A stretch of 53,624 nucleotides of DNA from an uncultured Candidatus Saccharibacteria bacterium (GTDB lineage: Bacteria; Patescibacteriota; Minisyncoccia; Phycocordibacterales; Phycocordibacteraceae), in contig CAZFHH010000002.1 of NCBI GenBank assembly GCA_964518755.1, positions 6,796 to 60,419 of the forward strand, given 5' to 3'. Positions within the stretch are counted from its first letter, which is position 1; each line of letters begins with the position of its first letter. Under the pieces are notes generated by a model that searched no databases, was not told the origin of the DNA, and saw only the letters and a list, made by a program, of their open reading frames with translations. Of this stretch, positions 1 through 53,624 are shown piece by piece. The translations under genes and the position numbers were made by a program.

Positions 1-83
1 AAGTACATCCGTTGCGCAGTGCGCAGTTTCAGTACGCCATCCTTGCCGACAATTTTTTTCAAAACTTCGAGATACTGTTTCAT
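1..83 (-). CDS. 5' end of a hypothetical protein running off the window (MKQYLEVLKKIVGKDGVLKLRTAQRMY...)
   Basis: ATG at 83 (minus), GGAGG 8 nt upstream, and a sigma70-like promoter further upstream; only 27 codons visible. Confidence 0.5.
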   Translation of the reverse strand, partial: MKQYLEVLKKIVGKDGVLKLRTAQRMY

Positions 84-157
84 TTGTGCGTCCTCCATCC
101 TCCAGGTTCAGTTTTACAAAAGCCAGTGTCTCATACCGTGGTATGTTTCCGTTTGGA

Positions 158-186
158 AATATACCACGGTATATAATGTGCGTCAA
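158..186 (-). promoter_or_regulatory. sigma70-type promoter TTGACG-17-TATATT overlapped by an 18-bp-arm inverted repeat (133-172)
   Basis: Consensus -35, 17-nt spacer, TG-extended -10 on the minus strand. Confidence 0.6.
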
Positions 187-189
187 ACA

Positions 190-221
190 CCCGCCCGTCT
201 GCCACGTGGCAGACGGGCGGG
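190..221. repeat. 32-bp perfect palindrome with no loop
   Basis: CCCGCCCGTCTGCCAC|GTGGCAGACGGGCGGG just downstream of thyX. Confidence 0.95.
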
Positions 222-235
222 CATCCACCAATAAA

Positions 236-1588
236 CTATTTCAGCGTAATATCGTGTGTACCCCGTGCGATATCAAAGCGCCCCGGGTCATCATCAAGAT
301 GAAGCGTTAATCCATCTTTGCCATATTGCGATAAAAGCGCGCCAGCCATTTCAGTCGCACGCTTGCGAAGTGTTGGGTGCACAAACCGCGTTGCGCGCAG
401 TTCCACTAGATATACAAGTGCAGGAATATTTCCGGTGATACGATTTGGAATATTGTATCCCATTGGAATGTAGTATTGAGCAACTTCTTTTGAGATGTTG
501 AGCGCGCCAGTTTCTTTTTCTTGTTGAAGCAGTAGTTCTTCCGCTCTTCTCTCTACATCATCAGGTAATTCTTCCATGTACCATTTTCCAAAACCGTGCG
601 CCATTGTAACAAGTGGCATACGTTGTGTAATCGCTCTGTGTCGCTGGATGTCGCGGAAGGAGCCGAAATCCAATAAAAATTCAAACTGCACCGTTCCACA
701 TTCTGCAATAAAGCGAGGCAATTCTGTTTTTGCATGTCGTGACTGCATAAGAGTGCGATTTTGCGAAAGAAGCTTATGGTCAACAGAATCTTTTGTGAGT
801 TTGAAATCAATCGCCTTCGCCTTTGAAAAATAATTTTCAGTTTTCATCCATGTAGCATTATATACTTCAGTTTCTTTGTAGTGTTTGTGTCCAAAAGAGC
901 TCGGGAATATTTCTTGTAGCGCATGATCAATGCTCTTTGCAATATTTTGCACCTCTGAGAGTGGGTGGTATCGCAAAAGCATCAGCTTATCGGCGGCTTG
1001 TCGCAAATTGGTGTGCCATGCGAGATTCGTTGATGCACCGGAAGGAAGAAACCCGCGCATGATGTCAAAAGCGCGCGCGTTGATTGCTTTTCCATACACC
1101 TTCTCATCTTCACCATCTTGTAGCGGGTATTGTTTTTTGAGTTTTTCTTGAACAGGTGTCATGTTTCTCAGATAAAAGGAGCGCCACTTTTCAAGAATGT
1201 CTTTTGATTCTTTTGATCCAACCGGGTCAATGAATGGTTGTGAAGAGAAATCAATGTAGCGAGTTGAGGATTCTTGCCCTGAGTATAACTGCCAGTCTTG
1301 AATTGCTTTTGCGGCAAGCATAGAAACTCCCTCAATGAATATGGTGCAGCTTCCGCAGTCGCCGATAGATTTGTGCCCATAGCCCACATAAAACGAAGAC
1401 ATAAACTTCTCAACGCCTTTTTCGGTGAGTGTTTCAAGGTGTGCAACAATTCCGCCAATAGAACGCGAATGAAGAGCCTGCAACATTGCTTCCGCCTCAG
1501 GCGTTATGATAGCTCCGGTATCAAGAACCAACACTTTCCCCCCTCCGGAAACGTTGTGCACGGAATGTTTTAGCTTATTGAATGACAT
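236..1588 (-). CDS. thyX: FAD-dependent thymidylate synthase, long two-domain form
   Basis: GYGHKSIGD, QESSTRY and RDIQRHR motifs; 450 aa is about two Thy1 domains; next to tmk. Confidence 0.9.
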   Translation of the reverse strand: MSFNKLKHSVHNVSGGGKVLVLDTGAIITPEAEAMLQALHSRSIGGIVAHLETLTEKGVEKFMSSFYVGYGHKSIGDCGSCTIFIEGVSMLAAKAIQDWQLYSGQESSTRYIDFSSQPFIDPVGSKESKDILEKWRSFYLRNMTPVQEKLKKQYPLQDGEDEKVYGKAINARAFDIMRGFLPSGASTNLAWHTNLRQAADKLMLLRYHPLSEVQNIAKSIDHALQEIFPSSFGHKHYKETEVYNATWMKTENYFSKAKAIDFKLTKDSVDHKLLSQNRTLMQSRHAKTELPRFIAECGTVQFEFLLDFGSFRDIQRHRAITQRMPLVTMAHGFGKWYMEELPDDVERRAEELLLQQEKETGALNISKEVAQYYIPMGYNIPNRITGNIPALVYLVELRATRFVHPTLRKRATEMAGALLSQYGKDGLTLHLDDDPGRFDIARGTHDITLK

Positions 1589-1640
1589 TATATCGTCACG
1601 ATTATTTTATCATACGTCCGTGTGCTAGAGTAATAGTCAT

Positions 1641-2276
1641 ATGGAAGAAAATAAAAAAGGGAGGTTTATAGTGTTTGAGGGTGGCGAAGGTTCAGGTAAA
1701 GATACGAATATTGACCGGCTTAAAAAAGAGTATACGAACAGGGATGATCTTGTTTTTACAAGAGAGCCAGGGGGCACTGTTCTTGGGGAACGTATCCGCG
1801 AGATTTTGTTTGTAAAGGAAGCGTCACCAATGAGTATTAAAGCAGAGCTGATTTTGTTTCTTGCGGCGCGCGCGGAGCTTATTGAAGAAGTTATCGCCCC
1901 GGCGCTTATGGCTGGGAAGACCGTTGTGAGTAATCGCTTCGGTCTTTCGACTGTTGCGTACCAAATTTATGGGCGTGAGCGACAGGAGTATTTGCCATTT
2001 TTACTTTCCATCAGTGAGTTTGTGGTTGGTGAATGGAAACCAGATGCATATATTTTATTGGATGTTTCTCCTGGGATAGGTCTTGAGCGAGTAATGAAAA
2101 GAAAGGGAGAGATTAATCGTTTTGATACTGAGAAGTTGGATTTTCATAAACGTGTACAGGGCGGATATTTAAAACATGTTGGTGATATCGGAATGCCACA
2201 TGTTATTGATGCAAGCCGTAATTTTGGAGAGGTGTACAAAGATGTAAATACTGTGTTTGGGAAATATTATCAATAA
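1641..2276 (+). CDS. tmk: thymidylate kinase
   Basis: FIVFEGGEGSGKDT P-loop, TREPGGT, LFLAARAE, STVAYQ. Confidence 0.97.
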   Translation: MEENKKGRFIVFEGGEGSGKDTNIDRLKKEYTNRDDLVFTREPGGTVLGERIREILFVKEASPMSIKAELILFLAARAELIEEVIAPALMAGKTVVSNRFGLSTVAYQIYGRERQEYLPFLLSISEFVVGEWKPDAYILLDVSPGIGLERVMKRKGEINRFDTEKLDFHKRVQGGYLKHVGDIGMPHVIDASRNFGEVYKDVNTVFGKYYQ

Positions 2277-2284
2277 ACATACAG

Positions 2285-2318
2285 CCCGCCATGTGGCACT
2301 AGTGTGTCACATGGCGGG
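2285..2318. repeat. palindrome, 15-bp arms, 4-nt loop
   Basis: CCCGCCATGTGGCAC-TAGT-GTGTCACATGGCGGG, one G.T mismatch. Confidence 0.9.
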
Positions 2319-2369
2319 GCCTGTTCGCTTTTCATTGCACACACCGTTTTTATAGTATACAGTTTACCT

Positions 2370-3461
2370 ATGATAAAGAAGGGGGTGTTACCAAAACAGG
2401 TGCTTAAAAAGCTTTTTGCAAACGGCACCATCACCGGTGTGGATGAAAAATATATCAACCCGGCGTCAATTGATCTCCCTCTTTCCGATGAGGCATATCG
2501 TCTTGAAAGTATCTTTCTTCCGCTGCACACAGAGAAGGTGAGAGACCTTTTACCACTTGTGGGCGCCAGGCCACATAACCTTGCCGAACCACTTGAGGTC
2601 GGCGTACCTTATATTATACGTGTTGAAGGTACGTGGCGATTGCCAAAAACAGTATATGGATATGCAAATCCGAAATCATCATCAGGACGGCTCGGCTTTT
2701 TCTGTAGAACGGTTGCCGACAATGTTGATATGTACGATGCGTTGGTCGAGCCGGGCTGGAAGGGAGAGATGTGGATATTGGCGCGTACGGATTATTTCCC
2801 AGTCATAGTTTCTCCCGGAATTGCATTAGCGCAAATGCGCCTAATTGACAAAAAGACTTTCCTCAGTAAAAAACAAATGGATGTGGAAATAAAAAACGAG
2901 GGCTTGTTTTTTGATGCTAAAGGAAAAAAATTATCATCACAGCAGGTGCGCTGGCAAGCTGAGTCGCCAATGCTTACATTGCGGGTGGACAGCGAGATGG
3001 GGTGGGAGTGTCGAGGGACACGCAAGATATTAAATCTTGGGGAAAATGGACACTATAAGCCGAGTGATTTTTTCAAGCCGGTGCGTGCTACAAAGGGCAG
3101 ATATATTTTACGTAAAGGAAATTTTTATATTTTGGCGACTAAAGAAAGAGTGATGGTGCCACCGCATCTTTCCGCGGAGCTCCGCGCCATTGATCCGCGG
3201 CTTGGAGAGTTTCGTTCGCATGCAGCCGGATATATTGATCCGGGATGGGGATATGGGCGTAATGGTGATGTGCACGGAAGACCGATTACATTGGAGATTA
3301 TTCCGCAAGAAGATTTGCTTGTGCGAGATGGGCAAACTGTTGCTCGTATTCGATATGAGCGGACGAAAGAAATTCCAGAGACAATATACGATTCTGCGGC
3401 ATCTAATTATGTCAGATATGAAGTTGTGGGGCTTTCGAAGCATTTTATAAAGCGTTTTTAA
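2370..3461 (+). CDS. dcd: dCTP deaminase (long DCD family)
   Basis: INPASIDL, ANPKSSSGRL, GEFRSHAAGYIDPGWG motifs; start moved to ATG 2370 because the track start lies in the hairpin. Confidence 0.85.
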   Translation: MIKKGVLPKQVLKKLFANGTITGVDEKYINPASIDLPLSDEAYRLESIFLPLHTEKVRDLLPLVGARPHNLAEPLEVGVPYIIRVEGTWRLPKTVYGYANPKSSSGRLGFFCRTVADNVDMYDALVEPGWKGEMWILARTDYFPVIVSPGIALAQMRLIDKKTFLSKKQMDVEIKNEGLFFDAKGKKLSSQQVRWQAESPMLTLRVDSEMGWECRGTRKILNLGENGHYKPSDFFKPVRATKGRYILRKGNFYILATKERVMVPPHLSAELRAIDPRLGEFRSHAAGYIDPGWGYGRNGDVHGRPITLEIIPQEDLLVRDGQTVARIRYERTKEIPETIYDSAASNYVRYEVVGLSKHFIKRF

Positions 3462-3485
3462 GGCTTGCGGAGATAGTGTTTTAAT

Positions 3486-3531
3486 TTTTCCCCGCGATGG
3501 CGGAGCTGTAGCTCCGCCATCGCGGGGAAAA
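3486..3531. repeat. perfect palindrome, 22-bp arms, 2-nt loop
   Basis: TTTTCCCCGCGATGGCGGAGCT-GT-AGCTCCGCCATCGCGGGGAAAA. Confidence 0.95.
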
Positions 3532-3554
3532 GTATTTTGCGGTATTATATGAAT

Positions 3555-4817
3555 ATGGATTTGGAATTTATAAAACGTGATGACCCGGAAATATATGAGG
3601 CGCTTGTAGGCGAAGATGCTAGAGAGCGCGATGGGCTTGAACTTATTCCGTCAGAAAATTATGTGTCGCGCGCGGTGCATGAAGCGTTGGCATCAGCGCT
3701 TACCAATAAATATGCCGAAGGTTATCCGGGGAAGCGCTATTACGGCGGACAGGAGTTTACGGATGCGGTGGAAGTACTCGCCATTGATCGCGCCAAAAAA
3801 CTTTTTGGCGCGGAGTATGCGAACGTACAGCCTCTTGGAGGAGCCAACGCAAACATCGCAATGTATTTTGCACTTCTCTCGCCGGGCGATACGGTTCTCG
3901 GCATGGATTTGTCACATGGTGGGCATTTGACGCATGGGCACCCCGTGACGTATCTCACCAAGATTTTTAATTTTGTACGCTACGGCATGAAAGATATTGA
4001 AACCGGCGAGATTGATTATGAGCAAATGCTTCGTGTTGCAAAAGAGGTAAAGCCGAAAATAATTCTCGCGGGCTTTTCCGCGTACCCGCGCGAATTGGAC
4101 TATGCGAAGTTTGTGGAGATTGCGCGAGAGGTCGGTGCTTTTTCCGTGATGGACATCGCGCACATTGCCGGGCTCATTGCCGGCGGTGCGGTGAAAAATC
4201 CGTTTGACAGTGGATTTGATATTATGACAACGACGACACACAAAACACTGCGCGGACCGCGCGGAGGAATGATTTTAACACGCGGCAATGCGGAACTTGC
4301 AAAACGTATAGACAAAAGCGTATTTCCGGGGTTGCAGGGCGGTCCGCACATGCACAATATCGCCGCAAAGGCTGTTGCATTTCATGAAGCATTACAGCCA
4401 AGCTTTAAAAAATATGCGTCGCAAATTATTAAAAATGCCGCAGCGATGGCGGAAGTATTCGCAAAACATGGTGCGCGCATGATTACGGGCGGTACGAGCA
4501 ACCATCTTATTTTGCTTGATGTGCAAACGTCGTTTGAAATCTCCGGCGCCGATGCACAGGTACTCCTGGACAGCGCCGGTATTACACTTAATAAAAATGT
4601 GATTGCCAACGATCCGCGCAAACCAATGGACCCGTCGGGCGTTCGTTTCGGTACGCCGGCACTTACTACACGCGGGTTTAGTGAGGCGGATTGCGCGAGA
4701 GTGGCGCAAATAATGATTGAGGTGCTTACAAAGCGCGATGATGATGCTGTTGCGAGGGCGCGCGAGGATGTACACATCCTCGCGCGCCAACATCCCATTC
4801 CGGATTCTTTTTCATAG
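3555..4817 (+). CDS. glyA: serine hydroxymethyltransferase
   Basis: LELIPSEN, NKYAEGYPGKRYYGG, TTTTHKTLRGPRGG (PLP lysine); start may be 3549. Confidence 0.98.
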   Translation: MDLEFIKRDDPEIYEALVGEDARERDGLELIPSENYVSRAVHEALASALTNKYAEGYPGKRYYGGQEFTDAVEVLAIDRAKKLFGAEYANVQPLGGANANIAMYFALLSPGDTVLGMDLSHGGHLTHGHPVTYLTKIFNFVRYGMKDIETGEIDYEQMLRVAKEVKPKIILAGFSAYPRELDYAKFVEIAREVGAFSVMDIAHIAGLIAGGAVKNPFDSGFDIMTTTTHKTLRGPRGGMILTRGNAELAKRIDKSVFPGLQGGPHMHNIAAKAVAFHEALQPSFKKYASQIIKNAAAMAEVFAKHGARMITGGTSNHLILLDVQTSFEISGADAQVLLDSAGITLNKNVIANDPRKPMDPSGVRFGTPALTTRGFSEADCARVAQIMIEVLTKRDDDAVARAREDVHILARQHPIPDSFS

Positions 4818-4834
4818 TCTGATACACTTATGGT

Positions 4835-6274
4835 ATGAGATTTTCAGAAGGATGGCGACAAGAACAGCTACACAAAAAACCGCAGGCAACACGGCAAGAT
4901 GCCCCGGAAAATCCGGGGCGACGAAAGGTGCTAGAGCGCATCATCGGTGGCGCAGTACTTGTTGGTGCCGGAAGTCTTTTGCTTAAAGGAAAGGGAAAGT
5001 TTTCAAAAGAGTCACAAGGCCTCGCCGGGGCACAAAGAGAGGGGGTGGCGAATACATCGCTACCGAAGCCAGCAGAGAAAGAGGGTATGAATGTGCGGTC
5101 TTCCGGTTCCAAAGAAGTCCATGATGAGGTGCGCGAAAAAGAAAAAGGTGCACAGATAGAGGGCGGTCCGTTGGGTGCTTATACATTTCTTCGGCACGAG
5201 TGGCATCCTCAATCGGTAGATATGGGAGAGCTTGCGGGGAATAGATTTTCCGCGCTGTATGCCACATATCTTGGCATACCGGACGGGAGCACTGTTCCGG
5301 AGGTTTTGCGTACTGATTTCAAAGCAAATCTTGCCACGCTTTGGAGAGAAAAATTCGGATTTGACGTGCCCGGGCGCACTGAAGAACAAGAGCGTGCTCA
5401 TCGAGAGCGTTTTTTGGAAAGACACAAGGATCTCATGGATCTTGCCGAACGATTATACCGTTCGTATGAGACAAAAAACACGTGGCGCATGTCGCTTGGT
5501 GAATATACTTTAGAGATAGAGGGCGTTATAAAGGAATCGCACGAGGCATTTATGGGGGCAATGTATTCTCTTCGCGGTAACAATAATTTCTCTCAGCCAC
5601 GTCGTGCACTAATTGAAAAAATGGCAAATCGCATGGGTGCCGACGCCCTTATTGCTTGTTCGCTTACCGAAATCATGCCGTCGGCAAACGGAGAGACAAA
5701 TACGGAAATGCTTGATATCCTTCTGCGCCATGCAGGTGCGGATTTTTTAGATCGTATACCTTCCATACATGATATGCTTCCGTCATTTGGCCCGTATCAA
5801 ATCACCCCGGCTCTTTTTGCTCCAGGAGGAGTGGGAAGTTTTGCGGAGAAGATGGAACAAAAATTGCCAAAAGATTTCTTACCAAACAGTGTTGAAGATG
5901 TGTCCGGAAAAGAACAACACAGAATTGCATACATTATAGCGATTGAGCATATTGTCCAGCTTGCCGGGCATTTTTCTACGCACGAAACAGCGCGAGTACA
6001 CGATATTCTTAACCACACCCCCATTGATATTTTGCACAAAGAAGTGGCGGCGTTTATGGCGGCATCTCATCATCAGCCGGAAGAAGCATACAGGGCGTTT
6101 GTTCATTTCTTGAGTCATAGTCCGCCACCGTCTTCTCCCGCTGTCCTGGCGAATCTTTTGCTGGCGCATATTCATGATAGTGATTTACGTGCGTATACAC
6201 ACAAGGCAATTGCAAACTATAGTTTTTTGACGGAGCCGGGTGCCATTGCAAGCGTAGAAAATGCTGTCGCGTGA
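4835..6274 (+). CDS. membrane-anchored hypothetical protein, possible lysozyme/lytic-transglycosylase-like domain
   Basis: RRKVL plus hydrophobic helix near the N-terminus; TEIMP and SFGPYQITP resemble SLT catalytic Glu and GxxQ motifs. Confidence 0.55.
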   Translation: MRFSEGWRQEQLHKKPQATRQDAPENPGRRKVLERIIGGAVLVGAGSLLLKGKGKFSKESQGLAGAQREGVANTSLPKPAEKEGMNVRSSGSKEVHDEVREKEKGAQIEGGPLGAYTFLRHEWHPQSVDMGELAGNRFSALYATYLGIPDGSTVPEVLRTDFKANLATLWREKFGFDVPGRTEEQERAHRERFLERHKDLMDLAERLYRSYETKNTWRMSLGEYTLEIEGVIKESHEAFMGAMYSLRGNNNFSQPRRALIEKMANRMGADALIACSLTEIMPSANGETNTEMLDILLRHAGADFLDRIPSIHDMLPSFGPYQITPALFAPGGVGSFAEKMEQKLPKDFLPNSVEDVSGKEQHRIAYIIAIEHIVQLAGHFSTHETARVHDILNHTPIDILHKEVAAFMAASHHQPEEAYRAFVHFLSHSPPPSSPAVLANLLLAHIHDSDLRAYTHKAIANYSFLTEPGAIASVENAVA

Positions 6275-6327
6275 GCTCGCGATATTTTCTACAACTATCT
6301 CTGGTATGGTGAGAAAATGGCAATGGC

Positions 6328-6359
6328 ACAAGCGAGTGTGCTTACGCACACTCGCTTGT
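6328..6359. repeat. perfect palindrome, 14-bp arms, TTAC loop
   Basis: ACAAGCGAGTGTGC-TTAC-GCACACTCGCTTGT. Confidence 0.9.
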
Positions 6360-6420
6360 CTGCTTGTAAATAAAAATTCGAAGTTTCTCAGTAGCTGATT
6401 AGTCTGATATACTCGGCAAC

Positions 6421-8136
6421 ATGAAAGAGAGGATTTATACAATGGTTTCTAATGCTCTTGCAAAGCTTGGGGCAGAGGGCATTGAGTTTGCCGTGGAGTA
6501 TCCACCGGATTTATCGCATGGTGATTATGCGATAAATGCAGCAATGGTTGCGGCAAAACGTCTTGGCAAAAGTCCTCTGGAGCTTGCGGGCAGTCTGGCA
6601 CGAATCATTAAAGATGGTATGGGTGATGATGCCACACATGTTTTCGTTGCCGGACCGGGATTTATAAACATATCTTTCTCGGCGTCTTTTTATGAACATG
6701 TTCTTGAGGAAGCTCTTCGTGCAGGCGATGCGTGGGGAAGCACTGCCATGCTCTCCGGCAAGCGTGTCATCATTGAGTACGCAAACCCGAACCCATTCAA
6801 AGAGATGCACATCGGACATCTCATGGGGGCGATTATCGGTGAATCGTTGGCGCGGCTTTTTGAAAATGCCGGTGCACACACCGCTCGAGATACATTTGGC
6901 GGTGATGTCGGCCCACATGTGGCAAAGGCACTATTCGGATTGAAATATGCACACATTTCCACCCCCGCGAGTTCAAAAGAAATCGGCGAGGCATATGTGT
7001 ATGGTTCACGTGCGTATGAAGACAGCACAGATGTGCGTGAGAAAATTGATAAACTAAATGTCACTCTATACAGTGTTCTTGAAAAGCATTTTAAGAATGA
7101 AAAACTTACCACGGATGAACAGGGGCTGTACGAAACATGGGAAGTTGGCAGAAAGGTTTCAGTGGGTGCGTTTGAGGCGTTATACAAAAAACTTGGCATA
7201 CGGTTTGATTATGTTTTCTATGACAGCGATACCGTAGCTACGGGTCTTGAGGTGGTGGAGCGCGGACTTGCAAGCGGTGTGTTTGAAAAAAGTGAAGGAG
7301 CCATTGTGTATCATGGAGAGAAAAAAGGACTGCACACTCTTGTGTTTGTTACTTCGCGCGGTACTCCAACATACGAAACGAAAGACCTTGGGCTTGCAAT
7401 TCTCAAAGAGAAAAAATTTCCATCGGATAAATCAATCATCATTACAGCAAATGAGCAGATAGGGCATTTTAATGTGGTGCTTTCCGCGCTTTCAGAAATA
7501 GAAAATGCGCTTGCAAGAAAAACTGTGCATGTGTCGCACGGGTTTATGCGTCTTACAACGGGCAAGATGTCTTCTCGCCATGGCACCGTCATCACCGCCT
7601 CAGGGCTTATAGACAACGTCATCGCCATTGCAAAAGAAAAAAATGAAGATGATGAGGTGGCAACAAAGGTGGCGATTGGAGCGATTGTGTATATGGTGTT
7701 GCGTCAGTCGCCCGGGGCGGATATTATCTTTGACCCGGAGAAATCTCTTTCACTTGAGGGGGATTCCGGTCCTTATTTGCAATATGCGCTTGTGCGTGCT
7801 CTTTCCGTGTTGCGCACCGCAAGCAAAGACGGGCGCGGTACCTTGCACGCCGATGCCTCGGCATCGGCGTGCAAGGTACCGCGCGAACCACATGACCTTT
7901 TGCGAATACTGGTACAATTTCCGGATGTGGTGGCATACGCACAAGAGCGCCTCGCCCCGAATTTCCTCGTTACATATCTTACAAAGTTGGCGAGCCAATG
8001 GAATACATTTTATGCAAATGAGCGCATTATTGGCGGAGAATATGAAGAATATACATTGCGTATGGTGCGCCTGTTCGCACAAACGATGAGCAAGGGAATG
8101 AAACTCTTGGGCGTGCCGACACTGGAAAAGATGTAG
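6421..8136 (+). CDS. argS: arginine--tRNA ligase
   Basis: HGDYAIN, EYANPNPFKEMHIGH, KMSSR, EGDSGPYLQYA. Confidence 0.97.
   Translation: MKERIYTMVSNALAKLGAEGIEFAVEYPPDLSHGDYAINAAMVAAKRLGKSPLELAGSLARIIKDGMGDDATHVFVAGPGFINISFSASFYEHVLEEALRAGDAWGSTAMLSGKRVIIEYANPNPFKEMHIGHLMGAIIGESLARLFENAGAHTARDTFGGDVGPHVAKALFGLKYAHISTPASSKEIGEAYVYGSRAYEDSTDVREKIDKLNVTLYSVLEKHFKNEKLTTDEQGLYETWEVGRKVSVGAFEALYKKLGIRFDYVFYDSDTVATGLEVVERGLASGVFEKSEGAIVYHGEKKGLHTLVFVTSRGTPTYETKDLGLAILKEKKFPSDKSIIITANEQIGHFNVVLSALSEIENALARKTVHVSHGFMRLTTGKMSSRHGTVITASGLIDNVIAIAKEKNEDDEVATKVAIGAIVYMVLRQSPGADIIFDPEKSLSLEGDSGPYLQYALVRALSVLRTASKDGRGTLHADASASACKVPREPHDLLRILVQFPDVVAYAQERLAPNFLVTYLTKLASQWNTFYANERIIGGEYEEYTLRMVRLFAQTMSKGMKLLGVPTLEKM
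7833..7884. repeat. 52-bp perfect palindrome inside argS
   Basis: GCGCGGTACCTTGCACGCCGATGCC-TC-GGCATCGGCGTGCAAGGTACCGCGC. Confidence 0.95.
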
Positions 8137-8177
8137 TACAGCCCCGCTTTCGCGCGGAGCGCAAAAGCGGGGCTGTA
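8137..8177. repeat. palindrome right after the argS stop, 19-bp arms, GGA loop
   Basis: TACAGCCCCGCTTTCGCGC-GGA-GCGCAAAAGCGGGGCTGTA, one mismatch. Confidence 0.9.
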
Positions 8178-8256
8178 TCAACAAGCGTGTCTGTGGTATG
8201 TTTTATCGTGGATATGCCGAACCGCCGCCATAACAACAGACATGGAAGGAGACGCC

Positions 8257-8541
8257 ATGAAGATTAAAAAAGTTCCCCGGGAGAAGAATGATACAGTGAC
8301 GAAACCCTCACGTAAGGGACTGAGTATTTATGATATGTTTTTGTGCACCATACACAGATACGGCAAGTCTTTATTACCGGACCCGAAAAATGTCATCGGG
8401 TGTTCCGGAATTATGCCGGTGTATATGCACACATATATACATCAATGCCACTTGAGGGAAAGGGGACCGCAGTACCGCCCGGCGCGGCGGAAAAAATTAC
8501 ACCGTAGCCAGTGCTCCGCTTCGGCGCGCAAGCGCCGGTAG
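8257..8541 (+). CDS. small basic hypothetical protein, paralog A
   Basis: AAGGAG SD before ATG 8257; flanks and motifs shared with 8822-9154. Confidence 0.65.
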   Translation: MKIKKVPREKNDTVTKPSRKGLSIYDMFLCTIHRYGKSLLPDPKNVIGCSGIMPVYMHTYIHQCHLRERGPQYRPARRKKLHRSQCSASARKRR

Positions 8542-8564
8542 ATTGCTACAAGCAAATTCCACAC

Positions 8565-8610
8565 CCCGGGCGCGACACAGTCGTGCCCGGGTTTCCTTTT
8601 TCTCTCATAA
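8565..8610 (+). terminator. hairpin plus T-tract, copy 1 of a 46-bp direct repeat
   Basis: CCCGGGCGCGAC-ACA-GTCGTGCCCGGG-TTTCCTTTTT, identical to 9176-9221. Confidence 0.85.
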
Positions 8611-8821
8611 GGTGGGCGTATACAGTATGAGAAAAATATTAAAATTATAGGCTACTTTGTGTACAAAGAATGTACCAGACATCTCCCTATCAATCGGCAT
8701 ATAAAAATTTCACACGGTGACGTGTCTGTGGTATGTTTTACCGTGGGTGTATAAGATGGTTGACTGGTTGACGGTGGATATGCCGAACCGCCGCCATAAT
8801 GATAGGCAAAAAGGAGATGTT

Positions 8822-9154
8822 ATGAGAAAGAATGGAGAGTGCATAAAAGAGACAAAAGGGCAAGGGATCGTAAGGGAGTACTCGGAGATATTTTCCGCTC
8901 TTCACGAAAGGGAGTGGAACGTGAAAGATCTGTTCATTCGCGCGGCACGAAAACATGCACCGCACATGCGTAAGGGGAATATCATGAATGATGTAGAGAT
9001 ATTCCGGTATGCTGACGCGGGTGTCATCCCGAAGTATGTTAGGAAGTATATGGATGTATTGCGACGTGTACGAGAACGTACGATCAGGCGTGAGGTAGCG
9101 AAAAAACTTCCACCGCCATACAGACGCCCGTCTCCGGCGCAAGTGCGCTGGTAG
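8822..9154 (+). CDS. small basic hypothetical protein, paralog B
   Basis: AAGGAG SD before ATG 8822; GVIPKYVRKY and RER..KKL match paralog A GIMPVYMHTY and RER..KKL. Confidence 0.7.
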   Translation: MRKNGECIKETKGQGIVREYSEIFSALHEREWNVKDLFIRAARKHAPHMRKGNIMNDVEIFRYADAGVIPKYVRKYMDVLRRVRERTIRREVAKKLPPPYRRPSPAQVRW

Positions 9155-9175
9155 ACTTACGGCAGAATTTCAAAA

Positions 9176-9221
9176 CCCGGGCGCGACACAGTCGTGCCCG
9201 GGTTTCCTTTTTCTCTCATAA
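9176..9221 (+). terminator. hairpin plus T-tract, copy 2 of the 46-bp direct repeat
   Basis: Identical to 8565-8610. Confidence 0.85.
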
Positions 9222-9239
9222 AGCGCTAATATAAACAAT

Positions 9240-12200
9240 ATGGAGGAAATACCAAAATCAGAAATGGCGTTGCGAGAGGAGGAAACACTTGTTTTCTGGG
9301 AACAGCACCATATTTTTGAAAAGTCACTTGAGAAAACTTCACCGGAAGGAGAGTTTATCTTTTACGAGGGACCGCCAACCGCTAATGGTCGTCCCGGTGT
9401 GCACCACCTTGAAGCGCGCGTATTTAAAGATGCCATTCCGCGCTACAAAACAATGCGCGGGTACCACGTACGTCGTCGTGCAGGATGGGATACACACGGG
9501 CTTCCTGTAGAGCTTGAGGTAGAAAAAGAATTAAAGTTTTCCGGGAAGAAAGATATTGAGCAATATGGTATCGCAAAGTTTAATAAAAAATGTCGTGCAA
9601 GTGTGTTGAAATACATTGATGAGTGGCAAAAGTTTACAGATCGTATAGGCTATTGGGTTGACCAAAGCAAAGCATATTTTACTTATGACGCAACCTATAT
9701 GGAATCAGTGTGGTCAATCTTAAAACATATCAATAATGATAATCGTCTCTATAAAGACTACAAGATTGTGCCGTGGTGCACACGTTGTGGCACCGCATTA
9801 TCATCTCACGAGCTGGCGCAAGGATATCAAGATGTCAAAGACTTGGCAGTTACCGTAGAGTTTAAAGTAATAGGAAAACAAAACATATCATTTCTTGCAT
9901 GGACCACCACGCCGTGGACATTGCCGGGCAACGTGGCTCTTGCTGTTGGCGCCAGCATCACTTATGTAACCGTTGAGAAGAAAGAAAAAGATTCTGATAA
10001 TCCATCGCGCTTTATTCTTGCAAAAGAACGCTTGCGGAGTGTATTTAGTGAAGAAGAGTATTCAATAATTGAGGAACACAAGGGAAGCGAGTTAGTGGGA
10101 ATGGAATATGAACCGATTTATTCGTTTATTCGTGAAATTGCGCCAATTGCCGAGAAGCCAAAATTTAAAAAAGCATTCCACGTATATGCCGCGCCATTTG
10201 TAACAACCGAGGATGGCACCGGCATAGTGCATATTGCCGTGATGTATGGACAAGACGACTTTGAGCTTGGTACTGAGGTGGGATTGCCCAAGGTACATGT
10301 TGTTGCTCCCGATGGGCTTTTTGTCCCGGGCACCGGGTTTCTTGAGGGGCGTTTTGTTAAAGGTGAAGAGCTTGCCGTGGATATTATAAAAGATCTCGCG
10401 CGCAAGGCGGTGCTTTTTGCGAAGGGGAAGTATGAACACACATACCCCTTTTGTTGGCGTTGTAAAACCCCGCTTATCTACTATGCGCGTGATTCGTGGT
10501 ATATCCGCATGCAGGATTTACGAAAAGAAATGGTCGCACAAAATAAACATGTCCATTGGGAACCGGAGCACATTCGTGATGGGCGTTTTGGGGATTGGAT
10601 TGCCGGAGCGAAAGATTGGGCTATTAGTCGCGAACGTTATTGGGGCACACCTCTTCCCGTATGGGAAAATGCAGACGGTAATGAACGAGCAATCATTGGT
10701 TCAATTGAAGAATTAAGACGTCATACTCGCAAAAGCGGAAACACTTATTTCATCATGCGTCATGGGCAAGCGCAAAGTAATGTCATTGGAAAAATCAGTA
10801 CAAAACTTTCCACAGAGAGTAAGGACTCTCTTACAGAAGTTGGGCGCGCACAAGTTTTGCAAAGTGCAAAGGAGCTAAAGGCGCAGGGTTGTGTTGACAT
10901 CATCATCGTCTCGCCGTTTCTTCGTGCGCAAGAAACGGCGAGCATTGTCGCGAAAGAGCTAAGTATTCCAAAAGACGCTGTGCATACTGATGTCCGTTTG
11001 TGCGAAATAGATGCCGGAGAGCTTGATGGCGTGTCGTACGAAGAATGGCGCGCTTTTTTCCCGTCTGTTGAAGACAGGTTTATCAAGACGCCCCCCGGCG
11101 GTGAATCCTTTAATGATGTACGTATTCGTGTTGCGCAATTACTGTATGAAATTGAAAAGCAATATAAAGGAAAACGAATCCTTTTGGTATCGCACGAAAG
11201 TCCGTTATGGATGTTGCAACTTGCCGCACTTGGCATATCGGGCGGTGATGAAAGTGTTCCAGTCAAGTATGGCAATGCACAGTGGGGTGTGATTGATTTC
11301 GTCTCACTTCCGCACAATGAAAATTATGAACTGGATTTACATCGCCCATATATTGACGATGTCGTGCTGGTTTCAGACAAAGGAACGGAGCTTCACAGGG
11401 TTAAAGAAGTTATTGATGTGTGGTTTGATTCGGGTGCCATGCCTTTTGCTTCCGAGCACTATCCGTTTGAAAATAAGAAGTGGGTTGAAGGAGTCGGGTA
11501 CCCTGCGGACTTCATCTCTGAGGCGATTGACCAAACGCGTGGGTGGTTTTACACGCTTCTTGCGGTCGGCACTCTTATGGGGCGTGGGATGGCATATAAA
11601 AACGTCATTAGTCTCGGGCACCTGCAAGACGAAAATGGACAAAAGATGTCCAAATCAAAAGGTAATATTATTAAACCGTGGGAAGCTATAGATAAGTGGG
11701 GCGTTGATACGCTTCGTTTTTGGATGTATAGCGTCAATCAGCCTGGTGAGGCAAAGAGCTTTGATGAAAAGACCGTGCGCGAAGCGGCGCGGATACTTTC
11801 TTGGTTTGAAAATAGCGCAAAGTTTTATGAACTCTTTAAAGACCACGTGTCCAACGAGGAATCGGAGCCAAAAACAATTGATCAATGGATGCGGTTGCGT
11901 ACGCAACAAACGGTGCGTGCGGTTACAGCCCATTTTGATAACTATAAATATTTCGACGGTGCGCGTGCCATTGCAACATTGCTTGAAGATTTATCTCAAT
12001 GGTATGTGCGACGAATTCGTGACAGGGCGCGCGAGGGTGACCGCGCTGTTATTGAAACACTTCGTGAGACATTGCACACTATAGCGCTTCTTATCGCTCC
12101 GCTTTCACCATTTATAGCTGAACGAGTATTTCAGAATGTTCGCAAAAATACCGATGTGGAAAGTGTACATCTTGCGCGGTGGCCGGAAGGAGTTGCATCA

Positions 12201-12707
12201 CTTTATACATATATAGTGCACGCAGTTTCAAAAGAAAGTGATGACAAATTGCTTTCCGACATGGCTCATGCCCGTGCGTTCGCTTCTGAGGCACTTATGC
12301 TTCGTCAAAGGGTTGGAATAAAAGTGCGCCAACCTCTTGGTGCGTTGTACATTCCGGGAGAACTTTCCGATGATCTTGCTTCAATACTCGCGGAAGAGGT
12401 AAATGTAAAACATGTCAAAACCAATGCTCCAAAACTGGAGCTTGATACCGCACTTACCGAAGATCTTATTCACGAAGGGGATGTACGAGAATTTTCGCGC
12501 GCCATTGCTTCGGTGCGCAAAGAAATGGGACTCTCCCCGACGGATACGGTTTCGCTTTCAATTGAAGCGTTGGCACAACAGCGCATGGGTGGTGTCGTGT
12601 TTGCCGGGGTGTCGCACGTTGCGTTTGTGTCTGTGGAGGAGTGCAAGCATAACGTGACTCTTTCGTCGGGCATCGTTCATTTTTCAATTCAACACAATGC
12701 GTCATAA
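9240..12707 (+). CDS. ileS: isoleucine--tRNA ligase (type 2) with inserted histidine-phosphatase domain
   Basis: EGPPTANG, GWDTHGLP, WTTTPWTL, PFCWRCKTPLIYYA, KMSKS; internal FIMRHGQAQSN...VSH domain. Confidence 0.96.
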   Translation: MEEIPKSEMALREEETLVFWEQHHIFEKSLEKTSPEGEFIFYEGPPTANGRPGVHHLEARVFKDAIPRYKTMRGYHVRRRAGWDTHGLPVELEVEKELKFSGKKDIEQYGIAKFNKKCRASVLKYIDEWQKFTDRIGYWVDQSKAYFTYDATYMESVWSILKHINNDNRLYKDYKIVPWCTRCGTALSSHELAQGYQDVKDLAVTVEFKVIGKQNISFLAWTTTPWTLPGNVALAVGASITYVTVEKKEKDSDNPSRFILAKERLRSVFSEEEYSIIEEHKGSELVGMEYEPIYSFIREIAPIAEKPKFKKAFHVYAAPFVTTEDGTGIVHIAVMYGQDDFELGTEVGLPKVHVVAPDGLFVPGTGFLEGRFVKGEELAVDIIKDLARKAVLFAKGKYEHTYPFCWRCKTPLIYYARDSWYIRMQDLRKEMVAQNKHVHWEPEHIRDGRFGDWIAGAKDWAISRERYWGTPLPVWENADGNERAIIGSIEELRRHTRKSGNTYFIMRHGQAQSNVIGKISTKLSTESKDSLTEVGRAQVLQSAKELKAQGCVDIIIVSPFLRAQETASIVAKELSIPKDAVHTDVRLCEIDAGELDGVSYEEWRAFFPSVEDRFIKTPPGGESFNDVRIRVAQLLYEIEKQYKGKRILLVSHESPLWMLQLAALGISGGDESVPVKYGNAQWGVIDFVSLPHNENYELDLHRPYIDDVVLVSDKGTELHRVKEVIDVWFDSGAMPFASEHYPFENKKWVEGVGYPADFISEAIDQTRGWFYTLLAVGTLMGRGMAYKNVISLGHLQDENGQKMSKSKGNIIKPWEAIDKWGVDTLRFWMYSVNQPGEAKSFDEKTVREAARILSWFENSAKFYELFKDHVSNEESEPKTIDQWMRLRTQQTVRAVTAHFDNYKYFDGARAIATLLEDLSQWYVRRIRDRAREGDRAVIETLRETLHTIALLIAPLSPFIAERVFQNVRKNTDVESVHLARWPEGVASLYTYIVHAVSKESDDKLLSDMAHARAFASEALMLRQRVGIKVRQPLGALYIPGELSDDLASILAEEVNVKHVKTNAPKLELDTALTEDLIHEGDVREFSRAIASVRKEMGLSPTDTVSLSIEALAQQRMGGVVFAGVSHVAFVSVEECKHNVTLSSGIVHFSIQHNAS

Positions 12708-13269
12708 ATATTTTGTTTCCGGATTGGTTCTCGCAAGGTTTCCTTTTTCTGAAGACAGTGCATCGCTTGTGCTTTTAACCGATGAGCTGGGGCTTTTAAG
12801 GGCGCGGGCGCGCGCCATACGTAAACCATCCGCAAAGCTGGCAAGCTCACTGCAAACGTTAACTGAATCAAGAATCTCATTGGTGCACGGGAAGCTTGGG
12901 TGGCAATTGTTCGGCGCACAGTGCGTACGACAATGGGCACCTAAACTTTCTTTCGTAGCACGTGCGCGTGCCGCGCGGGTGAGTGAGCTCCTTATTCGTC
13001 TTGCCCCGGGCGAACTGAAGCAAGTGTCACTGTACAATACTTTCGTTGGTTTTTTCAAGGCACTGGATGAATTTCCGGAAGAACTTCATGAGTCAATAGA
13101 GCAACTTGCCGCTTTGCGCACGGTGCATGCGCTTGGGTTGGACGACGGTATTCTGCCGGCTAAAGAGGGGGAGGCTATATATTATTCGGAGGTATTGCAT
13201 GCTCTTGGCGAAGATAGTGGTGAATATGTGATGCGCATCAATCGCGGTATCGCCGCTTCAGGGCTGTAG
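12697..13269 (+). CDS. recO: short RecO-like DNA repair protein
   Basis: N-terminal pattern VLARFPFSE..LVLLTDELGLLRARARAIRKPSAKL. Confidence 0.8.
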   Translation: MRHKYFVSGLVLARFPFSEDSASLVLLTDELGLLRARARAIRKPSAKLASSLQTLTESRISLVHGKLGWQLFGAQCVRQWAPKLSFVARARAARVSELLIRLAPGELKQVSLYNTFVGFFKALDEFPEELHESIEQLAALRTVHALGLDDGILPAKEGEAIYYSEVLHALGEDSGEYVMRINRGIAASGL

Positions 13270-13302
13270 CGTCCCTGTGTGATAGTGCGCTATACTGTAC
13301 AC

Positions 13303-15210
13303 ATGCCACCACAAGACGACAGAAGCTCTCTTGAAAAAGCGCGCGAGGAATTATATTCTGTGCGAGGGAATACACGTGCCGGCGAATCAGCCACCGAGCC
13401 ACCGGAGCCCCGGCGTAGCGCCGGGGCTCCGGTGGCGACCGCGTGGGAAAACGATACGTTCACCACAAGACCAAAGCCACACAAACACGTGCGATTTGCC
13501 ATACTTTTCTTTTGGGTGGCGCTTACTTTTTTTCTGGTTGCCGGCGGTGTTTCCGCCTACTTGCTTTTTTCCGGTACGCGTTCGGTATCAACGGCACGCG
13601 TCATACTTACAATGCAGGGCCCAACAAGCGTTGCTGCCGGTGATACCGTTTCACTTTTGGTAACCATAACCAATCGCAATATCGTGCCTCTTAAAAACGT
13701 AAAGCTTTCACTGGTTTTCCCGAAGGGAACACGCTCGCCAAGCAATGTGCTTTCTCCTCTTGTACGTAGCAGTGAAAATGTAGGCACCATAGCTCCGGGC
13801 GAGACAATAAAGAAGCAAATAAAATCCGTACTTTTTGGCGGACAGGGGGATTCGCTTCCCCTGCGCGCCACGATACAATTTAATGCAGAGGGCTCAAATG
13901 CAACATTTACCAAAGAAGCATCCGGGGCTATTTCTATAGTTTCAACACCGCTTTCCGTTTCCATTGATGCTCCGGCATCGGTCATTCCAGGGCAGGTTAT
14001 GTCAATTGTGGCGACCGTTCGTTCAAATAGCACCAAACCAATTCGCGGTACAGTGCTCCACGCCGTTTATCCGGCAGGGTTTACCGTTAAAAAATCATCA
14101 TTGCCATCGCTTGGTGGGAATTTTTCAATCGGTACAATCGCACCCGGACAAACTCGTGTCGTACATATTAAAGGTGTTCTTTTTGGCAAGGTCGGGTCGC
14201 AACAAGCGTTTCATTTTACCGTTGGTACGGCAACCACCGCATCAAGTGGCAGTATTGCAATTGCGTACATGACGCAAGCTGCGACCGTCACATTTACTCA
14301 GCCGTTTATTGCGACAATCATGACGGTAAACGGCGGGGCAATCGGTAATACGGCTCTTATGCCAGGGACAAATGTCACCGTGTCGGTTGCATGGATGAAT
14401 ACTCTTACGGTTCCGGTTACCAACGCGCGCATTGCCGTTGAGCTTGGCGGAGACGCCCTCATTCCTTCAAGCGTGAAAAGCCAAACGGGACAATATCAAT
14501 CATCAACGCATACGGTTGTGTTTAGTAGGGATACAAATCTGGCTCTTTCACAATTTCCTCCGGGCGCTCAAGGAACCGGCACGTTTACATTTCAAACCTT
14601 GTCGGTTGCAAGTACAACCTCTGGTGGAATATACCACCCCACGATTACTCTCCGTGCGGTCGTTTCCGGAGAATATCCGGGTCAAGATATTTCGGTTGGA
14701 ACCACAACTGCCGGTATGGTGCAAAAATTAAAACTCGGCACGCTGCTTTCGCTTAATGCATACGCACTGCATGCAACAGGTCCGTTCGCAAATACGGGGC
14801 CTGTACCGCCCGTGGCAAATGCCAGAACTACATATACAATCGTGTGGCGAGTGCACGACACCCTAAACGATGTGGGCGGGGCGACTGTATCCGCAAATCT
14901 CCCAACGGCGGTTACGTTTGTTGGTCCGGTTTCTCCGCGCGACGGTTCCGTAATTTACAATGGGAGTACACATTCCGTTCGGTGGTCTATAGGAAACATG
15001 TCATCAAACACAACGCGCATCGCAATGTTTCAGGTTGCCCTCACTCCAAGCACAAGCGTGCGCGGCACGGCGCCGTCACTTCTTGACCCAACAACCTTGA
15101 CGGCATTTGATCGTTTTGCGCAAATAACCGTTTCCTCACTTGCCAATGCGATTACCACCACGCTTTCGCATGAATCGCAATACGATATAAACTCGGGTGT
15201 TGTGCGATAG
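13303..15210 (+). CDS. membrane-anchored surface protein with tandem Ig-like domains
   Basis: One N-terminal TM helix; repeated GPTSVAAGD, GTIAPGE, GTIAPGQ beta-sandwich patterns; TATACT 6 nt before ATG 13303. Confidence 0.8.
   Translation: MPPQDDRSSLEKAREELYSVRGNTRAGESATEPPEPRRSAGAPVATAWENDTFTTRPKPHKHVRFAILFFWVALTFFLVAGGVSAYLLFSGTRSVSTARVILTMQGPTSVAAGDTVSLLVTITNRNIVPLKNVKLSLVFPKGTRSPSNVLSPLVRSSENVGTIAPGETIKKQIKSVLFGGQGDSLPLRATIQFNAEGSNATFTKEASGAISIVSTPLSVSIDAPASVIPGQVMSIVATVRSNSTKPIRGTVLHAVYPAGFTVKKSSLPSLGGNFSIGTIAPGQTRVVHIKGVLFGKVGSQQAFHFTVGTATTASSGSIAIAYMTQAATVTFTQPFIATIMTVNGGAIGNTALMPGTNVTVSVAWMNTLTVPVTNARIAVELGGDALIPSSVKSQTGQYQSSTHTVVFSRDTNLALSQFPPGAQGTGTFTFQTLSVASTTSGGIYHPTITLRAVVSGEYPGQDISVGTTTAGMVQKLKLGTLLSLNAYALHATGPFANTGPVPPVANARTTYTIVWRVHDTLNDVGGATVSANLPTAVTFVGPVSPRDGSVIYNGSTHSVRWSIGNMSSNTTRIAMFQVALTPSTSVRGTAPSLLDPTTLTAFDRFAQITVSSLANAITTTLSHESQYDINSGVVR
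13398..13436. repeat. 39-bp perfect palindrome inside CDS
   Basis: GCCACCGGAGCCCCGGCG-TAG-CGCCGGGGCTCCGGTGGC. Confidence 0.93.
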
Positions 15211-15238
15211 GTTAAAATGAGTATAGTGCACATAACAC

Positions 15239-16642
15239 ATGTCTATGTCTGATACGCAAAATAACCCGTCTTTGGAAACTATCATCTCGCTCGCAAAGCG
15301 TCGCGGTTTTGTATTCCCCGGCTCCGAGATTTACGGAGGACTTGCGGGTACTTACGATTATGGACCGCTTGGAGTTGCACTTAAAAATAATATAAAAAAT
15401 ATGTGGTGGCGAATGTTTGTTGAGTTGCGCGATGATATGTATGGTGTTGATGCGGCAATCCTAATGAATTCAAAAGTGTGGGAGGCGTCTGGACATATAG
15501 CCGGGTTTTCCGACCCTCTTATTGAGTGTGAAAAATGTAAACACCGCTTTCGTGCGGACCAAGTACAAACAAAGCCGAAAAAAGATGAGTCCGGCATTGT
15601 GCTGGAAAATGAAGAGGTTTGGATTTGTGAGCACTGTGGTACAAAAAATGAAATGGCGGAGCCACGACAATTCAATATGATGTTTAAGACGCGCGCCGGT
15701 GCATCTGAAGATGCACCGGCGGTATATCTGCGCCCGGAAACAGCAGGCGGTATCTTTATGAATTACAAAAACATCATTGACTCTGTGCATCCGAAACTTC
15801 CATTTGGCATCGCACAAATAGGAAAGGCATTCCGCAATGAAATCGCTCCGCGAGATTTTATTTTTCGTTTAAGAGAGCTTGAGCAAATGGAGGTGGAATA
15901 TTTTATAAAACAAGAAGAATGGGAGCGAGCGTTTGAACAGTGGCGTGTTTTGATGCATGAATATGCGCAAGCTATCGGCATTAAAGGCAGTGCTTTGCAT
16001 GAACTTGAAATATTGCCGGAAGACCGCGCGCATTACAGTGAGCGAACAATTGATTTTGAGTTTGACTATCCTTTCGGACGCAAAGAACTTTGGGGGCTTG
16101 CCTATCGCACAGACTTTGATTTATCTGCTCACGAAAAGGGTTCCGGCGTTGAATTAAAGTATCTTGATGAGGCAACAAAAGAAAAATTCACGCCACACGT
16201 CATTGAGCCGTCTCTTGGTGTGGACCGCACCGTGCTCGCGGTGTTGCTCTCCGCTTATCGCAAAGATGATCTTGGTGGGGGAGAGCGCACATACCTCGCG
16301 TTTTCTCCGGCGCTTGCTCCGGTCAAGGCAATGGTATCACCACTTCTAAAAAATAAACCGGAACTGGTGGAGAAAGCACGCGAAGTGTACACGGTACTCA
16401 AAAAAGATGTTCCGCAAATTATGTGGGACGATAACGGCAACATCGGCAAGCGGTATCGCCGGCAAGATGAAATTGGAACACCATTTTGCATCACCATTGA
16501 TTTTGATACTCTCGGCGAAAAACCGGAACTCAAAGACACCGTTACGCTTCGGCAGCGTGACACCGCTGTGCAGACTCGCATGTCAATAACAGAGGCCATT
16601 TTATCGGTGCGCGAGTCAATACGTGGTATTCCACTTACATAA
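15239..16642 (+). CDS. glyQS: glycine--tRNA ligase, alpha2 type
   Basis: KRRGF..SEIYGG, YLRPETA, GKAFRNEI, IGKRYRRQDEIGTP. Confidence 0.97.
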   Translation: MSMSDTQNNPSLETIISLAKRRGFVFPGSEIYGGLAGTYDYGPLGVALKNNIKNMWWRMFVELRDDMYGVDAAILMNSKVWEASGHIAGFSDPLIECEKCKHRFRADQVQTKPKKDESGIVLENEEVWICEHCGTKNEMAEPRQFNMMFKTRAGASEDAPAVYLRPETAGGIFMNYKNIIDSVHPKLPFGIAQIGKAFRNEIAPRDFIFRLRELEQMEVEYFIKQEEWERAFEQWRVLMHEYAQAIGIKGSALHELEILPEDRAHYSERTIDFEFDYPFGRKELWGLAYRTDFDLSAHEKGSGVELKYLDEATKEKFTPHVIEPSLGVDRTVLAVLLSAYRKDDLGGGERTYLAFSPALAPVKAMVSPLLKNKPELVEKAREVYTVLKKDVPQIMWDDNGNIGKRYRRQDEIGTPFCITIDFDTLGEKPELKDTVTLRQRDTAVQTRMSITEAILSVRESIRGIPLT

Positions 16643-16676
16643 TAGCGGCTGGACACAAATGTGGTAGTATTCTTCT

Positions 16677-17738
16677 ATGGATATACATAACAATAAACAC
16701 ACCATTTCAATTACATCCGGCACGATGGTGACGGCGGTTGTTATCGGTTTTATAGTGTTTGCACTGTGGTTATTGCGCGATCTTGTGTTGCTGGTTATCA
16801 CAGCAATCATTCTTGCATCAGCGGTACGCCCGGGGATATTGTTTTTTGTGCGTTTTAAGATTCCTCGCGCGCTTGCGGTGTTCTTTACTTACTTTATCGC
16901 TCTTTCAATAATCTTCGGTTCCATTTACTTTTTCCTTCCGCCGTTGTTGGCGGAGGTGCAAAAATTTATGGGTGCGTTGCCGAATTATTTAAACTCAGCA
17001 TCGCTTCCATTGCCGTTGCGTAGCTCGTCGGGATTATTTGCGGTAGGCTCCGGCGGTGATTCCATAACCAATATCATCACGGCGCTTCAAAGTGCGTTTA
17101 TCAATACCTCAACCGGTGCCTTGCGACTGCTCACCACAATCTTCGGTGGTATATTTTCTCTTGTTTTTGTGATCGTTCTCTCATTTTATTTTGCGGTGCA
17201 AGAGTCCGGCATAGAGGATTTCCTTCGTGTCGTTACGCCGCTTTCAAAAGAGGATTATGTTATTGATCTTTGGCATCGTTCGCAGAAAAAAATAGGGCTG
17301 TGGATGCAGGGACAGATTTTGCTTTCTGTTTTCGTCGGTGTGTTGGTGTATTTGGGGTTGCTTATCATAGGTATTCCGTACGCATTGTTGCTTGGTGTGT
17401 TCACGGCAATAATGGAAATCATTCCAATATTCGGTTCATTTATCTCCGCAATCCCGGCGATTATGATCGCATTTGGCGTTGGAGGATTGCCACTGGCACT
17501 TATCGTAACGGGGTTGTACGTTGTTGTAAACCAGTTTGAGGCGCACCTCATTTATCCGCTTGTGGTGAGAAAGATTGTGGGCGTTCCTCCGCTTTTGGTT
17601 ATTATCGCTATGGTTGCCGGAGCCGAGCTTGCTGGTTTTTTGGGTGTTCTTCTTTCTGTTCCGATAGCCGCAATTCTTCAAGAGTTTGTAAACGATCTTG
17701 ATAAAAGACGGCGTGTACATCACGCAACGCATCGGTGA
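16677..17738 (+). CDS. AI-2E (UPF0118) family membrane protein
   Basis: About 8 TM helices, EIIPIFGSFIS, QFEAHLIYPLVV, GFLGVLLSVP. Confidence 0.9.
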   Translation: MDIHNNKHTISITSGTMVTAVVIGFIVFALWLLRDLVLLVITAIILASAVRPGILFFVRFKIPRALAVFFTYFIALSIIFGSIYFFLPPLLAEVQKFMGALPNYLNSASLPLPLRSSSGLFAVGSGGDSITNIITALQSAFINTSTGALRLLTTIFGGIFSLVFVIVLSFYFAVQESGIEDFLRVVTPLSKEDYVIDLWHRSQKKIGLWMQGQILLSVFVGVLVYLGLLIIGIPYALLLGVFTAIMEIIPIFGSFISAIPAIMIAFGVGGLPLALIVTGLYVVVNQFEAHLIYPLVVRKIVGVPPLLVIIAMVAGAELAGFLGVLLSVPIAAILQEFVNDLDKRRRVHHATHR

Positions 17739-17759
17739 AATTTTTTATTGTAGATTTCT

Positions 17760-19202
17760 ATGGCGCGTTATTTTACCACCACACTTCCTTATGTGAATGC
17801 AGACCCGCATCTCGGGCACGCCCTTGAAATGGTGCAGGCCGATGTGCTTGCGCGCGTAGCGCGCACACAAGGCGAAGAAGTTTTTTTTAATTCCGGTACC
17901 GATGAGCACGGACAGAAAATTCTCCGCGCGGCGCAAAAAGTAGGGCAAGATGTGCAAGAGTATGTAGACCACTATGCAAAACAATTTGATGCGCTTCCCA
18001 AGGCTTTGGGAATTTCCGAACATGCTTTCATTCGTACCACTGCTCCTTCTCACGTTATTGCCGCACAAGAAATGTGGCGTCGATGTGCCGATGCCGGAGA
18101 TATTTATAAAAAATCTTATACCGGTTTATATTGCGTGGGCTGTGAGGCATATAAAACAGAAAAAGATTTAGTGAATGGCGAGTGTCTTGACCACGTCGGC
18201 ACTCCACTTGAAAAAATCACGGCAGAAAATTATTTTTTCAAGCTTTCAAAATATGAGAAGCCGTTGCGTAAATATCTTAAAAGTGGAGAGGTGATTGTTC
18301 CGTCGTGGCGTCTGCAGGAAGCACTTGATTTTGTAGAGGCCGGACTTGAAGATTTCAGCATTTCGCGCGAAAAGACGCGCCTTTCGTGGGGAGTGCCAGT
18401 CCCCGATGATGACGCGCAGGTGATGTATGTGTGGTTTGATGCTTTGACGAACTATATCTCAACGCTTGGGTGGCCACAAGATAAAGAGGGTAATTTCAAA
18501 AAGTTTTGGGAAGAAGGGCAGACGCTCCAAATGGCCGGAAAGGATCAAGTGCGTTTCCAGTCAATCATGTGGCAGGCGATGCTCTTGTCTGTCGGTATCA
18601 AAAATACCGACCAAATATTTTATCATGGTTTTATAAACTCGGGTGGGCGCAAAATGAGTAAATCCATAGGCAACGTCATCAATCCGTACGAGCTTGTTGA
18701 GAAATACGGTACCGATGCCACTCGCTATATGCTCTTGCGCCATGTGCACCCGGCGCAAGATACTGATATTACATGGGAGCGTATGGACGAATGGTATACC
18801 GCGAACTTGGTAAATGGATTGGGAAATTTTGTGGCGCGAGTGATGACTCTCTCTCAAGCGCACTTAAGTGAGCCGGTTGTCGTGAGTGATATTTTAGGAA
18901 AAGACGCAAAGGACATTTTTTTGAAGCTGGGCGCATTTCATTTTAATGAAGCTCTTGATGGTATTTTTGCAAAGATGAGTGTTGCTGACGTTCACATAAC
19001 AAAGACAGAGCCATATAAAAAAATCAAAAGCTCCGATGAAAGCGAGAAAACGCAAGCGCGCGGTGACATCACGGAGCTTGTGCGCACGTGTGCGTCTATC
19101 GGTGCGGACCTTGCGCACTTTATGCCGGAAACATCAGAAAATATTTTAAATGCCGTACGCACAAACACGAAGCCGGGAAATCTTTTCCCCCGGCTCGCGT
19201 AG
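17760..19202 (+). CDS. metG: methionine--tRNA ligase, short form
   Basis: YVNADPHLGH, GTDEHG, YVWFDAL, KMSKSIGN. Confidence 0.97.
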   Translation: MARYFTTTLPYVNADPHLGHALEMVQADVLARVARTQGEEVFFNSGTDEHGQKILRAAQKVGQDVQEYVDHYAKQFDALPKALGISEHAFIRTTAPSHVIAAQEMWRRCADAGDIYKKSYTGLYCVGCEAYKTEKDLVNGECLDHVGTPLEKITAENYFFKLSKYEKPLRKYLKSGEVIVPSWRLQEALDFVEAGLEDFSISREKTRLSWGVPVPDDDAQVMYVWFDALTNYISTLGWPQDKEGNFKKFWEEGQTLQMAGKDQVRFQSIMWQAMLLSVGIKNTDQIFYHGFINSGGRKMSKSIGNVINPYELVEKYGTDATRYMLLRHVHPAQDTDITWERMDEWYTANLVNGLGNFVARVMTLSQAHLSEPVVVSDILGKDAKDIFLKLGAFHFNEALDGIFAKMSVADVHITKTEPYKKIKSSDESEKTQARGDITELVRTCASIGADLAHFMPETSENILNAVRTNTKPGNLFPRLA

Positions 19203-19213
19203 CGAGCCGGGGG
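19187..19213. repeat. palindrome centred on the metG stop codon
   Basis: CCCCCGGCTCGC-GTA-GCGAGCCGGGGG. Confidence 0.9.
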
Positions 19214-19245
19214 CGTCGTTGTGTGCATGTGATACACTAACACAT

Positions 19246-19392
19246 ATGGTTAAGACAAAAACAAATACAAACAGGTCAACCTACGTATGGAATACGCGGG
19301 TTATGGAACTCGCAAAGCGTGTTGGCGATGATATACGGTCGCGAGAAAATAATGAAAGAGCCGGAAGTACAGCTATCAATACCATCACATAG
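19246..19392 (+). CDS. 48-aa putative antitoxin
   Basis: TGATACACT 7 nt before ATG; overlaps the start of the PIN gene. Confidence 0.5.
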   Translation: MVKTKTNTNRSTYVWNTRVMELAKRVGDDIRSRENNERAGSTAINTIT

Positions 19393-19888
19393 TTTCGTAC
19401 TGCTTGATACGAATGTTCTTGTGGATACGTCCAAGTATCCATTGGAATTTTCAGCTTTATATACGGAATTAGAGCGCCTTGAGATTGGGTCAATGATTGA
19501 AAGCACCATTTGTTTTGAATTTTTACGAGGCCTGCGAAATATTGATGATGGTGAAAAATTGCTGGAAGAGCTGTGTGGCTTCGAGCATATTGTCCTTGTG
19601 CCAAACAAGGGTATTTTTAATCTTGCACTTTCCATTGCACGTATCTATATGAAGTCAGATAACAAAAGTACCAATGTGCCGGACACATTAATTGCCGCGC
19701 AAATGTGCAAATATGCCAGAGTGAGACAAGTGGAAAGCCAATTGTTTCTTGCCACGCAAAATCACCGTGACTTTCCGCCGGTACTTTTTGAGCGTGTTGA
19801 TGATGCACTTATCACACTCGCCGACGGTTCTGTAAAGATTATCGGCTTTTATAGATTTAATAAAGAGCGGTTTGAAAAACTTTCTTAA
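19352..19888 (+). CDS. PIN-domain (VapC-like) ribonuclease
   Basis: LLDTNVLVD, EFLRG, PDTLIAA, LATQNHRDF acidic active-site motifs. Confidence 0.88.
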   Translation: MKEPEVQLSIPSHSFVLLDTNVLVDTSKYPLEFSALYTELERLEIGSMIESTICFEFLRGLRNIDDGEKLLEELCGFEHIVLVPNKGIFNLALSIARIYMKSDNKSTNVPDTLIAAQMCKYARVRQVESQLFLATQNHRDFPPVLFERVDDALITLADGSVKIIGFYRFNKERFEKLS

Positions 19889-19891
19889 TAT

Positions 19892-20698
19892 ATGGACTTT
19901 CAATATATTGACGCGCACAGTCATGTTCAAGGAAGTGAGTATGATATAGATAGGGAAGAGCTGATTGCGGAGCTTGAGAGCAAGCGCATCGGTACCATTG
20001 TCGTTGGTGTTGATTTGAAATCATCAAAAAGTGCCGTGGCGCTCGCACACAAATATAAAAATGTGTTTGCGGCGGTAGGACAACATCCTACAGACACGCG
20101 CGAGCAATTTGATTCAACCGCGTTTACGGAGCTTTCCGCTGATGTTCGTGTGCGTGCAATAGGGGAGTGTGGGTTGGATTATTTTCGTACTGAGGACGAC
20201 GACACCGCGCGGGCAACGCAGGTACCGTTGCTTGAATCACAGATTACACTTGCCACAGACATAAGGAAACCGCTTATGATTCATGCGCGCCCGACAAAAG
20301 GCACGATGGACGCTTATCGAGAAATCATAGGCATACTGGAAAGTGCAAAGCGAGAATATGGTGATGCTCTTACCGGCAACATTCATTTTTTTGTTGGTGG
20401 CATTGAAGAAGCGCGCGCATTTCTTGATATTGGGTTTACCATTTCTTATACGGCTGTCATTACTTTTGCGCACGATTATGACGAAGTGGTACGATATGTT
20501 CCGTTGCGTTCAATTCTCGCAGAAACGGATTCTCCTTATGTGGCGCCCGCGCCCAACCGTGGGAAAAGAAATTCTCCGTTTGCGGTTGTGGATGTCGTAA
20601 AAGCCATTGCGCGCATACGAAATGAAGATGAAGAAACAGTACGGCGTGCAATAGTGGAAAATACGAAACGAGTATTCGGCATAGCGCCAGGCATCTGA
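19892..20698 (+). CDS. tatD: TatD family DNase
   Basis: IDAHSH, GQHP, IGECGLDY, LAETDSPY. Confidence 0.96.
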   Translation: MDFQYIDAHSHVQGSEYDIDREELIAELESKRIGTIVVGVDLKSSKSAVALAHKYKNVFAAVGQHPTDTREQFDSTAFTELSADVRVRAIGECGLDYFRTEDDDTARATQVPLLESQITLATDIRKPLMIHARPTKGTMDAYREIIGILESAKREYGDALTGNIHFFVGGIEEARAFLDIGFTISYTAVITFAHDYDEVVRYVPLRSILAETDSPYVAPAPNRGKRNSPFAVVDVVKAIARIRNEDEETVRRAIVENTKRVFGIAPGI

Positions 20699-20850
20699 GG
20701 AAGCCGAGCTACTTGGGGGGGTCGGTCCCTACAAGTAAGTCCGATGTGGTATTTTGCCAAACAGAAATAAGTGTGTTACCTTAATTTCGGACACAGGAGC
20801 ACGCGCCTACGGCGCGCGCGGGTTGGTTTCGCGGAACAGGAGACGCGAAG

Positions 20851-21511
20851 ATGGAAATAAATTGGGCGCGGTTTATTGTAGTAATGGTTCTTGGAGAAGG
20901 TCTCATGTTTCTTCAAGCGTTCCTTTCATTTCAGGATGGATATTTTTCAGTGGCGCAGCGGGTGTGCTCTTCAGACGAGGGCTTGCCGGGGCGTCTCAGG
21001 CTCCTATCGAGCGGAACCATCTTTTTAATGCCCCCGCACACCCGGCAGGGGTACACATTCCTCCAGCATGGAGGGATGTGGTTTGATGTTTTCGCCATCA
21101 CACCGCTTGTGGCGTATTTGGTGGGGAAGTATCAGTTTGCGTATCTTTCTCCGCCGAGCATCGAGATTGCAGTCGTGGCGTTGGTGGTGTGGGTAGCTCT
21201 CGCTGTTTTTGTCTTCGCTCCGGCAGGGGAAATTATGCCGGGGGCACATACTCATGACGGGTATGTGACGGAGGCGGGGTGGTCCCTTGTGGTGTACGCC
21301 ACATTGGCATCATGGATAATCGCCATGGTGTACATCCCAAATTTGGTGGTACCGGCGGTGTCTAAAACAGACATCGCCATTGTATCGGGGTTGCTCGTTC
21401 CGTGGGCAATCACCAGCGTGATGAAGTTTACACCGAAAGGGAAGTATCGTTGTTCAGATCGTGACAATGATTGCTAGCGTTGCCATCTTGGCGTGGCGAC
21501 GCCTACAATAG
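20851..21511 (+). pseudogene. multi-pass membrane protein gene with a putative in-frame insertion and an apparent 3' frameshift
   Basis: ORF 20851-21477 ends in polar YRCSDRDNDC, while the +1 frame gives a TM helix SIVVQIVTMIASVAILAWRRLQ* to 21511. Confidence 0.5.
20959..21044. mobile_element. putative 86-bp MITE-like insertion
   Basis: 9-bp terminal inverted repeats CGGGTGTGC/GCACACCCG flanked by GCAG direct repeats. Confidence 0.4.
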
Positions 21512-21523
21512 GCACCATTGAAT

Positions 21524-21687
21524 GGTCGGACTTGCAGGATGCAGGTCCGACCTATTTGTTTATATGATGTCAATAAAGTCGGACATTGAATGTCTGACTT
21601 TATTGACGGTTTATTTTTGGGTGATGGTGTGTTGTTTAACAGCTCCGTCCATTGTTGCCTTCGGCAACAATGGACGGAGCTGTTAAA
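21524..21687. repeat. three consecutive palindromes (21524-21552, 21569-21607, 21635-21687)
   Basis: Arms of 13, 19 and 25 bp; loops GGA, G and TTC. Confidence 0.93.
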
Positions 21688-21746
21688 ACCAACGCCTTCG
21701 CATTGTATTGCACATGGTAATAAAGCGTGCTAAAATACGCAACATC

Positions 21747-22277
21747 ATGATACGAATAATAAAAGACGCCACAAAAGAAGTCTCTGGTGAGGAGAGTGAT
21801 GCGAATCACTCTGAATCACGAGTATATGAGCTTGGTTTTCATATTGATCCGGACTTGCCAAAACAGAAAGTAAAAGAGCTTTTCCAGGGCATCAAAAATA
21901 GCATAGCCGATGCGGGGACTGTTATTGCGATTGGTGAGCCACATAGATTGCAACTGGCTTATACCATTTCTCGTATGGAGCGCACGGGCAGGCATGATTT
22001 TTCATCCGCATTTTTTGGGTGGGTGGTCTACCAGTCCGATGGGGAAGCGCATACGCGTGTTATGGATATGATAAAAGAACACAACGATGTATTTAGATAT
22101 ATTGATGTACGCACCACCAAAGAAGCTGGTGAACATGCGGCGGTACAGCACGAAGAATGGCAACGTCGCTCGCAAAAGCAAGATGTGCAAGATGAGGGGA
22201 AAACAGAAGAAGTACAAGTCCGCACGCAAGAATCAAAAGAAAAGCTTGATACTGCTATTGAAAATGCAATAGCGTAA
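21747..22277 (+). CDS. rpsF: 30S ribosomal protein S6 with terminal extensions
   Basis: RVYELGFHI, LAYTI, VFRY; rpsF-ssb-rpsR order. Confidence 0.88.
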   Translation: MIRIIKDATKEVSGEESDANHSESRVYELGFHIDPDLPKQKVKELFQGIKNSIADAGTVIAIGEPHRLQLAYTISRMERTGRHDFSSAFFGWVVYQSDGEAHTRVMDMIKEHNDVFRYIDVRTTKEAGEHAAVQHEEWQRRSQKQDVQDEGKTEEVQVRTQESKEKLDTAIENAIA

Positions 22278-22291
22278 GATATAATAAAAAT

Positions 22292-22747
22292 ATGTATATC
22301 AATAAAGCAACCATTTATGGAAATCTTACTCGCGACCCGGAAATTCGCGCACTTCCCTCGGGACAGCAGGTGGTAACATTTAGTGTGGCCACAAACAGAA
22401 CATATCGCGACAAAGATAAAAACCGCCAAGAGTCAAGCGAGTTCCATAATGTTGTAGCGTTCGGCAGGTTGGCTGAGGTCATTGGGCAATATATGAAAAA
22501 AGGTCGTCCGATTTATATAGAAGGACGTTTGCAAACTCGCTCATGGGAAACAGATGGGCACAAAAATTATCGCACGGAGATTGTCGCAGACACTTTCCAA
22601 TTTGGGGCTGACGGTGGACGCTCGGGCGTGCCGGGGCAGGAAACATCATCCGCATCTGCCACGCAAGGCAGTTCAGTTGAGGGGCACTCTTCAGAAACGA
22701 TTGAATATCCCGATGAGGATATCAAGCCGGAAGACATTCCTTTTTAA
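22292..22747 (+). CDS. ssb: single-stranded DNA-binding protein
   Basis: GNLTRDPE, IEGRLQTRSW, C-terminal DIPF. Confidence 0.98.
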   Translation: MYINKATIYGNLTRDPEIRALPSGQQVVTFSVATNRTYRDKDKNRQESSEFHNVVAFGRLAEVIGQYMKKGRPIYIEGRLQTRSWETDGHKNYRTEIVADTFQFGADGGRSGVPGQETSSASATQGSSVEGHSSETIEYPDEDIKPEDIPF

Positions 22748-22765
22748 TTACATAAATATATACCT

Positions 22766-22972
22766 ATGGCACATCAAGCACAGCGAGAAGAAATAGAGCA
22801 CAAAAAATTTGTTGACTATAAAGACACGGCGTATTTGTCACAATTCACCGATCCGCACGCAAGAATATTGTCTCGTCGTCGCACCGGCATCGCGGCAACT
22901 CGCCAACGTGAAATTGCTCTTGCAATAAAGCGGTCAAGATACATGGCGCTGTTGCCATATATTGCCTCGTAA
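22766..22972 (+). CDS. rpsR: 30S ribosomal protein S18
   Basis: DYKD, ILSRRRTG, AIKRSRYMALLPY. Confidence 0.96.
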   Translation: MAHQAQREEIEHKKFVDYKDTAYLSQFTDPHARILSRRRTGIAATRQREIALAIKRSRYMALLPYIAS

Positions 22973-22994
22973 CCGGGAATTTTCCAGGTAAATA

Positions 22995-23061
22995 AAAAAG
23001 AATCCCAGCACAAACCTAATTGCTGGGATTAAAAATGGAGGTTGGGAAAGCCTCCGAAACC
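22995..23061 (-). ncRNA. candidate sRNA unit 1
   Basis: Minus-strand promoter TTGCAA-16-TATTAT (23068-23095) and terminator AATCCCAGCA/TGCTGGGATT plus T-tract. Confidence 0.4.
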
Positions 23062-23180
23062 TCTGTTATAATAGCAGAGTATTTATTTTTTGCAACCGAG
23101 AGCTATCGGGCGGGCGAGGAAGTGAAATTCCCCCGCCCGATAGCCAAAACAGCAAAGACTATTGCCCGGATTTCGAAAAT

Positions 23181-23266
23181 AAAAAAATCCCGCCGGCGCG
23201 GGATTAAAAGGGGTGTCAGGGAGAATCATTGTTCTTATGGGGAGGGGTGGTGGTACTACAGTGTCT
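23181..23266 (-). ncRNA. candidate sRNA unit 2
   Basis: Minus-strand promoter TTGTAA-16-TACCAT (23273-23300) and terminator AATCCCGC/GCGGGATT plus T-tract. Confidence 0.4.
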
Positions 23267-23330
23267 GTTTCAATGGTAGCAGACAGGTTAATTTTTACAA
23301 CCGCCTATTTGTTTACCATGTGCAAAACCA

Positions 23331-23459
23331 CAGCCCGGGAAATTTTGGACATCCTCCAATGTCCAAAATTTCCCGGGCTGCTATGCTTAAGCCTTTTGTA
23401 GAATATAAAATAACCCCGGCAAAGTCAGACATTCAATGTCTGACTTTGCCGGGGTTATT
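23331..23459. repeat. two perfect palindromes (23331-23380, 22-bp arms; 23409-23459, 25-bp arms)
   Basis: Both have GACAT/ATGTC at the stem tip. Confidence 0.95.
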
Positions 23460-23469
23460 CACTGTATAG

Positions 23470-23562
23470 AAATAAGAAAGACCCCGCAATGAGGGTCTCA
23501 ATAAGGGGACTCCTCAAAGGCGGAGGTATGCACTTCTCACTCCTCCGCCCAGGGTCCCATCC
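23470..23562 (-). ncRNA. candidate sRNA unit 3
   Basis: TGTTATACT extended -10 just after the efp stop, a GGCGGAGG/CCTCCGCC stem, then an AGACCC/GGGTCT terminator plus T-tract. Confidence 0.35.
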
Positions 23563-23584
23563 ATATATAAGTATAACAGGAGGT

Positions 23585-24160
23585 CTATTTTTTCGCAATG
23601 CGCTCTACATATTCGCCGGTGTCTGTATTGACACGAACAATATCTCCTTCATTTACAAAAAGTGGCACATTTATATTTGTGCCGGAAGCTAGGGTTATTT
23701 GTTTTGTGCCTCCCGTGGCTGTATTCCCCTTGATGGCGGGAGGGGCGTCGGTCACGGTAATCTCAACCTTTGCCGGCAGATTAATGGAAATCGGTTTCTC
23801 ATCATAAAACAAAACGGTGACAGGTGCATTTTGTTCAAGCCACTGTACACTGTCGTGCACAAGGTCTTTCGGAAAAGAGAAGCGGTTTTTCTTATTGATG
23901 CTTTCTGTAAACCATGATTCTCCGCGATTTGTGTAAAGATATATAGCATCCTTTTGTTCGATATCCGCTTCTGACGCGGTTTCGTTTTGGTGAAATGAAT
24001 TTTCAATTACCCTGCCTGATACCAAATGTCGTAACTTTGTTTGATTAACCGGCTTCCTCATTTGCATACGGAAAACCCTTGAGGAAAGGACTTTATAGGG
24101 CTCACCATTGAAGACAATAATCTTTTTTTGCGTTATTTCATTATAGGAAAGAATTGCCAT
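23585..24160 (-). CDS. efp: elongation factor P
   Basis: FNGEPYKV, PPAIKGNTATGGTK, VPLFVNEGD..VNTDTGEYVER. Confidence 0.96.
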   Translation of the reverse strand: MAILSYNEITQKKIIVFNGEPYKVLSSRVFRMQMRKPVNQTKLRHLVSGRVIENSFHQNETASEADIEQKDAIYLYTNRGESWFTESINKKNRFSFPKDLVHDSVQWLEQNAPVTVLFYDEKPISINLPAKVEITVTDAPPAIKGNTATGGTKQITLASGTNINVPLFVNEGDIVRVNTDTGEYVERIAKK

Positions 24161-24194
24161 AGTAACTTTTTTTAGGTATGTGCAGTTATAAAGG

Positions 24195-24803
24195 GTGCCG
24201 GATACGGCTTACTATGGCATTATGATAACACAAAGAATGAGTATTTCAAATTCACAACGGTATGTGGTGCCTATCTCTGATGAAGAGGTGTTACGGATTT
24301 CTGCGCAACATCCGGACATGTTTGCCATACTGGTTGAGCGATATGAAAAACCGTTTTATCGTAAGGCGCGCGCGGTTGTAAAAGTGCACGAAGATGCGCA
24401 AGAGGTTGTACAAGATACTTTTACGCGAATATATCTTTTCGCTAACAAATATAAACAACAAAATGGTGCGCGTTTTTCATCGTGGGCATACGCCATTCTC
24501 AACAGAGTTGCGTTTACGCGGTATCAAAAACTCAAGCGCACCAACAGTGCAACTGCCCCGCTTATGGTTGAGCAGTACGAAGCGCTTCCGGATGGCGACG
24601 ACATGCTTGCAACACTAACCGTTCGTGATGAAGTGCTTCGTGCACTTGCGCAACTTCCTGAAACCGCCGCAAGAGCGTTGCGCCTTCAGTTTTTAGAAGG
24701 GTATACACAAAAAGAAATGGCGCGCAGAGAGGGGGTAACCGTCTCGGCAATTAAGACGCGAGTACATCGTGCGAAGAAAATGTTTACGAAAACTTTTAAA
24801 TAA
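24195..24803 (+). CDS. ECF-type RNA polymerase sigma factor
   Basis: DAQEVVQDTF, FSSWAYAI (region 2); EGYTQKEMA..AIKTRVHRAKK (region 4); start may be 24222 or 24237. Confidence 0.93.
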   Translation: MPDTAYYGIMITQRMSISNSQRYVVPISDEEVLRISAQHPDMFAILVERYEKPFYRKARAVVKVHEDAQEVVQDTFTRIYLFANKYKQQNGARFSSWAYAILNRVAFTRYQKLKRTNSATAPLMVEQYEALPDGDDMLATLTVRDEVLRALAQLPETAARALRLQFLEGYTQKEMARREGVTVSAIKTRVHRAKKMFTKTFK

Positions 24804-24813
24804 TATATTTATT

Positions 24814-25140
24814 ATGCCTTCACCAATCCATAAAATTGTTATGCGTCGCGTGCAAATCATCTATGTTCTGGGTCTGATTTTCAATACAACCGCACTTTCG
24901 ATACTTGTCGCGGTGGTTGCACTTGGTGCCGTAACGCACGTAGTGCATGTGGGAGACGTATGGTCAAATATGCCACGCTTCACCAACGGAATTGCTCCGG
25001 AGCAATTCCTGGTTTCCGCGTTTGAACACACAAAGTTTATTACGCAGGCATCAGTTGTCGCACTGCTTGGCGCTGCCGGCTATTTTATGTACACCGCCAC
25101 ATCCGTCTTCCACGAGCGACGTTTTACAAGTGCCGTGTAG
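24814..25140 (+). CDS. two-TM membrane protein, possible anti-sigma factor
   Basis: Directly follows the ECF sigma gene; two hydrophobic segments. Confidence 0.65.
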   Translation: MPSPIHKIVMRRVQIIYVLGLIFNTTALSILVAVVALGAVTHVVHVGDVWSNMPRFTNGIAPEQFLVSAFEHTKFITQASVVALLGAAGYFMYTATSVFHERRFTSAV

Positions 25141-25141
25141 T

Positions 25142-26188
25142 TTATACCGTATCAAGTTTCGCACGGATTTGCTTGAGCAAATCCGTGGCCACTTTCGGAT
25201 TGTCGCGCAAGAACGTTCGTGAAGCATCGTAACCGCGCCCAAGAGGGATCTCACCAAAGCGGTAGCTTGCTCCGGACTTGCTTACGATGTCGTACTTTTC
25301 TCCAAGTGCCAAGAGCTCTCCCTCGCGACTGATGCCCTCATTATAAAGCAAGTCGAACTCGGTGGTCTTAAATGGCGCTGCCACTTTATTTTTCACCACT
25401 TTCACTCTTACGCGCCCACCAACCACCTCATCGCCCTTTTTGATTTGTGCGATACGGCGAATATCAAGACGTACGCTTGTGTAAAACTTTAATGCTTTCC
25501 CGCCGGGAGTGGTTTCCGGATTGCCAAACATCACTCCTATCTGCATACGTATTTGATTTATAAAAATGACGATCGTTTTACTTTTTGCCGTAATGGCGGT
25601 GAGCTTGCGCAACGCTTGGCTCATGAGGCGTGCTTGCTTGCCAACATGAGTTGCTCCCATATCGCCCTCTATTTCATCTCGCGGAGTAAGCGCCGCAACG
25701 GAGTCAATCACAATGGTGTCTACATTCCCACTTCGCACCAATGATTCTACAATCTCAAGCGCTTGTTCGCCCGTGTCCGGCTGTGATATAAGAAGCTCCG
25801 AAAGTTTTACACCGATGCGTCGCGCATACTCCGGGTCAAGTGCGTGTTCAGCATCAACAAAAGCACAAATGCCACCTTTCTTTTGCGCCTCGGCAAGAGA
25901 GTGAAGCGCAAGCGTTGTTTTCCCGGAAGATTCCGGTCCGAATATCTCAATAATTCTTCCGCGCGGGAGTCCGCCAACTCCAAGCGCGTTATCAAGCCCT
26001 ATGGAGCCGGTTGGGACAAATGGTATTGCAGACGGTTTTCTGGAGCCATAGGTCATAATCGCTTCATCACCGAATTTCATACGGATTTCTTTGAGCGCCA
26101 ATTCTATGGCGCTGTTTTTTTCTTCCGCACTTTGCCCCGGCGGGGCGGTGTTTTTAAGAACCTTTGGTTTTGATTTTTTAAATGGCAT
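25142..26188 (-). CDS. recA: recombinase RecA
   Basis: [34 protein letters not shown]. Confidence 0.99.
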
Positions 26189-26216
26189 AAATTATATACA
26201 GGCGAGCTGTTTGTTA

Positions 26217-26552
26217 TTATTTTGAAATAATATCCCGTGTCTTTGTAACGGAGCGCCCAAAGCGGTCGGTAACCGTTACTTGCAGTATATCCTCCCCCCG
26301 CGCAAATACGAAGGTTCTTTTGAAGGAGCCATCTTCATTGGGGAGCACTGCAAGCCCATTTATGGCAAGTGCGTTCACGCGTGCCACCTTACCGGAAACG
26401 GTTACAAAACCGTTTCCGGTAACCGCACCTTGCACAGGCGAAATCAAAGAAAGCCCGGGGCCTTCAATAAGCGCGTGTCCCTCCCAAAAACCATATACAA
26501 TTGCGGAAACCACCACCACAAGAAAAAATGTTCTAAACAGTGAGAACGTCAT
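26217..26552 (-). CDS. small membrane-anchored Ig-like protein
   Basis: N-terminal TM helix and beta-rich domain; overlaps the ftsK stop. Confidence 0.75.
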   Translation of the reverse strand: MTFSLFRTFFLVVVVSAIVYGFWEGHALIEGPGLSLISPVQGAVTGNGFVTVSGKVARVNALAINGLAVLPNEDGSFKRTFVFARGEDILQVTVTDRFGRSVTKTRDIISK

Positions 26553-28840
26553 ATCTCATCTTTTTCCTCATCGTCATCGGAGAGGGTATTGTCAGCATCG
26601 GCACTTGCACTGTTCTCGGTTTGTGACAATATCTGTCGCGGGCGTGAGCCGTCTGCCTCGCCGATGATGCCTTTCTCTTCAAGTATGTCCATGAGTCGCG
26701 CCGCACGCGAATAACCGATACGTAGCTTACGTTGCAAATATGAAGTGGACGCTCTCCCGGCCTCTTCAATCGCAGTTCTTGCTTCGCCGTAGAGATCATC
26801 TTCCACATCATCCTCCTCATTGGCAAGAAGTATTGCATCATTCGGTTCGGTACTGCTTTTCCCATTTTCAGACAGCTCCAGAGAAACCAAATCGCCGGAG
26901 TTATGCTTTTTAATATACTGCACGGTCTTTTTTACTTCTGTTTCGCTTATAAATGCCATTTGAATACGTACCGGTTTTTGCATGTCTGCTGAAAGATAGA
27001 GCATGTCGCCTGAGCCAAGCAACATCTCTGCCCCCGCACTGTCAAGAATAGTGCGCGAATCAATTTGCGAGGCAACTTGAAGTGCCATGCGCGTCGGCAC
27101 GTTTGCTTTGATGAGTCCGGTAATAACGTTCACCGACGGTCGCTGTGTGGAAAGAATCAAATGTATACCAACGGCACGGCTCATTTGCGCCAAGCGCACA
27201 ACTGATGCCTCAAGTTCGCGCGGATAGCTTTGCATAATGTCTGCGAGCTCATCAATGACAATTACAATGTAGGGCATCGCCTCTGGTATGTTCGTGCGAT
27301 TGTCTTCCGGCACACCTTTTTGTTTTTCCTCCTCATTTCGTTTGCGCGCAGGCTCCAAAATTGTTTGATGGTATGATTCCACGTCGCGCACATGTTCGGA
27401 TTCCAGTATATTGTAACGGCGCTCCATTTCTTTCCCCGCCCACTTCAATGCAACGATTGTTTTCTTTGCATCGGTAATGACGGGCGTAAGCAGGTGGGGG
27501 ATACCGTTATATAGTGTGAGCTCCACGCGCTTCGGGTCAACCATAATGAAGCGCAATTGGTTTGGCCCGTTTCTGTATAGCAGGGAAGTGACAATTGCAT
27601 GGATTGCTACTGACTTTCCCGAGCCCGTGGCCCCGGCAACAAGTACGTGAGGAGCCTTGGCGAGATTTATATAATGTGGGGCGCCGGCAATGTCGCGTCC
27701 AAGTGCCACCAAAAGCGGTTTGTTACTTTCTTGCCATTTTGAAGCGGTAAGCAGACCGCAAAGCCCGACGGTTGCCTTGAGTGTATTTGGTACCTCAATA
27801 CCAACAAGTGATTTCCCGGGAATTGGGGCTTCAATGCGAACCGGATGTGCTGCAAGCGCAAGTTCCAAATTGTTTTGCAACGAGATAATTTTTGAAAGGC
27901 GCACCCCTTCCGCCGGTTTAAATGCGTAACGCGTTACGGTCGGACCAACCGACACCTCATCCATTTCAACCGAGATGCCAAAATTTTGGAATGTGCGTTT
28001 TATTATATTCGCATTTGCCTTGATATCCCCGACGCCTGGCTTTCCTTTGTCGTTTTCAAGTATGTGTATGTCCGGCGGGTTGTATGTCGCATCAAAATTA
28101 ACAATCGCATTTGTAGAGCTTCCGTCTGCGCGAATAAGTGAGTTTTGGTCAAACCTGTTTATGGTAGGCTCACGTTCCGTGTTGATTTTTTTTGTATCCT
28201 CTTCGTCTGCGCCCTCTTCCTCATCGGTGTCTTCATTTTCGTAGTCCGCCTCCTCATCTTCTTCGCGCTTGTCATCTTCCACGTCATCCTCCTCGTTGCC
28301 ATATTCTCTTCCTTCGTGAGGGTATTTTATTTTCGCACGCACGGTCCTATATATATATGAGAAGAGAGTCAGCGTGCTTGCAAACAACATCTCCACATCA
28401 ATGACAGCGGCAAGTGCGATAAGTACCAGCGCAAGCAGGAGAATAAGTGCTCCCCAAAAACCAAAAAATGTTTCAAGCGAACCTCCTATAAGCGTGCCAA
28501 ATTGTCCGCCGAGCGCTGATGAAGAAAAAAGTCCGGCAAACGAAAGTACCGAAGCGAGAAGTAGGGTTGACCCGCCTGCGACCATCGGAGTGATAACCGG
28601 TTTTTTGAAACCGGCGTATATGCCGAGCATGATAATGGCAAATGGCAATATAAATGCACCAAGCCCAATTGCTCCGTAAGAAGCAATAAATGCCGCTGAA
28701 CCGATTGGTCCGGATGCTCCAACCGCCCCAAGAAAAAGCACCACTCCAATGGCGATAAGCACAACCGCAGACACCCAATTGATAGCATCTTCGTAATCGC
28801 TTATTGAGCGAGCTCGCTTACTCTTTTTCTTACGCGCCAT
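26549..28840 (-). CDS. ftsK: DNA translocase FtsK
   Basis: N-terminal TMs, AGATGSGKS, DPKRVEL, IDELADIM, gamma domain LQRKLRIGYSRAAR. Confidence 0.98.
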   Translation of the reverse strand: MARKKKSKRARSISDYEDAINWVSAVVLIAIGVVLFLGAVGASGPIGSAAFIASYGAIGLGAFILPFAIIMLGIYAGFKKPVITPMVAGGSTLLLASVLSFAGLFSSSALGGQFGTLIGGSLETFFGFWGALILLLALVLIALAAVIDVEMLFASTLTLFSYIYRTVRAKIKYPHEGREYGNEEDDVEDDKREEDEEADYENEDTDEEEGADEEDTKKINTEREPTINRFDQNSLIRADGSSTNAIVNFDATYNPPDIHILENDKGKPGVGDIKANANIIKRTFQNFGISVEMDEVSVGPTVTRYAFKPAEGVRLSKIISLQNNLELALAAHPVRIEAPIPGKSLVGIEVPNTLKATVGLCGLLTASKWQESNKPLLVALGRDIAGAPHYINLAKAPHVLVAGATGSGKSVAIHAIVTSLLYRNGPNQLRFIMVDPKRVELTLYNGIPHLLTPVITDAKKTIVALKWAGKEMERRYNILESEHVRDVESYHQTILEPARKRNEEEKQKGVPEDNRTNIPEAMPYIVIVIDELADIMQSYPRELEASVVRLAQMSRAVGIHLILSTQRPSVNVITGLIKANVPTRMALQVASQIDSRTILDSAGAEMLLGSGDMLYLSADMQKPVRIQMAFISETEVKKTVQYIKKHNSGDLVSLELSENGKSSTEPNDAILLANEEDDVEDDLYGEARTAIEEAGRASTSYLQRKLRIGYSRAARLMDILEEKGIIGEADGSRPRQILSQTENSASADADNTLSDDDEEKDEI

Positions 28841-28904
28841 AATATATCATTTTCTCTATTTTAACACCGTTATACCCGTTAGCGCCACTTTTTTGGTTGG
28901 CAAG

Positions 28905-28943
28905 TATCACCTGTGCGCAGGCAACGCCTGCACACAGGTGATA
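28905..28943. repeat. palindrome, 18-bp arms
   Basis: TATCACCTGTGCGCAGGC-AAC-GCCTGCACACAGGTGATA, one mismatch. Confidence 0.9.
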
Positions 28944-28947
28944 TACC

Positions 28948-28976
28948 TTGCATTCTTCGTCTTAAGGACATACAAT
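28948..28976 (+). promoter_or_regulatory. promoter TTGCAT-17-TACAAT with an AAGGACA box in the spacer
   Basis: Consensus spacing upstream of ORF 29005. Confidence 0.65.
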
Positions 28977-29004
28977 AATGGACACGTACGCATGAAATAT
29001 CTTT

Positions 29005-29769
29005 ATGAACTATAAAAGACAGTATAAAGGACAACAAGACAACACCCTCTCCACGCGTTCAGAGTTTAATGATTTTGTTCTAAAGAAAGATATATTTTCA
29101 GGCATATTTGATAAGGACATACGGCGGGTATTTATTTACAAAAAAGCGGAGCGTCTTGCCAAAGCAATCCATCTCATCACCCCGGCATTTCAAAGTGCCC
29201 CCGCCCTGCGCGACCGTGCCGACACAATCGCCATTGGCATGATTGATACGGCAATACTTTTTTCCGCTTCTTCCAAGGATGCGTTAGCTCGCGAACTTTT
29301 GGCGCTTTCAAGTGTGTTGTCAATCGCTCGCACAAGCGGAATGCTTTCGGTAATGAATGCGGAACTAATAGAGCGCGAGGCGCAAATGCTTTTGCAGGAA
29401 GTCGCCACATATGAAGAGCCGAATATCTCTCTGGAAGAGGAGCAGTCTTTCGCGCAGTTGCTGAAAAAATCATCTTCCTCTGCCTTGGCACGCTCCGGCG
29501 CTGAGCGTGTTACCTCACACGCGCCTTCGCGCGTACGCACGAGCACGAAAAGTATTCCAAAAGGACAGGGTAATATAAAGGACAGCCGAAAAGAGGCAAT
29601 ACTTTCAATAATACGTGCTAAAGGACATGTTTACATAAAGGACATATCAATCGCCATTCGTGACGTAAGCGAGAAAACAATTCAGCGCGAGCTTGCCAAT
29701 TTTGTTTCAAAGGGGATTTTGATTCGTACCGGCAATCGCAGATGGACATCATACGCTTTGGCACAATAG
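29005..29769 (+). CDS. protein with helical-bundle N-domain and C-terminal DeoR-like winged HTH
   Basis: RKEAILSII..IKDIS..VSEKTIQREL..GILIRTGNRRWTSY. Confidence 0.85.
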   Translation: MNYKRQYKGQQDNTLSTRSEFNDFVLKKDIFSGIFDKDIRRVFIYKKAERLAKAIHLITPAFQSAPALRDRADTIAIGMIDTAILFSASSKDALARELLALSSVLSIARTSGMLSVMNAELIEREAQMLLQEVATYEEPNISLEEEQSFAQLLKKSSSSALARSGAERVTSHAPSRVRTSTKSIPKGQGNIKDSRKEAILSIIRAKGHVYIKDISIAIRDVSEKTIQRELANFVSKGILIRTGNRRWTSYALAQ

Positions 29770-29785
29770 GGAATTGATTAAACCA

Positions 29786-29823
29786 AAACACGCTCCGCGC
29801 CGGTAACGGCGCGGAGCGTGTTT
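29786..29823. repeat. perfect palindrome, 17-bp arms, possible terminator
   Basis: AAACACGCTCCGCGCCG-GTAA-CGGCGCGGAGCGTGTTT. Confidence 0.92.
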
Positions 29824-30139
29824 ATACCGGCGCCCGGGCAAGTTATCAATACGGAAATCTATCACCGAAAATGCAATGTGTATGAGTATTCGTTTCCATC
29901 AAACCAACACGTCCTAAAATGTCCTTTATGTATGCACTACCATACTTGCGTTTTAACTAAATGCACATTGTCAGCTGCCCAAGATTTGTACCCCCCCCCT
30001 CCCCCTCCAATCAATTGACCATATCATCATATTTTGATACACTTAACGACAGTGATGACGATGCTTGAGGCGCACACACCATACACACACAGATAGACCG
30101 TAAAACGGTTTTTTTGTGCATTTTGGTGTGTGGGGCTCG

Positions 30140-30148
30140 TTATCCACA
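30140..30148 (+). promoter_or_regulatory. consensus DnaA box TTATCCACA
   Basis: Exact match about 45 bp upstream of TATACT at 30191; further intergenic copies at 40812 and 44076. Confidence 0.45.
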
Positions 30149-30735
30149 TGTGTTACCTTGCAGAGGTTTTTCATTTATGTCACTTACCGCTATACTATAT
30201 ATTAGTCCCTGGTGGAAAGATGCGGGCGTAAAGAAATTTCTACAGGGGGGTGGTCTTTAACAAAACAAAAGAGTATTGCACACAACATATTTCGTCGCCC
30301 GCGAAAGAGTGTGCGATACATTTTATATAGCAACTTTAGACCGGTTGCAAAACGCGTCTTAACGGTCCTTGGATAGCATTCGTGAATGTAGCATTATATA
30401 TGTCACATTCTTTTATGCGTACACAAGGATACCGTGCGGTTTTTCTGTTATCGCGCAAGACGTGGTTACCTTATCAACAGAGGCAGTGTGAAAAGATACT
30501 TCAACAACGATTGCATGACGGCACGGATGGAAACCTTACCAGCTAACCCATGGAAAGCAGATCGATTCGCTCTCTGTGGGATTAGTGAATGGAAACATCA
30601 GAAACAAAACACAACACAAAACACATTGTGAAAACAATGTATTACCAATGTAAATAAATCTGTGTATGCGCACCACATTAATACCTTTAACAATTATCGG
30701 TGTCGCACACACGGTCTAAAAACTTAACAAAACAT

Positions 30736-33700
30736 ATGACTACTTCAGTAACTAACAATATGGTTGTAAAAGTTGTAGCGGCAGTTGCGGGAATCGCGAT
30801 GGTAGCTTCAATGGCGTTTGCATTTGCCCCTGCGGCAAAAGCGGAAACGACAGCACAGCTCCAAGCGCAAATCTCGTCACTCATGGCAACGATTCAATCA
30901 CTCCAAGCACAGCTCAGTACTGTGCAAGGAAGTTCTTCATCTGCAAGCACAAGTAACACAAGCACAGCCTATACTTTCACAAGAAATCTTACTATCGGAA
31001 GTAAAGGCGCTGACGTTACCGCTTTGCAGAATTATCTGACTACGGGCGGTTACTTCACCTATGCGGGTGGATCAACCGGATACTTCGGTCCCGTAACACG
31101 AAAGGCGGTCGCCGCATGGCAAGCAGCCAATGGCGTCACTCCGGCAGTCGGTTACTTCGGTCCGCTCTCTCGCGCTGAATACGCGAGTTTGACAGCGGCA
31201 ACAGCAACCAACACCGGCACAACAAGCACAACCGGAACTACAAGTACCACCGGCACAACCGGGACGGTAGCAACCGGCAACGGTCTGCAGGTAGCGCTTG
31301 CTGCGACGTCTCCAAGTAAAACAGCAATCGTTCAAGGACAGGGAATTGCAAACTTGGCTGAATTCACATTCACCAACCCAACATCCTCTGCCGTAGCGGT
31401 AAACAGTTTGTCATTCAAGCGCGTTGGTGTTTCCAATGACTCAACAATGACAAATGTATACCTCTATAACGGAGTAACGCCGATCACCGATTCAGCGGGT
31501 GTTACGAACTCACAATTCTCGTTTAACAACACAGCAGGAATCTTTACGGTACCTGCAGGTGGAAGTTACACGGTAACGGTGCGTTCTGATATCGCGGGGA
31601 ATACTGCTGGTCAGCAGATCGGTGTAGAGCTCACAGCGGTCGGTTCAAACGGTACGCTTGATTCAAGTGTTTCGCTTCCGATTATAAGTGGTCTGCAAGC
31701 GATTTCTTCAGCAACATTGGCAACGGTAGACTTCTCAGGAACAACACTTCCTACGACAAACGGAAGTGTGAACCCAACCAGCGACTATGTCGTATGGCAA
31801 AACAGTGTTTCAGTTTCCACCAATCCTGTGAAGCTTGAATCATTGACGTTCACAAACTTGGGCTCGGTAAGTAGCAACGCCTTGCAAAACATCCGCCTTT
31901 ATGTGGATGGTACGCAAGTCGGAAACTCACTTGCAAATCTTGGAACAAGTCGCACAATAACATTTAATCTTTCGGCAAATCCGGTAACTCTTTCAACGTC
32001 TAACCACATCATCAAGGTTGTGGCAAATGTTGTTGGTGGTTCCAGCCGAACATTTGAGTTGTCGTTGCAGCGTACATCAGCCTCAATGTTTGTAGACACG
32101 CAACTTGGTCAGCCGGTTGTTCCGACTGTGTCAGGTAATAGCTTCTCAGCAGTAAGCTCTGGAGTTCAGACTGTTGCATCAGTGAGTGCAACCAGTGGCG
32201 TATCTGTAAACAAGGCATCTGTCTCACCAACAAATGATCTTCCAGTTGGAGCAACAAACGTAAAACTTGCATCTTTTAACTTGCTTGCTTCCGGTGAGGC
32301 GGTAAAAGTGAATGACCTTTACGTGTACGCGGTAACATCACCAAATGCCGGTGGTCTTTCCAACGGTAAGATTATGGTAAATGGTGTACAGATTGGTTCA
32401 ACAAAAAACGTCGGTGAAGGGGTGGCAAATGCAACCGACTTTAACCTCGGCTCATCACTTATCATTCCTGCAGGCAAGACTATATCTGTTGATGTCTATG
32501 CAGATACCAAAACATCAACGTCAACGAATATTACAGGTACTATCCAGGTAGGACTGAAGGGAAGTGTGTCAAACGCACAAGGTCAGTCATCACTTAATTC
32601 CACGAATGTTCCATCAGCGAACATCACAGGGAATAGCTTGACTGTATCTGCAGCGACAATCGGTGTGTCATCATTCTCCGGTTATGGAAATCAAACCATG
32701 CTTCCGGGGACAAGTGATGCACTTCTCGGATCCTTCACGCTTTCAGCGGGTTCAACCGAGGGGGTAAATGTCAACACAATCGCACTTGATTTGGCAGGAA
32801 ATGGTGGAGTTACAAACTTGATGCTCAAGGATCACAACACTGGAGCACAGATTGGCTCAACCATTAACACGCCATCGGCAACAGGAAATACGTTCTCAAC
32901 GAACTTTACGATTCCTGCGTCAGGTACGAAGGTTGTTGATGTCTATGGAAACATTACGTCTTCAGCGACTACTGCAATTGCTGCAACAGTTCAAACTGCA
33001 ACATCCGGAACAGGATTGGTTACTAACAATTCTGTGAGTGTTTCCGGCTCTCAAGCATTGCAAACCATTACTGTTGGCTCAGGAAGTCTTACGGTCGCTC
33101 TTGGAGCAAGTAATCCTTCCAAGGCAAATGTGATTGCAGGTACAGCGGGTGTTCCTGTAGCGGACTATCAGTTCACTGCACAGAACACACCATATACAGT
33201 TCAGAAACTTGAGCTTACAGTTCCTGCTGCAAGCGCGGTTGACAGTGTGAATGTTAGTTACCCGACAAAGACAGGAACGGCAACTGCGGTAGCGTATCTT
33301 CAGGGAACAACGGCGACATTCTCAGGTCTTACAATGTACGTACCACAAAACGGCACGGCTGACTTGAACGTTTCTGTTAAAACACCAACTATTTCAGCTG
33401 GTGCAACCTCTGGAACTAAGATATCTACAACGCTTGCTACAACTGGATTCCAGGCAACTGACTCAGCAGGAAATCAGACCACCACGATTTCATCTGCTGT
33501 AAACAGTGTAAATGGATCGTATGGAGAAATGGTTCTTCGCAAGACAATCCCGACATTCGCCGGCTCAAGCTTCGCGTCTTCCATAAATCCTGCGGGCCAA
33601 GACCTTTACAAGTTCACAGTTTCTGCGGACTCTGCAGGTCAGGTGAGTGTTGACAAGCTATCGTTTAAGATTGCAACATCTTCTATCTCGACAACCTCTC

Positions 33701-34095
33701 CTTTTACGGCAACAGGCTTTACGCTTTATGACGTAACGAGTGGTTCAGCGGTAGCGGTAGTGGCATCAACAACACCAGTTGTAAATGCCAGTGGTGTCCT
33801 TTCATTTGTTCCTGCTACGCCGATTGAAGTTGGCGCCGACAGCACAAAGACGTTCACGCTTCGCGCGGGAACCATTAGTGGCTGGGCAGCAGGTGCAAGC
33901 ATCAGTGTGAATTTTGCTCCGGCAGATGCAGCGTATGCAACAAATGGTACGGCGTATTCTTCCGCCGCTGGTACTGGTAGCTATACATGGTCTGATGACT
34001 CAACGATTCCACACTCAGTAAATTCATCTGACTGGACAAACGGTTACCTTCTTAAGGACATGATTGATGGAACTTACAGTTACACACACTCATAA
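30736..34095 (+). CDS. large secreted S-layer-like protein with peptidoglycan-binding domain
   Basis: Signal peptide, LQAQISSLMATIQSLQAQL coil, PG_binding_1 pattern LTIGSKGADVTALQ..GYFGPVTRKAVAAWQ, then Ser/Thr-rich beta domains. Confidence 0.88.
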   Translation: MTTSVTNNMVVKVVAAVAGIAMVASMAFAFAPAAKAETTAQLQAQISSLMATIQSLQAQLSTVQGSSSSASTSNTSTAYTFTRNLTIGSKGADVTALQNYLTTGGYFTYAGGSTGYFGPVTRKAVAAWQAANGVTPAVGYFGPLSRAEYASLTAATATNTGTTSTTGTTSTTGTTGTVATGNGLQVALAATSPSKTAIVQGQGIANLAEFTFTNPTSSAVAVNSLSFKRVGVSNDSTMTNVYLYNGVTPITDSAGVTNSQFSFNNTAGIFTVPAGGSYTVTVRSDIAGNTAGQQIGVELTAVGSNGTLDSSVSLPIISGLQAISSATLATVDFSGTTLPTTNGSVNPTSDYVVWQNSVSVSTNPVKLESLTFTNLGSVSSNALQNIRLYVDGTQVGNSLANLGTSRTITFNLSANPVTLSTSNHIIKVVANVVGGSSRTFELSLQRTSASMFVDTQLGQPVVPTVSGNSFSAVSSGVQTVASVSATSGVSVNKASVSPTNDLPVGATNVKLASFNLLASGEAVKVNDLYVYAVTSPNAGGLSNGKIMVNGVQIGSTKNVGEGVANATDFNLGSSLIIPAGKTISVDVYADTKTSTSTNITGTIQVGLKGSVSNAQGQSSLNSTNVPSANITGNSLTVSAATIGVSSFSGYGNQTMLPGTSDALLGSFTLSAGSTEGVNVNTIALDLAGNGGVTNLMLKDHNTGAQIGSTINTPSATGNTFSTNFTIPASGTKVVDVYGNITSSATTAIAATVQTATSGTGLVTNNSVSVSGSQALQTITVGSGSLTVALGASNPSKANVIAGTAGVPVADYQFTAQNTPYTVQKLELTVPAASAVDSVNVSYPTKTGTATAVAYLQGTTATFSGLTMYVPQNGTADLNVSVKTPTISAGATSGTKISTTLATTGFQATDSAGNQTTTISSAVNSVNGSYGEMVLRKTIPTFAGSSFASSINPAGQDLYKFTVSADSAGQVSVDKLSFKIATSSISTTSPFTATGFTLYDVTSGSAVAVVASTTPVVNASGVLSFVPATPIEVGADSTKTFTLRAGTISGWAAGASISVNFAPADAAYATNGTAYSSAAGTGSYTWSDDSTIPHSVNSSDWTNGYLLKDMIDGTYSYTHS

Positions 34096-34177
34096 TCCAT
34101 AAGAAAGATTCTTTCTGTTGAAGTTAAACTTTAACAGCTTGAAAAAGTTCTTCGGAACTCCGGCTAGAAAATTGGTC

Positions 34178-34256
34178 TAGCAAAAAGAAAGAACCCCCTC
34201 ACGGGGGTTCTTTCTTTTTGCTACACAAAACCACCCCGAAGGGGTGGTTTTGTGTA
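34178..34256. terminator. two abutting palindromes, probable bidirectional terminators
   Basis: 21-bp arms with TCAC loop; 16-bp arms with GAA loop; A/T tracts in the arms. Confidence 0.85.
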
Positions 34257-34288
34257 CTTCGCTGTTATTGGGCGTGGATACAAACGTG

Positions 34289-34426
34289 GTTAATGGGGTC
34301 AGGAGCCATTTATTTATTTCACGAAAGGTCGGGCTTTCCATATACTGTTGGGAAAAATATCGGACATCCGATGTCCGATATTTAGATGTCCGATATTTAC
34401 TGTTAATGGCTCCTGACCCCATTAAC
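34289..34426. repeat. REP/REPIN-like element: 22-bp inverted repeats enclosing an internal palindrome
   Basis: GTTAATGGGGTCAGGAGCCATT (34289-34310) and its complement (34405-34426); internal AAATATCGGACATC-C-GATGTCCGATATTT with one arm duplicated. Confidence 0.8.
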
Positions 34427-34484
34427 TTTGCCATGGTGCGCATTCTTTGCAAAAAAGAGATCAGGGGGGGGTATACTAAAATAT

Positions 34485-34757
34485 ATGATAAATAATCTAT
34501 CTTTGGAAGAAATAACAAAAATGGGTCAAAAGTTTTATGTTGAAGAACTGAAGACGAATCTTGAGCGAAATCACATGGGAGAATATGTAGTTATTGACGT
34601 TAGTGAGAGAAAATATGAAATAGATGCGGACAGGCTGGTTGCGGTTGAAAAAGCAAGAAAAAAATATGGAGAGAAATTGTTTTATATAGTACAGATTGGC
34701 AATGACGCTATTCCATCCATTAACTACACTGAAAAGGAATATGCTTGGGACATTTGA
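34485..34757 (+). CDS. small protein resembling the DUF5678 family
   Basis: LERNHMGEYVVIDV..AVEKARKKYGEKLFYIVQIG; typical partner of retropepsin-like genes. Confidence 0.7.
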   Translation: MINNLSLEEITKMGQKFYVEELKTNLERNHMGEYVVIDVSERKYEIDADRLVAVEKARKKYGEKLFYIVQIGNDAIPSINYTEKEYAWDI

Positions 34758-35162
34758 TAACGACCAGCCGAAGATTGAAATTGAAATCACTGGTGCTACA
34801 GGACATTCAAAAAAGATAGAGGCCCTGGTTGATTCAGGATTTAATGGATACCTAATCTTCCCTACACCATAGCTTTCCCTCTTGGTTTAATTCTGATAGG
34901 TATACAATCAAGCACCCTTGCTAATGGAAAATCATCCTCATATTTCGTTTGCGTAGGTTCAATATGTGTTGATGGGAAATCGGTAAATACGACAATTGAT
35001 ATACAGCCCGAAGGCACAATTCTAATTGGAACCAAATTACTGAAAGAGCTGGGGAAAACTTTTGTGCTTGACTGCGCAAATGGGAAAGTGGAAATAACTG
35101 AAACAGAAAATAACAAATCTAATCCCGGTTCTAAAGTAAAGAAACACAAGCGGTACAGGTAG
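34741..35162 (+). pseudogene. clan AA (retropepsin-like) aspartic protease with a 1-nt frameshift near 34855
   Basis: Frame 1 gives MLGTFDN..EALVDSGFNGYL then stop; the -1 frame continues LPYTIAFPLGL..TLANG..ILIGTKLLK to TAG 35162. Confidence 0.85.
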
Positions 35163-35178
35163 CGGTTTATTAAAATTA

Positions 35179-35200
35179 TTAATGGCTCCTGACCCCATTA
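35179..35200 (+). repeat. 22-bp direct repeat of 34403-34424
   Basis: TTAATGGCTCCTGACCCCATTA, identical. Confidence 0.92.
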
Positions 35201-35276
35201 CCGCCTCAGGCTTTTTGCCCCCGTCATTTGTGGGGCGGGTCGTTTTATTTTTTCTGTGGTGTAATAAATAGACATC

Positions 35277-35318
35277 AATAAATTACAGTGGATTGTAAGT
35301 AATCCACTGTAATTTATT
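35277..35318. repeat. perfect palindrome, 18-bp arms
   Basis: AATAAATTACAGTGGATT-GTAAGT-AATCCACTGTAATTTATT. Confidence 0.92.
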
Positions 35319-35350
35319 TGCATCGTACACAATTGCCAGATATAGTATAT

Positions 35351-35968
35351 ATGTATACTTTAATCGTGCAACAATCTTTACATAAAACTCGGCGGGCGTT
35401 GGCAAAATGTATACCACCATCAAAGATGGTGTATCCGCAATCACTCTTAAACCGTACGAAATATATATTTTGGCGTGCTCTTACACCACTTTATCCATAT
35501 GTTCGTGATATTTTTACGGAGCTTGGAGTCATTCCACACAGCGGCCGCCAACCTTTTTTATTGGGCAGTATCGCTGAGAATATTTCTTTGGAGGGTTTCA
35601 TCCGTGAGCTTGTTAAAAAGGGGTACGGCAATCATTTTATAGCTTGGCGTGACAGCGACGAGCTTGTTGGGTTGCGCATTACAGATGGTTTCAAACATCA
35701 ATATCATCTGCGTGTATTCGCTGATGGTGCAGTACACGGACACTACGAATATACTCCCGAGGCGTACCCGCTTTTTCACTTGGGCGAAATAGGTTTCGAG
35801 AAGCGCAATGATGTTTTTTTAAGGCAGTTGGGTCCACTCATAATCCCAGCTACGGCAAAAGAAGTCGCAGTTTCGACTGATCTCTATTATTCGTATCGCC
35901 GGTTTCCAAATATTATAGAAAAAATATTACGCATGAAATGGCTATGGGCATCTCGCGCATGGAGGTAA
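35351..35968 (+). CDS. hypothetical protein
   Basis: 205-aa ORF with QYHLRVFADG..GHYEYTPE..H motif; start uncertain. Confidence 0.75.
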   Translation: MYTLIVQQSLHKTRRALAKCIPPSKMVYPQSLLNRTKYIFWRALTPLYPYVRDIFTELGVIPHSGRQPFLLGSIAENISLEGFIRELVKKGYGNHFIAWRDSDELVGLRITDGFKHQYHLRVFADGAVHGHYEYTPEAYPLFHLGEIGFEKRNDVFLRQLGPLIIPATAKEVAVSTDLYYSYRRFPNIIEKILRMKWLWASRAWR

Positions 35969-35994
35969 TAGTTGTTTAAGGTTAATTTTAGGAG

Positions 35995-36047
35995 GGCAAG
36001 ACGGGGATGTACCTGCTGTTTAACAGCAGGTACATCCCCGTCTTGCC
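35995..36047. repeat. perfect palindrome, 26-bp arms, 1-nt loop
   Basis: GGCAAGACGGGGATGTACCTGCTGTT-T-AACAGCAGGTACATCCCCGTCTTGCC. Confidence 0.96.
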
Positions 36048-36200
36048 AAGCTCGGTATCCACCACTGATGCGCGTGCCCATTGTGTGCGTATGTTATGCT
36101 ATATATCAGGCGTGCGATAGAGATGTTGTTGGCGCGTTTGCAGAGGGTGCGGAAATTCTTATTTCATTTATTCATCACTTTTAATTATAAACATTCTTAT

Positions 36201-37115
36201 ATGAAAATTATTACAACAACGGTTGTCGGCGTGCTTTTGGCCGCGATGCCATTTGCAGTTCCTGTGGTTTTTGCGCAAACAACAGGAACCGCAGCGGTGA
36301 CAGCGACTTCTGTGTCCCAATCGGTTTCCAGTATACAAGCAACACTTCAGGCGCAAATCGCGCAACTATTACAACAAATAAAAGCACTGCAGGTGCAAAT
36401 TACACAAATTAAAACTGTGCAAAAAACGATCGCAAAATCTTTTGCCGCTCTTCGTACCCAAATGCGTGTTGGTTCAAGAGGGAAGGGTGTGAGAGTTTTG
36501 CAAAAACTTCTTGCAAGCGACCCTTCAATTTATCCGCAGGGTCTTGTTACCGGATATTATGGGCGCTTGACGGAGGCAGCAGTAAAAAAGTTTCAAGAAA
36601 ACCATGGTATTTCTCCGGTGGGTCAAGTCGGTCCGGAAACTCGCATGCTCTTAAACTCATTCCTTAAGCGTGCAACAAGTACCATTCCGATGAATTTCTT
36701 GCGCGAGGTGGAGAGTGAGCGAGGAAGCGCTACAAGCACAAATCGTATGGTGATGATATGTCATCGCGCAGGGAATTCCGGCATGATGGTTTCCGAACGC
36801 ATCGCACGCAGGGCACTTTTCTTCCATGTAAGACGCGGTGATAGTGTTGGGGAGTGTGAGGGCGAGCGAAATGATAATCGAGGAGGGCGTGGCGATATGA
36901 GAGAGCGCATGGACAAGGGCATTACTACTTCGGCAGGTAATTTTGGTCGGGGATCAGTTAGCGGTGACGATTATAGAAGTGGTCTAGGTGAGCCTTCAGA
37001 AGACAGCAACATTACAACTTTTGGTTTTAGTAACGGATCGTTTGGCAACACCACTTCGTCGACTTCAGGCAAGCAAGATCAGGGCGATAACGGTCACAAG
37101 GAGGGAGATAATTAG
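36201..37115 (+). CDS. secreted peptidoglycan-binding domain protein
   Basis: Signal peptide, LQAQIAQLLQQI coil, VGSRGKGVRVLQ..TGYYGRLTEAAVKKFQ. Confidence 0.85.
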   Translation: MKIITTTVVGVLLAAMPFAVPVVFAQTTGTAAVTATSVSQSVSSIQATLQAQIAQLLQQIKALQVQITQIKTVQKTIAKSFAALRTQMRVGSRGKGVRVLQKLLASDPSIYPQGLVTGYYGRLTEAAVKKFQENHGISPVGQVGPETRMLLNSFLKRATSTIPMNFLREVESERGSATSTNRMVMICHRAGNSGMMVSERIARRALFFHVRRGDSVGECEGERNDNRGGRGDMRERMDKGITTSAGNFGRGSVSGDDYRSGLGEPSEDSNITTFGFSNGSFGNTTSSTSGKQDQGDNGHKEGDN

Positions 37116-37136
37116 TAGTTTGGTGTAGAGAAAATG

Positions 37137-37173
37137 ATAACCCCCGCGTGGACTTCGTCCACGCGGGGGTTAT
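37137..37173. repeat. perfect palindrome, 17-bp arms, abutting an extended -10
   Basis: ATAACCCCCGCGTGGAC-TTC-GTCCACGCGGGGGTTAT followed by GCTATGAT. Confidence 0.92.
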
Positions 37174-37189
37174 GCTATGATATCACCAT

Positions 37190-38020
37190 ATGCGCATATC
37201 AAAAAATAAAATAACCGGAGGAATATACGTTGTTGTGGGGGTTGTGATTATTATTTTCGCATTTCATTTGCCTTCAGGTTTTGGTGAGGGCTTTGCGGTG
37301 CGCGGTTTTTCGGCGACAGCAACTTCTACGGTGAAATCTTCGGCGGGGACATCGTCTGTTGCAACCACTTCATCAGTCACAGCCCCTGTGGCGGTGCGAA
37401 GCACCGCCACAGGGGCTGTGAAGTCATTCTCAATTGATCCGCGCGACATTAATTTTTCATGGGAGCTTTCGGGCACAGCACCAGCGTCAGTCATTGAAAA
37501 AGCCAAGAAGGAAATCAGCTCACTTACAAGTGAGCTTCATAAAGGAAAATATCCCGATTACGATATCTATCTTCAGCTCGGGCAAGAATACGAAATCCTT
37601 AACAAGGGCAAGCAAGCATATGAAAATTATCACACCGCAGCGTCGCTCTCGCCAAGCCGGGGTGTGGCGATGAGTAACATCGGCTCGCTCATGGCGCGCA
37701 TCGGTGCACTTCATACCGCGCAAAATGCCTATGCGCAGAGTGTCGCGCGACAGCCGGAGGTCTCTTTATTTTGGGTATTGTATCTTAAGTTTCTCGCGCA
37801 GTATGAAGCGCGCACAACGACAACTCCCGCAGTGTTTGCGCATGCGCGCAAGGCAACCAACAACAACGCAAATGTGCTTATTACAGAGGCACAATGGCTC
37901 GCCTCCATAGGGCGCAACAAAGATGCGATTTCCGATTGGAAAATTGTGCGCGCAAACGTGCCCGCACAACAGCAAAAAGCGATTGATGAACGTATCGCAA
38001 CCCTTGAATCTAAGATATAA
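37190..38020 (+). CDS. membrane-anchored TPR-repeat protein
   Basis: N-terminal TM, Ser/Thr linker, YLQLG..A..Y..A TPR patterns. Confidence 0.8.
   Translation: MRISKNKITGGIYVVVGVVIIIFAFHLPSGFGEGFAVRGFSATATSTVKSSAGTSSVATTSSVTAPVAVRSTATGAVKSFSIDPRDINFSWELSGTAPASVIEKAKKEISSLTSELHKGKYPDYDIYLQLGQEYEILNKGKQAYENYHTAASLSPSRGVAMSNIGSLMARIGALHTAQNAYAQSVARQPEVSLFWVLYLKFLAQYEARTTTTPAVFAHARKATNNNANVLITEAQWLASIGRNKDAISDWKIVRANVPAQQQKAIDERIATLESKI
37377..37421. repeat. 45-bp perfect palindrome inside CDS
   Basis: TCACAGCCCCTGTGGCGGTGC-GAA-GCACCGCCACAGGGGCTGTGA. Confidence 0.95.
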
Positions 38021-38038
38021 TGTATACTATATAAAACC

Positions 38039-38206
38039 ATGTCAGACGATATACAAAACATCGATACGCCCACACCACCATTGCCGGCGAACAATAAGCT
38101 ACCTCTTTCTTCGTATGTATTGGATTTCATAAAATATGTCAGTGGCTTTACCGTAATCATAATCATCGCCATCATTTTAATTCACACTGTAGCCAAATAC
38201 ACTTAA
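38039..38206 (+). CDS. 55-aa single-TM protein, absent from the ORF track
   Basis: MSDDIQ..YVSGFTVIIIIAIILIHTVAKYT*; -10-like box directly upstream. Confidence 0.6.
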   Translation: MSDDIQNIDTPTPPLPANNKLPLSSYVLDFIKYVSGFTVIIIIAIILIHTVAKYT

Positions 38207-38224
38207 AAGGGGTCTGACCCCTTT
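38206..38224. repeat. REP-like mini-palindrome AAAGGGGTC-T-GACCCCTTT
   Basis: Shares GGGGTC/GACCCC with the 34289 repeat family. Confidence 0.6.
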
Positions 38225-38336
38225 GTTTTCTTAAAAATGTGGTGTAATTTGTATGTAAGGCGGGGTTTTACAAAAATGGAGCGATGGGGATAACTTTCGT
38301 TTGTTTAATGTATTATTTGCTACACTGTAAGTATCT

Positions 38337-39866
38337 ATGAATGACCAACTGGTTTCTCATATAAAACAACGACTTGCGCAAAATATGCTTCACGATGATA
38401 TCGTGAAGGAGCTTCTTGTCGCCGGATGGAAGCAGGAGGATGTGGATGCAGCGTTTGGTATTGCGCAAGGAAGTCCGCAGTTCCCGTCGGTTGCGCCGGC
38501 GGCGCAACCGACGGGGGTGGCTGAACAGTCCGCCCAAACTCCAATTGTGCCTGACACAAACCCGGCTGAAACGTACTCGGCTCCAATCACCATGTCAGCG
38601 ACATCCACAGACACCGCAAGAACAGCAGACGGTGGCGCCTTCGGCGCCACCGTCTCCCCAAACAAGCTTCCCGGTGTTTTCGCCTTATTAAAAGGCGGTT
38701 TTGCTATTTACAAAGAGCGGCTGGGCGTGTTGGTCGGCATTGGAGCAATGCGGTTTTTGCTTTCGCTTTTCTTTGGTGGTCTGATTATTGGAAGTGTCGT
38801 ATTGGGCATAATCCTTCTTGTACACCCATCAGTGATAATTACATTTGTTTTTGCAATAATCACGCTTCTGATTGTGGCGGTGATGGTGTGGCTTTTATTT
38901 TGGATCACATTGGCTGGCATGCAAGCCATTCGTGGGCACAAAGAAGAAGTCACTTTTGTCACGGCGTTTGGTAGCGCCCGTTCGCTCGTGTGGTCTTTCT
39001 TGTGGCTTTCAATTATTGTAGTACTTGTAAGCTCGGGAGGTATATTTATTTTTTCCATATTGCCGGGAGCACTGCTTGCGCTTCTGGGATTCCTCTCGCC
39101 CGTCGCGCTTATAATTCCAGGCATATACCTTGTGGTATCTCTTGCAATATTTGCATCATTATTTGGTACTTGGTTTATTTTTTCCGGGTGGGTATTTTTG
39201 ACGGAGTCACTGCGCGGTATCCATGCACTTATGGCAAGCAGGGAACTGGTGCGTGGTCGTTTCTGGAAAATATATGGGCGTGCGTGGGGAATATTTTTCG
39301 TTATCGGATTTGGCATGTGGGTATTCAAATTTGTGTTTACACTTATTTTGTTTTTTATTCCGATGGTATCAGGTATTGTGGTAATGATTGCGAGTATGTT
39401 ATTTTTCATGCCATTCGCACTCGCAACAGTATATTTCCTATATGAAAATGTGCGTTTGCAGGTGCCTGTTATTCCAGAATCTCCACCAAAAGTACACAAA
39501 GCATTCGTACCGTATGCCATAGTTGGTGTCGTAGCGGTTATTGCATTCTTAATGTTACCGCCGATTATTTCAAGCTCACTTCATCATGCACGACAGATAG
39601 GGAACGACGGCACAATCAAGAGTGATGTGTCCACAATGCAACTGCAACTGGAGATTGATGGAGGGGTCGCTCCCGGTACTTATCCGGTATCACTTACTAA
39701 AGCTGCACAAGCCGACCCGACCATTGCCATACTACTGAAACATTTGCAAGAGAGTGGTGCACACTACACCTATCAAAGCACGGGAAGCACCTATACTTTT
39801 TGCGCGACACTTAGCACCGGCTCACAATTTTGTGCTAATTCATCCGGGAAAACTTTTACAAAATAG
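38337..39866 (+). CDS. multi-pass membrane protein with C-terminal pilin-like domain
   Basis: About 7 TMs; SSLHHARQIGNDGTIKSDV..YP..YTFCATL..FC resembles a pilin head; palindromes at 38483-38515 and 38627-38655 in the linker. Confidence 0.8.
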   Translation: MNDQLVSHIKQRLAQNMLHDDIVKELLVAGWKQEDVDAAFGIAQGSPQFPSVAPAAQPTGVAEQSAQTPIVPDTNPAETYSAPITMSATSTDTARTADGGAFGATVSPNKLPGVFALLKGGFAIYKERLGVLVGIGAMRFLLSLFFGGLIIGSVVLGIILLVHPSVIITFVFAIITLLIVAVMVWLLFWITLAGMQAIRGHKEEVTFVTAFGSARSLVWSFLWLSIIVVLVSSGGIFIFSILPGALLALLGFLSPVALIIPGIYLVVSLAIFASLFGTWFIFSGWVFLTESLRGIHALMASRELVRGRFWKIYGRAWGIFFVIGFGMWVFKFVFTLILFFIPMVSGIVVMIASMLFFMPFALATVYFLYENVRLQVPVIPESPPKVHKAFVPYAIVGVVAVIAFLMLPPIISSSLHHARQIGNDGTIKSDVSTMQLQLEIDGGVAPGTYPVSLTKAAQADPTIAILLKHLQESGAHYTYQSTGSTYTFCATLSTGSQFCANSSGKTFTK

Positions 39867-39878
39867 AAATATGAAGAA

Positions 39879-40685
39879 ATGCCAATCATACTGTATTTAG
39901 CACTTACAATTTTTTCAGCTTTGTGGGTTCGCAAAGATGCAAAAAACTTTAGAAGGATGGGTGTTGATGTAAACCCTGCCGTTTGGTCAACCCTTGTTTT
40001 TCTTTTTTGGATTATTGCGTTTCCTCTGTATTTGGTTTTGAGATTTTCAAAATATAAAAAATTGGTAGAGAGTGGCAATCCGCCACTCGCGCCTGTGTCA
40101 AAAGTTCATAATTGGTGGATAGTAATAATATTGATAGGCATTCCTTTTGCTATCATATTATTTTTTCTTTTACAGTCACTCATAATTGCAGGCGAAAGAG
40201 CTCATAATGTGGGAGTGAGTACTCAGACTACCGTTTCAAATCCTTCAACCTTAAAGACCTATACAAACACCAGGTATGGTTTTTCATTTCAGTATCCGGC
40301 AGGCTTGAGTGTTGTGCAAATCAACCCGGCGTCTTATGGAGATAGAAAGGCACTGGAAATGTTTAAGGTATATGATGCACAATACACAGCGCCCAAGGGC
40401 GCCGTGGGGCAAACAGTGCGTGCTCAATTACGAAAAGTACAATTTACCGTGTATCCATACTCAAGCAAACTTTTTGACTCTTTGCAAAATGAATATAAGG
40501 ATGCGTCACGTGGCGTGCATATCGCAAACCACACCATTACCATGGATACCTATAAGCCGATTAGCGGGCTCATAGGACCATACTTTGAGGCGATTTTTCA
40601 TAATAATGCCTATATAATCATGGTATCCTCTGTTGACCATGATGAACTTGCGACACAGATTCTCCACGCGTTTCGTTTTGAGTGA
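39879..40685 (+). CDS. membrane protein with C-terminal PsbP-like domain
   Basis: Three TMs; KTYTNTRYGFSFQYP ... QILHAFRF pattern. Confidence 0.8.
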   Translation: MPIILYLALTIFSALWVRKDAKNFRRMGVDVNPAVWSTLVFLFWIIAFPLYLVLRFSKYKKLVESGNPPLAPVSKVHNWWIVIILIGIPFAIILFFLLQSLIIAGERAHNVGVSTQTTVSNPSTLKTYTNTRYGFSFQYPAGLSVVQINPASYGDRKALEMFKVYDAQYTAPKGAVGQTVRAQLRKVQFTVYPYSSKLFDSLQNEYKDASRGVHIANHTITMDTYKPISGLIGPYFEAIFHNNAYIIMVSSVDHDELATQILHAFRFE

Positions 40686-40690
40686 GAAGT
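40563..40690 (+). repeat. 128-bp direct repeat, copy 1 (3' end of gene 39879)
   Basis: 127/128 identical to 41904-42031. Confidence 0.97.
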
Positions 40691-40709
40691 CGCAATGCCT
40701 TTAGCCACT

Positions 40710-40750
40710 CAGTCCCGCGCGAGTTTGCTCTGCAAACTCGCGCGGGACTG
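40710..40750. repeat. perfect palindrome, 19-bp arms
   Basis: CAGTCCCGCGCGAGTTTGC-TCT-GCAAACTCGCGCGGGACTG. Confidence 0.93.
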
Positions 40751-40877
40751 TTAGCCCTCCCATGTACCCTTTACCTCAGCTTATATTTTGGTAGTATTAG
40801 GTGAATAGCAGTTATCCACATCTCATGTCGTTAAATAAATACCCATGTGATATTTTTTGTATAATTAAATAAAGAAT

Positions 40878-41375
40878 ATGACCACCGAAGATAAAATTAT
40901 TACCGTTGCTAAATACTTTGTGATGAAGAGTCAGAAGGAATTTCTCGTTGACCCATCTAAGACTCTCACACCACTTAAGTTACAAAAGGTTTTGTATTAT
41001 GCGAAAGTATGGAATCTTATTTTTAATAAGGGAGAAAAGTTATTTCCTGATGATTTTCAGGCTTGGATACATGGTCCTGCCAACCCTAAGGTATGGGAGT
41101 ATTTTAGAGATTTTGATTTTGCTAAACCTCACCCGGAAATAGAATCACAGAAGTTTGAAAATATTAACGATGCTGAAAAAGAGATATTGGATATGGTCTG
41201 GAGTGTATATGGTAAATTTGACGGCAAGTATCTAGAAATGTTAACTCATTCGGAAGAACCTTGGCTAAGAGCGAGGGGGGAACTAAATACTTCTGTCCCA
41301 TCACAAAATACCATTACTGATGAATCTATTGTGTCCTACTATGAACAGCGAATCAAAGAAGAGGAACCAGCTTAA
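40878..41375 (+). CDS. Panacea (DUF4065, SocA/GepA-like) antitoxin
   Basis: LTPLKLQKVLYYA, FQAWIHGP, LTHSEEPW. Confidence 0.93.
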   Translation: MTTEDKIITVAKYFVMKSQKEFLVDPSKTLTPLKLQKVLYYAKVWNLIFNKGEKLFPDDFQAWIHGPANPKVWEYFRDFDFAKPHPEIESQKFENINDAEKEILDMVWSVYGKFDGKYLEMLTHSEEPWLRARGELNTSVPSQNTITDESIVSYYEQRIKEEEPA

Positions 41376-41820
41376 AAAAGATATTGTTGGTAAGGTACAG
41401 ACAGCCAAAATTGAAACAATTGAAAAAATAGCGAAAATATTAAAATCTCCCAATGAGTGGAAGATTGTTGAAAAGATCACAACTCTACCGGCAGGGAAAA
41501 ATATAGAAACACAAAAATTCATACTTTGTTTTGAGTATCTGAATTGGAACCAATGCCATTTTACTCAATTTGATCAAGCAAAAGGTAAAAAATTAGTTGA
41601 GATATTAGAAAAAGTAACTAAATGTGAAATAAATAAATTCCCTGAACTGAAGTTAGTTAGGGATAGTGTAAAACGCATGGTGCCGTATGATTCGCTGTTT
41701 ATAAATTTAACACCTGACGTAACTGAGCTAAAGGAAACTGAGTTGTGCGGGGGCAGGGTATTTTTTTACATTACTGAACCAAAATTTAATATAGTTTCTA
41801 TTGAAACGAAACACAGGTAG
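41341..41820 (+). CDS. putative toxin paired with Panacea, possibly RelE-like fold
   Basis: Overlaps the antitoxin 3' end; C-terminal GRVFFYI..FNIVSIETKH beta-rich pattern. Confidence 0.65.
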   Translation: MNSESKKRNQLKKDIVGKVQTAKIETIEKIAKILKSPNEWKIVEKITTLPAGKNIETQKFILCFEYLNWNQCHFTQFDQAKGKKLVEILEKVTKCEINKFPELKLVRDSVKRMVPYDSLFINLTPDVTELKETELCGGRVFFYITEPKFNIVSIETKHR

Positions 41821-41903
41821 AATTTTCTACCTGGAATTTTACCACTGTGGAAGTCCGACTTCCACAGTCTCCACAATCTAACGACTTCCGCAGGATGCGG
41901 ATC

Positions 41904-42031
41904 AGCGGGCTCATAGGACCATACTTTGAGGCGATTTTTCATAATAATGCCTATATAATCATGGTATCCTCTGTTGACCATGATGAACTTGCGACACAGA
42001 TTCTCCACGCGTTTCGTTTTAAGTGAGAAGT
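41904..42031 (+). repeat. 128-bp direct repeat, copy 2 (orphan gene tail)
   Basis: Single difference G40680/A42021; preceded by hairpin ACTGTGGAAGTC-C-GACTTCCACAGT (41844-41868). Confidence 0.97.
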
Positions 42032-42043
42032 TTGAGAATTTTG

Positions 42044-42137
42044 ACTCACAATCACCGCGCAAGCTTGCTTGCGCGGTGATTGTGAGTTCCCGACCACAGT
42101 CCCTCCCGCGCGCTTTGCGCGCGGGAGGGACTGTGGT
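42044..42137. repeat. two tandem perfect palindromes with 21-bp arms (42044-42087, 42093-42137)
   Basis: Loops TT and TTT. Confidence 0.95.
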
Positions 42138-42152
42138 ATTGTGTTTGAGTAC

Positions 42153-42268
42153 GGACTGAAGACAGTAGGCACTCATAAGACCTACCGAGGGACGAAATGA
42201 GTTCCGCCTATGGCGTTGCTCAGGTCGAAGTCTCCATGCCAAAAGTCCCGTCAAGGGGCTTTTTTCGT
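42153..42268 (+). promoter_or_regulatory. ribosomal protein L10 leader
   Basis: GAAGACAGTAGG...CCTACCGAGG core upstream of rplJ, followed by a hairpin plus T-tract. Confidence 0.8.
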
Positions 42269-42286
42269 TCTCGTACTAAAATAATT

Positions 42287-42778
42287 ATGGCAATTAATAA
42301 AACAAAAAAACAGCAAATCATTCAAACACTCTCAGAGGCGCTTAAAGAAGCCAAGACGGTGGTATTTGCTCGTTTTTTCGGACTGTCGGTTTCCGAAACA
42401 TCTGCTATTCGTAAGGCATTGCGTGATGAGAATATCGGTTACTATGTCGCGAAGAAAACACTTATCGCACGTTCGTTAAATGAGCACGGCTATAAAGGTG
42501 AGCTCTCGGAACTTCCGGGGAAAATAGCGGTTGTATGGAGTGATGAGGATGAAATTGCTCCGGCGCGCGCGATAAGAGAGCAGGGCGCGAAAAAGAAAGA
42601 CACTCTTTTTATTGAGGGGGGTGTTTTTAATGGTGCGTATGTTGATGCGGCGTATATGCAATCGCTCTCAATTATTCCATCAATGCCAGTATTGCGTGGC
42701 ATGTTTGTTAATGTGATTAACTCTCCCATTGCGGGGTTGGTGATTGCACTTGACCAAATTCGTGCAGCAAAAGCGTAA
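42287..42778 (+). CDS. rplJ: 50S ribosomal protein L10
   Basis: GLSVSETSAIRKALR, VAKKTL; precedes rplL. Confidence 0.95.
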   Translation: MAINKTKKQQIIQTLSEALKEAKTVVFARFFGLSVSETSAIRKALRDENIGYYVAKKTLIARSLNEHGYKGELSELPGKIAVVWSDEDEIAPARAIREQGAKKKDTLFIEGGVFNGAYVDAAYMQSLSIIPSMPVLRGMFVNVINSPIAGLVIALDQIRAAKA

Positions 42779-42827
42779 GTGGTAGAAGAGAATACAAATT
42801 TATTTAACATTTATACATTACATTATT

Positions 42828-43367
42828 ATGTCTGATGAACCAAAAAAACAGGAGGATGCCGTTGAGGCGGAGGCCCCCAAGGAAGAGGTAAAAGAAGATC
42901 AAGCGCAAGCACCTTCAGAACCGGATACTTCCGACAAAAAACAAGAAGAAGCACCGAAGGAGGATTCCAAAGAAGATTCTTCCGAGGAAGTTGCAGTACC
43001 GAAACAATTCAAGAAGCTCGTAGAGGAAGTTGAAAATATGTCCGTACTTGAGCTTTCGGAATTGGTGAAGGTGTTGGAAAAGAAATTCGGTGTGTCGGCG
43101 GCGGCAGTTGCAGTGGCGGCACCCGGCGCCGGCTCCGCCGGCGGTGAAGAGGAAAAGAGTACGGTTACCGTTGAGCTATCCGATATGGGCGCAAATAAAA
43201 TTTCAGTTATCAAGGCGGTGAAAGAAGCACTCGCTCTTGGGCTGAAAGAAGCGAAAGATCTCGTAGATGGTATTCCTTCAGTCTTGAAAGAAGACATGAA
43301 GAAAGAAGATGCGGAAGAGCTGAAGGGAAAAATGGAGGCGGCAGGTGCGAAAGTCACTTTCAAGTAA
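42828..43367 (+). CDS. rplL: 50S ribosomal protein L7/L12 with acidic N-terminal extension
   Basis: [35 protein letters not shown]. Confidence 0.96.
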
Positions 43368-43384
43368 GCAGGTTTGTGCAAAAT

Positions 43385-43425
43385 AAAATACCCCCGCGAC
43401 GGCTCCGCCGTCGCGGGGGTATTTT
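43385..43425. terminator. perfect palindrome, 19-bp arms, probable terminator
   Basis: AAAATACCCCCGCGACGGC-TCC-GCCGTCGCGGGGGTATTTT. Confidence 0.85.
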
Positions 43426-43484
43426 CTACAGTATTTTACGTATTTTGTAAAAGCCTTGGTTTCTGACGCCATAACTAGTACAAT

Positions 43485-44066
43485 ATGAAAATTATGCACA
43501 CACTTGCAAAATTGTTTAGCTCAGCCGCCCGGTTGAAATTACTGCGCCTATTCTTTTTCAATGAGAATACAGCATACACGACGCAAGAAATATCCTTTCG
43601 CACAAAGACAACTCCGCTGAACGTTCGCAAGGAGCTTGCCGTGCTTATTCATGCGCGTGTTATTCGCAGGCAGGGAAGCGGGCATGATGTAAAATATCGC
43701 CTTAACAAACAATATCAATACGTTGATGCACTTGCCGCATTTGTACGGGACACAACTGTGGTTGAGTCACGCGATATTCTTACGCTTTTACGTCGCACCG
43801 GCACCCTTCGCTTGGTGGTGCTCACCGGACTTTTCTCCGGCGCGGTTGAGCCGAAAATAGATTTATTGATTGTAGGAGATAAATTGGATGAGCGAATGCT
43901 TTCCACAATGATTCACACCATAGAGGCCGATTTGGGAAGAGAGATTCGTTACGCATCTTTTGCAACTCCTGATTTTCGTTATCGCTCCGGTGTCTATGAC
44001 AGGCTGTTGCGCGATGTGTTTGACTATTCTCACCGTATCATTCTTGACAAGATAGGGATGTCATAG
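43485..44066 (+). CDS. wHTH plus degenerate nucleotidyltransferase-like domain protein
   Basis: LFSSAARLKLLRLF HTH start; LTGLF..KIDLLIVGD. Confidence 0.75.
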   Translation: MKIMHTLAKLFSSAARLKLLRLFFFNENTAYTTQEISFRTKTTPLNVRKELAVLIHARVIRRQGSGHDVKYRLNKQYQYVDALAAFVRDTTVVESRDILTLLRRTGTLRLVVLTGLFSGAVEPKIDLLIVGDKLDERMLSTMIHTIEADLGREIRYASFATPDFRYRSGVYDRLLRDVFDYSHRIILDKIGMS

Positions 44067-44178
44067 TACAAGTATTTATCCACACATCCATCACAGCGTG
44101 GGTGTTTTTTTGCTACACTATATAAAGCTTGGTTGTTAGTACCGGCTTTATTAGAATAATTTATCCTTTATTGATATT

Positions 44179-44862
44179 ATGACATTTACTACATGGGCTG
44201 ATGTTTTGAACCAATCGTTTCAGAGCATGCTGTCCGGTTCGTTGCAATATATTCCAAACCTTATCGTTGCCATTATCATTTTCATTATTGGTTGGCTTAT
44301 CGGTGTCGGTGTTGGAAGAGTTGTTGCACAGATTATTGATGCACTTCGTTTTGATCAGGCATTGCGCGCTGCAGGGCTTGAGCGTGTTCTTGAGCGTGCC
44401 GGATTTAAACTTTCTTCCGGGAGATTTATAGGGCTTTTGGTGAAGTGGTTCTTTATTGTGGTCTTTTTGATTGCATCTCTTAACATTCTTCAGCTGACGC
44501 AGGTGAATATTTTCCTTCGTGAGGTGGTGTTGAGTTACTTGCCACAGGTTATCGTTGCCGTACTTATTTTGCTTGTTGCCGCTGTTCTTGCGGAGGCGGC
44601 ACATCGTGTAGTTGTGGGTTCCGCTCGCGCGGCACATCTCGTATCGGCAAATTTCCTCGGCGCGGTGGCGCGATGGTCTATTTGGGTGTTTGCAATTCTT
44701 GCGGCACTGCATCAACTGCAGGTTGCGCCGGGCTTTGTGCAGACATTGTTTACCGGTATTGTGGTTGCCATCTCCCTTGCCATCGGTTTGGCATTTGGGT
44801 TGGGCGGTCAGCAAGCGGCAGCACGATATATTGAACGTGTGCGTGAACAGATAAAAGAGTAG
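44179..44862 (+). CDS. TM-helix repeat (CmpX/MscS TM) membrane protein
   Basis: Repeated YIPNLIVAIII / YLPQVIVAVLI; GLAFGLGG. Confidence 0.88.
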   Translation: MTFTTWADVLNQSFQSMLSGSLQYIPNLIVAIIIFIIGWLIGVGVGRVVAQIIDALRFDQALRAAGLERVLERAGFKLSSGRFIGLLVKWFFIVVFLIASLNILQLTQVNIFLREVVLSYLPQVIVAVLILLVAAVLAEAAHRVVVGSARAAHLVSANFLGAVARWSIWVFAILAALHQLQVAPGFVQTLFTGIVVAISLAIGLAFGLGGQQAAARYIERVREQIKE

Positions 44863-44884
44863 TATAAAGAGTAGCGTTTGGTTT

Positions 44885-44922
44885 GAAACCCCCGCCCGCG
44901 CGACAGCGCGGGCGGGGGTTTC
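44885..44922. repeat. perfect palindrome, 17-bp arms
   Basis: GAAACCCCCGCCCGCGC-GACA-GCGCGGGCGGGGGTTTC. Confidence 0.92.
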
Positions 44923-45002
44923 TCCAACCTCTCTATTGACGAAACACTAAACTATGGGTAGTATTTATCTTGGGAAGAATCGGAAAAAGGAAAGGAATAG
45001 AG

Positions 45003-45242
45003 ATGAGAGAAAAAACAGCAGATTCAAAATTGGGATACCTACGGGATCCCAAAACGGCAGCAGATATTATTACTGCCGGAGGGATGGTGGATGGTGCCAT
45101 TTGCATCATCTGCCAAGAAAGATTTCGGTGTCCGGAAGCGTTTGGTCCGGACGCCAGTCTCTTTTGCCCAAGATATGCTTTGGACGAAGGAGACCCGGAA
45201 AGTATTGAGCACATCATAACAGATGTGCTCACACAAACATAA
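45003..45242 (+). CDS. small Cys-rich hypothetical protein
   Basis: CIIC..C..CPRY; purine-rich leader; TTGACG/TAGTAT promoter. Confidence 0.6.
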   Translation: MREKTADSKLGYLRDPKTAADIITAGGMVDGAICIICQERFRCPEAFGPDASLFCPRYALDEGDPESIEHIITDVLTQT

Positions 45243-45448
45243 AAAATAATCACAGAAGAATCGCAAAAAATAAAAAAAGCTCTTTCATCCACCGGCCCCG
45301 TAAGGACGGTGTTTTTTTACACTCACATTTCCGCACATCTTCGGTGTTTTTGGTGCCGGGTTCGTGAGATATTTTATGTGACTATTTTCTATTGACATTT
45401 TTTACGGAAGACATACCATTGTGTGCAGATGAATGGGAGGGCACGGCC

Positions 45449-45805
45449 ATGAGCAAGGAATGTTTGTGCATGGAAATTTTAGGAGTGGCGATGTCGGACA
45501 TGACCACCGCCACTAAAATCATTGCACGGGTGGAAGGAGCAACCCCAAAAGATATCACCCTCTGTCCTTTTTGTAAAAAAAGGGATGGTAGCGTGGTGTT
45601 CCCCGGGGGAAAGACGTGCCCAAGACAGCAGTGGGAACCCACACGCAAGGGGGAATGTTATGCATTCAAATTCTCCGGCGAGTGCGATATATCACTTGCT
45701 GAAGTTTTTGTAATAAATTGTACACATGAAAAGAAGAAAAATGGAAAGACTGGGGGAGGTATCGGTACGGGTGATGATACAAGTGATATTATCATCACTG
45801 TGTAG
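45449..45805 (+). CDS. small Cys-rich hypothetical protein
   Basis: GGGAGG SD; TTGACA-17-TACCAT promoter; CPFC..CPR..C. Confidence 0.62.
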   Translation: MSKECLCMEILGVAMSDMTTATKIIARVEGATPKDITLCPFCKKRDGSVVFPGGKTCPRQQWEPTRKGECYAFKFSGECDISLAEVFVINCTHEKKKNGKTGGGIGTGDDTSDIIITV

Positions 45806-45888
45806 CCCGAAAATAAGACTGAATATTCAGAAGCGCGCCACTAAAACGGCCGCTTTTCTTTTTTTGTTTGATGTGTTAAGGTGTTTCC

Positions 45889-46206
45889 ATGTCAGTACGA
45901 ATGCGCCATACGAAATCCCACACCCACAACCGTCGGTCTCATCATGCACTTTCTGCAACCCAAATAGTTGTTGATGCAAAAAGTGGAGCAAGACGTCTTC
46001 CTCATCGCTTGGACGAAACAACGGGCGAATATCGTGGCACACTCATAAAAGCTCCGCGAGTGAAAAAAGAGCGTACCAAGGCGGAAAAATATAGTCACCC
46101 GGGGACCAAGCAGGTTGCGCAAATAGAAGAGAAGGCGCCAAAGCTCAAAAAGCAGAGCGCTCATGAAAGCGGAACCGATATCACTCGCACTCGTCGCAGT
46201 GTGTAG
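45889..46206 (+). CDS. rpmF: 50S ribosomal protein L32, Cys-free, with C-terminal extension
   Basis: MSVRMRHTKSHTHNRRSHHAL..PHR..GEYRG. Confidence 0.88.
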   Translation: MSVRMRHTKSHTHNRRSHHALSATQIVVDAKSGARRLPHRLDETTGEYRGTLIKAPRVKKERTKAEKYSHPGTKQVAQIEEKAPKLKKQSAHESGTDITRTRRSV

Positions 46207-46229
46207 ATTTTATACGGGGTTGTTATCTG

Positions 46230-46266
46230 AAAATACAGGCGACTACGCAGTAGTCGCCTGTATTTT
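46230..46266. repeat. perfect palindrome, 17-bp arms
   Basis: AAAATACAGGCGACTAC-GCA-GTAGTCGCCTGTATTTT. Confidence 0.92.
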
Positions 46267-46327
46267 TAAACAGCGTCACTTGACTTACGGCGTGTAATAT
46301 ATTTAGATACATATCGGAACGGTCATT

Positions 46328-46924
46328 ATGTTAATGACTACAGAAGTCATAAAGGATATTGACATGGCAATGGAAAAAAATGTTGATGACCTGGCGGGAA
46401 ATAATTTAGAGCGCTGGGGTGTGGAGACCCCGGTCCTATCGTTGGCGCTCATCAAAGAGGTTTGTGTTTCCGGAATATTTCTCAACAGGAATTCTTTCAG
46501 AAGCACAAAAGAAATCCAAATACGACTGAAGGGATGTTTTCAAAAAGAATTCTTGTATAATCTTGGGGGTGGCGCCTATGTTCCGCCAACAACCTTGCGC
46601 GTGCACCAGATTATAAGGCGTGCCGATAACAGGGTTGTGCTGAGGGAGATGTCTCCTGAGCTTGCAGTAATCAGCCCGGCACATTTTTTGGGATATATAC
46701 AAATGCTCGCAGAACTTTTTGTATGTATCCCATATGGAAAATTTGACATTATTGCGTTTTCAATTGGTTCCGTACGTCGTACGGTCCTTATTATGAGAGC
46801 GAGGTTTGTTGAAGGAGGGTTTGATGTATTTGTTGAAGATGTGTATCGCTTCAACGAATGGGCGCCCGGTACGCAGATTGTTTCTCGGCGGCAGAAATTT
46901 GGCAGATTAAAAAGAAGGATGTAA
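46328..46924 (+). CDS. hypothetical protein
   Basis: 198-aa ORF between two palindromes; no family recognised. Confidence 0.6.
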   Translation: MLMTTEVIKDIDMAMEKNVDDLAGNNLERWGVETPVLSLALIKEVCVSGIFLNRNSFRSTKEIQIRLKGCFQKEFLYNLGGGAYVPPTTLRVHQIIRRADNRVVLREMSPELAVISPAHFLGYIQMLAELFVCIPYGKFDIIAFSIGSVRRTVLIMRARFVEGGFDVFVEDVYRFNEWAPGTQIVSRRQKFGRLKRRM

Positions 46925-46929
46925 ACGCG

Positions 46930-46964
46930 CCTGCCCGCGCGCACGTAATGTGCGCGCGGGCAGG
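46930..46964. repeat. palindrome, 15-bp arms
   Basis: CCTGCCCGCGCGCAC-GTAAT-GTGCGCGCGGGCAGG. Confidence 0.9.
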
Positions 46965-47181
46965 GAGGTGTGAGCGAATATTGACTTTTGTGTGTCTCTG
47001 GCTGGATAGATTTATAACACCCTAATGGCGACATGTGGGTGTTTTGTTTTATAGCCCCTCCCTGCGCGACGGAGGTGCCAGTGAGGGGCTATAAAAATCT
47101 CTGTACACATTTCCATATGTGCGCACTTGCATTTAATGGCATATGTAGTTATTCTAAAGGGGTAACAGCTCTTTTAAATAT

Positions 47182-48069
47182 ATGGCAAACCGTCACTTAG
47201 CCCGTACCATCGTTTTACAAACACTCTTTGAGTGGGATACAACCGATACCGCCAACGATAAAGCAAATGCCATTCTCCAAAGAAATATCCGTGAGCATGA
47301 CGGAGGTGATACCGATGTTCCATTTATGAATACGTTATTCCCCGGTGTGCTCGCCAAACAGAGTGATATTGATTTAATCATCTCTCACGCCGCGCCGGGA
47401 TGGCCAATTGATAAGATAGCTCCTATTGATAGAAATATCCTTCGGCTGGGTTTGTATGAATTGTTATTTTCGGATAGAAAACAAATTCCGGCGAAGGTTG
47501 CCATCAATGAGGCGATTGAACTTGCAAAAACTTTTGGAGGTGAATCATCGGGGCGTTTTATAAACGGAGTGCTTGGTACGGTATACAAAGAAATCGGTGA
47601 GCCGGGGAAAAATGATGCGAGCAAACATCGCCAAAGAAAAGACCCACTACCAATTGAGCAGTTGGTGGGTGCGTTGGTATATGCAAAACATGAAGGGCAA
47701 TATTATTTGGCTCTTTTGCATGATGTGTTCGGGCACTGGACTCTTTCAAAGGGGCATATCTTGGAATCCGAATCTGCAACCGATGCGGTGATGCGAGTGG
47801 TTAGAGAGGAAACCGGGCTTTCCGGCGCGGTGGAAAATCTTGTCGGCAAAAATGAATATGTCGCCTCACATCCGGAAAAAGGAAAGATGCTCAAGCAAGT
47901 CTCATTCTTTCTTGTTTGCGCCTCTTTCGCAGACATCACATTGAAGAGAAGCGGTGGGCTTGATGACGCGCGTTGGTTTAAGATGCAAGACATCCTTGAC
48001 CTTAATTTTTATGATGATATGCTCCCCATCGTTACATCGGGAGTGCAGGTACTTGTTGATCGCGCTTAA
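47182..48069 (+). CDS. nusB: NusB fused to a C-terminal NUDIX domain
   Basis: DRNILRLGLYEL, INEAIELAK, FINGVLG; then KGHILESESATDAVMRVVREETGL. Confidence 0.93.
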   Translation: MANRHLARTIVLQTLFEWDTTDTANDKANAILQRNIREHDGGDTDVPFMNTLFPGVLAKQSDIDLIISHAAPGWPIDKIAPIDRNILRLGLYELLFSDRKQIPAKVAINEAIELAKTFGGESSGRFINGVLGTVYKEIGEPGKNDASKHRQRKDPLPIEQLVGALVYAKHEGQYYLALLHDVFGHWTLSKGHILESESATDAVMRVVREETGLSGAVENLVGKNEYVASHPEKGKMLKQVSFFLVCASFADITLKRSGGLDDARWFKMQDILDLNFYDDMLPIVTSGVQVLVDRA

Positions 48070-48080
48070 ATAATTTTACT

Positions 48081-48767
48081 ATGACAGATATCAATGCATA
48101 CGCACAAAAACTCGGGATTACGATTCGTGACACGAAGTTTCTTCTTGAGGCACTCACGCACCGCTCGTATCTCAATGAGAATCGTTCCGCGGCAAAGCAC
48201 AATGAGCGTCTTGAATTTCTTGGAGATGCCGTGCTGGAACTTGTGGTAACGGATTTTCTTTTTCGTGAATTTCCGAAGAAGCCGGAAGGTGAGCTAACCG
48301 CGTATCGTGCGGCGCTTGTGAACACACAATCTCTTTCGGAAACTTCCGAGGCGCTGGGTGTAAACGACATGCTCCTTCTTTCCAAGGGCGAGGCAAAAGA
48401 TACGGGGCATTCAAGACAAGTGATTTTGGCAAATGCATTTGAGGCGATTCTCGGGTCCATTTATCTTGATACCGGGCTTGAGGCGGCAAGCTCATTCATC
48501 GCCAAGCACATTTACCCTAAAATTGACCGCATTATCAAAGAGCGTCTTTGGCAAGATGCAAAAAGTCATTTCCAAGAAATGGCACAAGAACATCGTGGTA
48601 TTACTCCCAATTACAAAACCTTGCATGAAGAAGGTCCGGATCACGAAAAACGTTTCGTGTTGGGAGTGTTTTTGAATAATGAACAAATTGCCACCGGTGA
48701 GGGAAGGTCAAAACAAGACGCCCAGCAAAATGCCGCGCAGTCGGCACTGCAGGAAACGGGATGGTGA
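48081..48767 (+). CDS. rnc: ribonuclease III
   Basis: NERLEFLGDAVL; C-terminal dsRBD. Confidence 0.98.
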   Translation: MTDINAYAQKLGITIRDTKFLLEALTHRSYLNENRSAAKHNERLEFLGDAVLELVVTDFLFREFPKKPEGELTAYRAALVNTQSLSETSEALGVNDMLLLSKGEAKDTGHSRQVILANAFEAILGSIYLDTGLEAASSFIAKHIYPKIDRIIKERLWQDAKSHFQEMAQEHRGITPNYKTLHEEGPDHEKRFVLGVFLNNEQIATGEGRSKQDAQQNAAQSALQETGW

Positions 48768-48819
48768 TTTTTAAGGTACGCCCGCATTTATTGTCGGCAG
48801 AGCTTGCTATACTGATATC

Positions 48820-51048
48820 ATGACGCGCCACATGTTAAAAAGGGTTGAAATTACAGGCTTTAAATCTTTTGCAAAAAAGACGACACTTGATTTCTCATCA
48901 AGTGTTACATCTATTGTCGGACCGAACGGCTCCGGGAAATCAAATGTTGCCGAGGCATTTCGTTTTGCGCTTGGTGAGCAATCAATGAAAAATATGCGCG
49001 GTAAGCGAAGCGAGGATCTTATCTTTAATGGTTCGCCAACGACACCGCGCACCAATCGCGCGGCGGTTGCGATTATTTTTGATAATACATCGCGCGTGTT
49101 TAATCTTGATTTTGACGAGGTTCGCGTAGAGCGCGCCGTATTTCGCGACGGGACGAGTGAATATACGATTAACGATTCAAAAGTACGCCTGCGCGATATC
49201 CATGAATTACTTTCAAATGCCAACATTGGTGAGAGTGGGCACCACATCATCGCTCAGGGCGAGGCGGATAGAATTTTGCTCGCCAATGCACGACAAAGAA
49301 GAGAGATGCTTGAAGATGCGCTCGGGCTTGCGTCATACGAATTCAAAAAAAATGAGGCACAACGCAAGCTTGAAAGAACGCGCGAAAACATTAGGCAAGT
49401 TGATGCCTTGCGCAGAGAACTTTCCCCACATGTTCACTTTCTTCAAAGGCAGGTTGAGAAGCTGGAGCGTGCGGATGCAACGCGCGATGAGTTGAGCACA
49501 TTGGGTGCAACATACTTTGCGATTGAAGATGCGTATATCGCTCTGGAGACAGAAACCGCCACTATCGCACTCGCTTCCGCAAAAGAAAAGCTCGCCGTAC
49601 TTTCGTCAGAACTCTCCGCGTTGTCTGTAGCGGTTGATAAAGATGATGAAGGCGAGAGCTGTGCGAGAGCTGTGCGTACTGCAGAAGAGACGCTTGAAAA
49701 AATAACCGCGACACACAATGCTCTTGTAAGAGAGATGGGTAGAACAGAGGGTGCACTTGGTGCGATGCAAGATAGAGAAAAATCACTTGGCGATGATCCG
49801 TGTGTACGCATTGCTCGTGATGATATTTCAATGCTGTTTGATGAAGTGCAAGAACGAGCATCGGAAGCGCTTGATGGAGACGCGTCAAAACTGCGCGTCG
49901 CTCTTGTTTCCGTTCGCACGATAGTAAAATCATTTTTTGAACGGTTTGGTTCTACAACTGAAACAGAGATGTTGCTTGACGATAATGAGCAAAAACTTCA
50001 CGCACTTGAGCAACAAAAGGCGATACGAGAACAAGAAGAAATTGCTCTTGGTGGTGAGGTTGAAAAATCGCGTAATGCGGTATTGCGAGCGCGCGAAATA
50101 TATTCCGCGCATGAAGAAGCTGGTAGGGAAGGACAACGGAGAAGCATTGCTCTTGCACAACAAGAGGCTCATGCTCAAGCGTCAGTGATGCAACAGGAAA
50201 CACGATTGGACGCGGTATCAAAGCGCAGTGAAAGATGCGAACATGACAAGGCGGGACTGCTTGCGTTGGTGGGACCTTCCGCTGTTTCGTATGAGCCGCG
50301 CACAGAGGTGTCGCAGGAAGAATATGCAGAGCAAGACAATCGCTCGCGCTCCATTGAAAGATTCAAAATTCGTTTGGAAGAATTAGGTGGCACCGGCGAA
50401 GATATTCGCAAAGAGTATAAAGATGTATCACAGCGTGAAAATTTCCTCACCACAGAACTTGAGGACCTTTCACATTCTGCCGATATTTTGCATACACTCA
50501 TTGATGAGATTGATGGTGAGGTTGCGAAAAATTTTGCCGATGGGCTGGAGCACGTGAATGAATCATTCAGCGCTTTCTTTTCTCTTATGTTTGGGGGAGG
50601 GTCCGCACGGCTTATTCTTGAAGAAGATGATGTTACGGACGACGACGATGAGAATGAGAGTAATTTTGATAGTGCAACAGGGAACAAAAAGCCAGGGGTT
50701 GAAGTGGTGGTGCACATTCCAAGAAAGCGCGTGCAGTCACTTTTGCAACTTTCAGGTGGTGAGAGGGCGTTGGCATCTATCGCACTTATTTTTGCAATGA
50801 GCCAAGTGAACCCTCCGCCATTTTTGATATTGGACGAAACGGATGCAGCGCTTGATGAGGCGAACAGCAGGAGATATGGCGACATGATAGAAAATCTTTC
50901 CAAAAAATCACAGCTCATTGTCATCACACACAACCGCGAGACCATGAGCCGTGCTGGTATTTTGTATGGAGTTACGATGCACGGTGACGGCACATCAAAA
51001 CTGCTTTCCGTTAAGTTTGATGATGCGATTACTGTTGCAAAACGATAG
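48820..51048 (+). CDS. smc: short SMC-family ATPase (742 aa)
   Basis: GFKSFA, GPNGSGKSN, LSGGE, ILDETDAALDEAN, ITHN; follows rnc. Confidence 0.9.
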   Translation: MTRHMLKRVEITGFKSFAKKTTLDFSSSVTSIVGPNGSGKSNVAEAFRFALGEQSMKNMRGKRSEDLIFNGSPTTPRTNRAAVAIIFDNTSRVFNLDFDEVRVERAVFRDGTSEYTINDSKVRLRDIHELLSNANIGESGHHIIAQGEADRILLANARQRREMLEDALGLASYEFKKNEAQRKLERTRENIRQVDALRRELSPHVHFLQRQVEKLERADATRDELSTLGATYFAIEDAYIALETETATIALASAKEKLAVLSSELSALSVAVDKDDEGESCARAVRTAEETLEKITATHNALVREMGRTEGALGAMQDREKSLGDDPCVRIARDDISMLFDEVQERASEALDGDASKLRVALVSVRTIVKSFFERFGSTTETEMLLDDNEQKLHALEQQKAIREQEEIALGGEVEKSRNAVLRAREIYSAHEEAGREGQRRSIALAQQEAHAQASVMQQETRLDAVSKRSERCEHDKAGLLALVGPSAVSYEPRTEVSQEEYAEQDNRSRSIERFKIRLEELGGTGEDIRKEYKDVSQRENFLTTELEDLSHSADILHTLIDEIDGEVAKNFADGLEHVNESFSAFFSLMFGGGSARLILEEDDVTDDDDENESNFDSATGNKKPGVEVVVHIPRKRVQSLLQLSGGERALASIALIFAMSQVNPPPFLILDETDAALDEANSRRYGDMIENLSKKSQLIVITHNRETMSRAGILYGVTMHGDGTSKLLSVKFDDAITVAKR

Positions 51049-51090
51049 CCCCAAGCAGGCGAGCCCCTGCGGGGCTCGCCTGCTTGGGGC
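51048..51090. repeat. perfect palindrome, 20-bp arms
   Basis: GCCCCAAGCAGGCGAGCCCC-TGC-GGGGCTCGCCTGCTTGGGGC. Confidence 0.94.
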
Positions 51091-51114
51091 GTCCTCGTAT
51101 GGTACCATGGCAAC

Positions 51115-52539
51115 ATGACACATCACGACGCACTTTCAATTCTGCAAACAGGGGCGAATGTATTTCTCACAGGCGAGCCCGGGAGCGGAAAGACGCATAC
51201 GGTTTTGCAATTTATAACATGGTTACGTGAGCATGGGGTGGAGCCGGCAATAACCGCGTCAACGGGTATTGCCGCTACTCATATCGGCGGATACACTATC
51301 CACTCATGGAGTGGTATCGGTATTGAGCAGGAGATTTCAGAAGAACTGCTTGACCGTATCGGGCAAAAGGCACACGTTGTGCGGCGCATACGAAAAGCAC
51401 ACGTACTCATCATTGATGAGGTTTCAATGCTTTCAAAAAGCACTTTTGAAATGGTTGAGGCAGTTTGCAGATATGTTCGTCGCGACGAGCGTCCGTTTGG
51501 CGGATTGCAGATTGTGCTTGCCGGGGATTTTTTTCAGCTCCCCCCCGTGTATCGTGCACAGCAATATCACAGTGTGCAAAATAATTCTTTGTTGTCTGAA
51601 TTGCCTGAGATTGGCGATGAAGAAAATAATCACGTATTTGCATTTGGAAGCCCTGCGTGGGAGCGTCTAAATCTTTTGGTGTGCTATATGGACGAACAAT
51701 ATCGACAAGAGGAAAGTGGTGATTTTTATAAACTTCTTTCCGCCATACGAAGTGGCGAGATAACCGGAGAGCATGAAGATTTGCTTACTACGCGATGTGC
51801 AGCCGCTCCCGATGATGTGCCGGTTTTATTTCCGCATGTCGCAGCGGTGGACAAAGTAAACGCCACCGCGCTTGGAAAACTCTCCTCAAAACCGCGCACG
51901 TTTGCTATGGAAAAAACGGGTCCGGATGTGCTTACCGGCAATCTCACGCGCGGGTGCCTGTCGCCCGAGCAACTCATTTTGAAAGAGGGTGCGGCGGTTA
52001 TGTTTACCAAAAATAATGCCTCTGCCGGTTTTGTGAATGGAACGCTTGGAACGGTTGAGGCGTTTACTCATGAGTCGCCGATGGTACGCACTCGTGACGG
52101 GAAGGTTATCATCGTATCGCCCATGGATTGGGTGATTGAAGAAAACGGAGTGGTGCGTGCAAGCATTACTCAAATGCCATTGCGTCTTGCATGGGCGATA
52201 ACCGTGCATAAAAGCCAGGGCATGTCGCTTGATGCTGCACACATTGATTTGTCGCACGCATTTGAATATGGGCAAGGGTACGTTGCACTTTCTCGCGTGC
52301 GTTCTCTTGAGGGGCTTACTCTTGGCGGTTTCAACAAGCGCGCACTTGAGGTACACCCGATTGTGAGCGAGTATGATTTTTCACTCAAAGAGCAGTCTCA
52401 CCGCGCGCAAGAACGCTTTTGCGATATGCCGGAAAGTGAGATGGACACTTTGCAAAAAGCGTTCTTGCGCGCGGTGGGTGGCACATTTGCCACAGCAACA
52501 ATCACGCCCAAAAAGAAAAACACAAAGAAAAAACACTAA
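51115..52539 (+). CDS. Pif1-family SF1B helicase
   Basis: TGEPGSGKT, IIDEVSM, GDFFQLPPV, AWAITVHKSQG, YVALSR. Confidence 0.93.
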   Translation: MTHHDALSILQTGANVFLTGEPGSGKTHTVLQFITWLREHGVEPAITASTGIAATHIGGYTIHSWSGIGIEQEISEELLDRIGQKAHVVRRIRKAHVLIIDEVSMLSKSTFEMVEAVCRYVRRDERPFGGLQIVLAGDFFQLPPVYRAQQYHSVQNNSLLSELPEIGDEENNHVFAFGSPAWERLNLLVCYMDEQYRQEESGDFYKLLSAIRSGEITGEHEDLLTTRCAAAPDDVPVLFPHVAAVDKVNATALGKLSSKPRTFAMEKTGPDVLTGNLTRGCLSPEQLILKEGAAVMFTKNNASAGFVNGTLGTVEAFTHESPMVRTRDGKVIIVSPMDWVIEENGVVRASITQMPLRLAWAITVHKSQGMSLDAAHIDLSHAFEYGQGYVALSRVRSLEGLTLGGFNKRALEVHPIVSEYDFSLKEQSHRAQERFCDMPESEMDTLQKAFLRAVGGTFATATITPKKKNTKKKH

Positions 52540-52541
52540 GA

Positions 52542-52578
52542 TTGCCCCCCTGCGCGCCGAAGGCGCGCAGGGGGGCAA
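52542..52578. repeat. palindrome, copy 1 of a shared 31-bp core
   Basis: CCCCCCTGCGCGCC-GAA-GGCGCGCAGGGGGG, identical at 53531-53561. Confidence 0.95.
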
Positions 52579-52591
52579 ACCAACAGTAAAC

Positions 52592-53233
52592 ATGAATGCA
52601 GAATTGAAAAATAAGTTACTTAAAATCGCCCGGAAAAAAATCTCACGTGAGGATGTTTCTCATGATTTTGAGCATGCCTTGAGGGTATTATCAAATGCTG
52701 AAAAAATTGCGAGGGAAGAGGATTGTGATCTTGATATCATCGTTCCGTCCGCTTTACTTCACGATTTGATTGTGTATCCTAAAAATCATCCTGACAGACA
52801 CAAATCACAAAAAAAGAGTGCGCAAGAAGCTGGAAGAATATTAAGTGCACTCGCAGGTTTCCCGAAAGAAAAAATAGAAAAAGTAATGAGTTGCATCACG
52901 GAGTGTTCATTTAGTAAGGGAATTATGCCAAAGTTGTTAGAGTCAAAAATTTTACAAGATTCTGACGGGTTGGAAGCGACGGGTGCAATCTCCATTATGA
53001 GAACATATTCTTCAACGGGACAAATGAAAAGGCCTTTTTATAATTCAGAAGATCCGTTTTGCGAAAGTCGCAAACCAAACACGTCAAGCTTTGCCCTGGA
53101 TTTGTTCTATGATAGGCTACTCAGGGTCGCAGAAAGAATGCATACAAAAACTGCAAAGAAAATCGCGAAGAGAAGAACCGATTTTTTGGTTGGTTTCTTA
53201 AAAGAGCTTAAGTTGGAATTGGGGGAGAAATAA
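52592..53233 (+). CDS. HD-domain phosphohydrolase (YedJ-like)
   Basis: HDFEHALRV, ALLHDL, ILQDSDGLEATGA; start moved past the hairpin to ATG 52592. Confidence 0.92.
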   Translation: MNAELKNKLLKIARKKISREDVSHDFEHALRVLSNAEKIAREEDCDLDIIVPSALLHDLIVYPKNHPDRHKSQKKSAQEAGRILSALAGFPKEKIEKVMSCITECSFSKGIMPKLLESKILQDSDGLEATGAISIMRTYSSTGQMKRPFYNSEDPFCESRKPNTSSFALDLFYDRLLRVAERMHTKTAKKIAKRRTDFLVGFLKELKLELGEK

Positions 53234-53288
53234 TTTTTTCAATGAAATTTTACAGGTGGGGATATTCACATACTCACACGTTAACGCT

Positions 53289-53525
53289 ATGTATGAAATA
53301 ATATCTCAAACGGCAATATTTATTTTGGGGGCGAGTGCCATTATCCTCATTGCAAAAAAGAATAGATGGGGTTTTGTTATAGGTTTGTTATCTCAACCGT
53401 TTTGGTTTATTACATCTTATGTGCACCAGCAATGGGGTATATTTTTAGTTAGCATAGTTTTCATGGGAAGCTGGTGTCTCGGTATTTATGAGTGGTTCTT
53501 TAAGGATAAAAAAAGTAAAGAGTAA
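53289..53525 (+). CDS. small three-TM protein, PnuC/SemiSWEET-like
   Basis: RWGFVIGLLSQPFW..QWGIF..GIYEW. Confidence 0.7.
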   Translation: MYEIISQTAIFILGASAIILIAKKNRWGFVIGLLSQPFWFITSYVHQQWGIFLVSIVFMGSWCLGIYEWFFKDKKSKE

Positions 53526-53568
53526 TAACCCCCCCCTGCGCGCCGAAGGCGCGCAGGGGGGGGTTATT
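53524..53568. repeat. palindrome with 21-bp arms, copy 2 of the shared core
   Basis: AATAACCCCCCCCTGCGCGCC-GAA-GGCGCGCAGGGGGGGGTTATT. Confidence 0.95.
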
Positions 53569-53624
53569 TAAACGAGCTGATTGGGTTTTGGTTATTTTTC
53601 CATGCTGAATAAACACCCCCGTTG

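Follow-up and report, generated by a model that had tools for sequence, protein, structure and literature searches.

The closest analogue of the palindromes described here is found in the coding palindromes of Nematomorpha mitochondria. Rickettsia palindromic elements and MITEs provide another model, in which mobile elements insert into genes. Known RAYTs and the TnpA proteins of IS200/IS605 elements are sequence-specific. In E. coli, SbcCD and ExoVII destroy hairpins or suppress template switches. Instability is an issue for palindromes of more than about 100 bp in SbcCD-proficient cells. We analysed a stretch of 53,624 nucleotides (the window) from an uncultured Candidatus Saccharibacteria bacterium, together with its genome (673 kb) and related genomes.

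Perfect palindromes in the window and the genome

A preliminary description had reported more than 30 near-perfect palindromes in the window. An inverted-repeat listing gave 55 close inverted pairs; of the 25 longest, 21 show 100% complementarity between arms of 17-27 nt, which are 1-6 nt apart (34 nt in one case). Searching for perfect hairpins with a stem of at least 10 bp and a spacer of 0-8 nt, we found 38, or 39 if neighbours may overlap by up to 4 nt; stems reach at least 12 bp in 34 of them, at least 16 bp in 23 and at least 20 bp in 12. When the window was shuffled with preservation of dinucleotides (n=20), the mean was 0.35 hairpins at a stem of at least 10 bp and 0 at 12 bp or more. 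Palindromes are present at all positions originally named (190, 21524-21687, 23331-23459, 35995, 37137, 40710, 42044-42137, 46930, 51048 and 53568). The hairpin system is confirmed as real, and it is stronger than first described.

Annotated palindromes of the window (all given without strand; further ones are listed below):
190..221, perfect, 16-bp arms, no spacer (DNA fold -20.9 kcal/mol, z -6.5)
3486..3531, perfect, 22-bp arms, 2-nt spacer, gap before the SHMT gene; 5' T-run and 3' A-run
6328..6359, perfect, 14-bp arms, 4-nt loop, gap before ArgRS
8137..8177, near-perfect, 19-nt arms (95%), directly after the ArgRS stop
19187..19213, perfect, 12-bp arms, GTA triloop, overlaps the stop of ORF 17760-19202
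21635..21687, perfect, 25-bp arms, TTC triloop, intergenic, no T-tract; in a run of three with 21524 and 21569
24988..25009, perfect, 11-bp arms, no spacer
29786..29823, perfect, 17-bp arms, GTAA loop, intergenic, A/T ends
34178..34223, perfect, 21-bp arms, 4-nt loop, after a 1131-aa ORF; first of an abutting pair
34222..34256, perfect, 16-bp arms, GAA triloop, abuts 34178..34223
35277..35318, perfect, AT-rich, 18-bp arms, 6-nt spacer, divergent gap
35995..36047, longest of the window, 26-bp arms, 1-nt spacer, intergenic, unique, no T-tract (DNA fold -33.8 kcal/mol, z -12.2)
37137..37173, perfect, intergenic, 17-bp arms, TTC triloop; T-rich tail antisense to the genes
40710..40750, perfect, 19-bp arms, TCT triloop, intergenic, no T-tract
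41844..41868, perfect, 12-bp arms, 1-nt spacer, intergenic
42044..42087, perfect, 21-bp arms, 2-nt spacer, leads a tandem pair ahead of the L10 gene
42093..42137, perfect, 21-bp arms, TTT triloop, second of this pair, also ahead of the L10 gene; T-rich tail on the plus strand
43385..43425, perfect, 19-bp arms, TCC triloop, A-run and T-run ends, directly after the L7/L12 gene
44885..44922, perfect, 17-bp arms, 4-nt loop, convergent gap
45206..45231, perfect, 10-bp arms, 6-nt loop
46230..46266, perfect, 17-bp arms, GCA triloop, A-run and T-run ends, intergenic
46930..46964, perfect, 15-bp arms, 5-nt loop, intergenic, no T-tract
51048..51090, perfect, 20-bp arms, TGC triloop, from the last base of an SMC-like ORF; T-rich tail on the minus strand only
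52542..52578, perfect, 17-bp arms, GAA triloop
53524..53568, perfect, 21-bp arms, GAA triloop; related to 52542-52578, with the common core CCCCCCTGCGCGCC-GAA-GGCGCGCAGGGGGG

The palindrome at 190..221, which has no T-tract, lies just downstream of the stop of a thyX-like ORF (236), where the next minus-strand ORF has its 5' edge.

The genome holds 410 perfect hairpins (0.6/kb) with stems of up to 30 bp, while a 100 kb sample of E. coli has only 9 (0.09/kb), the longest stem being 14 bp. An origin of the palindromes as fold-back chimeras of the library or the assembly is extremely improbable. Logan contigs and scaffold gaps of the assembly do tend to break at palindromes, but contigs assembled from the runs of three studies contain them as well, with 0-4 differences across kilobases, intragenic palindromes leave their reading frames open with the ortholog alignment continuing on both sides, and palindromes at orthologous sites occur in the assemblies of other species. 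This artefact, which had been considered in the preliminary description, can be set aside.

Perfect forms greatly outnumber imperfect ones. With at least 12 pairs, there are 334 perfect palindromes in the genome versus 60 with one and 34 with two mismatches; with at least 20 pairs, the numbers are 124, 4 and 1. Such perfection, like the paired changes described below, might reflect purifying selection on structure, if the palindromes were long intrinsic terminators, mRNA 3'-end stabilisers, RNase III sites or DNA cruciform signals, but we regard selected structural signals as an unlikely explanation for the set as a whole. A conflict between structure and coding should yield the imperfect forms that are nearly absent, and the distribution of stem lengths is flat from 10 to 26 bp, with no peak at a functional size. 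There is no excess indicating an RNA-type tolerance of wobble pairs, as mismatches on the sense strand are of the G:U type in 40 and of the A:C type in 33 cases (p=0.48). One third of the palindromes (125 of 375 outside families) have spacers of 0-2 nt, so that their centres are complementary although they cannot pair in a hairpin. Among 120 triloops, 69 are GNA or TNC (12.5% expected) and 82 are closed by C-G; GNA and TNC triloops closed by C-G are a very stable DNA mini-hairpin motif.

Intergenic palindromes and transcription termination

Palindromes had been placed in most intergenic gaps, which was an overstatement, as 29-36% of the gaps contain at least one. Intergenic DNA is nevertheless enriched (about 2-3.4/kb versus 0.31/kb in ORFs), and density is higher in convergent gaps (3.42/kb) than in divergent ones (1.91/kb). 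This enrichment is what structural signals would predict. Rho was not found over the cut-off in the genome, so that hairpin-based termination would be needed, and RNase III is encoded in the window (48081-48767). Some palindromes have A-run and T-run ends directly after genes; the one at 43385..43425, after L7/L12, is the most terminator-like of the window. After the ArgRS stop, where the window has 8137..8177, the related genome L053 has a 20-bp palindrome of different sequence at the same position.

The palindromes are not canonical terminators, however, and the earlier statement that many lack a T-tract holds. At least five T in seven positions on the plus side follow only 4 of the 39 hairpins of the window. 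Genome-wide, 17 of 73 palindromes in gaps between two plus-strand genes have a T-tract; between two minus-strand genes, counted on the gene's side, the figure is 3 of 38, and the background is 10%. T-tracts are rare and not oriented to the genes, often lying on the wrong strand where present. In addition, 33 palindromes occur in divergent gaps. A subset of the intergenic palindromes, with A/T runs at their ends, probably serves to terminate transcription as well. Since convergent gaps are denser than divergent ones and Rho was not found, part of the set has plausibly been shaped by selection for termination.

Palindromes within coding sequence

The presence of many palindromes within coding sequence had escaped the first reading of the window. 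Genome-wide, 30-45% of the palindromes are inside ORFs, including those of essential genes, which again argues against structural signals. ORFs called by a crude longest-ORF rule hold 184 of 406 palindromes, several of the small ones being doubtful as ORFs, and 122 palindromes are located 30 nt or more within the boundaries of ORFs of at least 150 aa.

Palindromes within ORFs of the window (all given without strand):
3789..3812, SHMT site 1, 11-bp arms, encodes the conserved motif RAKKLFGA
4757..4788, SHMT site 2, 15-bp arms, C-terminal tail of SHMT
6509..6537, 11-bp arms, 7-nt loop, N-terminal domain of ArgRS
7833..7884, 25-bp arms, 2-nt spacer, variable loop of the ArgRS DALR domain (aa 471-488) (DNA fold -36.5 kcal/mol, z -9.3)
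10910..10942, 13-bp arms, 7-nt loop, IleRS, in its inserted histidine-phosphatase domain
13398..13436, 18-bp arms, TAG triloop (not an in-frame stop), near the N-terminus of a 643-aa ORF
15694..15721, 13-bp arms, class II aminoacyl-tRNA synthetase ORF
25162..25187, perfect, 12-bp arms, within minus-strand ORF 25142-26188, 20 nt from its 3' end
26389..26422, perfect, 15-bp arms, 4-nt loop, 111-aa minus-strand ORF
37377..37421, 21-bp arms, GAA triloop, 276-aa ORF
38483..38515, 16-bp arms, 1-nt spacer, 509-aa ORF
38627..38655, 13-bp arms, TTC triloop, the same 509-aa ORF

In ortholog alignments of 52 coding palindromes, the gap fraction is 0.17 inside versus 0.022 outside the palindrome, and identity is 0.35 versus 0.50. 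Long coding palindromes are in-frame, lineage-specific insertions in ArgRS and in RecJ, TsaD-like, UvrA-like and cysteine-desulfurase-like proteins, and many are whole insertions longer than both arms combined. The ArgRS DALR-domain loop with 7833..7884 is longer in the window than in relatives. SHMT represents another type, where codons are tuned to palindromes over conserved motifs.

Evolution of the arms in related species

In relatives with 67-78% nucleotide identity, changes in palindromes at the same site come in pairs that leave the arms perfect, and some of these changes affect the encoded amino acids. The 18-bp palindrome in the N-terminal region of ArgRS (L053, L055, L056) shows 3, 1 and 4 paired and no unpaired changes, with the L053 and L055 genes being only 67.5% identical. 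The 14 palindromes in 88 related ArgRS genes are concentrated at two spots, which hold 12 of them; those in the DALR loop all differ in sequence, this hot spot being used in six species besides the window. In a formal pair count over 7 aligned sequences, 4 of them without a palindrome, covariation was 0.180 versus 0.150 in shuffles (86 of 500 shuffles were as high); only the share of paired cells was exceptional, being matched in none of 500.

An interspecies flank conversion is seen at SHMT site 1, where the palindrome extends to 17-19 bp in L053, L054, L055 and L057. The left flank ATT GAT (Ile-Asp) has become ATA ACC, ATA TCC or ATA CTC, and these are exact reverse complements of each relative's own right flank (GGT TAT, GGA TAT and GAG TAT); the Asp residue is lost by this change. 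L060 represents the palindrome-free state of this site. SHMT site 2 has a covarying 16-bp version in L053, while L057 and L060 have no palindrome there, with the length of the sequence unchanged. A near-identical strain (run X4) shows no change in the seven palindromes that it spans, and its single SNP cluster is ordinary, mostly synonymous divergence.

Density among relatives ranges from 0.0 to 0.72/kb, and the approximately 30-fold spread between close relatives is a further point against structural signals. The preliminary description had suggested a process that keeps hairpins for their structure rather than their sequence, and this is supported by the prevalence of perfect forms, the paired changes in relatives, the difference from canonical terminators and the unique sequences described below.

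REP-like palindromes and RAYT-like genes

A REP-like family with a GGACAT core has 33-35 members, which share the core and carry unique palindromic extensions. A second small family has CTAC...GTAG ends.

GGACAT-like hairpins of the window, together with the first hairpin of the run at 21524-21687 (all given without strand):
21524..21552, imperfect hairpin by direct reading, 13 pairs (one T.G), contains TCGGAC; first of a run of three
21569..21607, near-perfect, 19-nt arms (95%), GGACAT-like core (TCGGACATT / AATGTCTGA)
23331..23380, perfect, 22-bp arms, 6-nt spacer, GGACAT/ATGTCC core, unique outer arms
23409..23459, perfect, 25-bp arms, 1-nt spacer, AGACATT/AATGTCT core (variant of the family)
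34355..34383, GGACAT palindrome of the REP-like type (AAATATCGGACATC C GATGTCCGATATTT), with a third half-site behind it; the genome has identical copies at other places

The palindrome at 23331..23380 sits in a small, doubtful ORF.

A search for RAYT/TnpA had been recommended, and the genome has two intact RAYT-like ORFs (best family NF047646, 70 and 36 bits, both under the cut-off of 80) and one degraded copy. On contig C8, one such gene has a GGACAT palindrome on either side, 13 nt behind its stop and 51 nt ahead of its start. Spread of hairpins by RAYT-like HUH nucleases or another structure-specific enzyme, which would recognise them by shape, spread them or homogenise their arms, and insert them into genes, would fit these genes and families and the long coding palindromes that act like whole insertions. 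Genomes with a Y1_Tnp match are also denser in palindromes (mean 0.28/kb, n=21, versus 0.10/kb, n=9; Mann-Whitney p=0.005, Spearman 0.47), but these statistics ignore phylogeny, within the genus the correlation falls short of significance (rho 0.31, p=0.19), and the trend is broken by G013 (three copies, 0.02/kb) and G018 (none, 0.27/kb).

As an explanation for the majority of palindromes, propagation by such enzymes is quite unlikely. As stated originally, most palindromes share no sequence: for 194 of the 225 with stems of at least 16 bp (86%), the genome offers no second 14-mer match to the arms. We found no target-site duplication, no conserved flank, tag or terminal signature around the palindromes, and no nearby third copy of an arm outside the GGACAT family. 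At SHMT site 1, the converted flank differs by clustered substitutions and not by an insertion, and the sequence specificity of known RAYTs and IS200/IS605 TnpA also argues against such propagation. The RAYT/HUH involvement envisaged at first is partly right: the GGACAT family is linked to a RAYT-like HUH gene, but this family makes up less than 10% of the palindromes and is a component layered on the proposed main process.

Repair genes and proposed origin of the palindromes

We consider it slightly better than an even chance (about 0.55) that the palindromes result mainly from hairpin-templated copying, which creates, lengthens and homogenises arms by template switching (quasipalindrome correction and extension). 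This would be a process at the DNA level, with intrastrand or fork template switching as in classical quasipalindrome correction. At a short inverted repeat, the nascent strand would fold back and copy its other arm, and a single event of this kind could render the arms fully complementary. Outward lengthening would occur when one flank is overwritten by the reverse complement of the opposite flank, and fold-back copying may also add new inverted sequence. Repeated events would keep the arms identical as the sequence drifts, so that palindromes could persist and grow wherever change is tolerated: between genes, as in-frame insertions in variable loops of proteins, or even in conserved motifs that can be encoded by a palindrome.

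The putative template-switch events are read from diverged relatives, none being caught directly, and as the nearest of these are 67-78% identical, polarity and origin in a single event are only inferred, without an ancestor. Snap-back copying of an existing flank does not by itself explain whole insertions that are longer than both arms.

SbcD and mutS were found in none of the 31 genomes searched, and xseA (ExoVII) in none over the cut-off. With SbcCD, ExoVII and MutS mismatch repair not found, the lineage may be permissive for such events. The preliminary description had invoked the instability of long palindromes in bacteria, which has little bearing here, as the palindromes do not exceed 61 bp and SbcD is not found. 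The three genes, found in none of the 31 genomes, do not account for the spread in density. The low-density genome G003 lacks the DEDDh exonuclease family PF00929, yet the high-density genomes G004, G011, G012 and G015 have it.

In summary, the palindromes of this organism point away from ordinary gene-end signals and towards a process of DNA copying in which hairpins are made and repaired.

The palindromes are a property of the whole genome

A repeat search returned 55 close inverted pairs in the window; among the 25 longest of these, 21 have 100% complementary arms. Counting only perfect hairpins with a stem of at least 10 bp and a spacer of 0-8 nt (palindromes), we found 38, or 39 under a laxer overlap rule; 34 have stems of at least 12 bp and 12 of at least 20 bp. 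Twenty dinucleotide shuffles of the window gave a mean of 0.35 such hairpins and none with a stem of at least 12 bp. Folded as single-stranded DNA, six of the palindromes have predicted energies of -21 to -36.5 kcal/mol (z -6.5 to -12.4). The window-wide palindrome system of the preliminary description is therefore real, but it extends over the whole genome. The assembly of the source genome (672,743 bp, 29 contigs, 44.8% G+C, 97% complete by marker genes) contains 410 palindromes, a density of 0.61/kb. Stems reach at least 16 bp in 225 of them and at least 24 bp in 56, and the longest has 30 bp; the most frequent spacer is 3 nt. In two 50-kb pieces of Escherichia coli K-12, which served as comparison, there are 9 palindromes (0.09/kb), all located between genes and with a longest stem of 14 bp.

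The window codes for housekeeping functions: a thyX-like gene, SHMT, ArgRS, IleRS with an inserted histidine-phosphatase domain, a class II aminoacyl-tRNA synthetase, FtsK, ribosomal proteins L10 and L7/L12, NusB, RNase III, a short SMC protein and a RecD-like helicase. Rfam and tRNA scans across the window gave no matches. A perfect inverted repeat of 22 nt at 52399-52476, where the RecD-like ORF overlaps the next ORF, has a spacer of 34 nt, which exceeds that of the remaining set.

Perfect hairpins might be fold-back artefacts of the assembly. The window has no N bases, and a scaffold gap ends 1 base ahead of its start. Read-level evidence was taken from contigs assembled from public sequencing runs. 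Such contigs from three studies, one of which cannot be the source of the assembly, reproduce the window with its palindromes, and the artefact is thus excluded. One of these contigs, with 6,034 bases, spans seven palindromes and shows four differences, none of them within a palindrome. Among close strains represented by run contigs, no difference was found at any palindrome. Two candidate events were rejected: four differences at 46867-46880 in run X4 are mostly synonymous and create no new inverted repeat, and symmetric indels in C/G runs at 52544/52569 in run X3 are probably due to cross-mapping from a related palindrome at 53524.

Scaffold gaps of the source genome (contig C9, 34334; contig C2, 6696) and the ends of Logan contigs coincide with palindromes, and the gap on C9 begins directly after a palindrome with a GGACAT core. 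Palindromes fragment short-read assemblies, and de Bruijn assemblies break at them.

Palindromes inside coding sequences

Palindromes within genes are a feature that the preliminary description had missed. ORFs were called crudely, by a longest-ORF rule, and the resulting map takes in 88.6% of the genome; many of its ORFs around CGGACAT heptamers are doubtful. On this map, 184 of 406 palindromes are located in ORFs, and by stricter rules 122 palindromes are placed 30 nt or more within ORFs of at least 150 aa. Their coding density is about 0.3/kb, compared to about 0.007/kb expected from shuffles. Around 11 of the window palindromes are in well-supported genes. Relatives have intragenic palindromes as well (11 of 19 in genome G011, 11 of 14 in G017), as opposed to 0 of 9 in E. 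coli.

The arms have 59% G+C, compared to 45% for the genome, and Ala, Cys, Arg, Pro and Gly are over-represented in the encoded peptides. Pairing has no bias in codon phase (44/42/36 over the 122 palindromes, chi-square p=0.65). For 52 palindromes with ortholog alignments, identity is 0.35 within the encoded stretch and 0.50 outside, while the gap fraction is 0.17 inside and 0.022 outside. Long coding palindromes are insertions of 12-17 residues which keep the reading frame and are specific to the lineage; they were found in conserved genes such as RecJ, TsaD-like, UvrA-like and cysteine-desulfurase-like genes and in a glycosyltransferase gene. ArgRS is a further example. Its palindrome at 7833-7884, with 25-bp arms, occupies a variable loop of the DALR domain, and six other species have palindromes of unrelated sequence in this loop. 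Among 88 related ArgRS genes, 12 of the 14 palindromes fall into two spots. Insertion in frame into conserved genes is shared with MITEs and the palindromic elements of Rickettsia; the repeated families and target-site duplications of such elements were not found for these palindromes.

Two further observations concern coding regions of the window. The IleRS ORF (9240-12707, 1155 aa) carries a His_Phos_1 domain at aa 504-670 which splits the match to the class I catalytic domain into halves, an unusual insertion for an aminoacyl-tRNA synthetase. The ORF at 40878-41375 has a SocA/Panacea antitoxin-like domain and is adjacent to a 166-aa ORF without a family assignment; the two may form a toxin-antitoxin pair.

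Arms change together between species

A metagenome scan provided six syntenic loci from relatives (L053-L057 and L060) with 67-78% nucleotide identity, all of which are palindrome-rich (0.53-0.79/kb). At a first site in SHMT, the window has an 11-bp palindrome which encodes the conserved peptide RAKKLFGA. In L060 the peptide is identical and the palindrome is absent, while in L053, L054/L055 and L057 the palindrome has 17-19 bp. In the latter loci, ATA ACC, ATA TCC or ATA CTC stands in place of the left flank ATT GAT (Ile-Asp), so that an Asp residue is replaced. Each of these left flanks is the exact reverse complement of the right flank in the same lineage, and this is the multi-nucleotide change which is expected when a neighbouring arm serves as template. 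At a second SHMT site, the palindromes of the window and of L053 covary (GAT..ATC versus GGC..GCC), while L057 and L060 have a sequence of equal length without a palindrome. Comparison of orthologous loci, which had been proposed as a check, thus revealed palindrome-free states at both sites.

An N-terminal site in ArgRS has an 18-bp palindrome common to L053, L055 and L056. Its versions differ exclusively by paired changes (3, 1 and 4), and the ArgRS genes of L053 and L055 are only 67.5% identical. In a formal pair count over seven aligned species (three with the palindrome, four without), the covariation score was matched or beaten in 86 of 500 shuffles. Arm identity that is kept while palindromes are gained and lost, as in Nematomorpha mitochondria, was found at the ArgRS N-terminal site, at both SHMT sites and at the hot spots.

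The process seems to act on DNA

With at least 12 pairs, there are 334 inverted repeats with zero, 60 with one and 34 with two mismatches; with at least 20 pairs, the counts are 124, 4 and 1. Perfect repeats in genes occur without an excess of imperfect ones, again as in Nematomorpha. Sense-strand mismatches show no preference for G:U (40 versus 33, p=0.48). One third of the palindromes outside the GGACAT family have spacers of 0-2 nt, and therefore bases which are unable to pair in a hairpin are still complementary. Among 120 triloops, 69 have the form GNA or TNC and a C-G pair closes 82; this combination is the exceptionally stable DNA mini-hairpin motif. Perfection, the lack of a G:U preference, the tiny spacers and the type of triloop favour a process that acts on DNA.

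Most palindromes are unique, but a minority resembles REP elements

The statement in the preliminary description that most palindromes share no sequence is borne out. BLAST clustering of the 334 palindromes with a stem of at least 12 bp left 244 singletons, and for 194 of 225 arms (stem at least 16 bp) the genome contains no further 14-mer match. Around the unique palindromes no conserved flank or tag was found. Target-site duplications do not exceed chance (flanking direct repeats of at least 3 nt in 10 of 280 cases, about 8 expected), and a nearby third copy which could serve as template is present only in the REP-like family.

This is the one true family, ATATCGGACATC[C/G]GATGTCCGATAT with a GGACAT core, which has 33-35 palindromic copies. 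These bear unique palindromic extensions beyond the common core and frequently form clusters with extra half-sites. There are two small families, one of 7 members (CTAC...GTAG ends) and one of 4. Many copies of one palindrome, as expected for REP elements, exist only for these three families. CGGACAT heptamers occur in crude ORFs in 113 of 176 cases (about 70 expected by chance), but many of these ORFs are doubtful.

The genome codes for two intact Y1 HUH proteins. Their best NCBIfam match is NF047646 (REP-associated tyrosine transposase, RAYT), with 70 and 36 bits at a cut-off of 80.

Features of the REP-like family and of the repeat AATGGCTCCTGACCCCATT
Window, 21569: member or variant of the GGACAT family
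Window, 23331: member or variant of the GGACAT family
Window, 23409: member or variant of the GGACAT family
Window, 34355: member or variant of the GGACAT family
Contig C8, 3040-3684: intact RAYT-like ORF; Y1_Tnp exceeds the Pfam cut-off, NF047646 gives 35.6 bits (cut-off 80)
Contig C1, 8738-9409: intact RAYT-like ORF, outside the window
Contig C2, 3434-3676: degraded RAYT-like copy, 3 kb upstream of the window
Window, 34292-34310: copy of AATGGCTCCTGACCCCATT
Window, 34405-34423: copy of AATGGCTCCTGACCCCATT
Window, 35181-35199: copy of AATGGCTCCTGACCCCATT

The RAYT-like ORF on C8 has GGACAT palindromes on both sides (3007-3027, 3735-3771 and 3867-3893), and a RAYT gene flanked by REPs was found for this family only. 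REP and REPIN elements with their RAYTs have been described (Di Nocera et al. 2013, PMC3733652). The GGACAT family resembles them with its approximately 35 copies of one core and its position on both sides of a Y1 HUH gene. It differs in that members have unique palindromic extensions outside the core and in that the RAYT-like proteins, with about 215-225 aa, score below the family cut-off; in addition, the palindromes of this genome are mostly unique in sequence and many are intragenic. Spread by RAYT/HUH proteins, one of the processes proposed earlier, may apply to the GGACAT family and is unlikely to account for the unique majority. Relatives have 0-10 RAYT-like copies (10 in G001, 7 in G006), an unusually high number for RAYTs.

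Of the 19-nt repeat AATGGCTCCTGACCCCATT, the whole genome contains 9 copies, and 6 of these are exact. Within the window, two copies in inverted orientation enclose the GGACAT palindrome, and two in direct orientation enclose a cassette of about 750 bp that contains two small ORFs (34497-34757 and approximately 34757-35150). This could be a mobile cassette, or the repeats could be its attachment sites.

Terminators probably account for a subset only

The palindromes resemble intrinsic terminators in being GC-rich stem-loops that are enriched after genes, and a few (43385, 46230, 3486) have A-run/T-run ends. Stems are, however, perfect and two to three times longer than those of terminators, an oriented T-tract is mostly lacking, and many palindromes are located in divergent gaps or in ORFs. 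A T-tract (at least 5 T in 7) follows the stem on the strand of the gene in 17 of 73 cases in +/+ gaps and in 3 of 38 in -/- gaps, with a background of 10%. In the window, 4 of 39 hairpins have a T-tract on the + side, in agreement with the earlier remark that many lack one, and in a consensus scan several T-rich tails were found only on the strand opposite to the genes. The T/U-tract of intrinsic terminators is therefore not a characteristic of the set.

Density is 3.42/kb in convergent, 2.93/kb in tandem and 1.91/kb in divergent gaps, the latter with 33 palindromes; a position downstream of a stop codon applies to a subset and not to the whole set. Only 29-36% of the gaps contain a palindrome, while the preliminary description had assigned them to most intergenic gaps. 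Scarce T-tracts and locations in divergent gaps and ORFs led us to reject canonical intrinsic terminators as an explanation for the whole set. As part of the best-supported reading, some palindromes are probably genuine terminators, layered on a proposed conversion process. Prediction of terminators from hairpins will be unreliable in these genomes.

Repair genes and palindrome density among relatives

In the source genome, SbcD, a true SbcC, xseA, mutS and PF00929 exonucleases were not found, and Rho was not found over cut-off; RecJ and RNase III are present. The search for sbcCD that had been proposed thus gave neither component, the only SbcC-like match being the short SMC at 48820-51048. 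This homologue has 742 aa and its head domains match SMC_prok_B with 532 bits, just under cut-off; the protein seems to lack most of the coiled coil. The toolkit for DNA repair and termination looks strongly reduced, with Rho checked in the source genome only.

Among 31 genomes (the source genome and 30 relatives), SbcD, xseA (ExoVII large subunit, judged by cut-off) and mutS were found in none, and these genes are therefore no explanation for the differences between relatives. Of the 31 genomes, only 18 gave a match to PF00929 (DnaQ/ExoI-type exonuclease). Its loss was rejected as a cause, as it was also not found in G003 with low density while it was found in G004, G011, G012 and G015 with high density. 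Density, determined from samples of 12-60 kb per relative, ranges from 0.0 to 0.72/kb; the source genome is near the top (0.61), while G003 from the same genus has 0.05. For 41 metagenome loci of at least 8 kb, the median is 0.18/kb. Genomes with a Y1_Tnp match have 0.28/kb and those without have 0.10/kb (p=0.005, uncorrected for kinship); within the genus this relation is not significant. Thermophily was rejected as a driver of hairpin elongation, as the IVYWREL fraction is 0.390, which gives an estimate of about 30 C.

Comparison with known systems

Quasipalindrome correction and short template-switch mutation were reportedly treated by Ripley (1982), van Noort et al. (2003) and Ladoukakis & Eyre-Walker (2008). 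Features in common with such events are clusters of substitutions that turn one arm into the exact complement of the other, an excess of perfect over imperfect short inverted repeats, and paired changes without intermediates. What differs from those reports is the scale, with about 0.6/kb, stems up to 30 bp and hundreds of palindromes in ORFs, which greatly exceeds the excess that is general among prokaryotes. Template-switch mutations are also the subject of Monttinen & Loytynoja 2022 (PMC8794818) and of PMC8604942. In coding regions of prokaryotes, inverted repeats are described as "generally normally represented" (PMC4060949), a pattern which the coding palindromes described here exceed.

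The closest parallel is found in Nematomorpha mitochondria (2019, PMC6649704), where perfect inverted repeats are described in functional protein-coding genes and the authors favour repeat conversion or a template-switch mechanism with parasitic character. The two systems share perfect repeats in coding genes with almost no imperfect excess ("binary" identity), scattered gain and loss between species, and a choice of codons and amino acids that is bent towards pairing. They differ in that ours is a bacterial chromosome and not mtDNA, that arms are 10-30 bp and not up to 284 bp, that palindromes are also intergenic and denser there, that long ones are mostly insertions in variable loops rather than over conserved regions, and that the codon-phase bias reported in PMC6649704 is lacking. 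The pattern is the match on a bacterial chromosome to a phenomenon which that article describes but leaves unexplained. The palindromic elements of Rickettsia (Ogata et al. 2000, 2002, as cited in PMC6649704) are likewise palindromic DNA in frame within conserved protein genes which are not destroyed, but they form repeated families which lose repeat identity over time, while the palindromes described here are unique and remain perfect. In the literature, supplements aside, we found no report of such palindromes for Patescibacteria-like or other bacterial chromosomes.

The best-supported explanation of the palindromes is hairpin-templated conversion, by template switching or by quasipalindrome correction with extension. 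As no event has been caught directly, we infer this mechanism, with moderate confidence. Conversion would act genome-wide and be filtered by selection, and the REP/RAYT-like family would be layered over it.

A more far-reaching possibility, which we consider unlikely, is that this lineage has an active, structure-directed palindrome engine and that the palindromes are self-perpetuating, sequence-free genomic parasites. A hairpin-recognising enzyme, either the multi-copy RAYT-like HUH nucleases or some replisome peculiarity, would nick extruded hairpins whatever their sequence, and resynthesis similar to a rolling hairpin would use one arm as template for the other. Palindromes would arise de novo, extend outward and enter essential genes, and they would alter the sequence of proteins. 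If true, bacteria would have a counterpart to the unexplained mitochondrial case in Nematomorpha, and its genetic cause would be identifiable and would differ between sister species.

How long perfect stems originate and how the complementarity of their arms is kept up is an old question of molecular evolution. Palindrome density has an approximately 30-fold spread between this small genome and its relatives, amino acids in conserved enzymes (SHMT, ArgRS, RecJ, UvrA) are overwritten by palindromes, and searches of all 31 genomes found no SbcD, ExoVII or MutS; these organisms therefore form a natural comparative system. It may provide a route to the factor which sets the rate of hairpin-templated mutation, and a gauge of a mutational process pushing against selection at the protein level.

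Follow-up and report, generated by a model that had tools for sequence, protein, structure and literature searches.

DNA-type C-GNA-G triloops at the tips of palindromes in a Candidatus Saccharibacteria genome, and their possible origin by template switching

Why should palindromes that are unique in sequence turn, at their centres, on the same kind of three-base loop? The question is raised by a stretch of 53,624 nt (the window, to which coordinates refer unless a contig is named) from an uncultured Candidatus Saccharibacteria bacterium, GCA_964518755.1 (G000; 672,743 bp, CPR-like). A sequence-only reading of the window listed 15 palindromes with GNA or GNNA loops closed by C-G pairs and proposed that they function as hairpins of single-stranded DNA. 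The described loops and C-G closing pairs are present at all 15 sites; 14 of the palindromes are perfect and one, at 8137, has a single mismatch.

The loop reads GNA on the plus strand at 19187..19213 (stem 12, GTA, overlapping the MetRS stop codon), 34222..34256 (stem 16, GAA), 37377..37421 (stem 21, GAA), 46230..46266 (stem 17, GCA, core GGCGACTAC), 52542..52578 (stem 17, GAA, with an arm, CCCCCCTGCGCGCC, that is common to 53524) and 53524..53568 (stem 21, GAA), and also in the imperfect palindrome at 8137..8177 (GGA, a C.A mismatch five pairs from the loop), which begins directly after the ArgRS stop. It reads GNA on the minus strand at 21635..21687 (stem 25, TTC on plus and GAA on minus), 37137..37173 (stem 17, likewise TTC and GAA), 38627..38655 (stem 13, TTC, within ORF 38337-39866), 43385..43425 (stem 19, TCC on plus and GGA on minus) and 51048..51090 (stem 20, TGC on plus and GCA on minus, beginning at the SMC stop codon). 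The tetraloops are at 6328..6359 (stem 14, TTAC, or GTAA on minus; intergenic), 34178..34223 (stem 21, TCAC, or GTGA on minus; adjoining the 34222 palindrome) and 44885..44922 (stem 17, GACA). The palindrome at 37377 is within a called ORF (37190-38020) but may precede the true gene, judging by homology with the relative L028 that begins just downstream of it. When 12 of the listed palindromes were folded as DNA, each formed its full hairpin with a z score of -6 to -13.5, equalled by none of 200 shuffles. The window contains 40 perfect palindromes with a stem of at least 10 bp, of which 26 have centres of lengths other than 3 nt and, the tetraloops above aside, are absent from the list; among the 14 with a 3-nt loop, 11 are C-GNA-G on one strand, and the others (13398 G-TAG-C, 40710 C-TCT-G and 42093 C-TTT-G) had not been listed.

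A tabulation of loops over the whole genome, which the sequence-only reading had proposed as its check, bears out the enrichment. Perfect palindromes with a stem of at least 10 bp number 434 (0.65 per kb, stems of 10-30 bp), against 9 from a third-order Markov simulation. GNA, or TNC on the opposite strand, accounts for 72 of their 124 triloops, where base composition predicts 16.5% (p = 1.6e-25) and background hairpins with stems of 5-6 bp have 131 of 693 (18.9%). The complete d(C-GNA-G) motif, a G-N-A loop on a 5′-C...G-3′ pair, makes up 56 of the 124 (45%) and 4.6% of the chance hairpins with 5-6 bp stems. The base 5′ of the GNA loop is C in 56 cases and G in 7, loop ends are G..A in 72 triloops and A..G in 7, and the proportion of GNA climbs with stem length from 3/21 (14%) at 8-9 bp to 23/32 (72%) at 21-30 bp. 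The same motif accounts for 25 of the 39 triloops of another species of the genus (G017), where all 25 GNA loops are closed by C (p = 4.6e-11), and GNA for 15 of 38 in 347 kb of other relatives (p = 7e-4); two further relatives, G003 (GNA or TNC in 2 of 3 triloops, none closed by C) and G028 (GNA in 0 of 5), have too few for a trend. For C-GNNA-G, which the sequence-only reading had listed at three sites, the case is weak: among the 63 tetraloops of the genome, G..A ends occur in 16 (p = 0.09), which is not a significant enrichment.

Such loops are characteristic of DNA. A d(GNA) loop is reported to be about 2 kcal/mol more stable with a C:G closing pair than with G:C (PMC3201870), the melting temperature of d(GCGAAGC) is 76.5 C (PMC13037366), and the GNRA tetraloop is the RNA counterpart of the motif (PMC5815330). 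The stability argument rests on these published measurements because the nearest-neighbour parameters of ViennaRNA, for DNA and RNA alike, give equal energy to every triloop sequence sharing one closing pair. With the 72 GNA triloops of the genome may be compared 12 GNRA loops and no TTCG loop among the 63 tetraloops, in agreement with the view of the sequence-only reading that the loop is of the DNA type and not the RNA type.

Most palindromes of the genome are just downstream of stop codons, where intrinsic-terminator hairpins sit; the 152 that are intergenic between co-directional genes start a median of 31 nt past the upstream stop. It might be supposed, then, that selection on RNA alone produced them, as two-way intrinsic terminators or 3′-end stabilisers with stable RNA loops in a bacterium that lacks Rho, perhaps in a hot habitat. 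Rho was not found in the genome, and sequencing runs containing this DNA are labelled hydrothermal vent metagenome. Palindromes occupy 30 of 65 convergent gaps and 117 of 434 co-directional gaps, as terminators might, yet they also occupy 15 of 60 divergent gaps, and 115 are within coding sequence, where termination would be harmful. A terminator pattern scan found 51 terminator-like sites where shuffled sequence has 20 +/- 4.6, but from 34 to 53.6 kb of the window it is mainly on the minus strand that the scan calls the large palindromes terminators, whereas the genes are on the plus strand. Most palindromes have no T run: six or more T among the 9 nt that follow the GC core were found on the sense side of 28 of the 152 and on the antisense side of 22 (means 3.41 and 3.28). 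The GNA sequence is not commoner on the sense strand (23 sense, 35 antisense, p = 0.15), no sense bias was found among the GNRA tetraloops of the genome, and UUCG loops are absent. Palindromic sites are kept in relatives, with classical terminators at matching sites in L028, so the stop-codon position and the retention of sites show that there is selection on some function too, and selection for stable hairpins could contribute to the loop rule. RNA-level selection as the sole cause is nevertheless unlikely. Although the palindromes resemble intrinsic terminators in being GC-rich hairpins just past stop codons in a genome where Rho was not found, and although L028 has ordinary terminator hairpins, they differ in the general lack of a T run, of sense/antisense asymmetry and of G.U pairs, in stems that reach 20-30 bp, and in the many copies inside genes. 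The unique palindromes that mark mRNA 3′-end processing past the stop codons of Mimiviridae, also without a U tract, are described in PMC4402537 as a 'hairpin rule'. That viral system, in the same account, has a dedicated cleavage enzyme and polyadenylation, whereas the present bacterium is known from DNA alone (a gene for RNase III is present), and the rule leaves the coding palindromes and the DNA-type loops found here unexplained.

The same orientation data bear on the proposal of single-stranded DNA function. The loop rule is independent of the direction of transcription, as the sequence-only reading had it, and GAA and TTC loops are about equal in number in the genome (18:17). Conceivably, the hairpins are used at the DNA level as folded single strands or cruciforms, for instance to prime synthesis or exclude SSB, to mark forks or domains, or to be acted on by a structure-specific protein, and C-GNA-G would be selected for such a use: the loop is of the type most stable in DNA, G017, the second species, follows an identical rule, and the telomere hairpins of Streptomyces, which carry GNA loops, may be a further functional case. 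However, GNA is on the G-rich strand 26 times and on the other 32 times, and across 400 kb of G017 it is on the plus strand 13 times and on the minus strand 12 times. A function in single-stranded DNA is unsupported, a replication-linked signal being expected to show a bias towards the G-rich strand, and so are the suggested roles of uptake and cruciform extrusion. Cruciforms extrude poorly from GC-rich centres, and the arms have no common sequence for a protein to read. The 51048 hairpin is wholly missing in the close relative L028, and three relatives of the same order have palindrome densities that differ from that of this genome by 2.5 to 6-fold. Functional hairpins with such tips are known from the G4 origin, ssiA and the N4 early promoters (PMC13037366), but the fixed orientation expected of priming signals and promoters of these kinds is not observed here. 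The palindromes share with the d(GCGNAGC) and d(C-GNA-G) mini-hairpins of Hirao and colleagues (PMC13037366; PMC3201870) an identical tip, in which a G..A pair closes a 3-nt loop on a C:G pair, and, usually, GC-rich inner stems; however, the natural cases known are single, strand-specific sites in ssDNA phage and plasmid origins and in N4 promoters, whereas those of G000 occur by the dozen on either strand with unrelated long stems and are predicted to fold as cellular DNA with a sheared G.A pair. A DNA-level function is therefore quite improbable as the explanation.

The arms themselves point to a process acting on DNA. Classed by arm quality, the palindromes of the genome comprise 346 that are perfect, 19 with one mismatch and 3 with two (22 imperfect); this preponderance of perfect inverted repeats over imperfect ones, like the excess of 434 over 9, is expected among products of template switching. 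The ratio in other relatives is 100:11. All 25 mismatches are between 3 and 9 pairs away from the loop (P about 1e-6 under uniform positions), and none of the 434 palindromes continues outward past a mismatch. Confinement near the loop is expected if the inner pairs prime synthesis and copying is limited to the outer arm; the rule is weaker in other relatives, with 11 of 15 mismatches fewer than 10 pairs from the loop. The genome's mismatches include 10 A.C and 9 G.T, or 6 of each among those that can be oriented by the sense strand; there is thus no preference for G.T wobble pairs, such as tolerance of G.U in a folded RNA would produce.

Between orthologous sites, palindromes change in sequence and remain palindromes. 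Relatives at 75-80% DNA identity have different yet perfect arms at matching intergenic sites, and when the sites at 42093, 43385, 44885 and 46230 were compared with those of L024, L025 and L027, the substitutions and indels of one arm were all mirrored in the other, a concerted evolution that template switching predicts. The 43385 site has a different but perfect palindrome in each of these three relatives; the ortholog of 44885 in L024 and L025 has a common outer arm with a different inner arm and loop; the 46230 core is common to L025, in which every difference in one arm has its counterpart in the other; and in L027 the conserved left flank recurs, inverted, within the right arm. In the low-GC relative L028, the 43385 and 46230 sites have imperfect hairpins with G.T positions (two at 46230) and T runs, retaining a common core GACTAC..GTAGT, and no hairpin was found at the 51048 site. 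No flipped loop was seen among the few orthologous palindrome pairs compared; the near-equal numbers of GAA and TTC loops in the genome would be compatible with frequent flipping.

Coding sequence offers a further comparison. Gene calls from a crude ORF model of our own making gave 467 coding sequences, in which 115 palindromes occur, against 4-11 (mean 6.3) in ten shuffles of synonymous codons, an 18-fold excess. In the SHMT gene, a palindrome at 3789..3812 (plus strand, stem 11) over the conserved peptide RAKKLFGA has 11 of 12 possible pairs, whereas five relatives with the identical peptide have 6-9 of 12; the palindrome has been perfected through synonymous codons. Another, at 4757..4788 (plus strand, stem 15) in the C-terminal helix of SHMT, has replaced residues relative to the relatives with length unchanged, and the variable linker of ArgRS that carries a 25-bp stem at 7833..7884 (plus strand) is longest in this genome. 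Template switching would be expected to act regardless of coding, beyond what protein sequence and codon usage account for, and the overall excess and the RAKKLFGA site agree with this. If this reading is true, a DNA-copying process shapes gene-end hairpins and even coding sequence. Several independent features, namely perfect arms with no wobble preference, arms that evolve in concert and the coding excess, place the shaping force on DNA; the proposal that selection or formation acts on DNA is upheld in this respect, and the data fit formation on DNA better than selection for a function of single strands.

The explanation preferred here, with a probability of roughly 0.55, is that replication template switching, nucleated at a stable d(C-GNA-G) mini-hairpin, rebuilds former terminator hairpins and quasi-palindromes of chance origin. 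Quasi-palindrome correction by template switching is reportedly a model of Ripley, and is said to have been studied in E. coli by the Lovett laboratory. The ancestral state at gene ends would be terminator hairpins such as those of L028; a nascent strand would snap back where a small mini-hairpin of great stability forms, and would copy one arm from the other, by which the arms would stay identical and be extended into the flanks, and quasi-palindromes that arose by chance in coding sequence would become perfect. We infer that nucleation by GNA causes the loop rule, the C-GNA-G tip being either the best snap-back nucleus or the best-kept snap-back product: as the DNA triloop of greatest stability it would be over-represented, and it would face either way because template switching operates on both strands and is known to invert spacers as a side effect. 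Template switching is reported to keep inverted repeats perfect in Proteobacteria (PMC5941160), to create and maintain hairpins (PMC8794818), and to homogenise arms and invert spacers (PMC8604942). Quasi-palindrome correction as described in PMC5941160 and PMC8794818 likewise involves more perfect than imperfect repeats, arms that change in concert and are extended, and palindromes within coding sequence; a difference is that this genome has 0.65 palindromes per kb with stems to 30 bp, whereas 200 kb of E. coli K-12 has 0.09 per kb with stems of at most 14 bp. A literature search found no paper in which a rule of loop sequence (C-GNA-G) is described as the mark of template switching. SbcD, MutS and ExoVII-L, like Rho, were not found in this genome, which is 97% complete, suggesting a permissive background for palindromes. 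SbcD and MutS were also not found in five relatives, including the palindrome-poor G003 and G028, and ExoVII-L had no match above the cut-off in the five (one weak match in G019, 20.8 bits against 35.9); therefore, these absences fail to explain the richness of this lineage.

Repeats of another kind are also present. The genome has three Y1_Tnp matches, two of them intact RAYT-like transposase genes (G000:C8:3040-3684 and C1:8738-9409) with REP-associated tyrosine transposase as their best NCBIfam match (35.6 and 70.1 bits, under the 80-bit cut-off). A repeated palindrome family flanks each of the two genes, a different one in each case, as in REP/REPIN systems: ATCGGACATC-S-GATGTCCGAT has 36 copies in the genome and AAAGGGGTC-N-GACCCCTTT has 6. 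If the GNA palindromes were likewise REP/REPIN elements spread by these HUH transposases, the inner arm GCGCGCC that some of them have in common could be a family trait; however, the two families have 1-nt centres instead of GNA loops, the GNA palindromes do not adjoin the RAYT-like genes, and the other 385 palindromes have no common arm beyond short GC-rich words. At orthologous sites a palindrome persists though its sequence has altered, which is not the behaviour of insertions. A mobile origin of the GNA palindromes is accordingly very improbable, their unrelated arms do not constitute a REP/REPIN family, and the suggestion of HUH recognition is not supported, the RAYT-like genes accompanying non-GNA palindromes. 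In the window, a REP-like copy, ATATCGGACATC[C/G]GATGTCCGATAT, is found at 34355..34383 with a loop that is not GNA, and a copy of the second family, AAAGGGGTC-N-GACCCCTTT, at 38206..38224.

Long perfect palindromes are known from other small, repair-reduced genomes: in intergenic regions of the endosymbiont Blochmannia (PMC3017870) and in the mitochondria of Nematomorpha, where some are in coding sequence (PMC6649704). Blochmannia has 6-20 per genome with arms of at least 30 bp, whereas here there are hundreds of shorter ones, and no loop rule is reported in the available text on either system. Such palindromes also break short-read assemblies, and the same is seen in the public sequencing runs that contain the present DNA, in which no template-switch event was directly observed: their sequences are near-identical to it, and their contigs break at palindromes.

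All 15 palindromes that the sequence-only reading had singled out between window positions 6328 and 53568 are present with the loop and the C-G closing pair described for them, and only the one at 8137 is imperfect (one mismatch). When twelve of them were folded as DNA, each formed its whole hairpin (z from -6 to -13.5). The window contains 40 perfect palindromes with stems of at least 10 bp, of which 14 have a 3-nt loop, and 11 of these 14 read C-GNA-G on either strand; the remaining triloops are TAG, TCT and TTT, and there are 26 palindromes with other centre lengths, all unlisted in that reading. In the whole genome (GCA_964518755.1, here G000; 672,743 bp in 29 contigs, 97% complete), perfect inverted repeats whose loop is 0-10 nt long include 434 with stems of at least 10 bp, the longest being 30 bp; a third-order Markov simulation gave 9. 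The genome-wide tabulation of loops, proposed as a check on the preference for GNA, bore it out: GNA is found on one strand in 72 of 124 triloops, where composition predicts 16.5% (p = 1.6e-25). By closing pair, these comprise 35 C-GAA-G, 10 C-GGA-G, 9 C-GTA-G, 2 C-GCA-G and 16 with other pairs. Chance hairpins with stems of 5-6 bp have GNA or its complement TNC in 18.9% of cases and C-GNA-G in 4.6%, as compared with 45% C-GNA-G observed. The preference is directional (G..A in 72 triloops, A..G in 7; 5′ closing base C in 56 of the GNA set, G in 7), and GNA makes up a larger part of the triloops as stems lengthen: 14% of those with stems of 8-9 bp, 72% of those with stems of 21-30 bp. A parallel preference for C-GNNA-G tetraloops is weak, with G..A in 16 of 63 (p = 0.09), GNRA in 12 and TTCG in none.

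This loop preference fits the thermodynamics of DNA. The most stable DNA triloops are d(GNA) on a C:G closing pair, which is better than G:C by about 2 kcal/mol (PMC3201870), and d(GCGAAGC) has a melting temperature of 76.5 C and is a poor ligand of SSB (PMC13037366); in RNA the motif corresponds to the GNRA tetraloop (PMC5815330). ViennaRNA energies do not rank triloop sequences under either parameter set. A literature search for a genomic GNA-loop rule found none, its matches being structural and aptamer papers only, and one for palindromes or hairpins in Patescibacteria returned unrelated papers only. Many otherwise unrelated palindromes have a common inner arm, (C)TGCGCGCC or CGCGCGCC, beside GAA, TTC or TCC (G000 C24:3128, 3922 and 4927; C6:2305; C20:3654; C9:2745; window 52542 and 53524), for which common descent, copying between sites and convergence on a GC-rich nucleus are the options.

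To orient the loops, genes were modelled crudely from ORFs (588 genes, 83% coding). In co-directional gaps, 14 GNA loops are in sense orientation and 18 in antisense, and within genes the numbers are 9 and 17, for a total of 23 sense and 35 antisense (p = 0.15), as expected if the loop rule is independent of the direction of transcription. It is on the G-rich strand in 26 cases and on the other strand in 32, and in the complete genome of a member of the same genus (G017) it is split 13 to 12 relative to strand over 400 kb. The strict orientation with the transcribed strand that would have pointed to RNA loops is therefore not found. The palindromes might nevertheless be intrinsic terminators, for Rho was not found in G000, the co-directional intergenic palindromes start a median of 31 nt past the upstream stop codon and 118 nt before the next start, and palindromes occupy 30 of 65 convergent gaps, a larger share than of co-directional gaps (117 of 434) or divergent ones (15 of 60). 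However, T runs are not in excess on the sense side (28 of 152; antisense, 22 of 152), the large palindromes flagged as terminator-like between 34 and 53.6 kb of the window are mostly on the minus strand while the genes are on the plus strand, and divergent gaps contain palindromes too.

The arms are almost always perfect. When mismatches were allowed, 346 inverted repeats were perfect, 19 had one mismatch and 3 had two, and none of the 434 palindromes continued outward through a mismatch. All 25 mismatches are 3-9 pairs from the loop (P ~1e-6 if positions were uniform); they comprise 10 A.C, 9 G.T and 6 others, and among those that can be oriented to sense, G.T and A.C number 6 each. This pattern is the opposite of that expected of a selected RNA hairpin, which would tolerate G.U and in which the first pairs to be lost would be those at the base of the stem. 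Across 347 kb from relatives, mismatches keep less strictly to the loop end of the stem: repeats number 100 perfect and 11 imperfect, and of 15 mismatches 11 are fewer than 10 pairs away from the loop.

That perfect inverted repeats are in excess in bacteria, and are conserved, is generally explained by template switching between the arms (PMC5941160), by which hairpins can be created and maintained (PMC8794818), arms homogenised and spacers inverted (PMC8604942). In an intramolecular switch, the first few pairs adjacent to the loop would serve as the primer when the nascent strand snaps back, and the outer arm would then be copied. Such a switch would leave mismatches only near the loop and outer arms flawless, would capture flanking sequence, would let the arms grow, would treat the two strands symmetrically, and would favour whichever tip is quickest to fold and most stable as DNA. 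We infer these steps from the pattern of the palindromes and not from directly observed events.

Palindromes are in excess within coding sequence as well. Inside 467 confident coding sequences with trimmed ends there are 115 perfect palindromes, whereas ten synonymous-codon shuffles, which preserve protein and codon usage, gave 4 to 11. A palindrome in the serine hydroxymethyltransferase (SHMT) gene (3789-3812) covers the conserved peptide RAKKLFGA with 11 of 12 complementary pairs; in five relatives whose peptide is identical, 6-9 of the 12 pairs are complementary. Another in the tail of SHMT (4757-4788) replaced residues and left the length unchanged, and one with a 25-bp stem in the arginyl-tRNA synthetase (ArgRS) gene (7833-7884) lies within a linker that is longest in G000.

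Three metagenome contigs syntenic with 42-52.5 kb of the window at 75-80% DNA identity (L024, L025 and L027) have palindromes at the same intergenic sites, with arms that differ from those of the window and are perfect in both versions. At 43385 the core is CCCCCGCGACGGC-TCC in G000 and CCCCCCGCGCCGGC-TTC in L025; the two versions of 46230 share the core GGCGACTAC, and there are at least three arm differences, every one of them mirrored. In L027, the conserved left flank recurs, inverted, in the right arm. A relative's contig of lower GC (L028) has imperfect hairpins at the 43385 and 46230 sites, with G.T positions, an internal mismatch and T runs, and none at the site of 51048. The hairpins of L028 being of the ordinary type, the ancestral state was likely an ordinary terminator that was rebuilt in the lineage of G000.

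Among samples of differing length, palindromes with stems of at least 10 bp number 0.645 per kb in G000 (673 kb; GNA in 72 of 124 triloops), 0.263 in G017 (400 kb; 25 of 39, all C-closed, p = 4.6e-11), 0.125 in G003 of the same genus (240 kb; 2 of 3, neither C-closed), 0.106 in G028 of another family (160 kb; 0 of 5) and 0.09 in the unrelated control Escherichia coli K-12 (200 kb; longest stem 14, GNA in 1 of 3). The preference for C-GNA-G is confirmed, and extends across the genome and to the genus. Searches for SbcD, MutS and ExoVII-L in G000 found none. Five relatives, palindrome-rich and palindrome-poor, likewise gave no SbcD or MutS and no ExoVII-L over the cut-off (one weak match in the relative G019, 20.8 bits, is below it); as these results include the palindrome-poor G003 and G028, the absence of the three was rejected as the cause and is at most permissive. 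RecJ is present in G000; ExoI was not found, in a search that says little because it matches only 1 of 14 control genomes.

HUH recognition, proposed for the listed palindromes, fits other repeats of G000. Clustering of arms revealed the repeated families ATATCGGACATC[C/G]GATGTCCGATAT (36 copies genome-wide by a count of the GGACAT motif; one at window 34355-34383), AAAGGGGTC-N-GACCCCTTT (6 copies at stems of at least 10; a copy at window 38206-38224) and CTACTTAGGGGT (7 copies). The first flanks the gene of a 214-aa Y1 (HUH) transposase (C8:3040-3684, in the region G000:C8:3007-3893), of which the best NCBIfam match is REP-associated tyrosine transposase (35.6 bits; cut-off 80); the second lies on both sides of another Y1 transposase gene (C1:8738-9409, in the region G000:C1:8689-9453) that scores 70.1 bits to the REP-associated tyrosine transposase (RAYT) model, under the cut-off. 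A third Y1 match (C2:3434-3676) has two stop codons. The two genes and their flanking families constitute REP/RAYT-like systems in a 0.67-Mb genome; because these families have 1-nt centres rather than GNA loops, it is they, and not the palindromes singled out in the reading, to which HUH recognition applies. The ArgRS loci of relatives have their own versions of a GGACA..GTC-N-GAC..TGTCC palindrome (TTGGACAAGTC-N-GACTTGTCCAA in contigs L009 and L012, CTCTGGAAGGTC-A-GACCTTCCAGAG in L017), and the REP-like family appears to be species-specific. A convergent gap of the window (23331-23459) holds two large palindromes of 50 and 51 nt separated by 29 nt; in the one with a stem of 22, a 6-nt centre is surrounded by the REP-like family's word GGACAT, and the one with a stem of 25 carries GTCAGACATT-C-AATGTCTGAC.

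Formation acting on DNA, independently of transcription, is thus supported, and function as single-stranded DNA hairpins is not. We consider it improbable that the palindromes are more than scars of copying, being both produced and maintained by a process on DNA that is lineage-specific and of high rate and put to use in folded form, with GNA-tipped hairpins extruded on either strand acting as stop signals free of U tracts, or as replication or nucleoid signals, in ultra-small bacteria without Rho; if they were, DNA-hairpin thermodynamics would directly write gene borders and some protein segments. Perfect inverted repeats from template switching and the GNA mini-hairpin are known kinds; their combination in an ultra-small bacterium, at extreme density, with a DNA-type loop rule and rewritten terminators and coding sequence, was not found in print. 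A loop rule that ignores strand and follows the thermodynamics of DNA rather than those of RNA offers a simple test, needing only sequence, that separates DNA-shaped hairpins from RNA-selected ones. Four independent lines of evidence agree with it here: the arms are perfect, they diverge in concert, mismatches are confined to pairs near the loop, and conserved proteins have gained palindromes by way of synonymous codons. If GNA-nucleated template switching is this active, it would rank among the main sources of intergenic structure and protein insertions in ultra-small bacteria, and one not listed so far, would affect terminator prediction in their genomes, and would explain why short-read assemblies break at their gene borders.

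The window itself (G000:C2:6796-60419; G+C about 46%) encodes SHMT, RecA, FtsK, SMC, NusB, a PIF1-like helicase, ArgRS and further tRNA synthetases: class I ligases taken to be IleRS and MetRS and a class II ligase taken to be ProRS. Because aminoacyl-tRNA synthetases, RecA, FtsK and SMC are encoded, it is assigned to an ultra-small bacterium's chromosome and not to a phage; a phage origin was also rejected in that the IleRS gene has no megablast match among 50,697 phage records. Searches of the window for tRNA genes and Rfam families found none. The putative IleRS (9240-12707, 1155 aa, class I) has an unusual insertion, a His_Phos_1 histidine-phosphatase domain (residues 504-670, E = 7e-31) that splits the two halves of its catalytic domain, and a 295-aa ORF (47182-48069) fuses NusB with a NUDIX hydrolase domain.

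An assembly artefact was rejected for the set as a whole, since the palindromes are found in the interior of contigs and relatives have palindromes at corresponding sites. Four public sequencing runs with this DNA (X4, X5, X1 and X2) were compared with the window; the strains are near-identical, and contigs end at palindromes. Among the runs listed as containing this DNA, none is of RNA. The similar palindrome at 53524 is the probable source of two insertions, CC at 52544 and GGG at 52569. In all four runs, Logan contigs end or overlap at palindromes or palindrome-rich gaps (34190-34212, 38219-38236, 40592-40650, 41933-41991, 47997-48024 and 52546-52574); inverted repeats therefore fragment short-read assemblies of this organism. 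A palindrome with a 67-bp stem at the extreme end of a relative's contig (L024:4521-4656), left out of the counts, is probably a fold-back assembly artefact.

Follow-up and report, generated by a model that had tools for sequence, protein, structure and literature searches.

The argS gene in the 53,624-nt stretch of DNA analysed here (the window) contains a perfect 52-nt palindrome lying within the reading frame of an essential enzyme, arginyl-tRNA synthetase (ArgRS). This palindrome has probably been written, perfected, extended and flipped in a tolerant linker by hairpin-templated strand switching and is not a mobile element. It would have arisen in place and have been maintained in place. 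The genome carrying it is Patescibacteria-like, 0.67 Mb in size, assembled in 29 contigs and 97% complete.

Structure of argS and its palindrome

argS (6421..8136, forward strand, as are all features below) is a 571-aa open reading frame with the Pfam domains PF03485 (Arg_tRNA_synt_N, aa 5-85), PF00750 (tRNA-synt_1d, aa 108-438) and PF05746 (DALR_1, aa 453-571). All three ArgRS domains are found in one chain, each above its curated cut-off, identifying the product as ArgRS. The chain matches ArgRS structures in the PDB over aa 21-571 (yeast 1bs2/1f7u, E = 1e-44; E. coli 4oby, E = 2e-41), and its AF2 model has a pLDDT of 92.2. The left arm of the palindrome (7833..7857) starts with the third base of the Gly-471 codon and continues through Arg-472 to Ala-479 (RGTLHADA). 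The centre TC (7858..7859) provides the first two bases of the Ser-480 codon, and the right arm (7860..7884) provides its last base and Ala-481 to Arg-488 (ASACKVPR), followed by Glu-489. Residues 472-488 are thus encoded by the palindrome, both arms of which lie in the reading frame, as in coding palindromes described elsewhere. The two 25-nt arms are 100% complementary, in agreement with the first-pass annotation of this DNA, which had placed the peptide directly after '...SVLRTA'; the frame is right, but SKDG stands in between.

The palindrome is located in a coil of residues 471-491 (7831..7893) connecting helix 450-469 with helix 492-497. The AF2 model, which had been proposed as a check, shows a low-confidence loop there, with pLDDT below 50 at residues 476-482. 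Together with the orthologue alignment, it confirms that the palindrome lies in a length-variable linker of the anticodon-binding domain. This is the most variable segment of the protein; the right arm overlaps the conserved P-x-x-P-[YH] stretch that closes the linker, but only its last codons touch the P-x-x-P motif. The linker is 24 aa long compared with 20-27 aa in the nearest relatives, and the matching segment of yeast and E. coli ArgRS has about the same length, indicating no net insertion. The earlier proposal that the palindrome adds peptide to the enzyme is therefore not upheld, and the alignment with close relatives suggested for sizing the insertion finds none to size. No orthologue encodes the same peptide with non-palindromic codons, so the refuting outcome named in the first-pass annotation did not occur.

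The RNA of 112 nt around the palindrome folds at -66.9 kcal/mol, compared with -38.6 +/- 3.8 kcal/mol for shuffled sequences (z = -7.5). Terminator prediction makes no call for the palindrome, whose stem lies 252 nt upstream of the stop codon. An intrinsic terminator was rejected on the grounds that no T tract follows the stem and that the stem lies within the coding sequence. Since 52 nt is not a multiple of three, deletion of the palindrome puts the codons behind it out of frame, and the first stop is then met at residue 539 of 554. An element that is excised or bypassed was likewise rejected, because deletion breaks the frame and palindrome-bearing orthologues all keep one frame. The argS copy thus fills a linker of native length, flanked by two helices of the anticodon-binding domain, and has no terminator function. 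It would be translated straight through as a disordered loop rich in Ala, Ser and Gly and be nearly neutral for the enzyme.

Two other hairpins are associated with the gene. A second, smaller perfect palindrome (6509..6537; arms 11 nt, loop 7 nt), in the N-terminal hotspot described below, encodes DLSHGDYAIN and overlaps the invariant residues Gly-34, Asp-35 and Asn-39. A hairpin just 3' of the stop codon (8137..8177) has 19-nt arms with one C.A mismatch and a GGA loop.

Support for the palindrome in independent assemblies

De Bruijn graph assembly is disrupted by palindromes, and the 29-contig assembly from which the window was taken is of the metagenome type. One reading considered was that assembly or amplification, for example a chimeric fold-back, produced a palindrome that is absent from the DNA of the organism. 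Contigs of run X2 do end at the palindrome centre, at 7855-7857. However, the locus is held by contigs of four public runs from three studies: one contig, possibly the source of the window, crosses the palindrome with no differences, and a shared variant allele is spanned by two further contigs, one from each of two other studies. The span check asked for by the first-pass annotation thus comes out in favour of the palindrome at the level of assembled Logan contigs as distinct from raw reads. In addition, the frame and the conserved flanks are intact, orthologues in many independent assemblies have palindromes at the same place, and argS does not go on to mirror the sequence upstream of the palindrome, as expected after a simple chimeric fold-back. 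An artefact is therefore extremely improbable, and this reading is close to refuted. There is no RNA data set among the listed public holders of the locus.

Strain alleles separated by one reverse-complement copy

The X3 contig differs from the window at only three positions over 938 nt, namely 7858 T>G, 7859 C>A and 7883 G>C. The X4 contig, from another study, has the same three differences and four more. In the window, G7883 lies at the end of the arm, pairs with C7834 and belongs to the codon CGC for Arg-488. The C of X3 and X4 makes a mismatch and changes the codon to CCC for Pro, and so the perfect arms are 23 nt long in these strains compared with 25 nt in the window. The centre reads GA, the reverse complement of TC, in the X3/X4 allele, and the flip swaps Ser-480 for Glu. 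The strain alleles thus change two residues and flip the loop, and the gene is not lost.

Positions 7858-7883 of the window are the exact reverse complement of 7834-7859 of the X3-type sequence, whereas copying in the reverse direction leaves one mismatch. A single reverse-complement copying event that improves the stem from 23 to 25 nt, the footprint expected of template switching, would therefore explain all three differences between X3 and the window. Because X3 and X4 share their state, and Pro is the residue aligned with Arg-488 in 5 of the 12 nearest relatives shown, the window allele looks derived by parsimony. This strain comparison covers assembled contigs of two variant holders along one 1.1-kb stretch. 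Five of the seven X4 differences lie in two hairpins covering 93 of 690 nt (binomial P = 7e-4). Two of them, at 8174 and 8177, fall in the outer right arm of the hairpin behind argS, where the window has the complementary alleles. In six pairs of near-identical metagenome loci, only 1 of 68 differences falls at a hairpin, these loci being nearly hairpin-free.

The pattern of these sequences suggests that a polymerase may switch strands during replication. The replicating strand at a hairpin site would briefly copy the other arm, on the nascent or the complementary strand, and then return, a process known as template switching or quasi-palindrome mutation (Ripley model). After each switch, one arm would be an exact complementary copy of its partner, any mismatches having been removed, and the pairing could also be pushed outward into the flanks and the centre inverted. 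Quasi-palindrome mutations are stated to 'universally perfect the palindromic sequence' (PMC6357072), imperfect inverted repeats are described as being corrected by template switching in Proteobacteria (PMC5941160), and stems can reportedly be both created and maintained in this way (Monttinen and Loytynoja 2022, PMC8794818).

Such events seem to be frequent and may be only weakly opposed in an ultra-small genome lacking the signatures of MutS, ExoVII, ExoI and SbcD. If so, palindromes would accumulate where they are tolerated, that is, behind genes and in unconstrained linkers. A profile search of the 97%-complete genome gave no match to MutS_V, Exonuc_VII_L, the ExoI C-domain or SbcD_C. Since MutS_V is found in 0 of 41 related genomes and Exonuc_VII_L exceeds its cut-off in 0 of 41, all lacking both alike, loss of MutS and ExoVII cannot explain the excess of stems in this genome.

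Perfect palindromes throughout the genome

The genome contains 334 perfect palindromes. At least 62 lie deep in genes encoding no fewer than 250 aa; of the 20 host open reading frames tested, 18 have Pfam domains. These hairpins are thus not only terminators or gene-end structures, as had been supposed from argS. Many host sites of the coding palindromes are inter-domain linkers, and a run of four or more T follows the stem on the sense strand in only 2 of the 62 deep-coding cases. Stems of 14 bp or longer number 293, compared with none in a shuffled genome; 278 are perfect, 10 have one mismatch and five have two. Arm identity is thus all-or-none across the genome, as in the coding palindromes of Mikhailov et al. 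2019. There are 85 stems of 22 bp or longer, and 80 of 85 stems in four relatives are perfect. The stem density is 0.44 per kb compared with 0.07-0.15 per kb in four sampled relatives, a 3- to 6-fold excess.

The centre is only 0-2 nt long in 132 of the 334 palindromes. The symmetry therefore reaches bases that are unable to pair, which fits copying better than selection for folding. Neither codon phase (24/19/19 among the 62 deep-coding palindromes) nor the orientation of the loop relative to the sense strand shows a bias (GAA:TTC 7:7 in coding palindromes and 6:8 behind genes). Insertion of whole palindromes as the rule was rejected, since the total lengths of the 62 modulo three are spread 25/20/17. 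The length of arm plus loop, which is 27 nt in argS, is a multiple of three in 31 of these 62 (P = 0.007) compared with 45 of 150 intergenic palindromes, suggesting that some coding palindromes may have begun as in-frame insertions of a loop and one arm.

Evidence for and against a mobile element

As an alternative, the argS palindrome could derive from a small element of the REP, MITE or RPE type, of which it may be the only remaining copy. Such an element would have been inserted in frame into the linker, possibly by one of the Y1 (HUH) transposases of the genome. The genome does contain REP-like families, the largest having 27 copies of TCGGACATC(C/G)GATGTCCGA, and has three matches to Y1_Tnp (PF01797) over the cut-off, one with internal stops and none near argS. 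Genes of this kind are present in 28 of 41 related genomes. The 27-copy family and others like it thus show the many near-identical units typical of REPs. Family-type palindromes are also found in argS of relatives: a REP-like family copy lies at the N-terminal site in L019, and in L026 two copies related to the linker palindrome occur at other places in the genome. These two cases show that mobile copies reach the argS sites in relatives and count against an origin exclusively in place. Intragenic REPs and in-frame RPEs are documented in PMC3733652 and PMC10969869, respectively.

The argS palindrome itself has few of the marks of such an element. The arm has no second site in the window with up to three mismatches (0 of 100 shuffles match) and is likewise found only once in the 672,743-base genome when five mismatches in 25 nt are allowed. 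An exact 21-mer of the palindrome has 0 matches in a genome-contig database from which the records of this genome or its near relatives may be absent. The linker palindromes tested from the same genus (G014 and G017) are each unique in their own genome, and 53 of the 62 deep-coding palindromes have no 12-mer in common with any other palindrome. The one 12-mer shared between the argS palindrome and an intergenic one (G000:C3:41979) is a bare 12/12 match with a blastn-short E value of 1.3 and is therefore taken as chance. The motif GACG, the complement of the CGTC tag, stands 2 nt before the left arm, but CGTC-type tags occur on only 4 of the 334 palindromes and GTAG-type tags on 7, and so its presence fits chance. 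Perfect arms of 25 bp lie outside the stem range of 5-13 bp with G:T pairs given for REPs in PMC3733652. With a linker no longer than in the nearest relatives, yeast or E. coli, and a frame that removal would break, insertion of a mobile element is a quite improbable explanation. Of the earlier suggestion that the palindrome 'formed or landed' in argS, formation in place is thus favoured over landing.

Comparison with known palindromes

Among the closest known counterparts of the argS palindrome are the coding palindromes of animal mitochondria (Mikhailov et al. 2019, PMC6649704). They are described as perfect in-frame inverted repeats in essential genes with 'binary' identity, nearly all being perfect without an excess of imperfect ones, and with gains and losses scattered between species. 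The authors propose arm-to-arm conversion via template switching and a parasitic, non-functional character. The present case differs from that account in that it concerns a bacterial chromosome, the arms are 12-30 nt compared with up to 284 bp, there is no codon-phase bias, and strain alleles one copying event apart exist. The argS copy also lies in a variable, disordered linker and so does not have both arms in conserved protein sequence.

The strain alleles resemble the quasi-palindrome mutations of the Ripley model, as described for E. coli lacZ reporters (PMC6357072), in which reverse-complement copying of an arm perfects or extends the stem and inverts the spacer. As in quasi-palindrome template switching, double changes that look compensatory appear without an intermediate. 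Non-coding inverted repeats of E. coli, as reported in PMC5941160, average 5.75 bp and are all shorter than 20 bp, unlike the present genome, which is one seventh the size and has 85 stems of at least 22 bp and dozens of palindromes in essential genes. Small inversions at plastid hairpins (Kelchner and Wendel 1996, cited in PMC12371153) likewise show a loop in both orientations between fixed flanks; these are non-coding, whereas the argS flip changes the Ser-480 codon to Glu in an essential gene and is accompanied by arm extension.

Rickettsia palindromic elements (RPEs) had been invoked as a precedent, and this holds as an analogy only: an RPE likewise lies in frame in a housekeeping gene without destroying it, but its defining features are not found in argS. 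RPEs are described as ~150 bp long, in ten many-copy families each with a conserved peptide, and as adding residues to the host protein (PMC10969869), whereas the argS palindrome measures 52 bp, occurs once, encodes no conserved peptide and does not lengthen the protein. REPs are described by Di Nocera et al. 2013 (PMC3733652) as short stem-loops that lie mostly behind genes and sometimes inside replication or repair genes. Their families comprise 20 to thousands of units, carry GTAG or CGTC tags and have stems of 5-13 bp in which G:T pairs are common. The genome resembles REP-RAYT systems in having Y1 transposase genes and palindromes in families, but the argS palindrome belongs to no family, pairs perfectly over 25 bp and does not share a tag with other palindromes. 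In the literature on Candidate Phyla Radiation, Patescibacteria and Parcubacteria, no report of in-frame palindromes was found; the supplementary intragenic REPs of PMC3733652 may include argS cases.

If strand switching holds, this genome is a natural experiment on DNA secondary structure rewriting proteins: in one act of copying, an essential enzyme had two residues replaced as a loop was inverted and a stem extended. It would then bear on how perfect stems and 'compensatory' changes can arise without intermediates, and on why perfect palindromes build up in genomes that lack mismatch repair and ssDNA exonucleases. Insertion of a mobile element should not be the default label for in-frame palindromes of ultra-small bacteria, and covariation in such stems does not by itself prove that the RNA has a function. 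Palindrome sites are also where assemblies of such bacteria are prone to break or differ.

Recurrence of palindromes in ArgRS orthologues

Among 109 ArgRS orthologues, 22 of 25 palindromes with arms of at least 10 nt fall within aa 35-72 or aa 474-486, and 10 of them, of about eight unrelated sequences, are at the linker site. None lies in aa 73-434 of these orthologues, despite several gap-rich regions there. Such two-site recurrence counts against a purely neutral process unless local seeds are added, for example GC-rich Ala/Gly/Pro/Arg codons. It also speaks for the alternative that selection keeps the hairpin as an RNA or DNA signal in argS, with template switching at most renewing it. Candidate roles are ribosome pausing where two domains meet, mRNA stability or processing, protein binding and replication. 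In agreement with this, the stem is very stable, host sites are often inter-domain linkers, and homologous palindromes are set apart solely by substitutions that affect both arms, as at 3 of 18 stem positions between L035 and L039.

The structure is nevertheless dispensable: 87 of 102 orthologue linkers fold no better than shuffled sequences (z between -2 and +2), and the closest relatives (L044 and L034) have no palindrome in the linker. The palindromes are present in a minority of orthologues and have unrelated sequences, indicating gains and losses between species. RNA folding selects neither for the near absence of G:U (G:T accounts for 7 of the 20 mismatches in the 293 stems) nor for centres of 0-2 nt. 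Loop orientation is random with respect to the sense strand, stems are equally perfect in every context and in unrelated genes, and the strain alleles alter two residues and flip the loop with the gene kept. PolA has no recurrence, its 4 palindromes in 30 orthologues lying at 4 different sites. Selection for the structure is therefore an unlikely explanation of the argS palindrome. A more specific version, and a still more doubtful one, is that both fixed places, in the N-terminal domain and the linker, mark domain boundaries with signals for co-translational pausing, mRNA processing or replication, the structure being renewed by strand switching while the sequence drifts. If true, these hairpins would be a structural signal in essential genes of ultra-small bacteria, upheld by mutational drive and not by point-by-point selection.

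The orthologues of IF-2 share one palindrome site, at which the present genome has 22-nt arms around a core and a TCC loop. The relative L173 has the same core and loop as 10-nt arms; the two cores differ at 2 of 10 positions, both compensated. IF-2 thus presents outward growth of a stem in a second gene.

The argS palindrome and its host protein

The argS gene (6421..8136, + strand) is an ORF of 571 aa with three ArgRS Pfam domains, and its product is matched by solved ArgRS chains at E = 1e-44. An inverted-repeat search shows that the left arm (7833-7857, + strand) and the right arm (7860-7884, + strand) of the argS palindrome, each of 25 nt, are perfect inverted matches around the dinucleotide TC. 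The reading frame runs across them as G471, RGTLHADA, S480, ASACKVPR and E489, in agreement with the first-pass annotation of a perfect palindrome translated inside argS. The arm has no other match with three or fewer mismatches within the window (0/100 in shuffles) and none with five or fewer across the whole genome. The RNA fold of the 112 nt around the palindrome reaches -66.9 kcal/mol, compared with -38.6 +/- 3.8 kcal/mol for shuffles. There is no T tract 3' of the stem and a terminator scan makes no call for it, and so a terminator was rejected.

In an AlphaFold2 model of ArgRS built on 41 orthologues (mean pLDDT 92.2, pTM 0.91), residues 470-491 form a coil between helices 450-469 and 492-497, with pLDDT below 50 at residues 476-482. 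Across 109 distinct orthologues, no other part of the C-terminal domain is as variable and gap-rich, which supports the proposal of a length-variable linker in the anticodon-binding domain. Over the linker, the alignment with yeast ArgRS has gaps of a single residue, and that with E. coli ArgRS has gaps of 3 and 1. The distance from SVLR to the P-[YH] motif is 24 residues in the query and 20-27 in its nearest relatives, and hence the suggestion that the palindrome landed in the gene and added peptide did not hold. Since the linker has native length and 52 nt is not a multiple of three, so that deletion of the palindrome would shift the frame, the palindrome is not a net insertion; it occupies this linker and has rewritten it.

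The argS palindrome lacks the family, size and added residues that define the Rickettsia palindromic elements (RPEs), which had been offered as a precedent. It also lacks the family, tag and short G:T-tolerant stems of REPs and the defining features of terminators. For this copy, then, the tests speak against a mobile repeat. It has the features of 'coding palindromes' except for its own position in non-conserved sequence, and it fits the pattern definition of a template-switch mutation. No published report of in-frame palindromes for these bacteria was found in the literature searched.

Strain alleles

The argS locus is held by assembled contigs of four public sequencing runs (X1-X4) from three studies. 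A single contig of X1, which may be the source run, covers 7300-8237 with 0 differences, and two contigs of X2 end and begin at 7857 and 7855, each with 0 differences. Contigs of X3, which shares a study with X2, and of X4, from the third study, bridge the palindrome with variant alleles, X3 with three differences and X4 with the same three plus others. Since independent runs hold the palindrome and contigs bridge it, an assembly product was rejected; the check on read support that had been called for, made here on assembled contigs, favors the palindrome.

The strain alleles are the most direct evidence on the origin of the palindrome. Along 938 nt, only three positions distinguish the X3 contig from the window: 7858 (T>G) and 7859 (C>A), which turn the TC centre into its reverse complement GA, and 7883 (G>C). 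In the X3 type, C7883 lies opposite C7834, which leaves perfect arms of 23 nt and a peptide of ...ADAEASACKVPPEP. X3-type 7834-7859, reverse-complemented, gives window 7858-7883 exactly, so that a single copying event would suffice to convert the X3 type to the window type, and the reverse direction would require a second change. Event parsimony, the state common to X3 and the more distant strain X4, and the Pro found at the Arg488 column in five of the 12 closest relatives among the matches listed are three lines that place the window allele as probably derived. The event would have flipped the loop, closed the mismatch at the 24th pair and lengthened the arms from 23 to 25 nt, with putative changes of Glu480 to Ser and Pro488 to Arg. 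The other X4 differences are at 7971, 7985, 8174 and 8177; the last two are in the outer right arm of the hairpin 3' of the argS stop, where the window alleles are the pairing ones. For these assembled contigs, with two variant holders and one short region, hairpins hold 5/7 of the X4 differences while covering 93/690 nt (P = 7e-4).

This pattern is the one known to be left by template switching at quasi-palindromes. Copying of the neighbouring arm at the argS hairpin would flip the loop, close the mismatch and lengthen the stem. PMC6357072 states that quasi-palindrome mutations 'universally perfect the palindromic sequence', and template switching is held in PMC5941160 to correct imperfect repeats in Proteobacteria. 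According to PMC8794818, it can both build and preserve stems and can produce compensatory changes of several bases, and PMC12371153 treats loop inversions between short inverted repeats as familiar in plastid DNA.

Palindromes in ArgRS orthologues and other genes

The ArgRS gene set came from 29 related genomes and 80 metagenome contigs. A perfect linker palindrome with arms of at least 9 nt is present in 13 of the 106 sequences reaching the linker, identical pairs included, and these fall into about eight unrelated sequence groups. L039, at 77% identity the closest relative of full length, has another palindrome, with 12-nt arms, that starts at the same GGGCGCG, and no palindrome is present in two others (L044 and L034, 78% and 69% identity). 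Where two palindromes are homologous, their differences are confined to positions changed in both arms (L035 and L039, at 3/18 positions). In IF-2, the 22-nt arms of the source genome surround a core and a TCC loop; a relative has this core and loop as 10-nt arms, and the two versions show 2 differences. Of three linker palindromes tested in relatives, two are unique in their own genome. The third (L026, G027:C6:39851-39893, in a genome of another family) has a 20-nt arm with two related copies elsewhere (G027:C1:8383-8405 and 13243-13265; 2-3 mismatches), and resembles a head-to-head dimer of a small repeat.

Among the 109 distinct ArgRS genes, which total 176 kb, there are 25 palindromes whose arms reach at least 10 nt: 10 are at aa 474-486, 12 at aa 35-72 and none at aa 73-434, though several gap-rich regions lie there. 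This clustering is real, but raw counts overstate its strength, because the two segments were defined post hoc and kin are not independent. A neutral process alone does not predict the recurrence at two places, and a function of these hairpin places may exist; 87/102 orthologue linkers fold no better than shuffles and no recurrence of the palindrome site was seen in PolA orthologues, which would speak against a conserved structure. GC-rich Ala/Gly/Pro/Arg codons, self-complementary by nature (GAPAAGAP, RELADELAR), may seed the recurrence.

Palindromes across the source genome

The source genome (672,743 bases, 29 contigs, 97% complete, 44.8% G+C) has 334 perfect palindromes, whose arms measure 12-30 nt and whose centres measure 0-8 nt, and a shuffled genome has none. 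By a simple ORF-based gene set (702 ORFs covering 88.6% of the DNA), 150 are intergenic, 44 lie over a gene end and 140 are within ORFs, 62 of them at least 30 codons inside ORFs of at least 250 aa. These 62 uphold the view that the hairpins of this genome are not only terminators. Pfam domains (E of 1e-5 or less) are found in 18 of 20 host ORFs tested, where the palindromes sit mostly between domains. Hosts include a cysteine desulfurase-like enzyme, RNase HII, IF-2, UvrA, MurB, a Mur ligase, MnmA, ParB, an ATP synthase subunit, PolA and TsaD. The encoded peptides are richer in Ala (2.7x), Pro (2.1x) and Arg (1.7x).

At a 12-mer threshold, 248/334 palindromes are singletons, as are 53/62 of the deep-coding ones, and the argS palindrome belongs to no family. 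The others form small families, the largest being a REP-like unit, TCGGACATC(C/G)GATGTCCGA, with 27 copies and a centre of C or G (for example 34360-34378). Y1 transposase (PF01797) has three matches. The loci recorded for the family and the transposase also include G000:C8:3292-3893 and G000:C1:8777-9115; the match on C8 has REP-like copies 200-330 nt away, and the match at G000:C2:3434-3676 has stops inside. Two adjacent perfect palindromes (23331-23380 and 23409-23459, arms of 22 and 25 nt), whose inner arm ends are ...GACAT / ATGTC... with ATG opening the right arm, resemble the REP-like family.

A mismatch-tolerant search for stems of at least 14 bp found 293: 278 without a mismatch, 10 with one and 5 with two. 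G:T accounts for only 7/20 mismatches. In relatives, 80/85 stems are perfect (778 kb sampled from four genomes). The centre is 0, 1 or 2 nt in 132/334 palindromes, and so the symmetry reaches bases unable to pair in a hairpin. Neither orientation of the loops is favored with respect to the sense strand (GAA:TTC of 7:7 inside genes and 6:8 behind genes). Perfection, tiny centres and unbiased loops point to DNA-level copying, not to selection on RNA folding. The perfection matches the 'binary' identity described in PMC6649704 for coding palindromes of hairworm mitochondria. Among deep-coding palindromes, arm plus loop is a multiple of three in 31/62 (P = 0.007), compared with 45/150 intergenic ones, which give no such signal, and arm and loop are each a multiple of three in 17/62 (6.9 expected). 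This excess hints that some coding palindromes may have arisen as in-frame inverted duplications of the loop and one arm, which measure 27 nt in argS.

Stems of at least 14 bp occur at 0.44 per kb in the source genome and at 0.07-0.15 per kb in four relatives (G012, G017, G025 and G027; ~200 kb each), with 85 and 1-9, respectively, inside long ORFs; no gene difference accounting for this excess was found. MutS_V, Exonuc_VII_L, the ExoI C-domain and SbcD_C have no match in the source genome, and RecJ is present. In E. coli, Exonuclease I reportedly aborts template switching. Since the repair background without MutS_V and Exonuc_VII_L is common to all 41 genomes searched, the missing repair genes can explain order-wide stem perfection, not the excess in the source genome.

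Neighbouring features

A second perfect argS palindrome (6509-6537; arms of 11 nt, loop of 7 nt) encodes DLSHGDYAIN. Its right arm codes for the invariant G34, D35 and N39 and its left arm for variable residues, as though the variable arm had been fitted to the constrained one. The hairpin directly 3' of the argS stop (8133-8177) has 19-nt arms with one C.A mismatch. The TAG stop comes from a GTAG that precedes it, an arrangement also described for GTAG-tagged REPs. Direct repeats, 26 and 44 nt long, occur at a spacing of 535-566 nt (8186-8260 / 8721-8808). Contigs of all four runs also include a form in which 27 different letters stand at 8208-8211, and the summed depth is two- to three-fold higher at 8188-8261; these features suggest that the DNA downstream of argS has an alternative arrangement or contains a repeat. 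A 56-nt direct repeat (8555-8610 / 9166-9221; 95% identity, 611 nt apart) flanks a small ORF (8717-9154), each copy having its own CCCGGGCGCGAC / GTCGTGCCCGGG hairpin. In the isoleucyl-tRNA synthetase gene (9240-12707; 1155 aa), the catalytic domain is interrupted by an entire histidine-phosphatase domain (PF00300, aa 504-670, E = 7e-31), and a palindrome with 13-nt arms lies at 10910-10942.

Follow-up and report, generated by a model that had tools for sequence, protein, structure and literature searches.

The window, by which we mean the whole 53,624-nucleotide stretch of DNA analyzed here, contains a gene for a 254-amino-acid winged helix-turn-helix (wHTH) protein that is transcribed divergently from ftsK out of a common 164-bp intergenic region. 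The word AAGGACA recurs through this gene and its promoter. A first-pass annotation had reported eight copies within less than 1 kb, and we located all of them, seven on the plus strand (28964, 29027, 29113, 29561, 29578, 29621, and 29638) and one on the minus strand (29920); four AAGGACA copies extend to ATAAAGGACA. Its finer description was equally accurate: the copy at 28964–28970 lies directly against the −10 hexamer TACAAT, the near-matches at 28978, 29015, and 29742 read ATGGACA, AAAGACA, and ATGGACA, respectively, and the pairs 29561/29578 and 29621/29638 are each spaced by 17 bp and read in different frames, the former as K-G-Q and (I)K-D-S and the latter as K-G-H and (I)K-D-I. The features of the locus are given below, each with the basis of its assignment.

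26549..28840, minus strand: ftsK, head gene of the ftsK-orf111-recA string
28948..28976, plus strand: putative promoter of the wHTH gene, TTGCAT at 28948–28953, 17-nt spacer, TACAAT at 28971–28976 (sequence and related loci)
28964..28970, plus strand: first AAGGACA copy, untranscribed, within the promoter spacer and directly next to the −10 (sequence)
28978..28984, plus strand: near-match ATGGACA, approximately at the putative transcription start (sequence)
29005..29769, plus strand: wHTH gene, 254-aa product (ORF and domain analysis)
29015..29041, plus strand: 5' cluster in codons 4–13, AAAGACA at 29015, AAGGACA at 29027, AAGACA at 29036 (sequence and relatives)
29113..29119, plus strand: AAGGACA within conserved K-D-I-R-R codons (sequence and relatives)
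29561..29644, plus strand: linker-region array, AAGGACA at 29561, 29578, 29621, and 29638 (sequence and relatives)
29742..29748, plus strand: near-match ATGGACA in the wing codons (sequence)
29786..29823, strand unassigned: GC-rich inverted repeat past the wHTH stop codon, terminator-like (sequence; the scan reports minus strand 29801–29787)
29920..29926, minus strand: inverted ATAAAGGACAT copy, 150 bp past the stop codon (sequence and relatives)

Within the linker-region array, the copies at 29561 and 29578 fall in the disordered linker and those at 29621 and 29638 at the start of the wHTH. A strict promoter scan omitted the TTGCAT/TACAAT pair because its −35 element matches at only three of six positions. 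Downstream copies like that at 29920 are sporadic among relatives and lie outside the conserved module. No Rfam family matched in the window at gathering scores, and at E ≤ 1–5 the surroundings of the locus and of four relatives gave nothing credible; tRNA and tmRNA genes were absent from the window.

The Cluster Is the Strongest of Its Kind in the Genome

The copies had been thought to exceed chance expectation, and the motif density bears this out. The genome (G000; 672,743 bp) holds 80 AAGGACA words, or 0.119 per kb, and its best 1-kb window is the wHTH locus with 8 copies, the next separate locus having 3 (Poisson P = 9e-13 for the cluster). Across the window, we counted 15 copies against 6.0 ± 2.4 in shuffled sequences, with 0 of 100 shuffles reaching 15. 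The cluster ranks 7th among all 7-mers, and the words ranking higher belong to homopolymer, self-overlapping, tandem-coding, or palindrome families. In a complete relative (G017), the wHTH locus is likewise the top cluster of its genome, and neither whole genome contains a further cluster of AAGGACA or TA..GGACA of the consensus type. Sites at 724–726 kb and 74.5 kb in G017 were considered as a regulon and discarded, as they look like chance or conserved-peptide coding. A genome-wide scan for a site set against a −10 gave good context solely at the wHTH gene's own promoter. We also rejected a dispersed palindrome, ATATCGGACATCSGATGTCCGATAT (30 copies in G000), as part of the module: it shares GGACAT but is lineage-specific, its 17-mer core matching 27 times in G000, 3 times in G013, and 0 times in 29 other relatives.

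The Module Is Conserved across Parcubacteria

The wHTH protein is present in hundreds of species of Parcubacteria (Paceibacteria), and its orthologs decisively keep the motif cluster. Among 24 relatives' loci, a set reaching down to 25–38% protein identity, 22 have at least three AAGGACA in the gene ±300 bp, the maximum being 15. For another 80 species, we counted 382 sites over 89,335 bp of the gene with 150 bp on each side (4.28 per kb) versus 53 sites in 405,947 bp (0.131 per kb) in the flanks; all 80 loci hold at least one site and 78 hold at least three. Over these loci, the sites peak at −100 to +200 and +500 to +700. The conserved word is 9 bp long, TA-NN-GGACA, and takes the form (A)TAAAGGACA(T) here. 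It is concentrated in three places: around the −10, transcription start, and first codons; as one site at approximately +110 to +160; and as two to five copies from +500 to +700, where the disordered linker between the domains and the first helix of the wHTH are encoded. More than 100 species keep this layout, and the spacing between sites peaks at multiples of ∼11.5 bp (11–12, 23–24, 33, 44, and 57 bp). Motif variants shift by lineage together with the wHTH gene; in one family, a K-S/AATGGACA pairing gives an anecdotal instance of covariation between motif variant and recognition helix.

The neighborhood is conserved as well, ftsK being divergent at 76 of 80 related loci and the remaining 4 lacking upstream DNA (hence 76/76 informative loci). 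At the class level, GGACA occurs at 8.0 per kb versus 0.78 per kb in flanks at 11 ftsK-adjacent loci and at 4.05 versus 1.79 per kb at 29 loci not adjacent to ftsK; the array module co-varies with ftsK adjacency.

Codon Choice Follows the Motif

Orthologs retain the motif at synonymous sites through near-fixed codon choice. The peptide K-G-H/Q is encoded by AAAGGACA in 109 of 117 cases, compared with 0 of 9 in flank ORFs and an expectation of ∼5% (background AAA 0.26 × GGA 0.18), and I-K-D by ATAAAGGAC in 82 of 145 cases, compared with 0 of 10. At two conserved sites, Ile is encoded by the rare codon ATA in 56/66 and 56/67 cases against a background of 12%. The first of these proportions belongs to the K-D-I-R-R site, where Asp is encoded by GAC throughout (68/68 orthologs; background 54%). 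One word is read in two frames, as KGQ/KGH and as IKD, and the only conserved islands in the variable N-terminal tail and the linker are translations of it. What is under constraint is the nucleotide sequence, not the peptide.

The Protein Joins a Four-Helix Bundle to a Winged Helix

The protein consists of a variable N-terminal tail (residues 1–27), a four-helix bundle (∼39–135), a helix (143–161), a disordered linker (165–187), and a winged helix (191–252), with ∼50 flexible residues tethering the bundle to the winged helix. As the first-pass annotation had proposed, it has a DeoR-like wHTH and lacks the DeoR sugar-binding domain: HTH_DeoR (PF08220) matches the C-terminally placed residues 195–242 with 24 bits (cut-off 21), and no DeoR sugar/effector-binding domain was matched in Pfam or NCBIfam at E ≤ 1. 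The protein is not a DeoR-family sugar regulator. The fold of its wHTH resembles those of the DNA-bound repressors MecI/BlaI, ROK, and ArsR, and 7 of 10 invariant residues (K224, Q227, R228, G243, R246, W247, and Y250) are in the recognition helix and wing.

The suggestion that the N-terminal domain is a bundle of the Avd/IVP type gained support from fold comparison. Residues 35–140 align over 99–111 residues with 2rld_A (Z 16.4), 2gsc_A (15.2), 8ub7_B (14.2), and 4dwl_A (13.7), a modest margin over generic bundles (Z ≤ 12.8), and Foldseek returned 2rld_C at E 0.039. Residues 1–190 gave no Pfam or NCBIfam match except a sub-threshold one to ScpA, the PDB sequence search nothing below E 0.07, and the ESM Atlas "hypothetical protein" clusters only. 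The idea of a ScpA kleisin arose from that sub-threshold match together with the lack of another ScpA in G000. We rejected it, as the score of 19.5–19.9 bits is below the cut-off of 24.6 for SMC_ScpA and 27 of 31 related genomes hold a canonical ScpA elsewhere (e.g., G017:254629) plus the wHTH gene. RepA_N, Rep_3, and other Rep domains were absent from the Pfam and NCBIfam scans, as was a ParB domain from the wHTH protein, PF02195 matching only another gene (G000:C10:5555-5857). Among the papers listed by literature searches, none paired AAGGACA with Parcubacteria or described the protein family or the array.

Promoter Sites and Probable Self-Repression

A putative promoter of the layout TTGnnn-N16–18-TAnAnT is present in 55 of 73 related loci, and 46 of these 55 have a GGACA-type half-site directly next to the −10. 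In 18 of the 55, and likewise at the window locus, untranscribed DNA upstream of the −10 carries the word. The non-coding flanks of relatives carry it in both orientations, including inverted pairs. Many minus-strand promoter copies read TATACT|GTCC; TATACTGTC is also found at other G017 promoters, so part of the minus-strand signal may be ordinary promoter context. Inside the coding sequence, 295 sites are on the plus and 26 on the minus strand (bins 0–700, 80 loci), a bias that could be explained by coding constraints but also by an RNA-level role.

From these patterns we infer, with a probability of roughly 0.55, that the 254-aa protein binds DNA sequence-specifically and acts as a cooperative self-repressor through an operator array in its own gene. 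Autoregulation, with the gene's own product as the presumptive ligand of the array, is the best supported of the readings that the first-pass annotation had offered. The winged helix would recognize GGACA through the major groove and use its wing to read the TA step, and oligomerization of the bundle would place several tethered winged helices on sites along one face of the DNA. Occupied sites at the −10 and start would block RNA polymerase. The intragenic array would make the negative feedback sharp, whether by raising the local concentration, by looping to the promoter, or as a roadblock. Autoregulation by itself probably does not explain the module in full, because a regulator with itself as the sole clustered target has no evident purpose. 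Given that two whole genomes contain no other clustered target, the output is probably exerted at the locus itself, on the divergently transcribed ftsK-orf111-recA genes, or via a partner that the bundle domain engages. Counting against this explanation, the sites are ∼90 bp away from the putative ftsK −10 and do not overlap it.

Position Relative to the Origin

A perfect DnaA box (TTATCCACA, 30140–30148) is located ∼370 bp past the stop codon here and 11–318 bp past it in 78/78 related loci, where it is invariant and stands 31–42 nt upstream of an invariant −10. The first-pass annotation had noted a DnaA box in the 1-kb non-coding region beside the locus; the box belongs to a separate downstream promoter. 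This promoter precedes a major surface-protein gene, and a candidate small RNA is placed at 30050–30118. In G017, three origin markers coincide, namely the minimum of the cumulative GC skew (778 kb), dnaA (782 kb), and the sole DnaA-box cluster (782.9–783.9 kb, 5 per kb), and the wHTH gene is at 872 kb; its distance to dnaA is 86–90 kb in both G003 and G017. An origin role is not supported: the locus is ∼90 kb from dnaA/oriC and shows no strand switch, 40 of the 46 ORFs in the window being on the plus strand with the same gene direction on either side. We rejected the locus as the main replication origin, since in G017 it is off all three markers.

Alternative Explanations

One alternative, that the word is a by-product of a repeated KGQ or IKD peptide or a product of chance, could appeal to the K/G/D-rich linker and to the two copies on conserved residues (KDIRR and IKDIS), but codon usage and the non-coding copies refute it: the word is used in two frames, its synonymous codons are near-fixed, copies lie outside coding DNA, and the Poisson probability in this genome alone is 9e-13. 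We give it almost no weight. The word might also act in mRNA, with the protein or the ribosome binding AUAAAGGACA repeats, which include an SD-like AAGGA, to control translation or stability. The strong plus-strand bias inside the coding sequence agrees with such a role, as do the copies at SD distance from the ATG in some orthologs (L019, L020, and L004) and the RNA binders among the fold neighbors of both domains (the Avd of DGR ribonucleoprotein 8ub7 and the winged helix of SelB). We nevertheless find it quite improbable, as the word also occurs in untranscribed promoter spacers, on the minus strand, and as inverted pairs in flanks, its spacing follows the helical repeat, and many of the mRNAs appear near-leaderless, the commonest class having 12–13 nt from −10 to ATG. 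Still less probable is recognition of the word by an unlinked DNA-binding protein that regulates the wHTH gene. Binding by the gene's own product is our deduction, and the motif core has a wider conservation than any one residue pattern we could link to it; yet such a factor would have the wHTH gene as its sole clustered target in two whole genomes, and the array accompanies the gene across more than 100 species, its variants changing by lineage with the gene.

Other readings place the function in the chromosome. The nucleoprotein complex may itself be the product. It would then be a single array beside ftsK, in the origin-proximal tenth of the chromosome, with a centromere-like, anchoring, or titration function, and autoregulation would be incidental; ParB with a parS in its own gene is the analogue. 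The system is self-contained, its array having no rival cluster in G000 and ranking first in G017, the distance to dnaA and the ftsK synteny are conserved, and the phased sites outnumber the needs of a simple operator. Against this, canonical ParB, SMC, and ScpB are encoded in this genome, none of the window ORFs beside the wHTH gene encodes a partner ATPase, and the cluster is single and small, with half-sites overlapping the −10 as in ordinary repressors; we regard this reading as unlikely. A wider version, which we hold to be similarly doubtful, sees in the gene and array a chromosome-borne descendant or analogue of Rep/Par-type systems. Here an Avd-like/wHTH oligomer, assembled on the phased sites within its gene, would build one specialized nucleoprotein body beside ftsK, ∼9% of the chromosome from oriC. 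Together with the neighboring invariant DnaA-box promoter and small transcription unit, this body would help to handle the chromosome or time the cell cycle, through anchoring, titration, handcuffing, or ftsK-recA control, and would be more than a self-repressor. An iteron-type element, either a secondary origin or a copy-control (handcuffing) site of a domesticated replicon, is far less probable than either. It would fit the pSK41-like anatomy (PMC5703833), with Rep boxes in linker-coding DNA and an oligomeric, wHTH-containing binder, and the perfect DnaA box downstream of the gene in all 78 loci. It is at odds with the coincidence of origin markers ∼90 kb away in G017, the uniform gene direction, the lack of a Rep domain in profile scans, and the position of the DnaA box within a promoter, and an AT-rich unwinding region is not evident.

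Discussion

The gene with its embedded sites most likely switches itself off as its protein coats it. Such an anatomy has otherwise been described for plasmid replication genes. To our knowledge, Parcubacteria (Paceibacteria) are uncultured and have very few regulators, almost none with a known site. The locus provides a specific candidate protein–DNA pair that is testable with recombinant protein and two short DNA fragments, and a class-wide conserved control module beside the division and repair genes ftsK and recA. It is also a clean natural case of a binding motif dictating codons, and even amino acids, in the tail and linker of its probable reader; we know of such code overlap from plasmid and phage replication genes but of no earlier case in a core chromosomal gene.

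The plasmid Rep/Par analogy drawn at first pass holds for the anatomy, sites within the probable binder's own gene as with the Rep boxes of pSK41, and is not supported for a role as an origin. In the RepA_N plasmid pSK41, four Rep boxes are located centrally in rep, and the origin encodes a dispensable interdomain linker (PMC5703833). The wHTH gene is similar in that the putative binding sites are central, in DNA for an interdomain linker, and in that the binder has a winged HTH and, in our case putatively, oligomerizes (PMC5703833). It differs in being chromosomal, vertically inherited, of fixed synteny, and away from the replication origin, in having extra sites on the −10, and in encoding a protein without RepA_N whose DNA-binding domain is C-terminal and not N-terminal as in the pSK41 protein.

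Phage lambda O binds iterons of ori-lambda within its own gene, at the junction of two domains; the wHTH gene is non-phage, has by its position no replication role, and has no sequence relationship to O. In Bacillus subtilis, spo0J encodes a ParB with parS inside its own gene. The wHTH gene resembles it in having putative binding sites embedded in the coding sequence of the binder and in its origin-proximal location, but its protein lacks a ParB domain, the sites form a single locus, and a canonical ParB is encoded elsewhere in the genome. With Avd, a homo-pentamer, and the 23S-rRNA-IVS proteins (2rld, 2gsc, 4dwl, and 8ub7), residues 35–140 have the bundle fold in common; there is no sequence-family match, the bundle is fused to a wHTH, and there is no reverse transcriptase or DGR context.

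Repressors with auxiliary operators and those reading direct repeats offer further comparisons. For lac O2, gal OI, and Escherichia coli DeoR, an operator at the promoter is combined with one or more operators hundreds of bp downstream in a coding region, and repression involves looping. The wHTH gene has promoter and intragenic sites and a DeoR-type wHTH; unlike these systems, it has 4–10 phased direct copies within the regulator's own gene, a protein without an effector (sugar-binding) domain, and no other regulon found. CtsR and the P2 C repressor bind non-palindromic, heptamer-type direct repeats approximately one helical turn apart, and CtsR, like the wHTH protein, has both a winged helix and a four-helix bundle. 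The wHTH gene likewise has direct-repeat sites of this kind, but most of them lie inside the gene; its protein has the reverse domain order relative to CtsR and showed no sequence relationship.

Clustering of AAGGACA at the wHTH gene

The 254-codon open reading frame at 29005-29769 holds six copies of AAGGACA, which one frame translates as K-G-Q/K-G-H and another as (I)K-D, with further copies and near-matches in and around it:

28964, 29027, 29113, 29561, 29578, 29621 and 29638, + strand, AAGGACA
29920, − strand, AAGGACA
28978 and 29742, + strand, near-match ATGGACA
29015, + strand, near-match AAAGACA

Four copies have the extended form ATAAAGGACA, two pairs in the gene region are spaced 17 bp apart, and the copy at 28964-28970 immediately adjoins TACAAT (28971-28976), which follows TTGCAT (28948-28953) after 17 nt, 5' of the gene. 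All of these, including the two reading frames and the copy abutting the −10, are as the first-pass annotation had listed them. The window contains 15 copies in comparison with 6.0 ± 2.4 in shuffles. The whole 672,743-bp assembly has 80 (0.119/kb), close to the prediction from base composition, and the word thus has no general enrichment in this genome; one kilobase at the wHTH gene accounts for 8 of the 80, every other locus having at most 3. Among all 7-mers of the assembly, the AAGGACA cluster ranked seventh by Poisson P value (9e-13); the clusters ahead of it belong to poly-C, to a CG word that overlaps itself, to a tandem coding repeat and to a family of palindromic hairpins. The tandem coding repeat, of YNTTG-type units at a contig end outside the window (G000:C8:1-400, G000 being the assembly of the window), gives rise to several of the top-ranked clusters. 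The AAGGACA cluster is well beyond chance.

The assembly also contains a dispersed perfect palindrome, ATATCGGACATCSGATGTCCGATAT, in 30 copies (e.g., window ~34362, C2:41157), which has GGACAT in common with the array word. Its 17-mer core occurs 27 times in G000 and 3 times in the related genome G013 and is missing from 29 other relatives, and the palindrome looks like a lineage-specific REP- or terminator-like element. Another family of palindromic hairpins, AAAGGGGTC..GACCCCTTT, is clustered outside the window at G000:C1:15130-15260, 5' of an AbrB-like/Doc-like gene pair, with other copies at C1:8689, 9435, 14115, 57364 and 61814.

Conservation of the array and codon choice

Orthologous loci, which the first-pass annotation had allowed might lack the cluster, retain it. 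At least three copies were found within the gene ±300 bp in 22 of 24 loci of relatives, and counts are also high in loci from other families within the order, whose proteins are 25-38% identical (9 in locus L020, 15 in L022). A count over 80 further species gave 4.28/kb for the gene ±150 bp (382 copies, 89,335 bp) and 0.131/kb for the flanks (53 copies, 405,947 bp); all 80 loci had at least one copy and 78 at least three, with peaks at −100..+200 and +500..+700 relative to the gene. Five of these loci, with over-long ORF calls, were included in the density count and left out of the codon and promoter counts. The motif logo is (A)T-A-AAGGACA-(T), and the flank of the word varies by lineage (TAAAGGACA, AATGGACA, AACGGACA, TATAGGACA, AAAAGACA) while the GGACA/AGACA core stays.

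In the protein alignment, the N-tail and linker are unconserved except for the recurrent islands K-G-[HQ] and I-K-D, each the translation of the DNA word in one of its two frames.

Codon choice at the peptide islands and conserved sites
K-G-[HQ] written AAAGGACA: gene 109/117; flank ORFs 0/9; ~5% expected (background AAA 0.26 × GGA 0.18)
I-K-D written ATAAAGGAC: gene 82/145; flank ORFs 0/10
Asp codon GAC, conserved K-D-I site: 68/68; background 54%
Ile codon ATA, conserved K-D-I site: 56/66; background 12%
First Ile codon ATA, conserved I-K-D-I site of the wHTH: 56/67; background 12%

The motif is kept at synonymous sites, and the codon counts exclude a repeated-peptide or a chance origin of the cluster. 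Codon usage thus shows which is cause and which is effect: it is the nucleotides that are under constraint in this conserved array.

The encoded protein and its distribution

Pfam assigned a DeoR-type HTH to residues 195-242 of the 254-aa protein (24 bits, cut-off 21), and the DeoR effector domain is absent, in agreement with the earlier reading; an NCBIfam scan gave no match above the cut-offs. The AlphaFold2 model (54 homologs, mean pLDDT 79) predicts:

N-tail, low confidence
residues 39-62, 66-84, 88-111 and 116-135, four long helices
residues 143-161, fifth helix
residues 165-187, disordered stretch
residues 191-252, winged helix

Foldseek found no match to the model at E ≤ 0.001; among its matches, all with E > 0.001, the winged helix is akin to the DNA-bound repressors MecI/BlaI, ROK, ArsR and Fur. 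Ten residues are invariant in the family, and seven of them (K224, Q227, R228, G243, R246, W247 and Y250) fall in the recognition helix and wing. When residues 35-140 were compared all-against-representatives, Avd, a DGR protein, took two of the four best structure matches (Z 14.2 for 8ub7_B and 13.7 for 4dwl); the two above them were 23S-rRNA-IVS/'S23' bundle proteins, 2rld at Z 16.4 and 2gsc at 15.2. Generic helical bundles scored Z ≤ 12.8. Given this lead, albeit a modest one, the guess of an IVP/Avd-like N-domain holds at the fold level.

The other Pfam match, ScpA, was sub-threshold. With SMC and ScpB present in G000 and nothing else there resembling ScpA, we considered that identity, and rejected it: of 31 related genomes, 27 have a canonical ScpA at another locus as well as the wHTH gene. 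The G000 assembly itself yielded no canonical ScpA, though it is present in relatives, probably reflecting an assembly gap. The SMC gene (window 48832-50997, C2:55627-57792) has an open frame of only ~750 codons.

The wHTH gene is present in 27 of the 31 sampled relatives, and the protein occurs in 71 of 151 genomes sampled across the class. Database searches gave 2,120 relatives at E ≤ 0.001, with no functional names beyond 'DeoR/ArsR family' or 'hypothetical'; the genomes with the protein include at least 573 at species level, under the labels Kaiserbacteria, Paceibacterota or Parcubacteria. Its ESM-Atlas neighbours are all 'hypothetical protein', and we found no description of the family or the array in open-access text.

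The array as a putative operator

The array accompanies the wHTH gene through >100 species, and its cluster is the sole one in G000 and top-ranked in the complete genome G017. From this linkage, together with the lineage-wise change of the flank around a lasting core and the position of the invariant residues, we infer that the 254-aa protein binds the array. A role of the word at the RNA level would also explain the dominance of plus-strand copies inside the coding sequence in the 80 further species, although this excess is explicable by the reverse word encoding hydrophobic tripeptides and one ATAAAGGACA frame containing TAA. Against RNA, a predicted TTGnnn-N16-18-TAnAnT promoter lies ≤110 bp from the ATG in 55 of 73 loci, and in 46 of the 55 a GGACA-type half-site abuts the −10, placing copies in untranscribed promoter DNA. 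The half-site is upstream of the −10 in 18 cases, as in the window, downstream in 31 and on both sides in 3, where it forms an inverted repeat round the −10; as TATACTGTC is found at other promoters of G017 too, the downstream-side copies may in part reflect promoter context. Non-coding flanks hold both orientations and inverted pairs (e.g., L020, L022, L024 and 29920 in the window). The spacing of neighbouring copies has maxima at 11-12 bp (33 pairs), 23-24 (15), 33 (6), 44 (4) and 57 (17), giving a period of ~11.5 bp, and the frame-compatible distances 8, 14, 17, 20 and 21 are rarer. The untranscribed copies, both orientations and the period lead us to favour duplex DNA as the target. In the commonest ortholog class (e.g., L099, L107, L115), the ATG is only 12-13 nt past the −10, and the mRNAs are probably leaderless or nearly so.

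The account with most support from these sequence patterns is a cooperative self-repressor. The winged helix would read TA-NN-GGACA and the four-helix bundle would oligomerise, such that several tethered DNA-binding domains could fill phased sites at the −10/start, in the early codons and in the linker-coding array; their occupancy would close the promoter of the wHTH gene, perhaps also by looping or as a roadblock. It would be unusual in having operators inside the regulator's own reading frame, where they have shaped its tail and linker. As a regulator of itself only makes little sense, we also retain an improbable alternative in which a nucleoprotein body is the functional product, serving anchoring, titration or cell-cycle control beside ftsK.

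The ftsK neighbourhood and the replication origin

The gene is divergently adjacent to ftsK in 76 of the 80 loci, the remaining four being without upstream DNA. In the class as a whole, a core-word array is present at every one of the 11 homolog loci next to ftsK (GGACA 8.0/kb in the gene vs 0.78/kb in flanks), and 29 non-ftsK-adjacent loci show 4.05/kb vs 1.79/kb. The array sites lie ~90 bp off the inferred ftsK −10, not on it, which leaves room for a direct control of ftsK without pointing to it. Between ftsK and the wHTH gene is a 39-bp near-perfect inverted repeat, ATCACCTGTGCGCAGGC..GCCTGCACACAGGTGAT (28906-28944), absent from the closest relative, L085. A 7-codon upstream ORF, ATGAAATATCTTTATGAACTATAA (28993-29016), overlaps the wHTH start codon and is identical in L085.

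The origin-type role suggested by the first-pass annotation was rejected. In G017 (993,452 bp), the cumulative GC skew has its minimum at 778 kb and its maximum at 254 kb, dnaA is at 781,965 and the one cluster of DnaA boxes (782.9-783.9 kb) has 5 per kb, whereas the wHTH gene at 871,823 is ~9% of the chromosome away; in the related genome G003, its distance from dnaA is 86 kb. In the window, 40 of 46 ORFs are on the + strand, on both sides of the locus, and ftsK, a 111-codon ORF and recA, in succession, form a small − island.

The non-coding region downstream contains:

30015-30043, conserved promoter-like TTGACy-N17-TAnnnT
30095-30118, GC hairpin/T-run terminator
30140-30148, + strand, perfect DnaA box TTATCCACA, preceded by G at 30139
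30191-30196, TATACT (promoter scan and 28-row alignment)

The DnaA box noticed earlier is present and kept, but it probably belongs to a separate downstream promoter. Wherever a locus has DNA beyond the gene (78 of 78), the same 9-mer lies there in + orientation, in most cases 100-160 bp past the stop. The alignment has just two invariant blocks, the box and TATACT, which begins 31-42 nt beyond it; this makes the box look like a DnaA site of the activator or repressor type, probably of the promoter of a long leader and a large peptidoglycan-binding surface protein (30736-34095). The element at 30015-30118, alignable in 28 loci, may be a small RNA of ~65 nt or an attenuator; an Rfam search around the locus gave no match to it. 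No conserved AAGGACA copies were found at these features in the 80 further species.

Comparison with known systems

Parallels are offered by lambda O/ori-lambda, parS within spo0J, the looping of lac O2, gal OI and DeoR, and CtsR. In the RepA_N replicon pSK41, four Rep boxes are placed centrally within rep (PMC5703833), which is the closest described anatomy to a wHTH gene with its own array. Pfam, NCBIfam and ParB profile scans found none of the defining domains of the compared families in the 254-aa protein, and the likeness to these systems is one of construction, not of descent.
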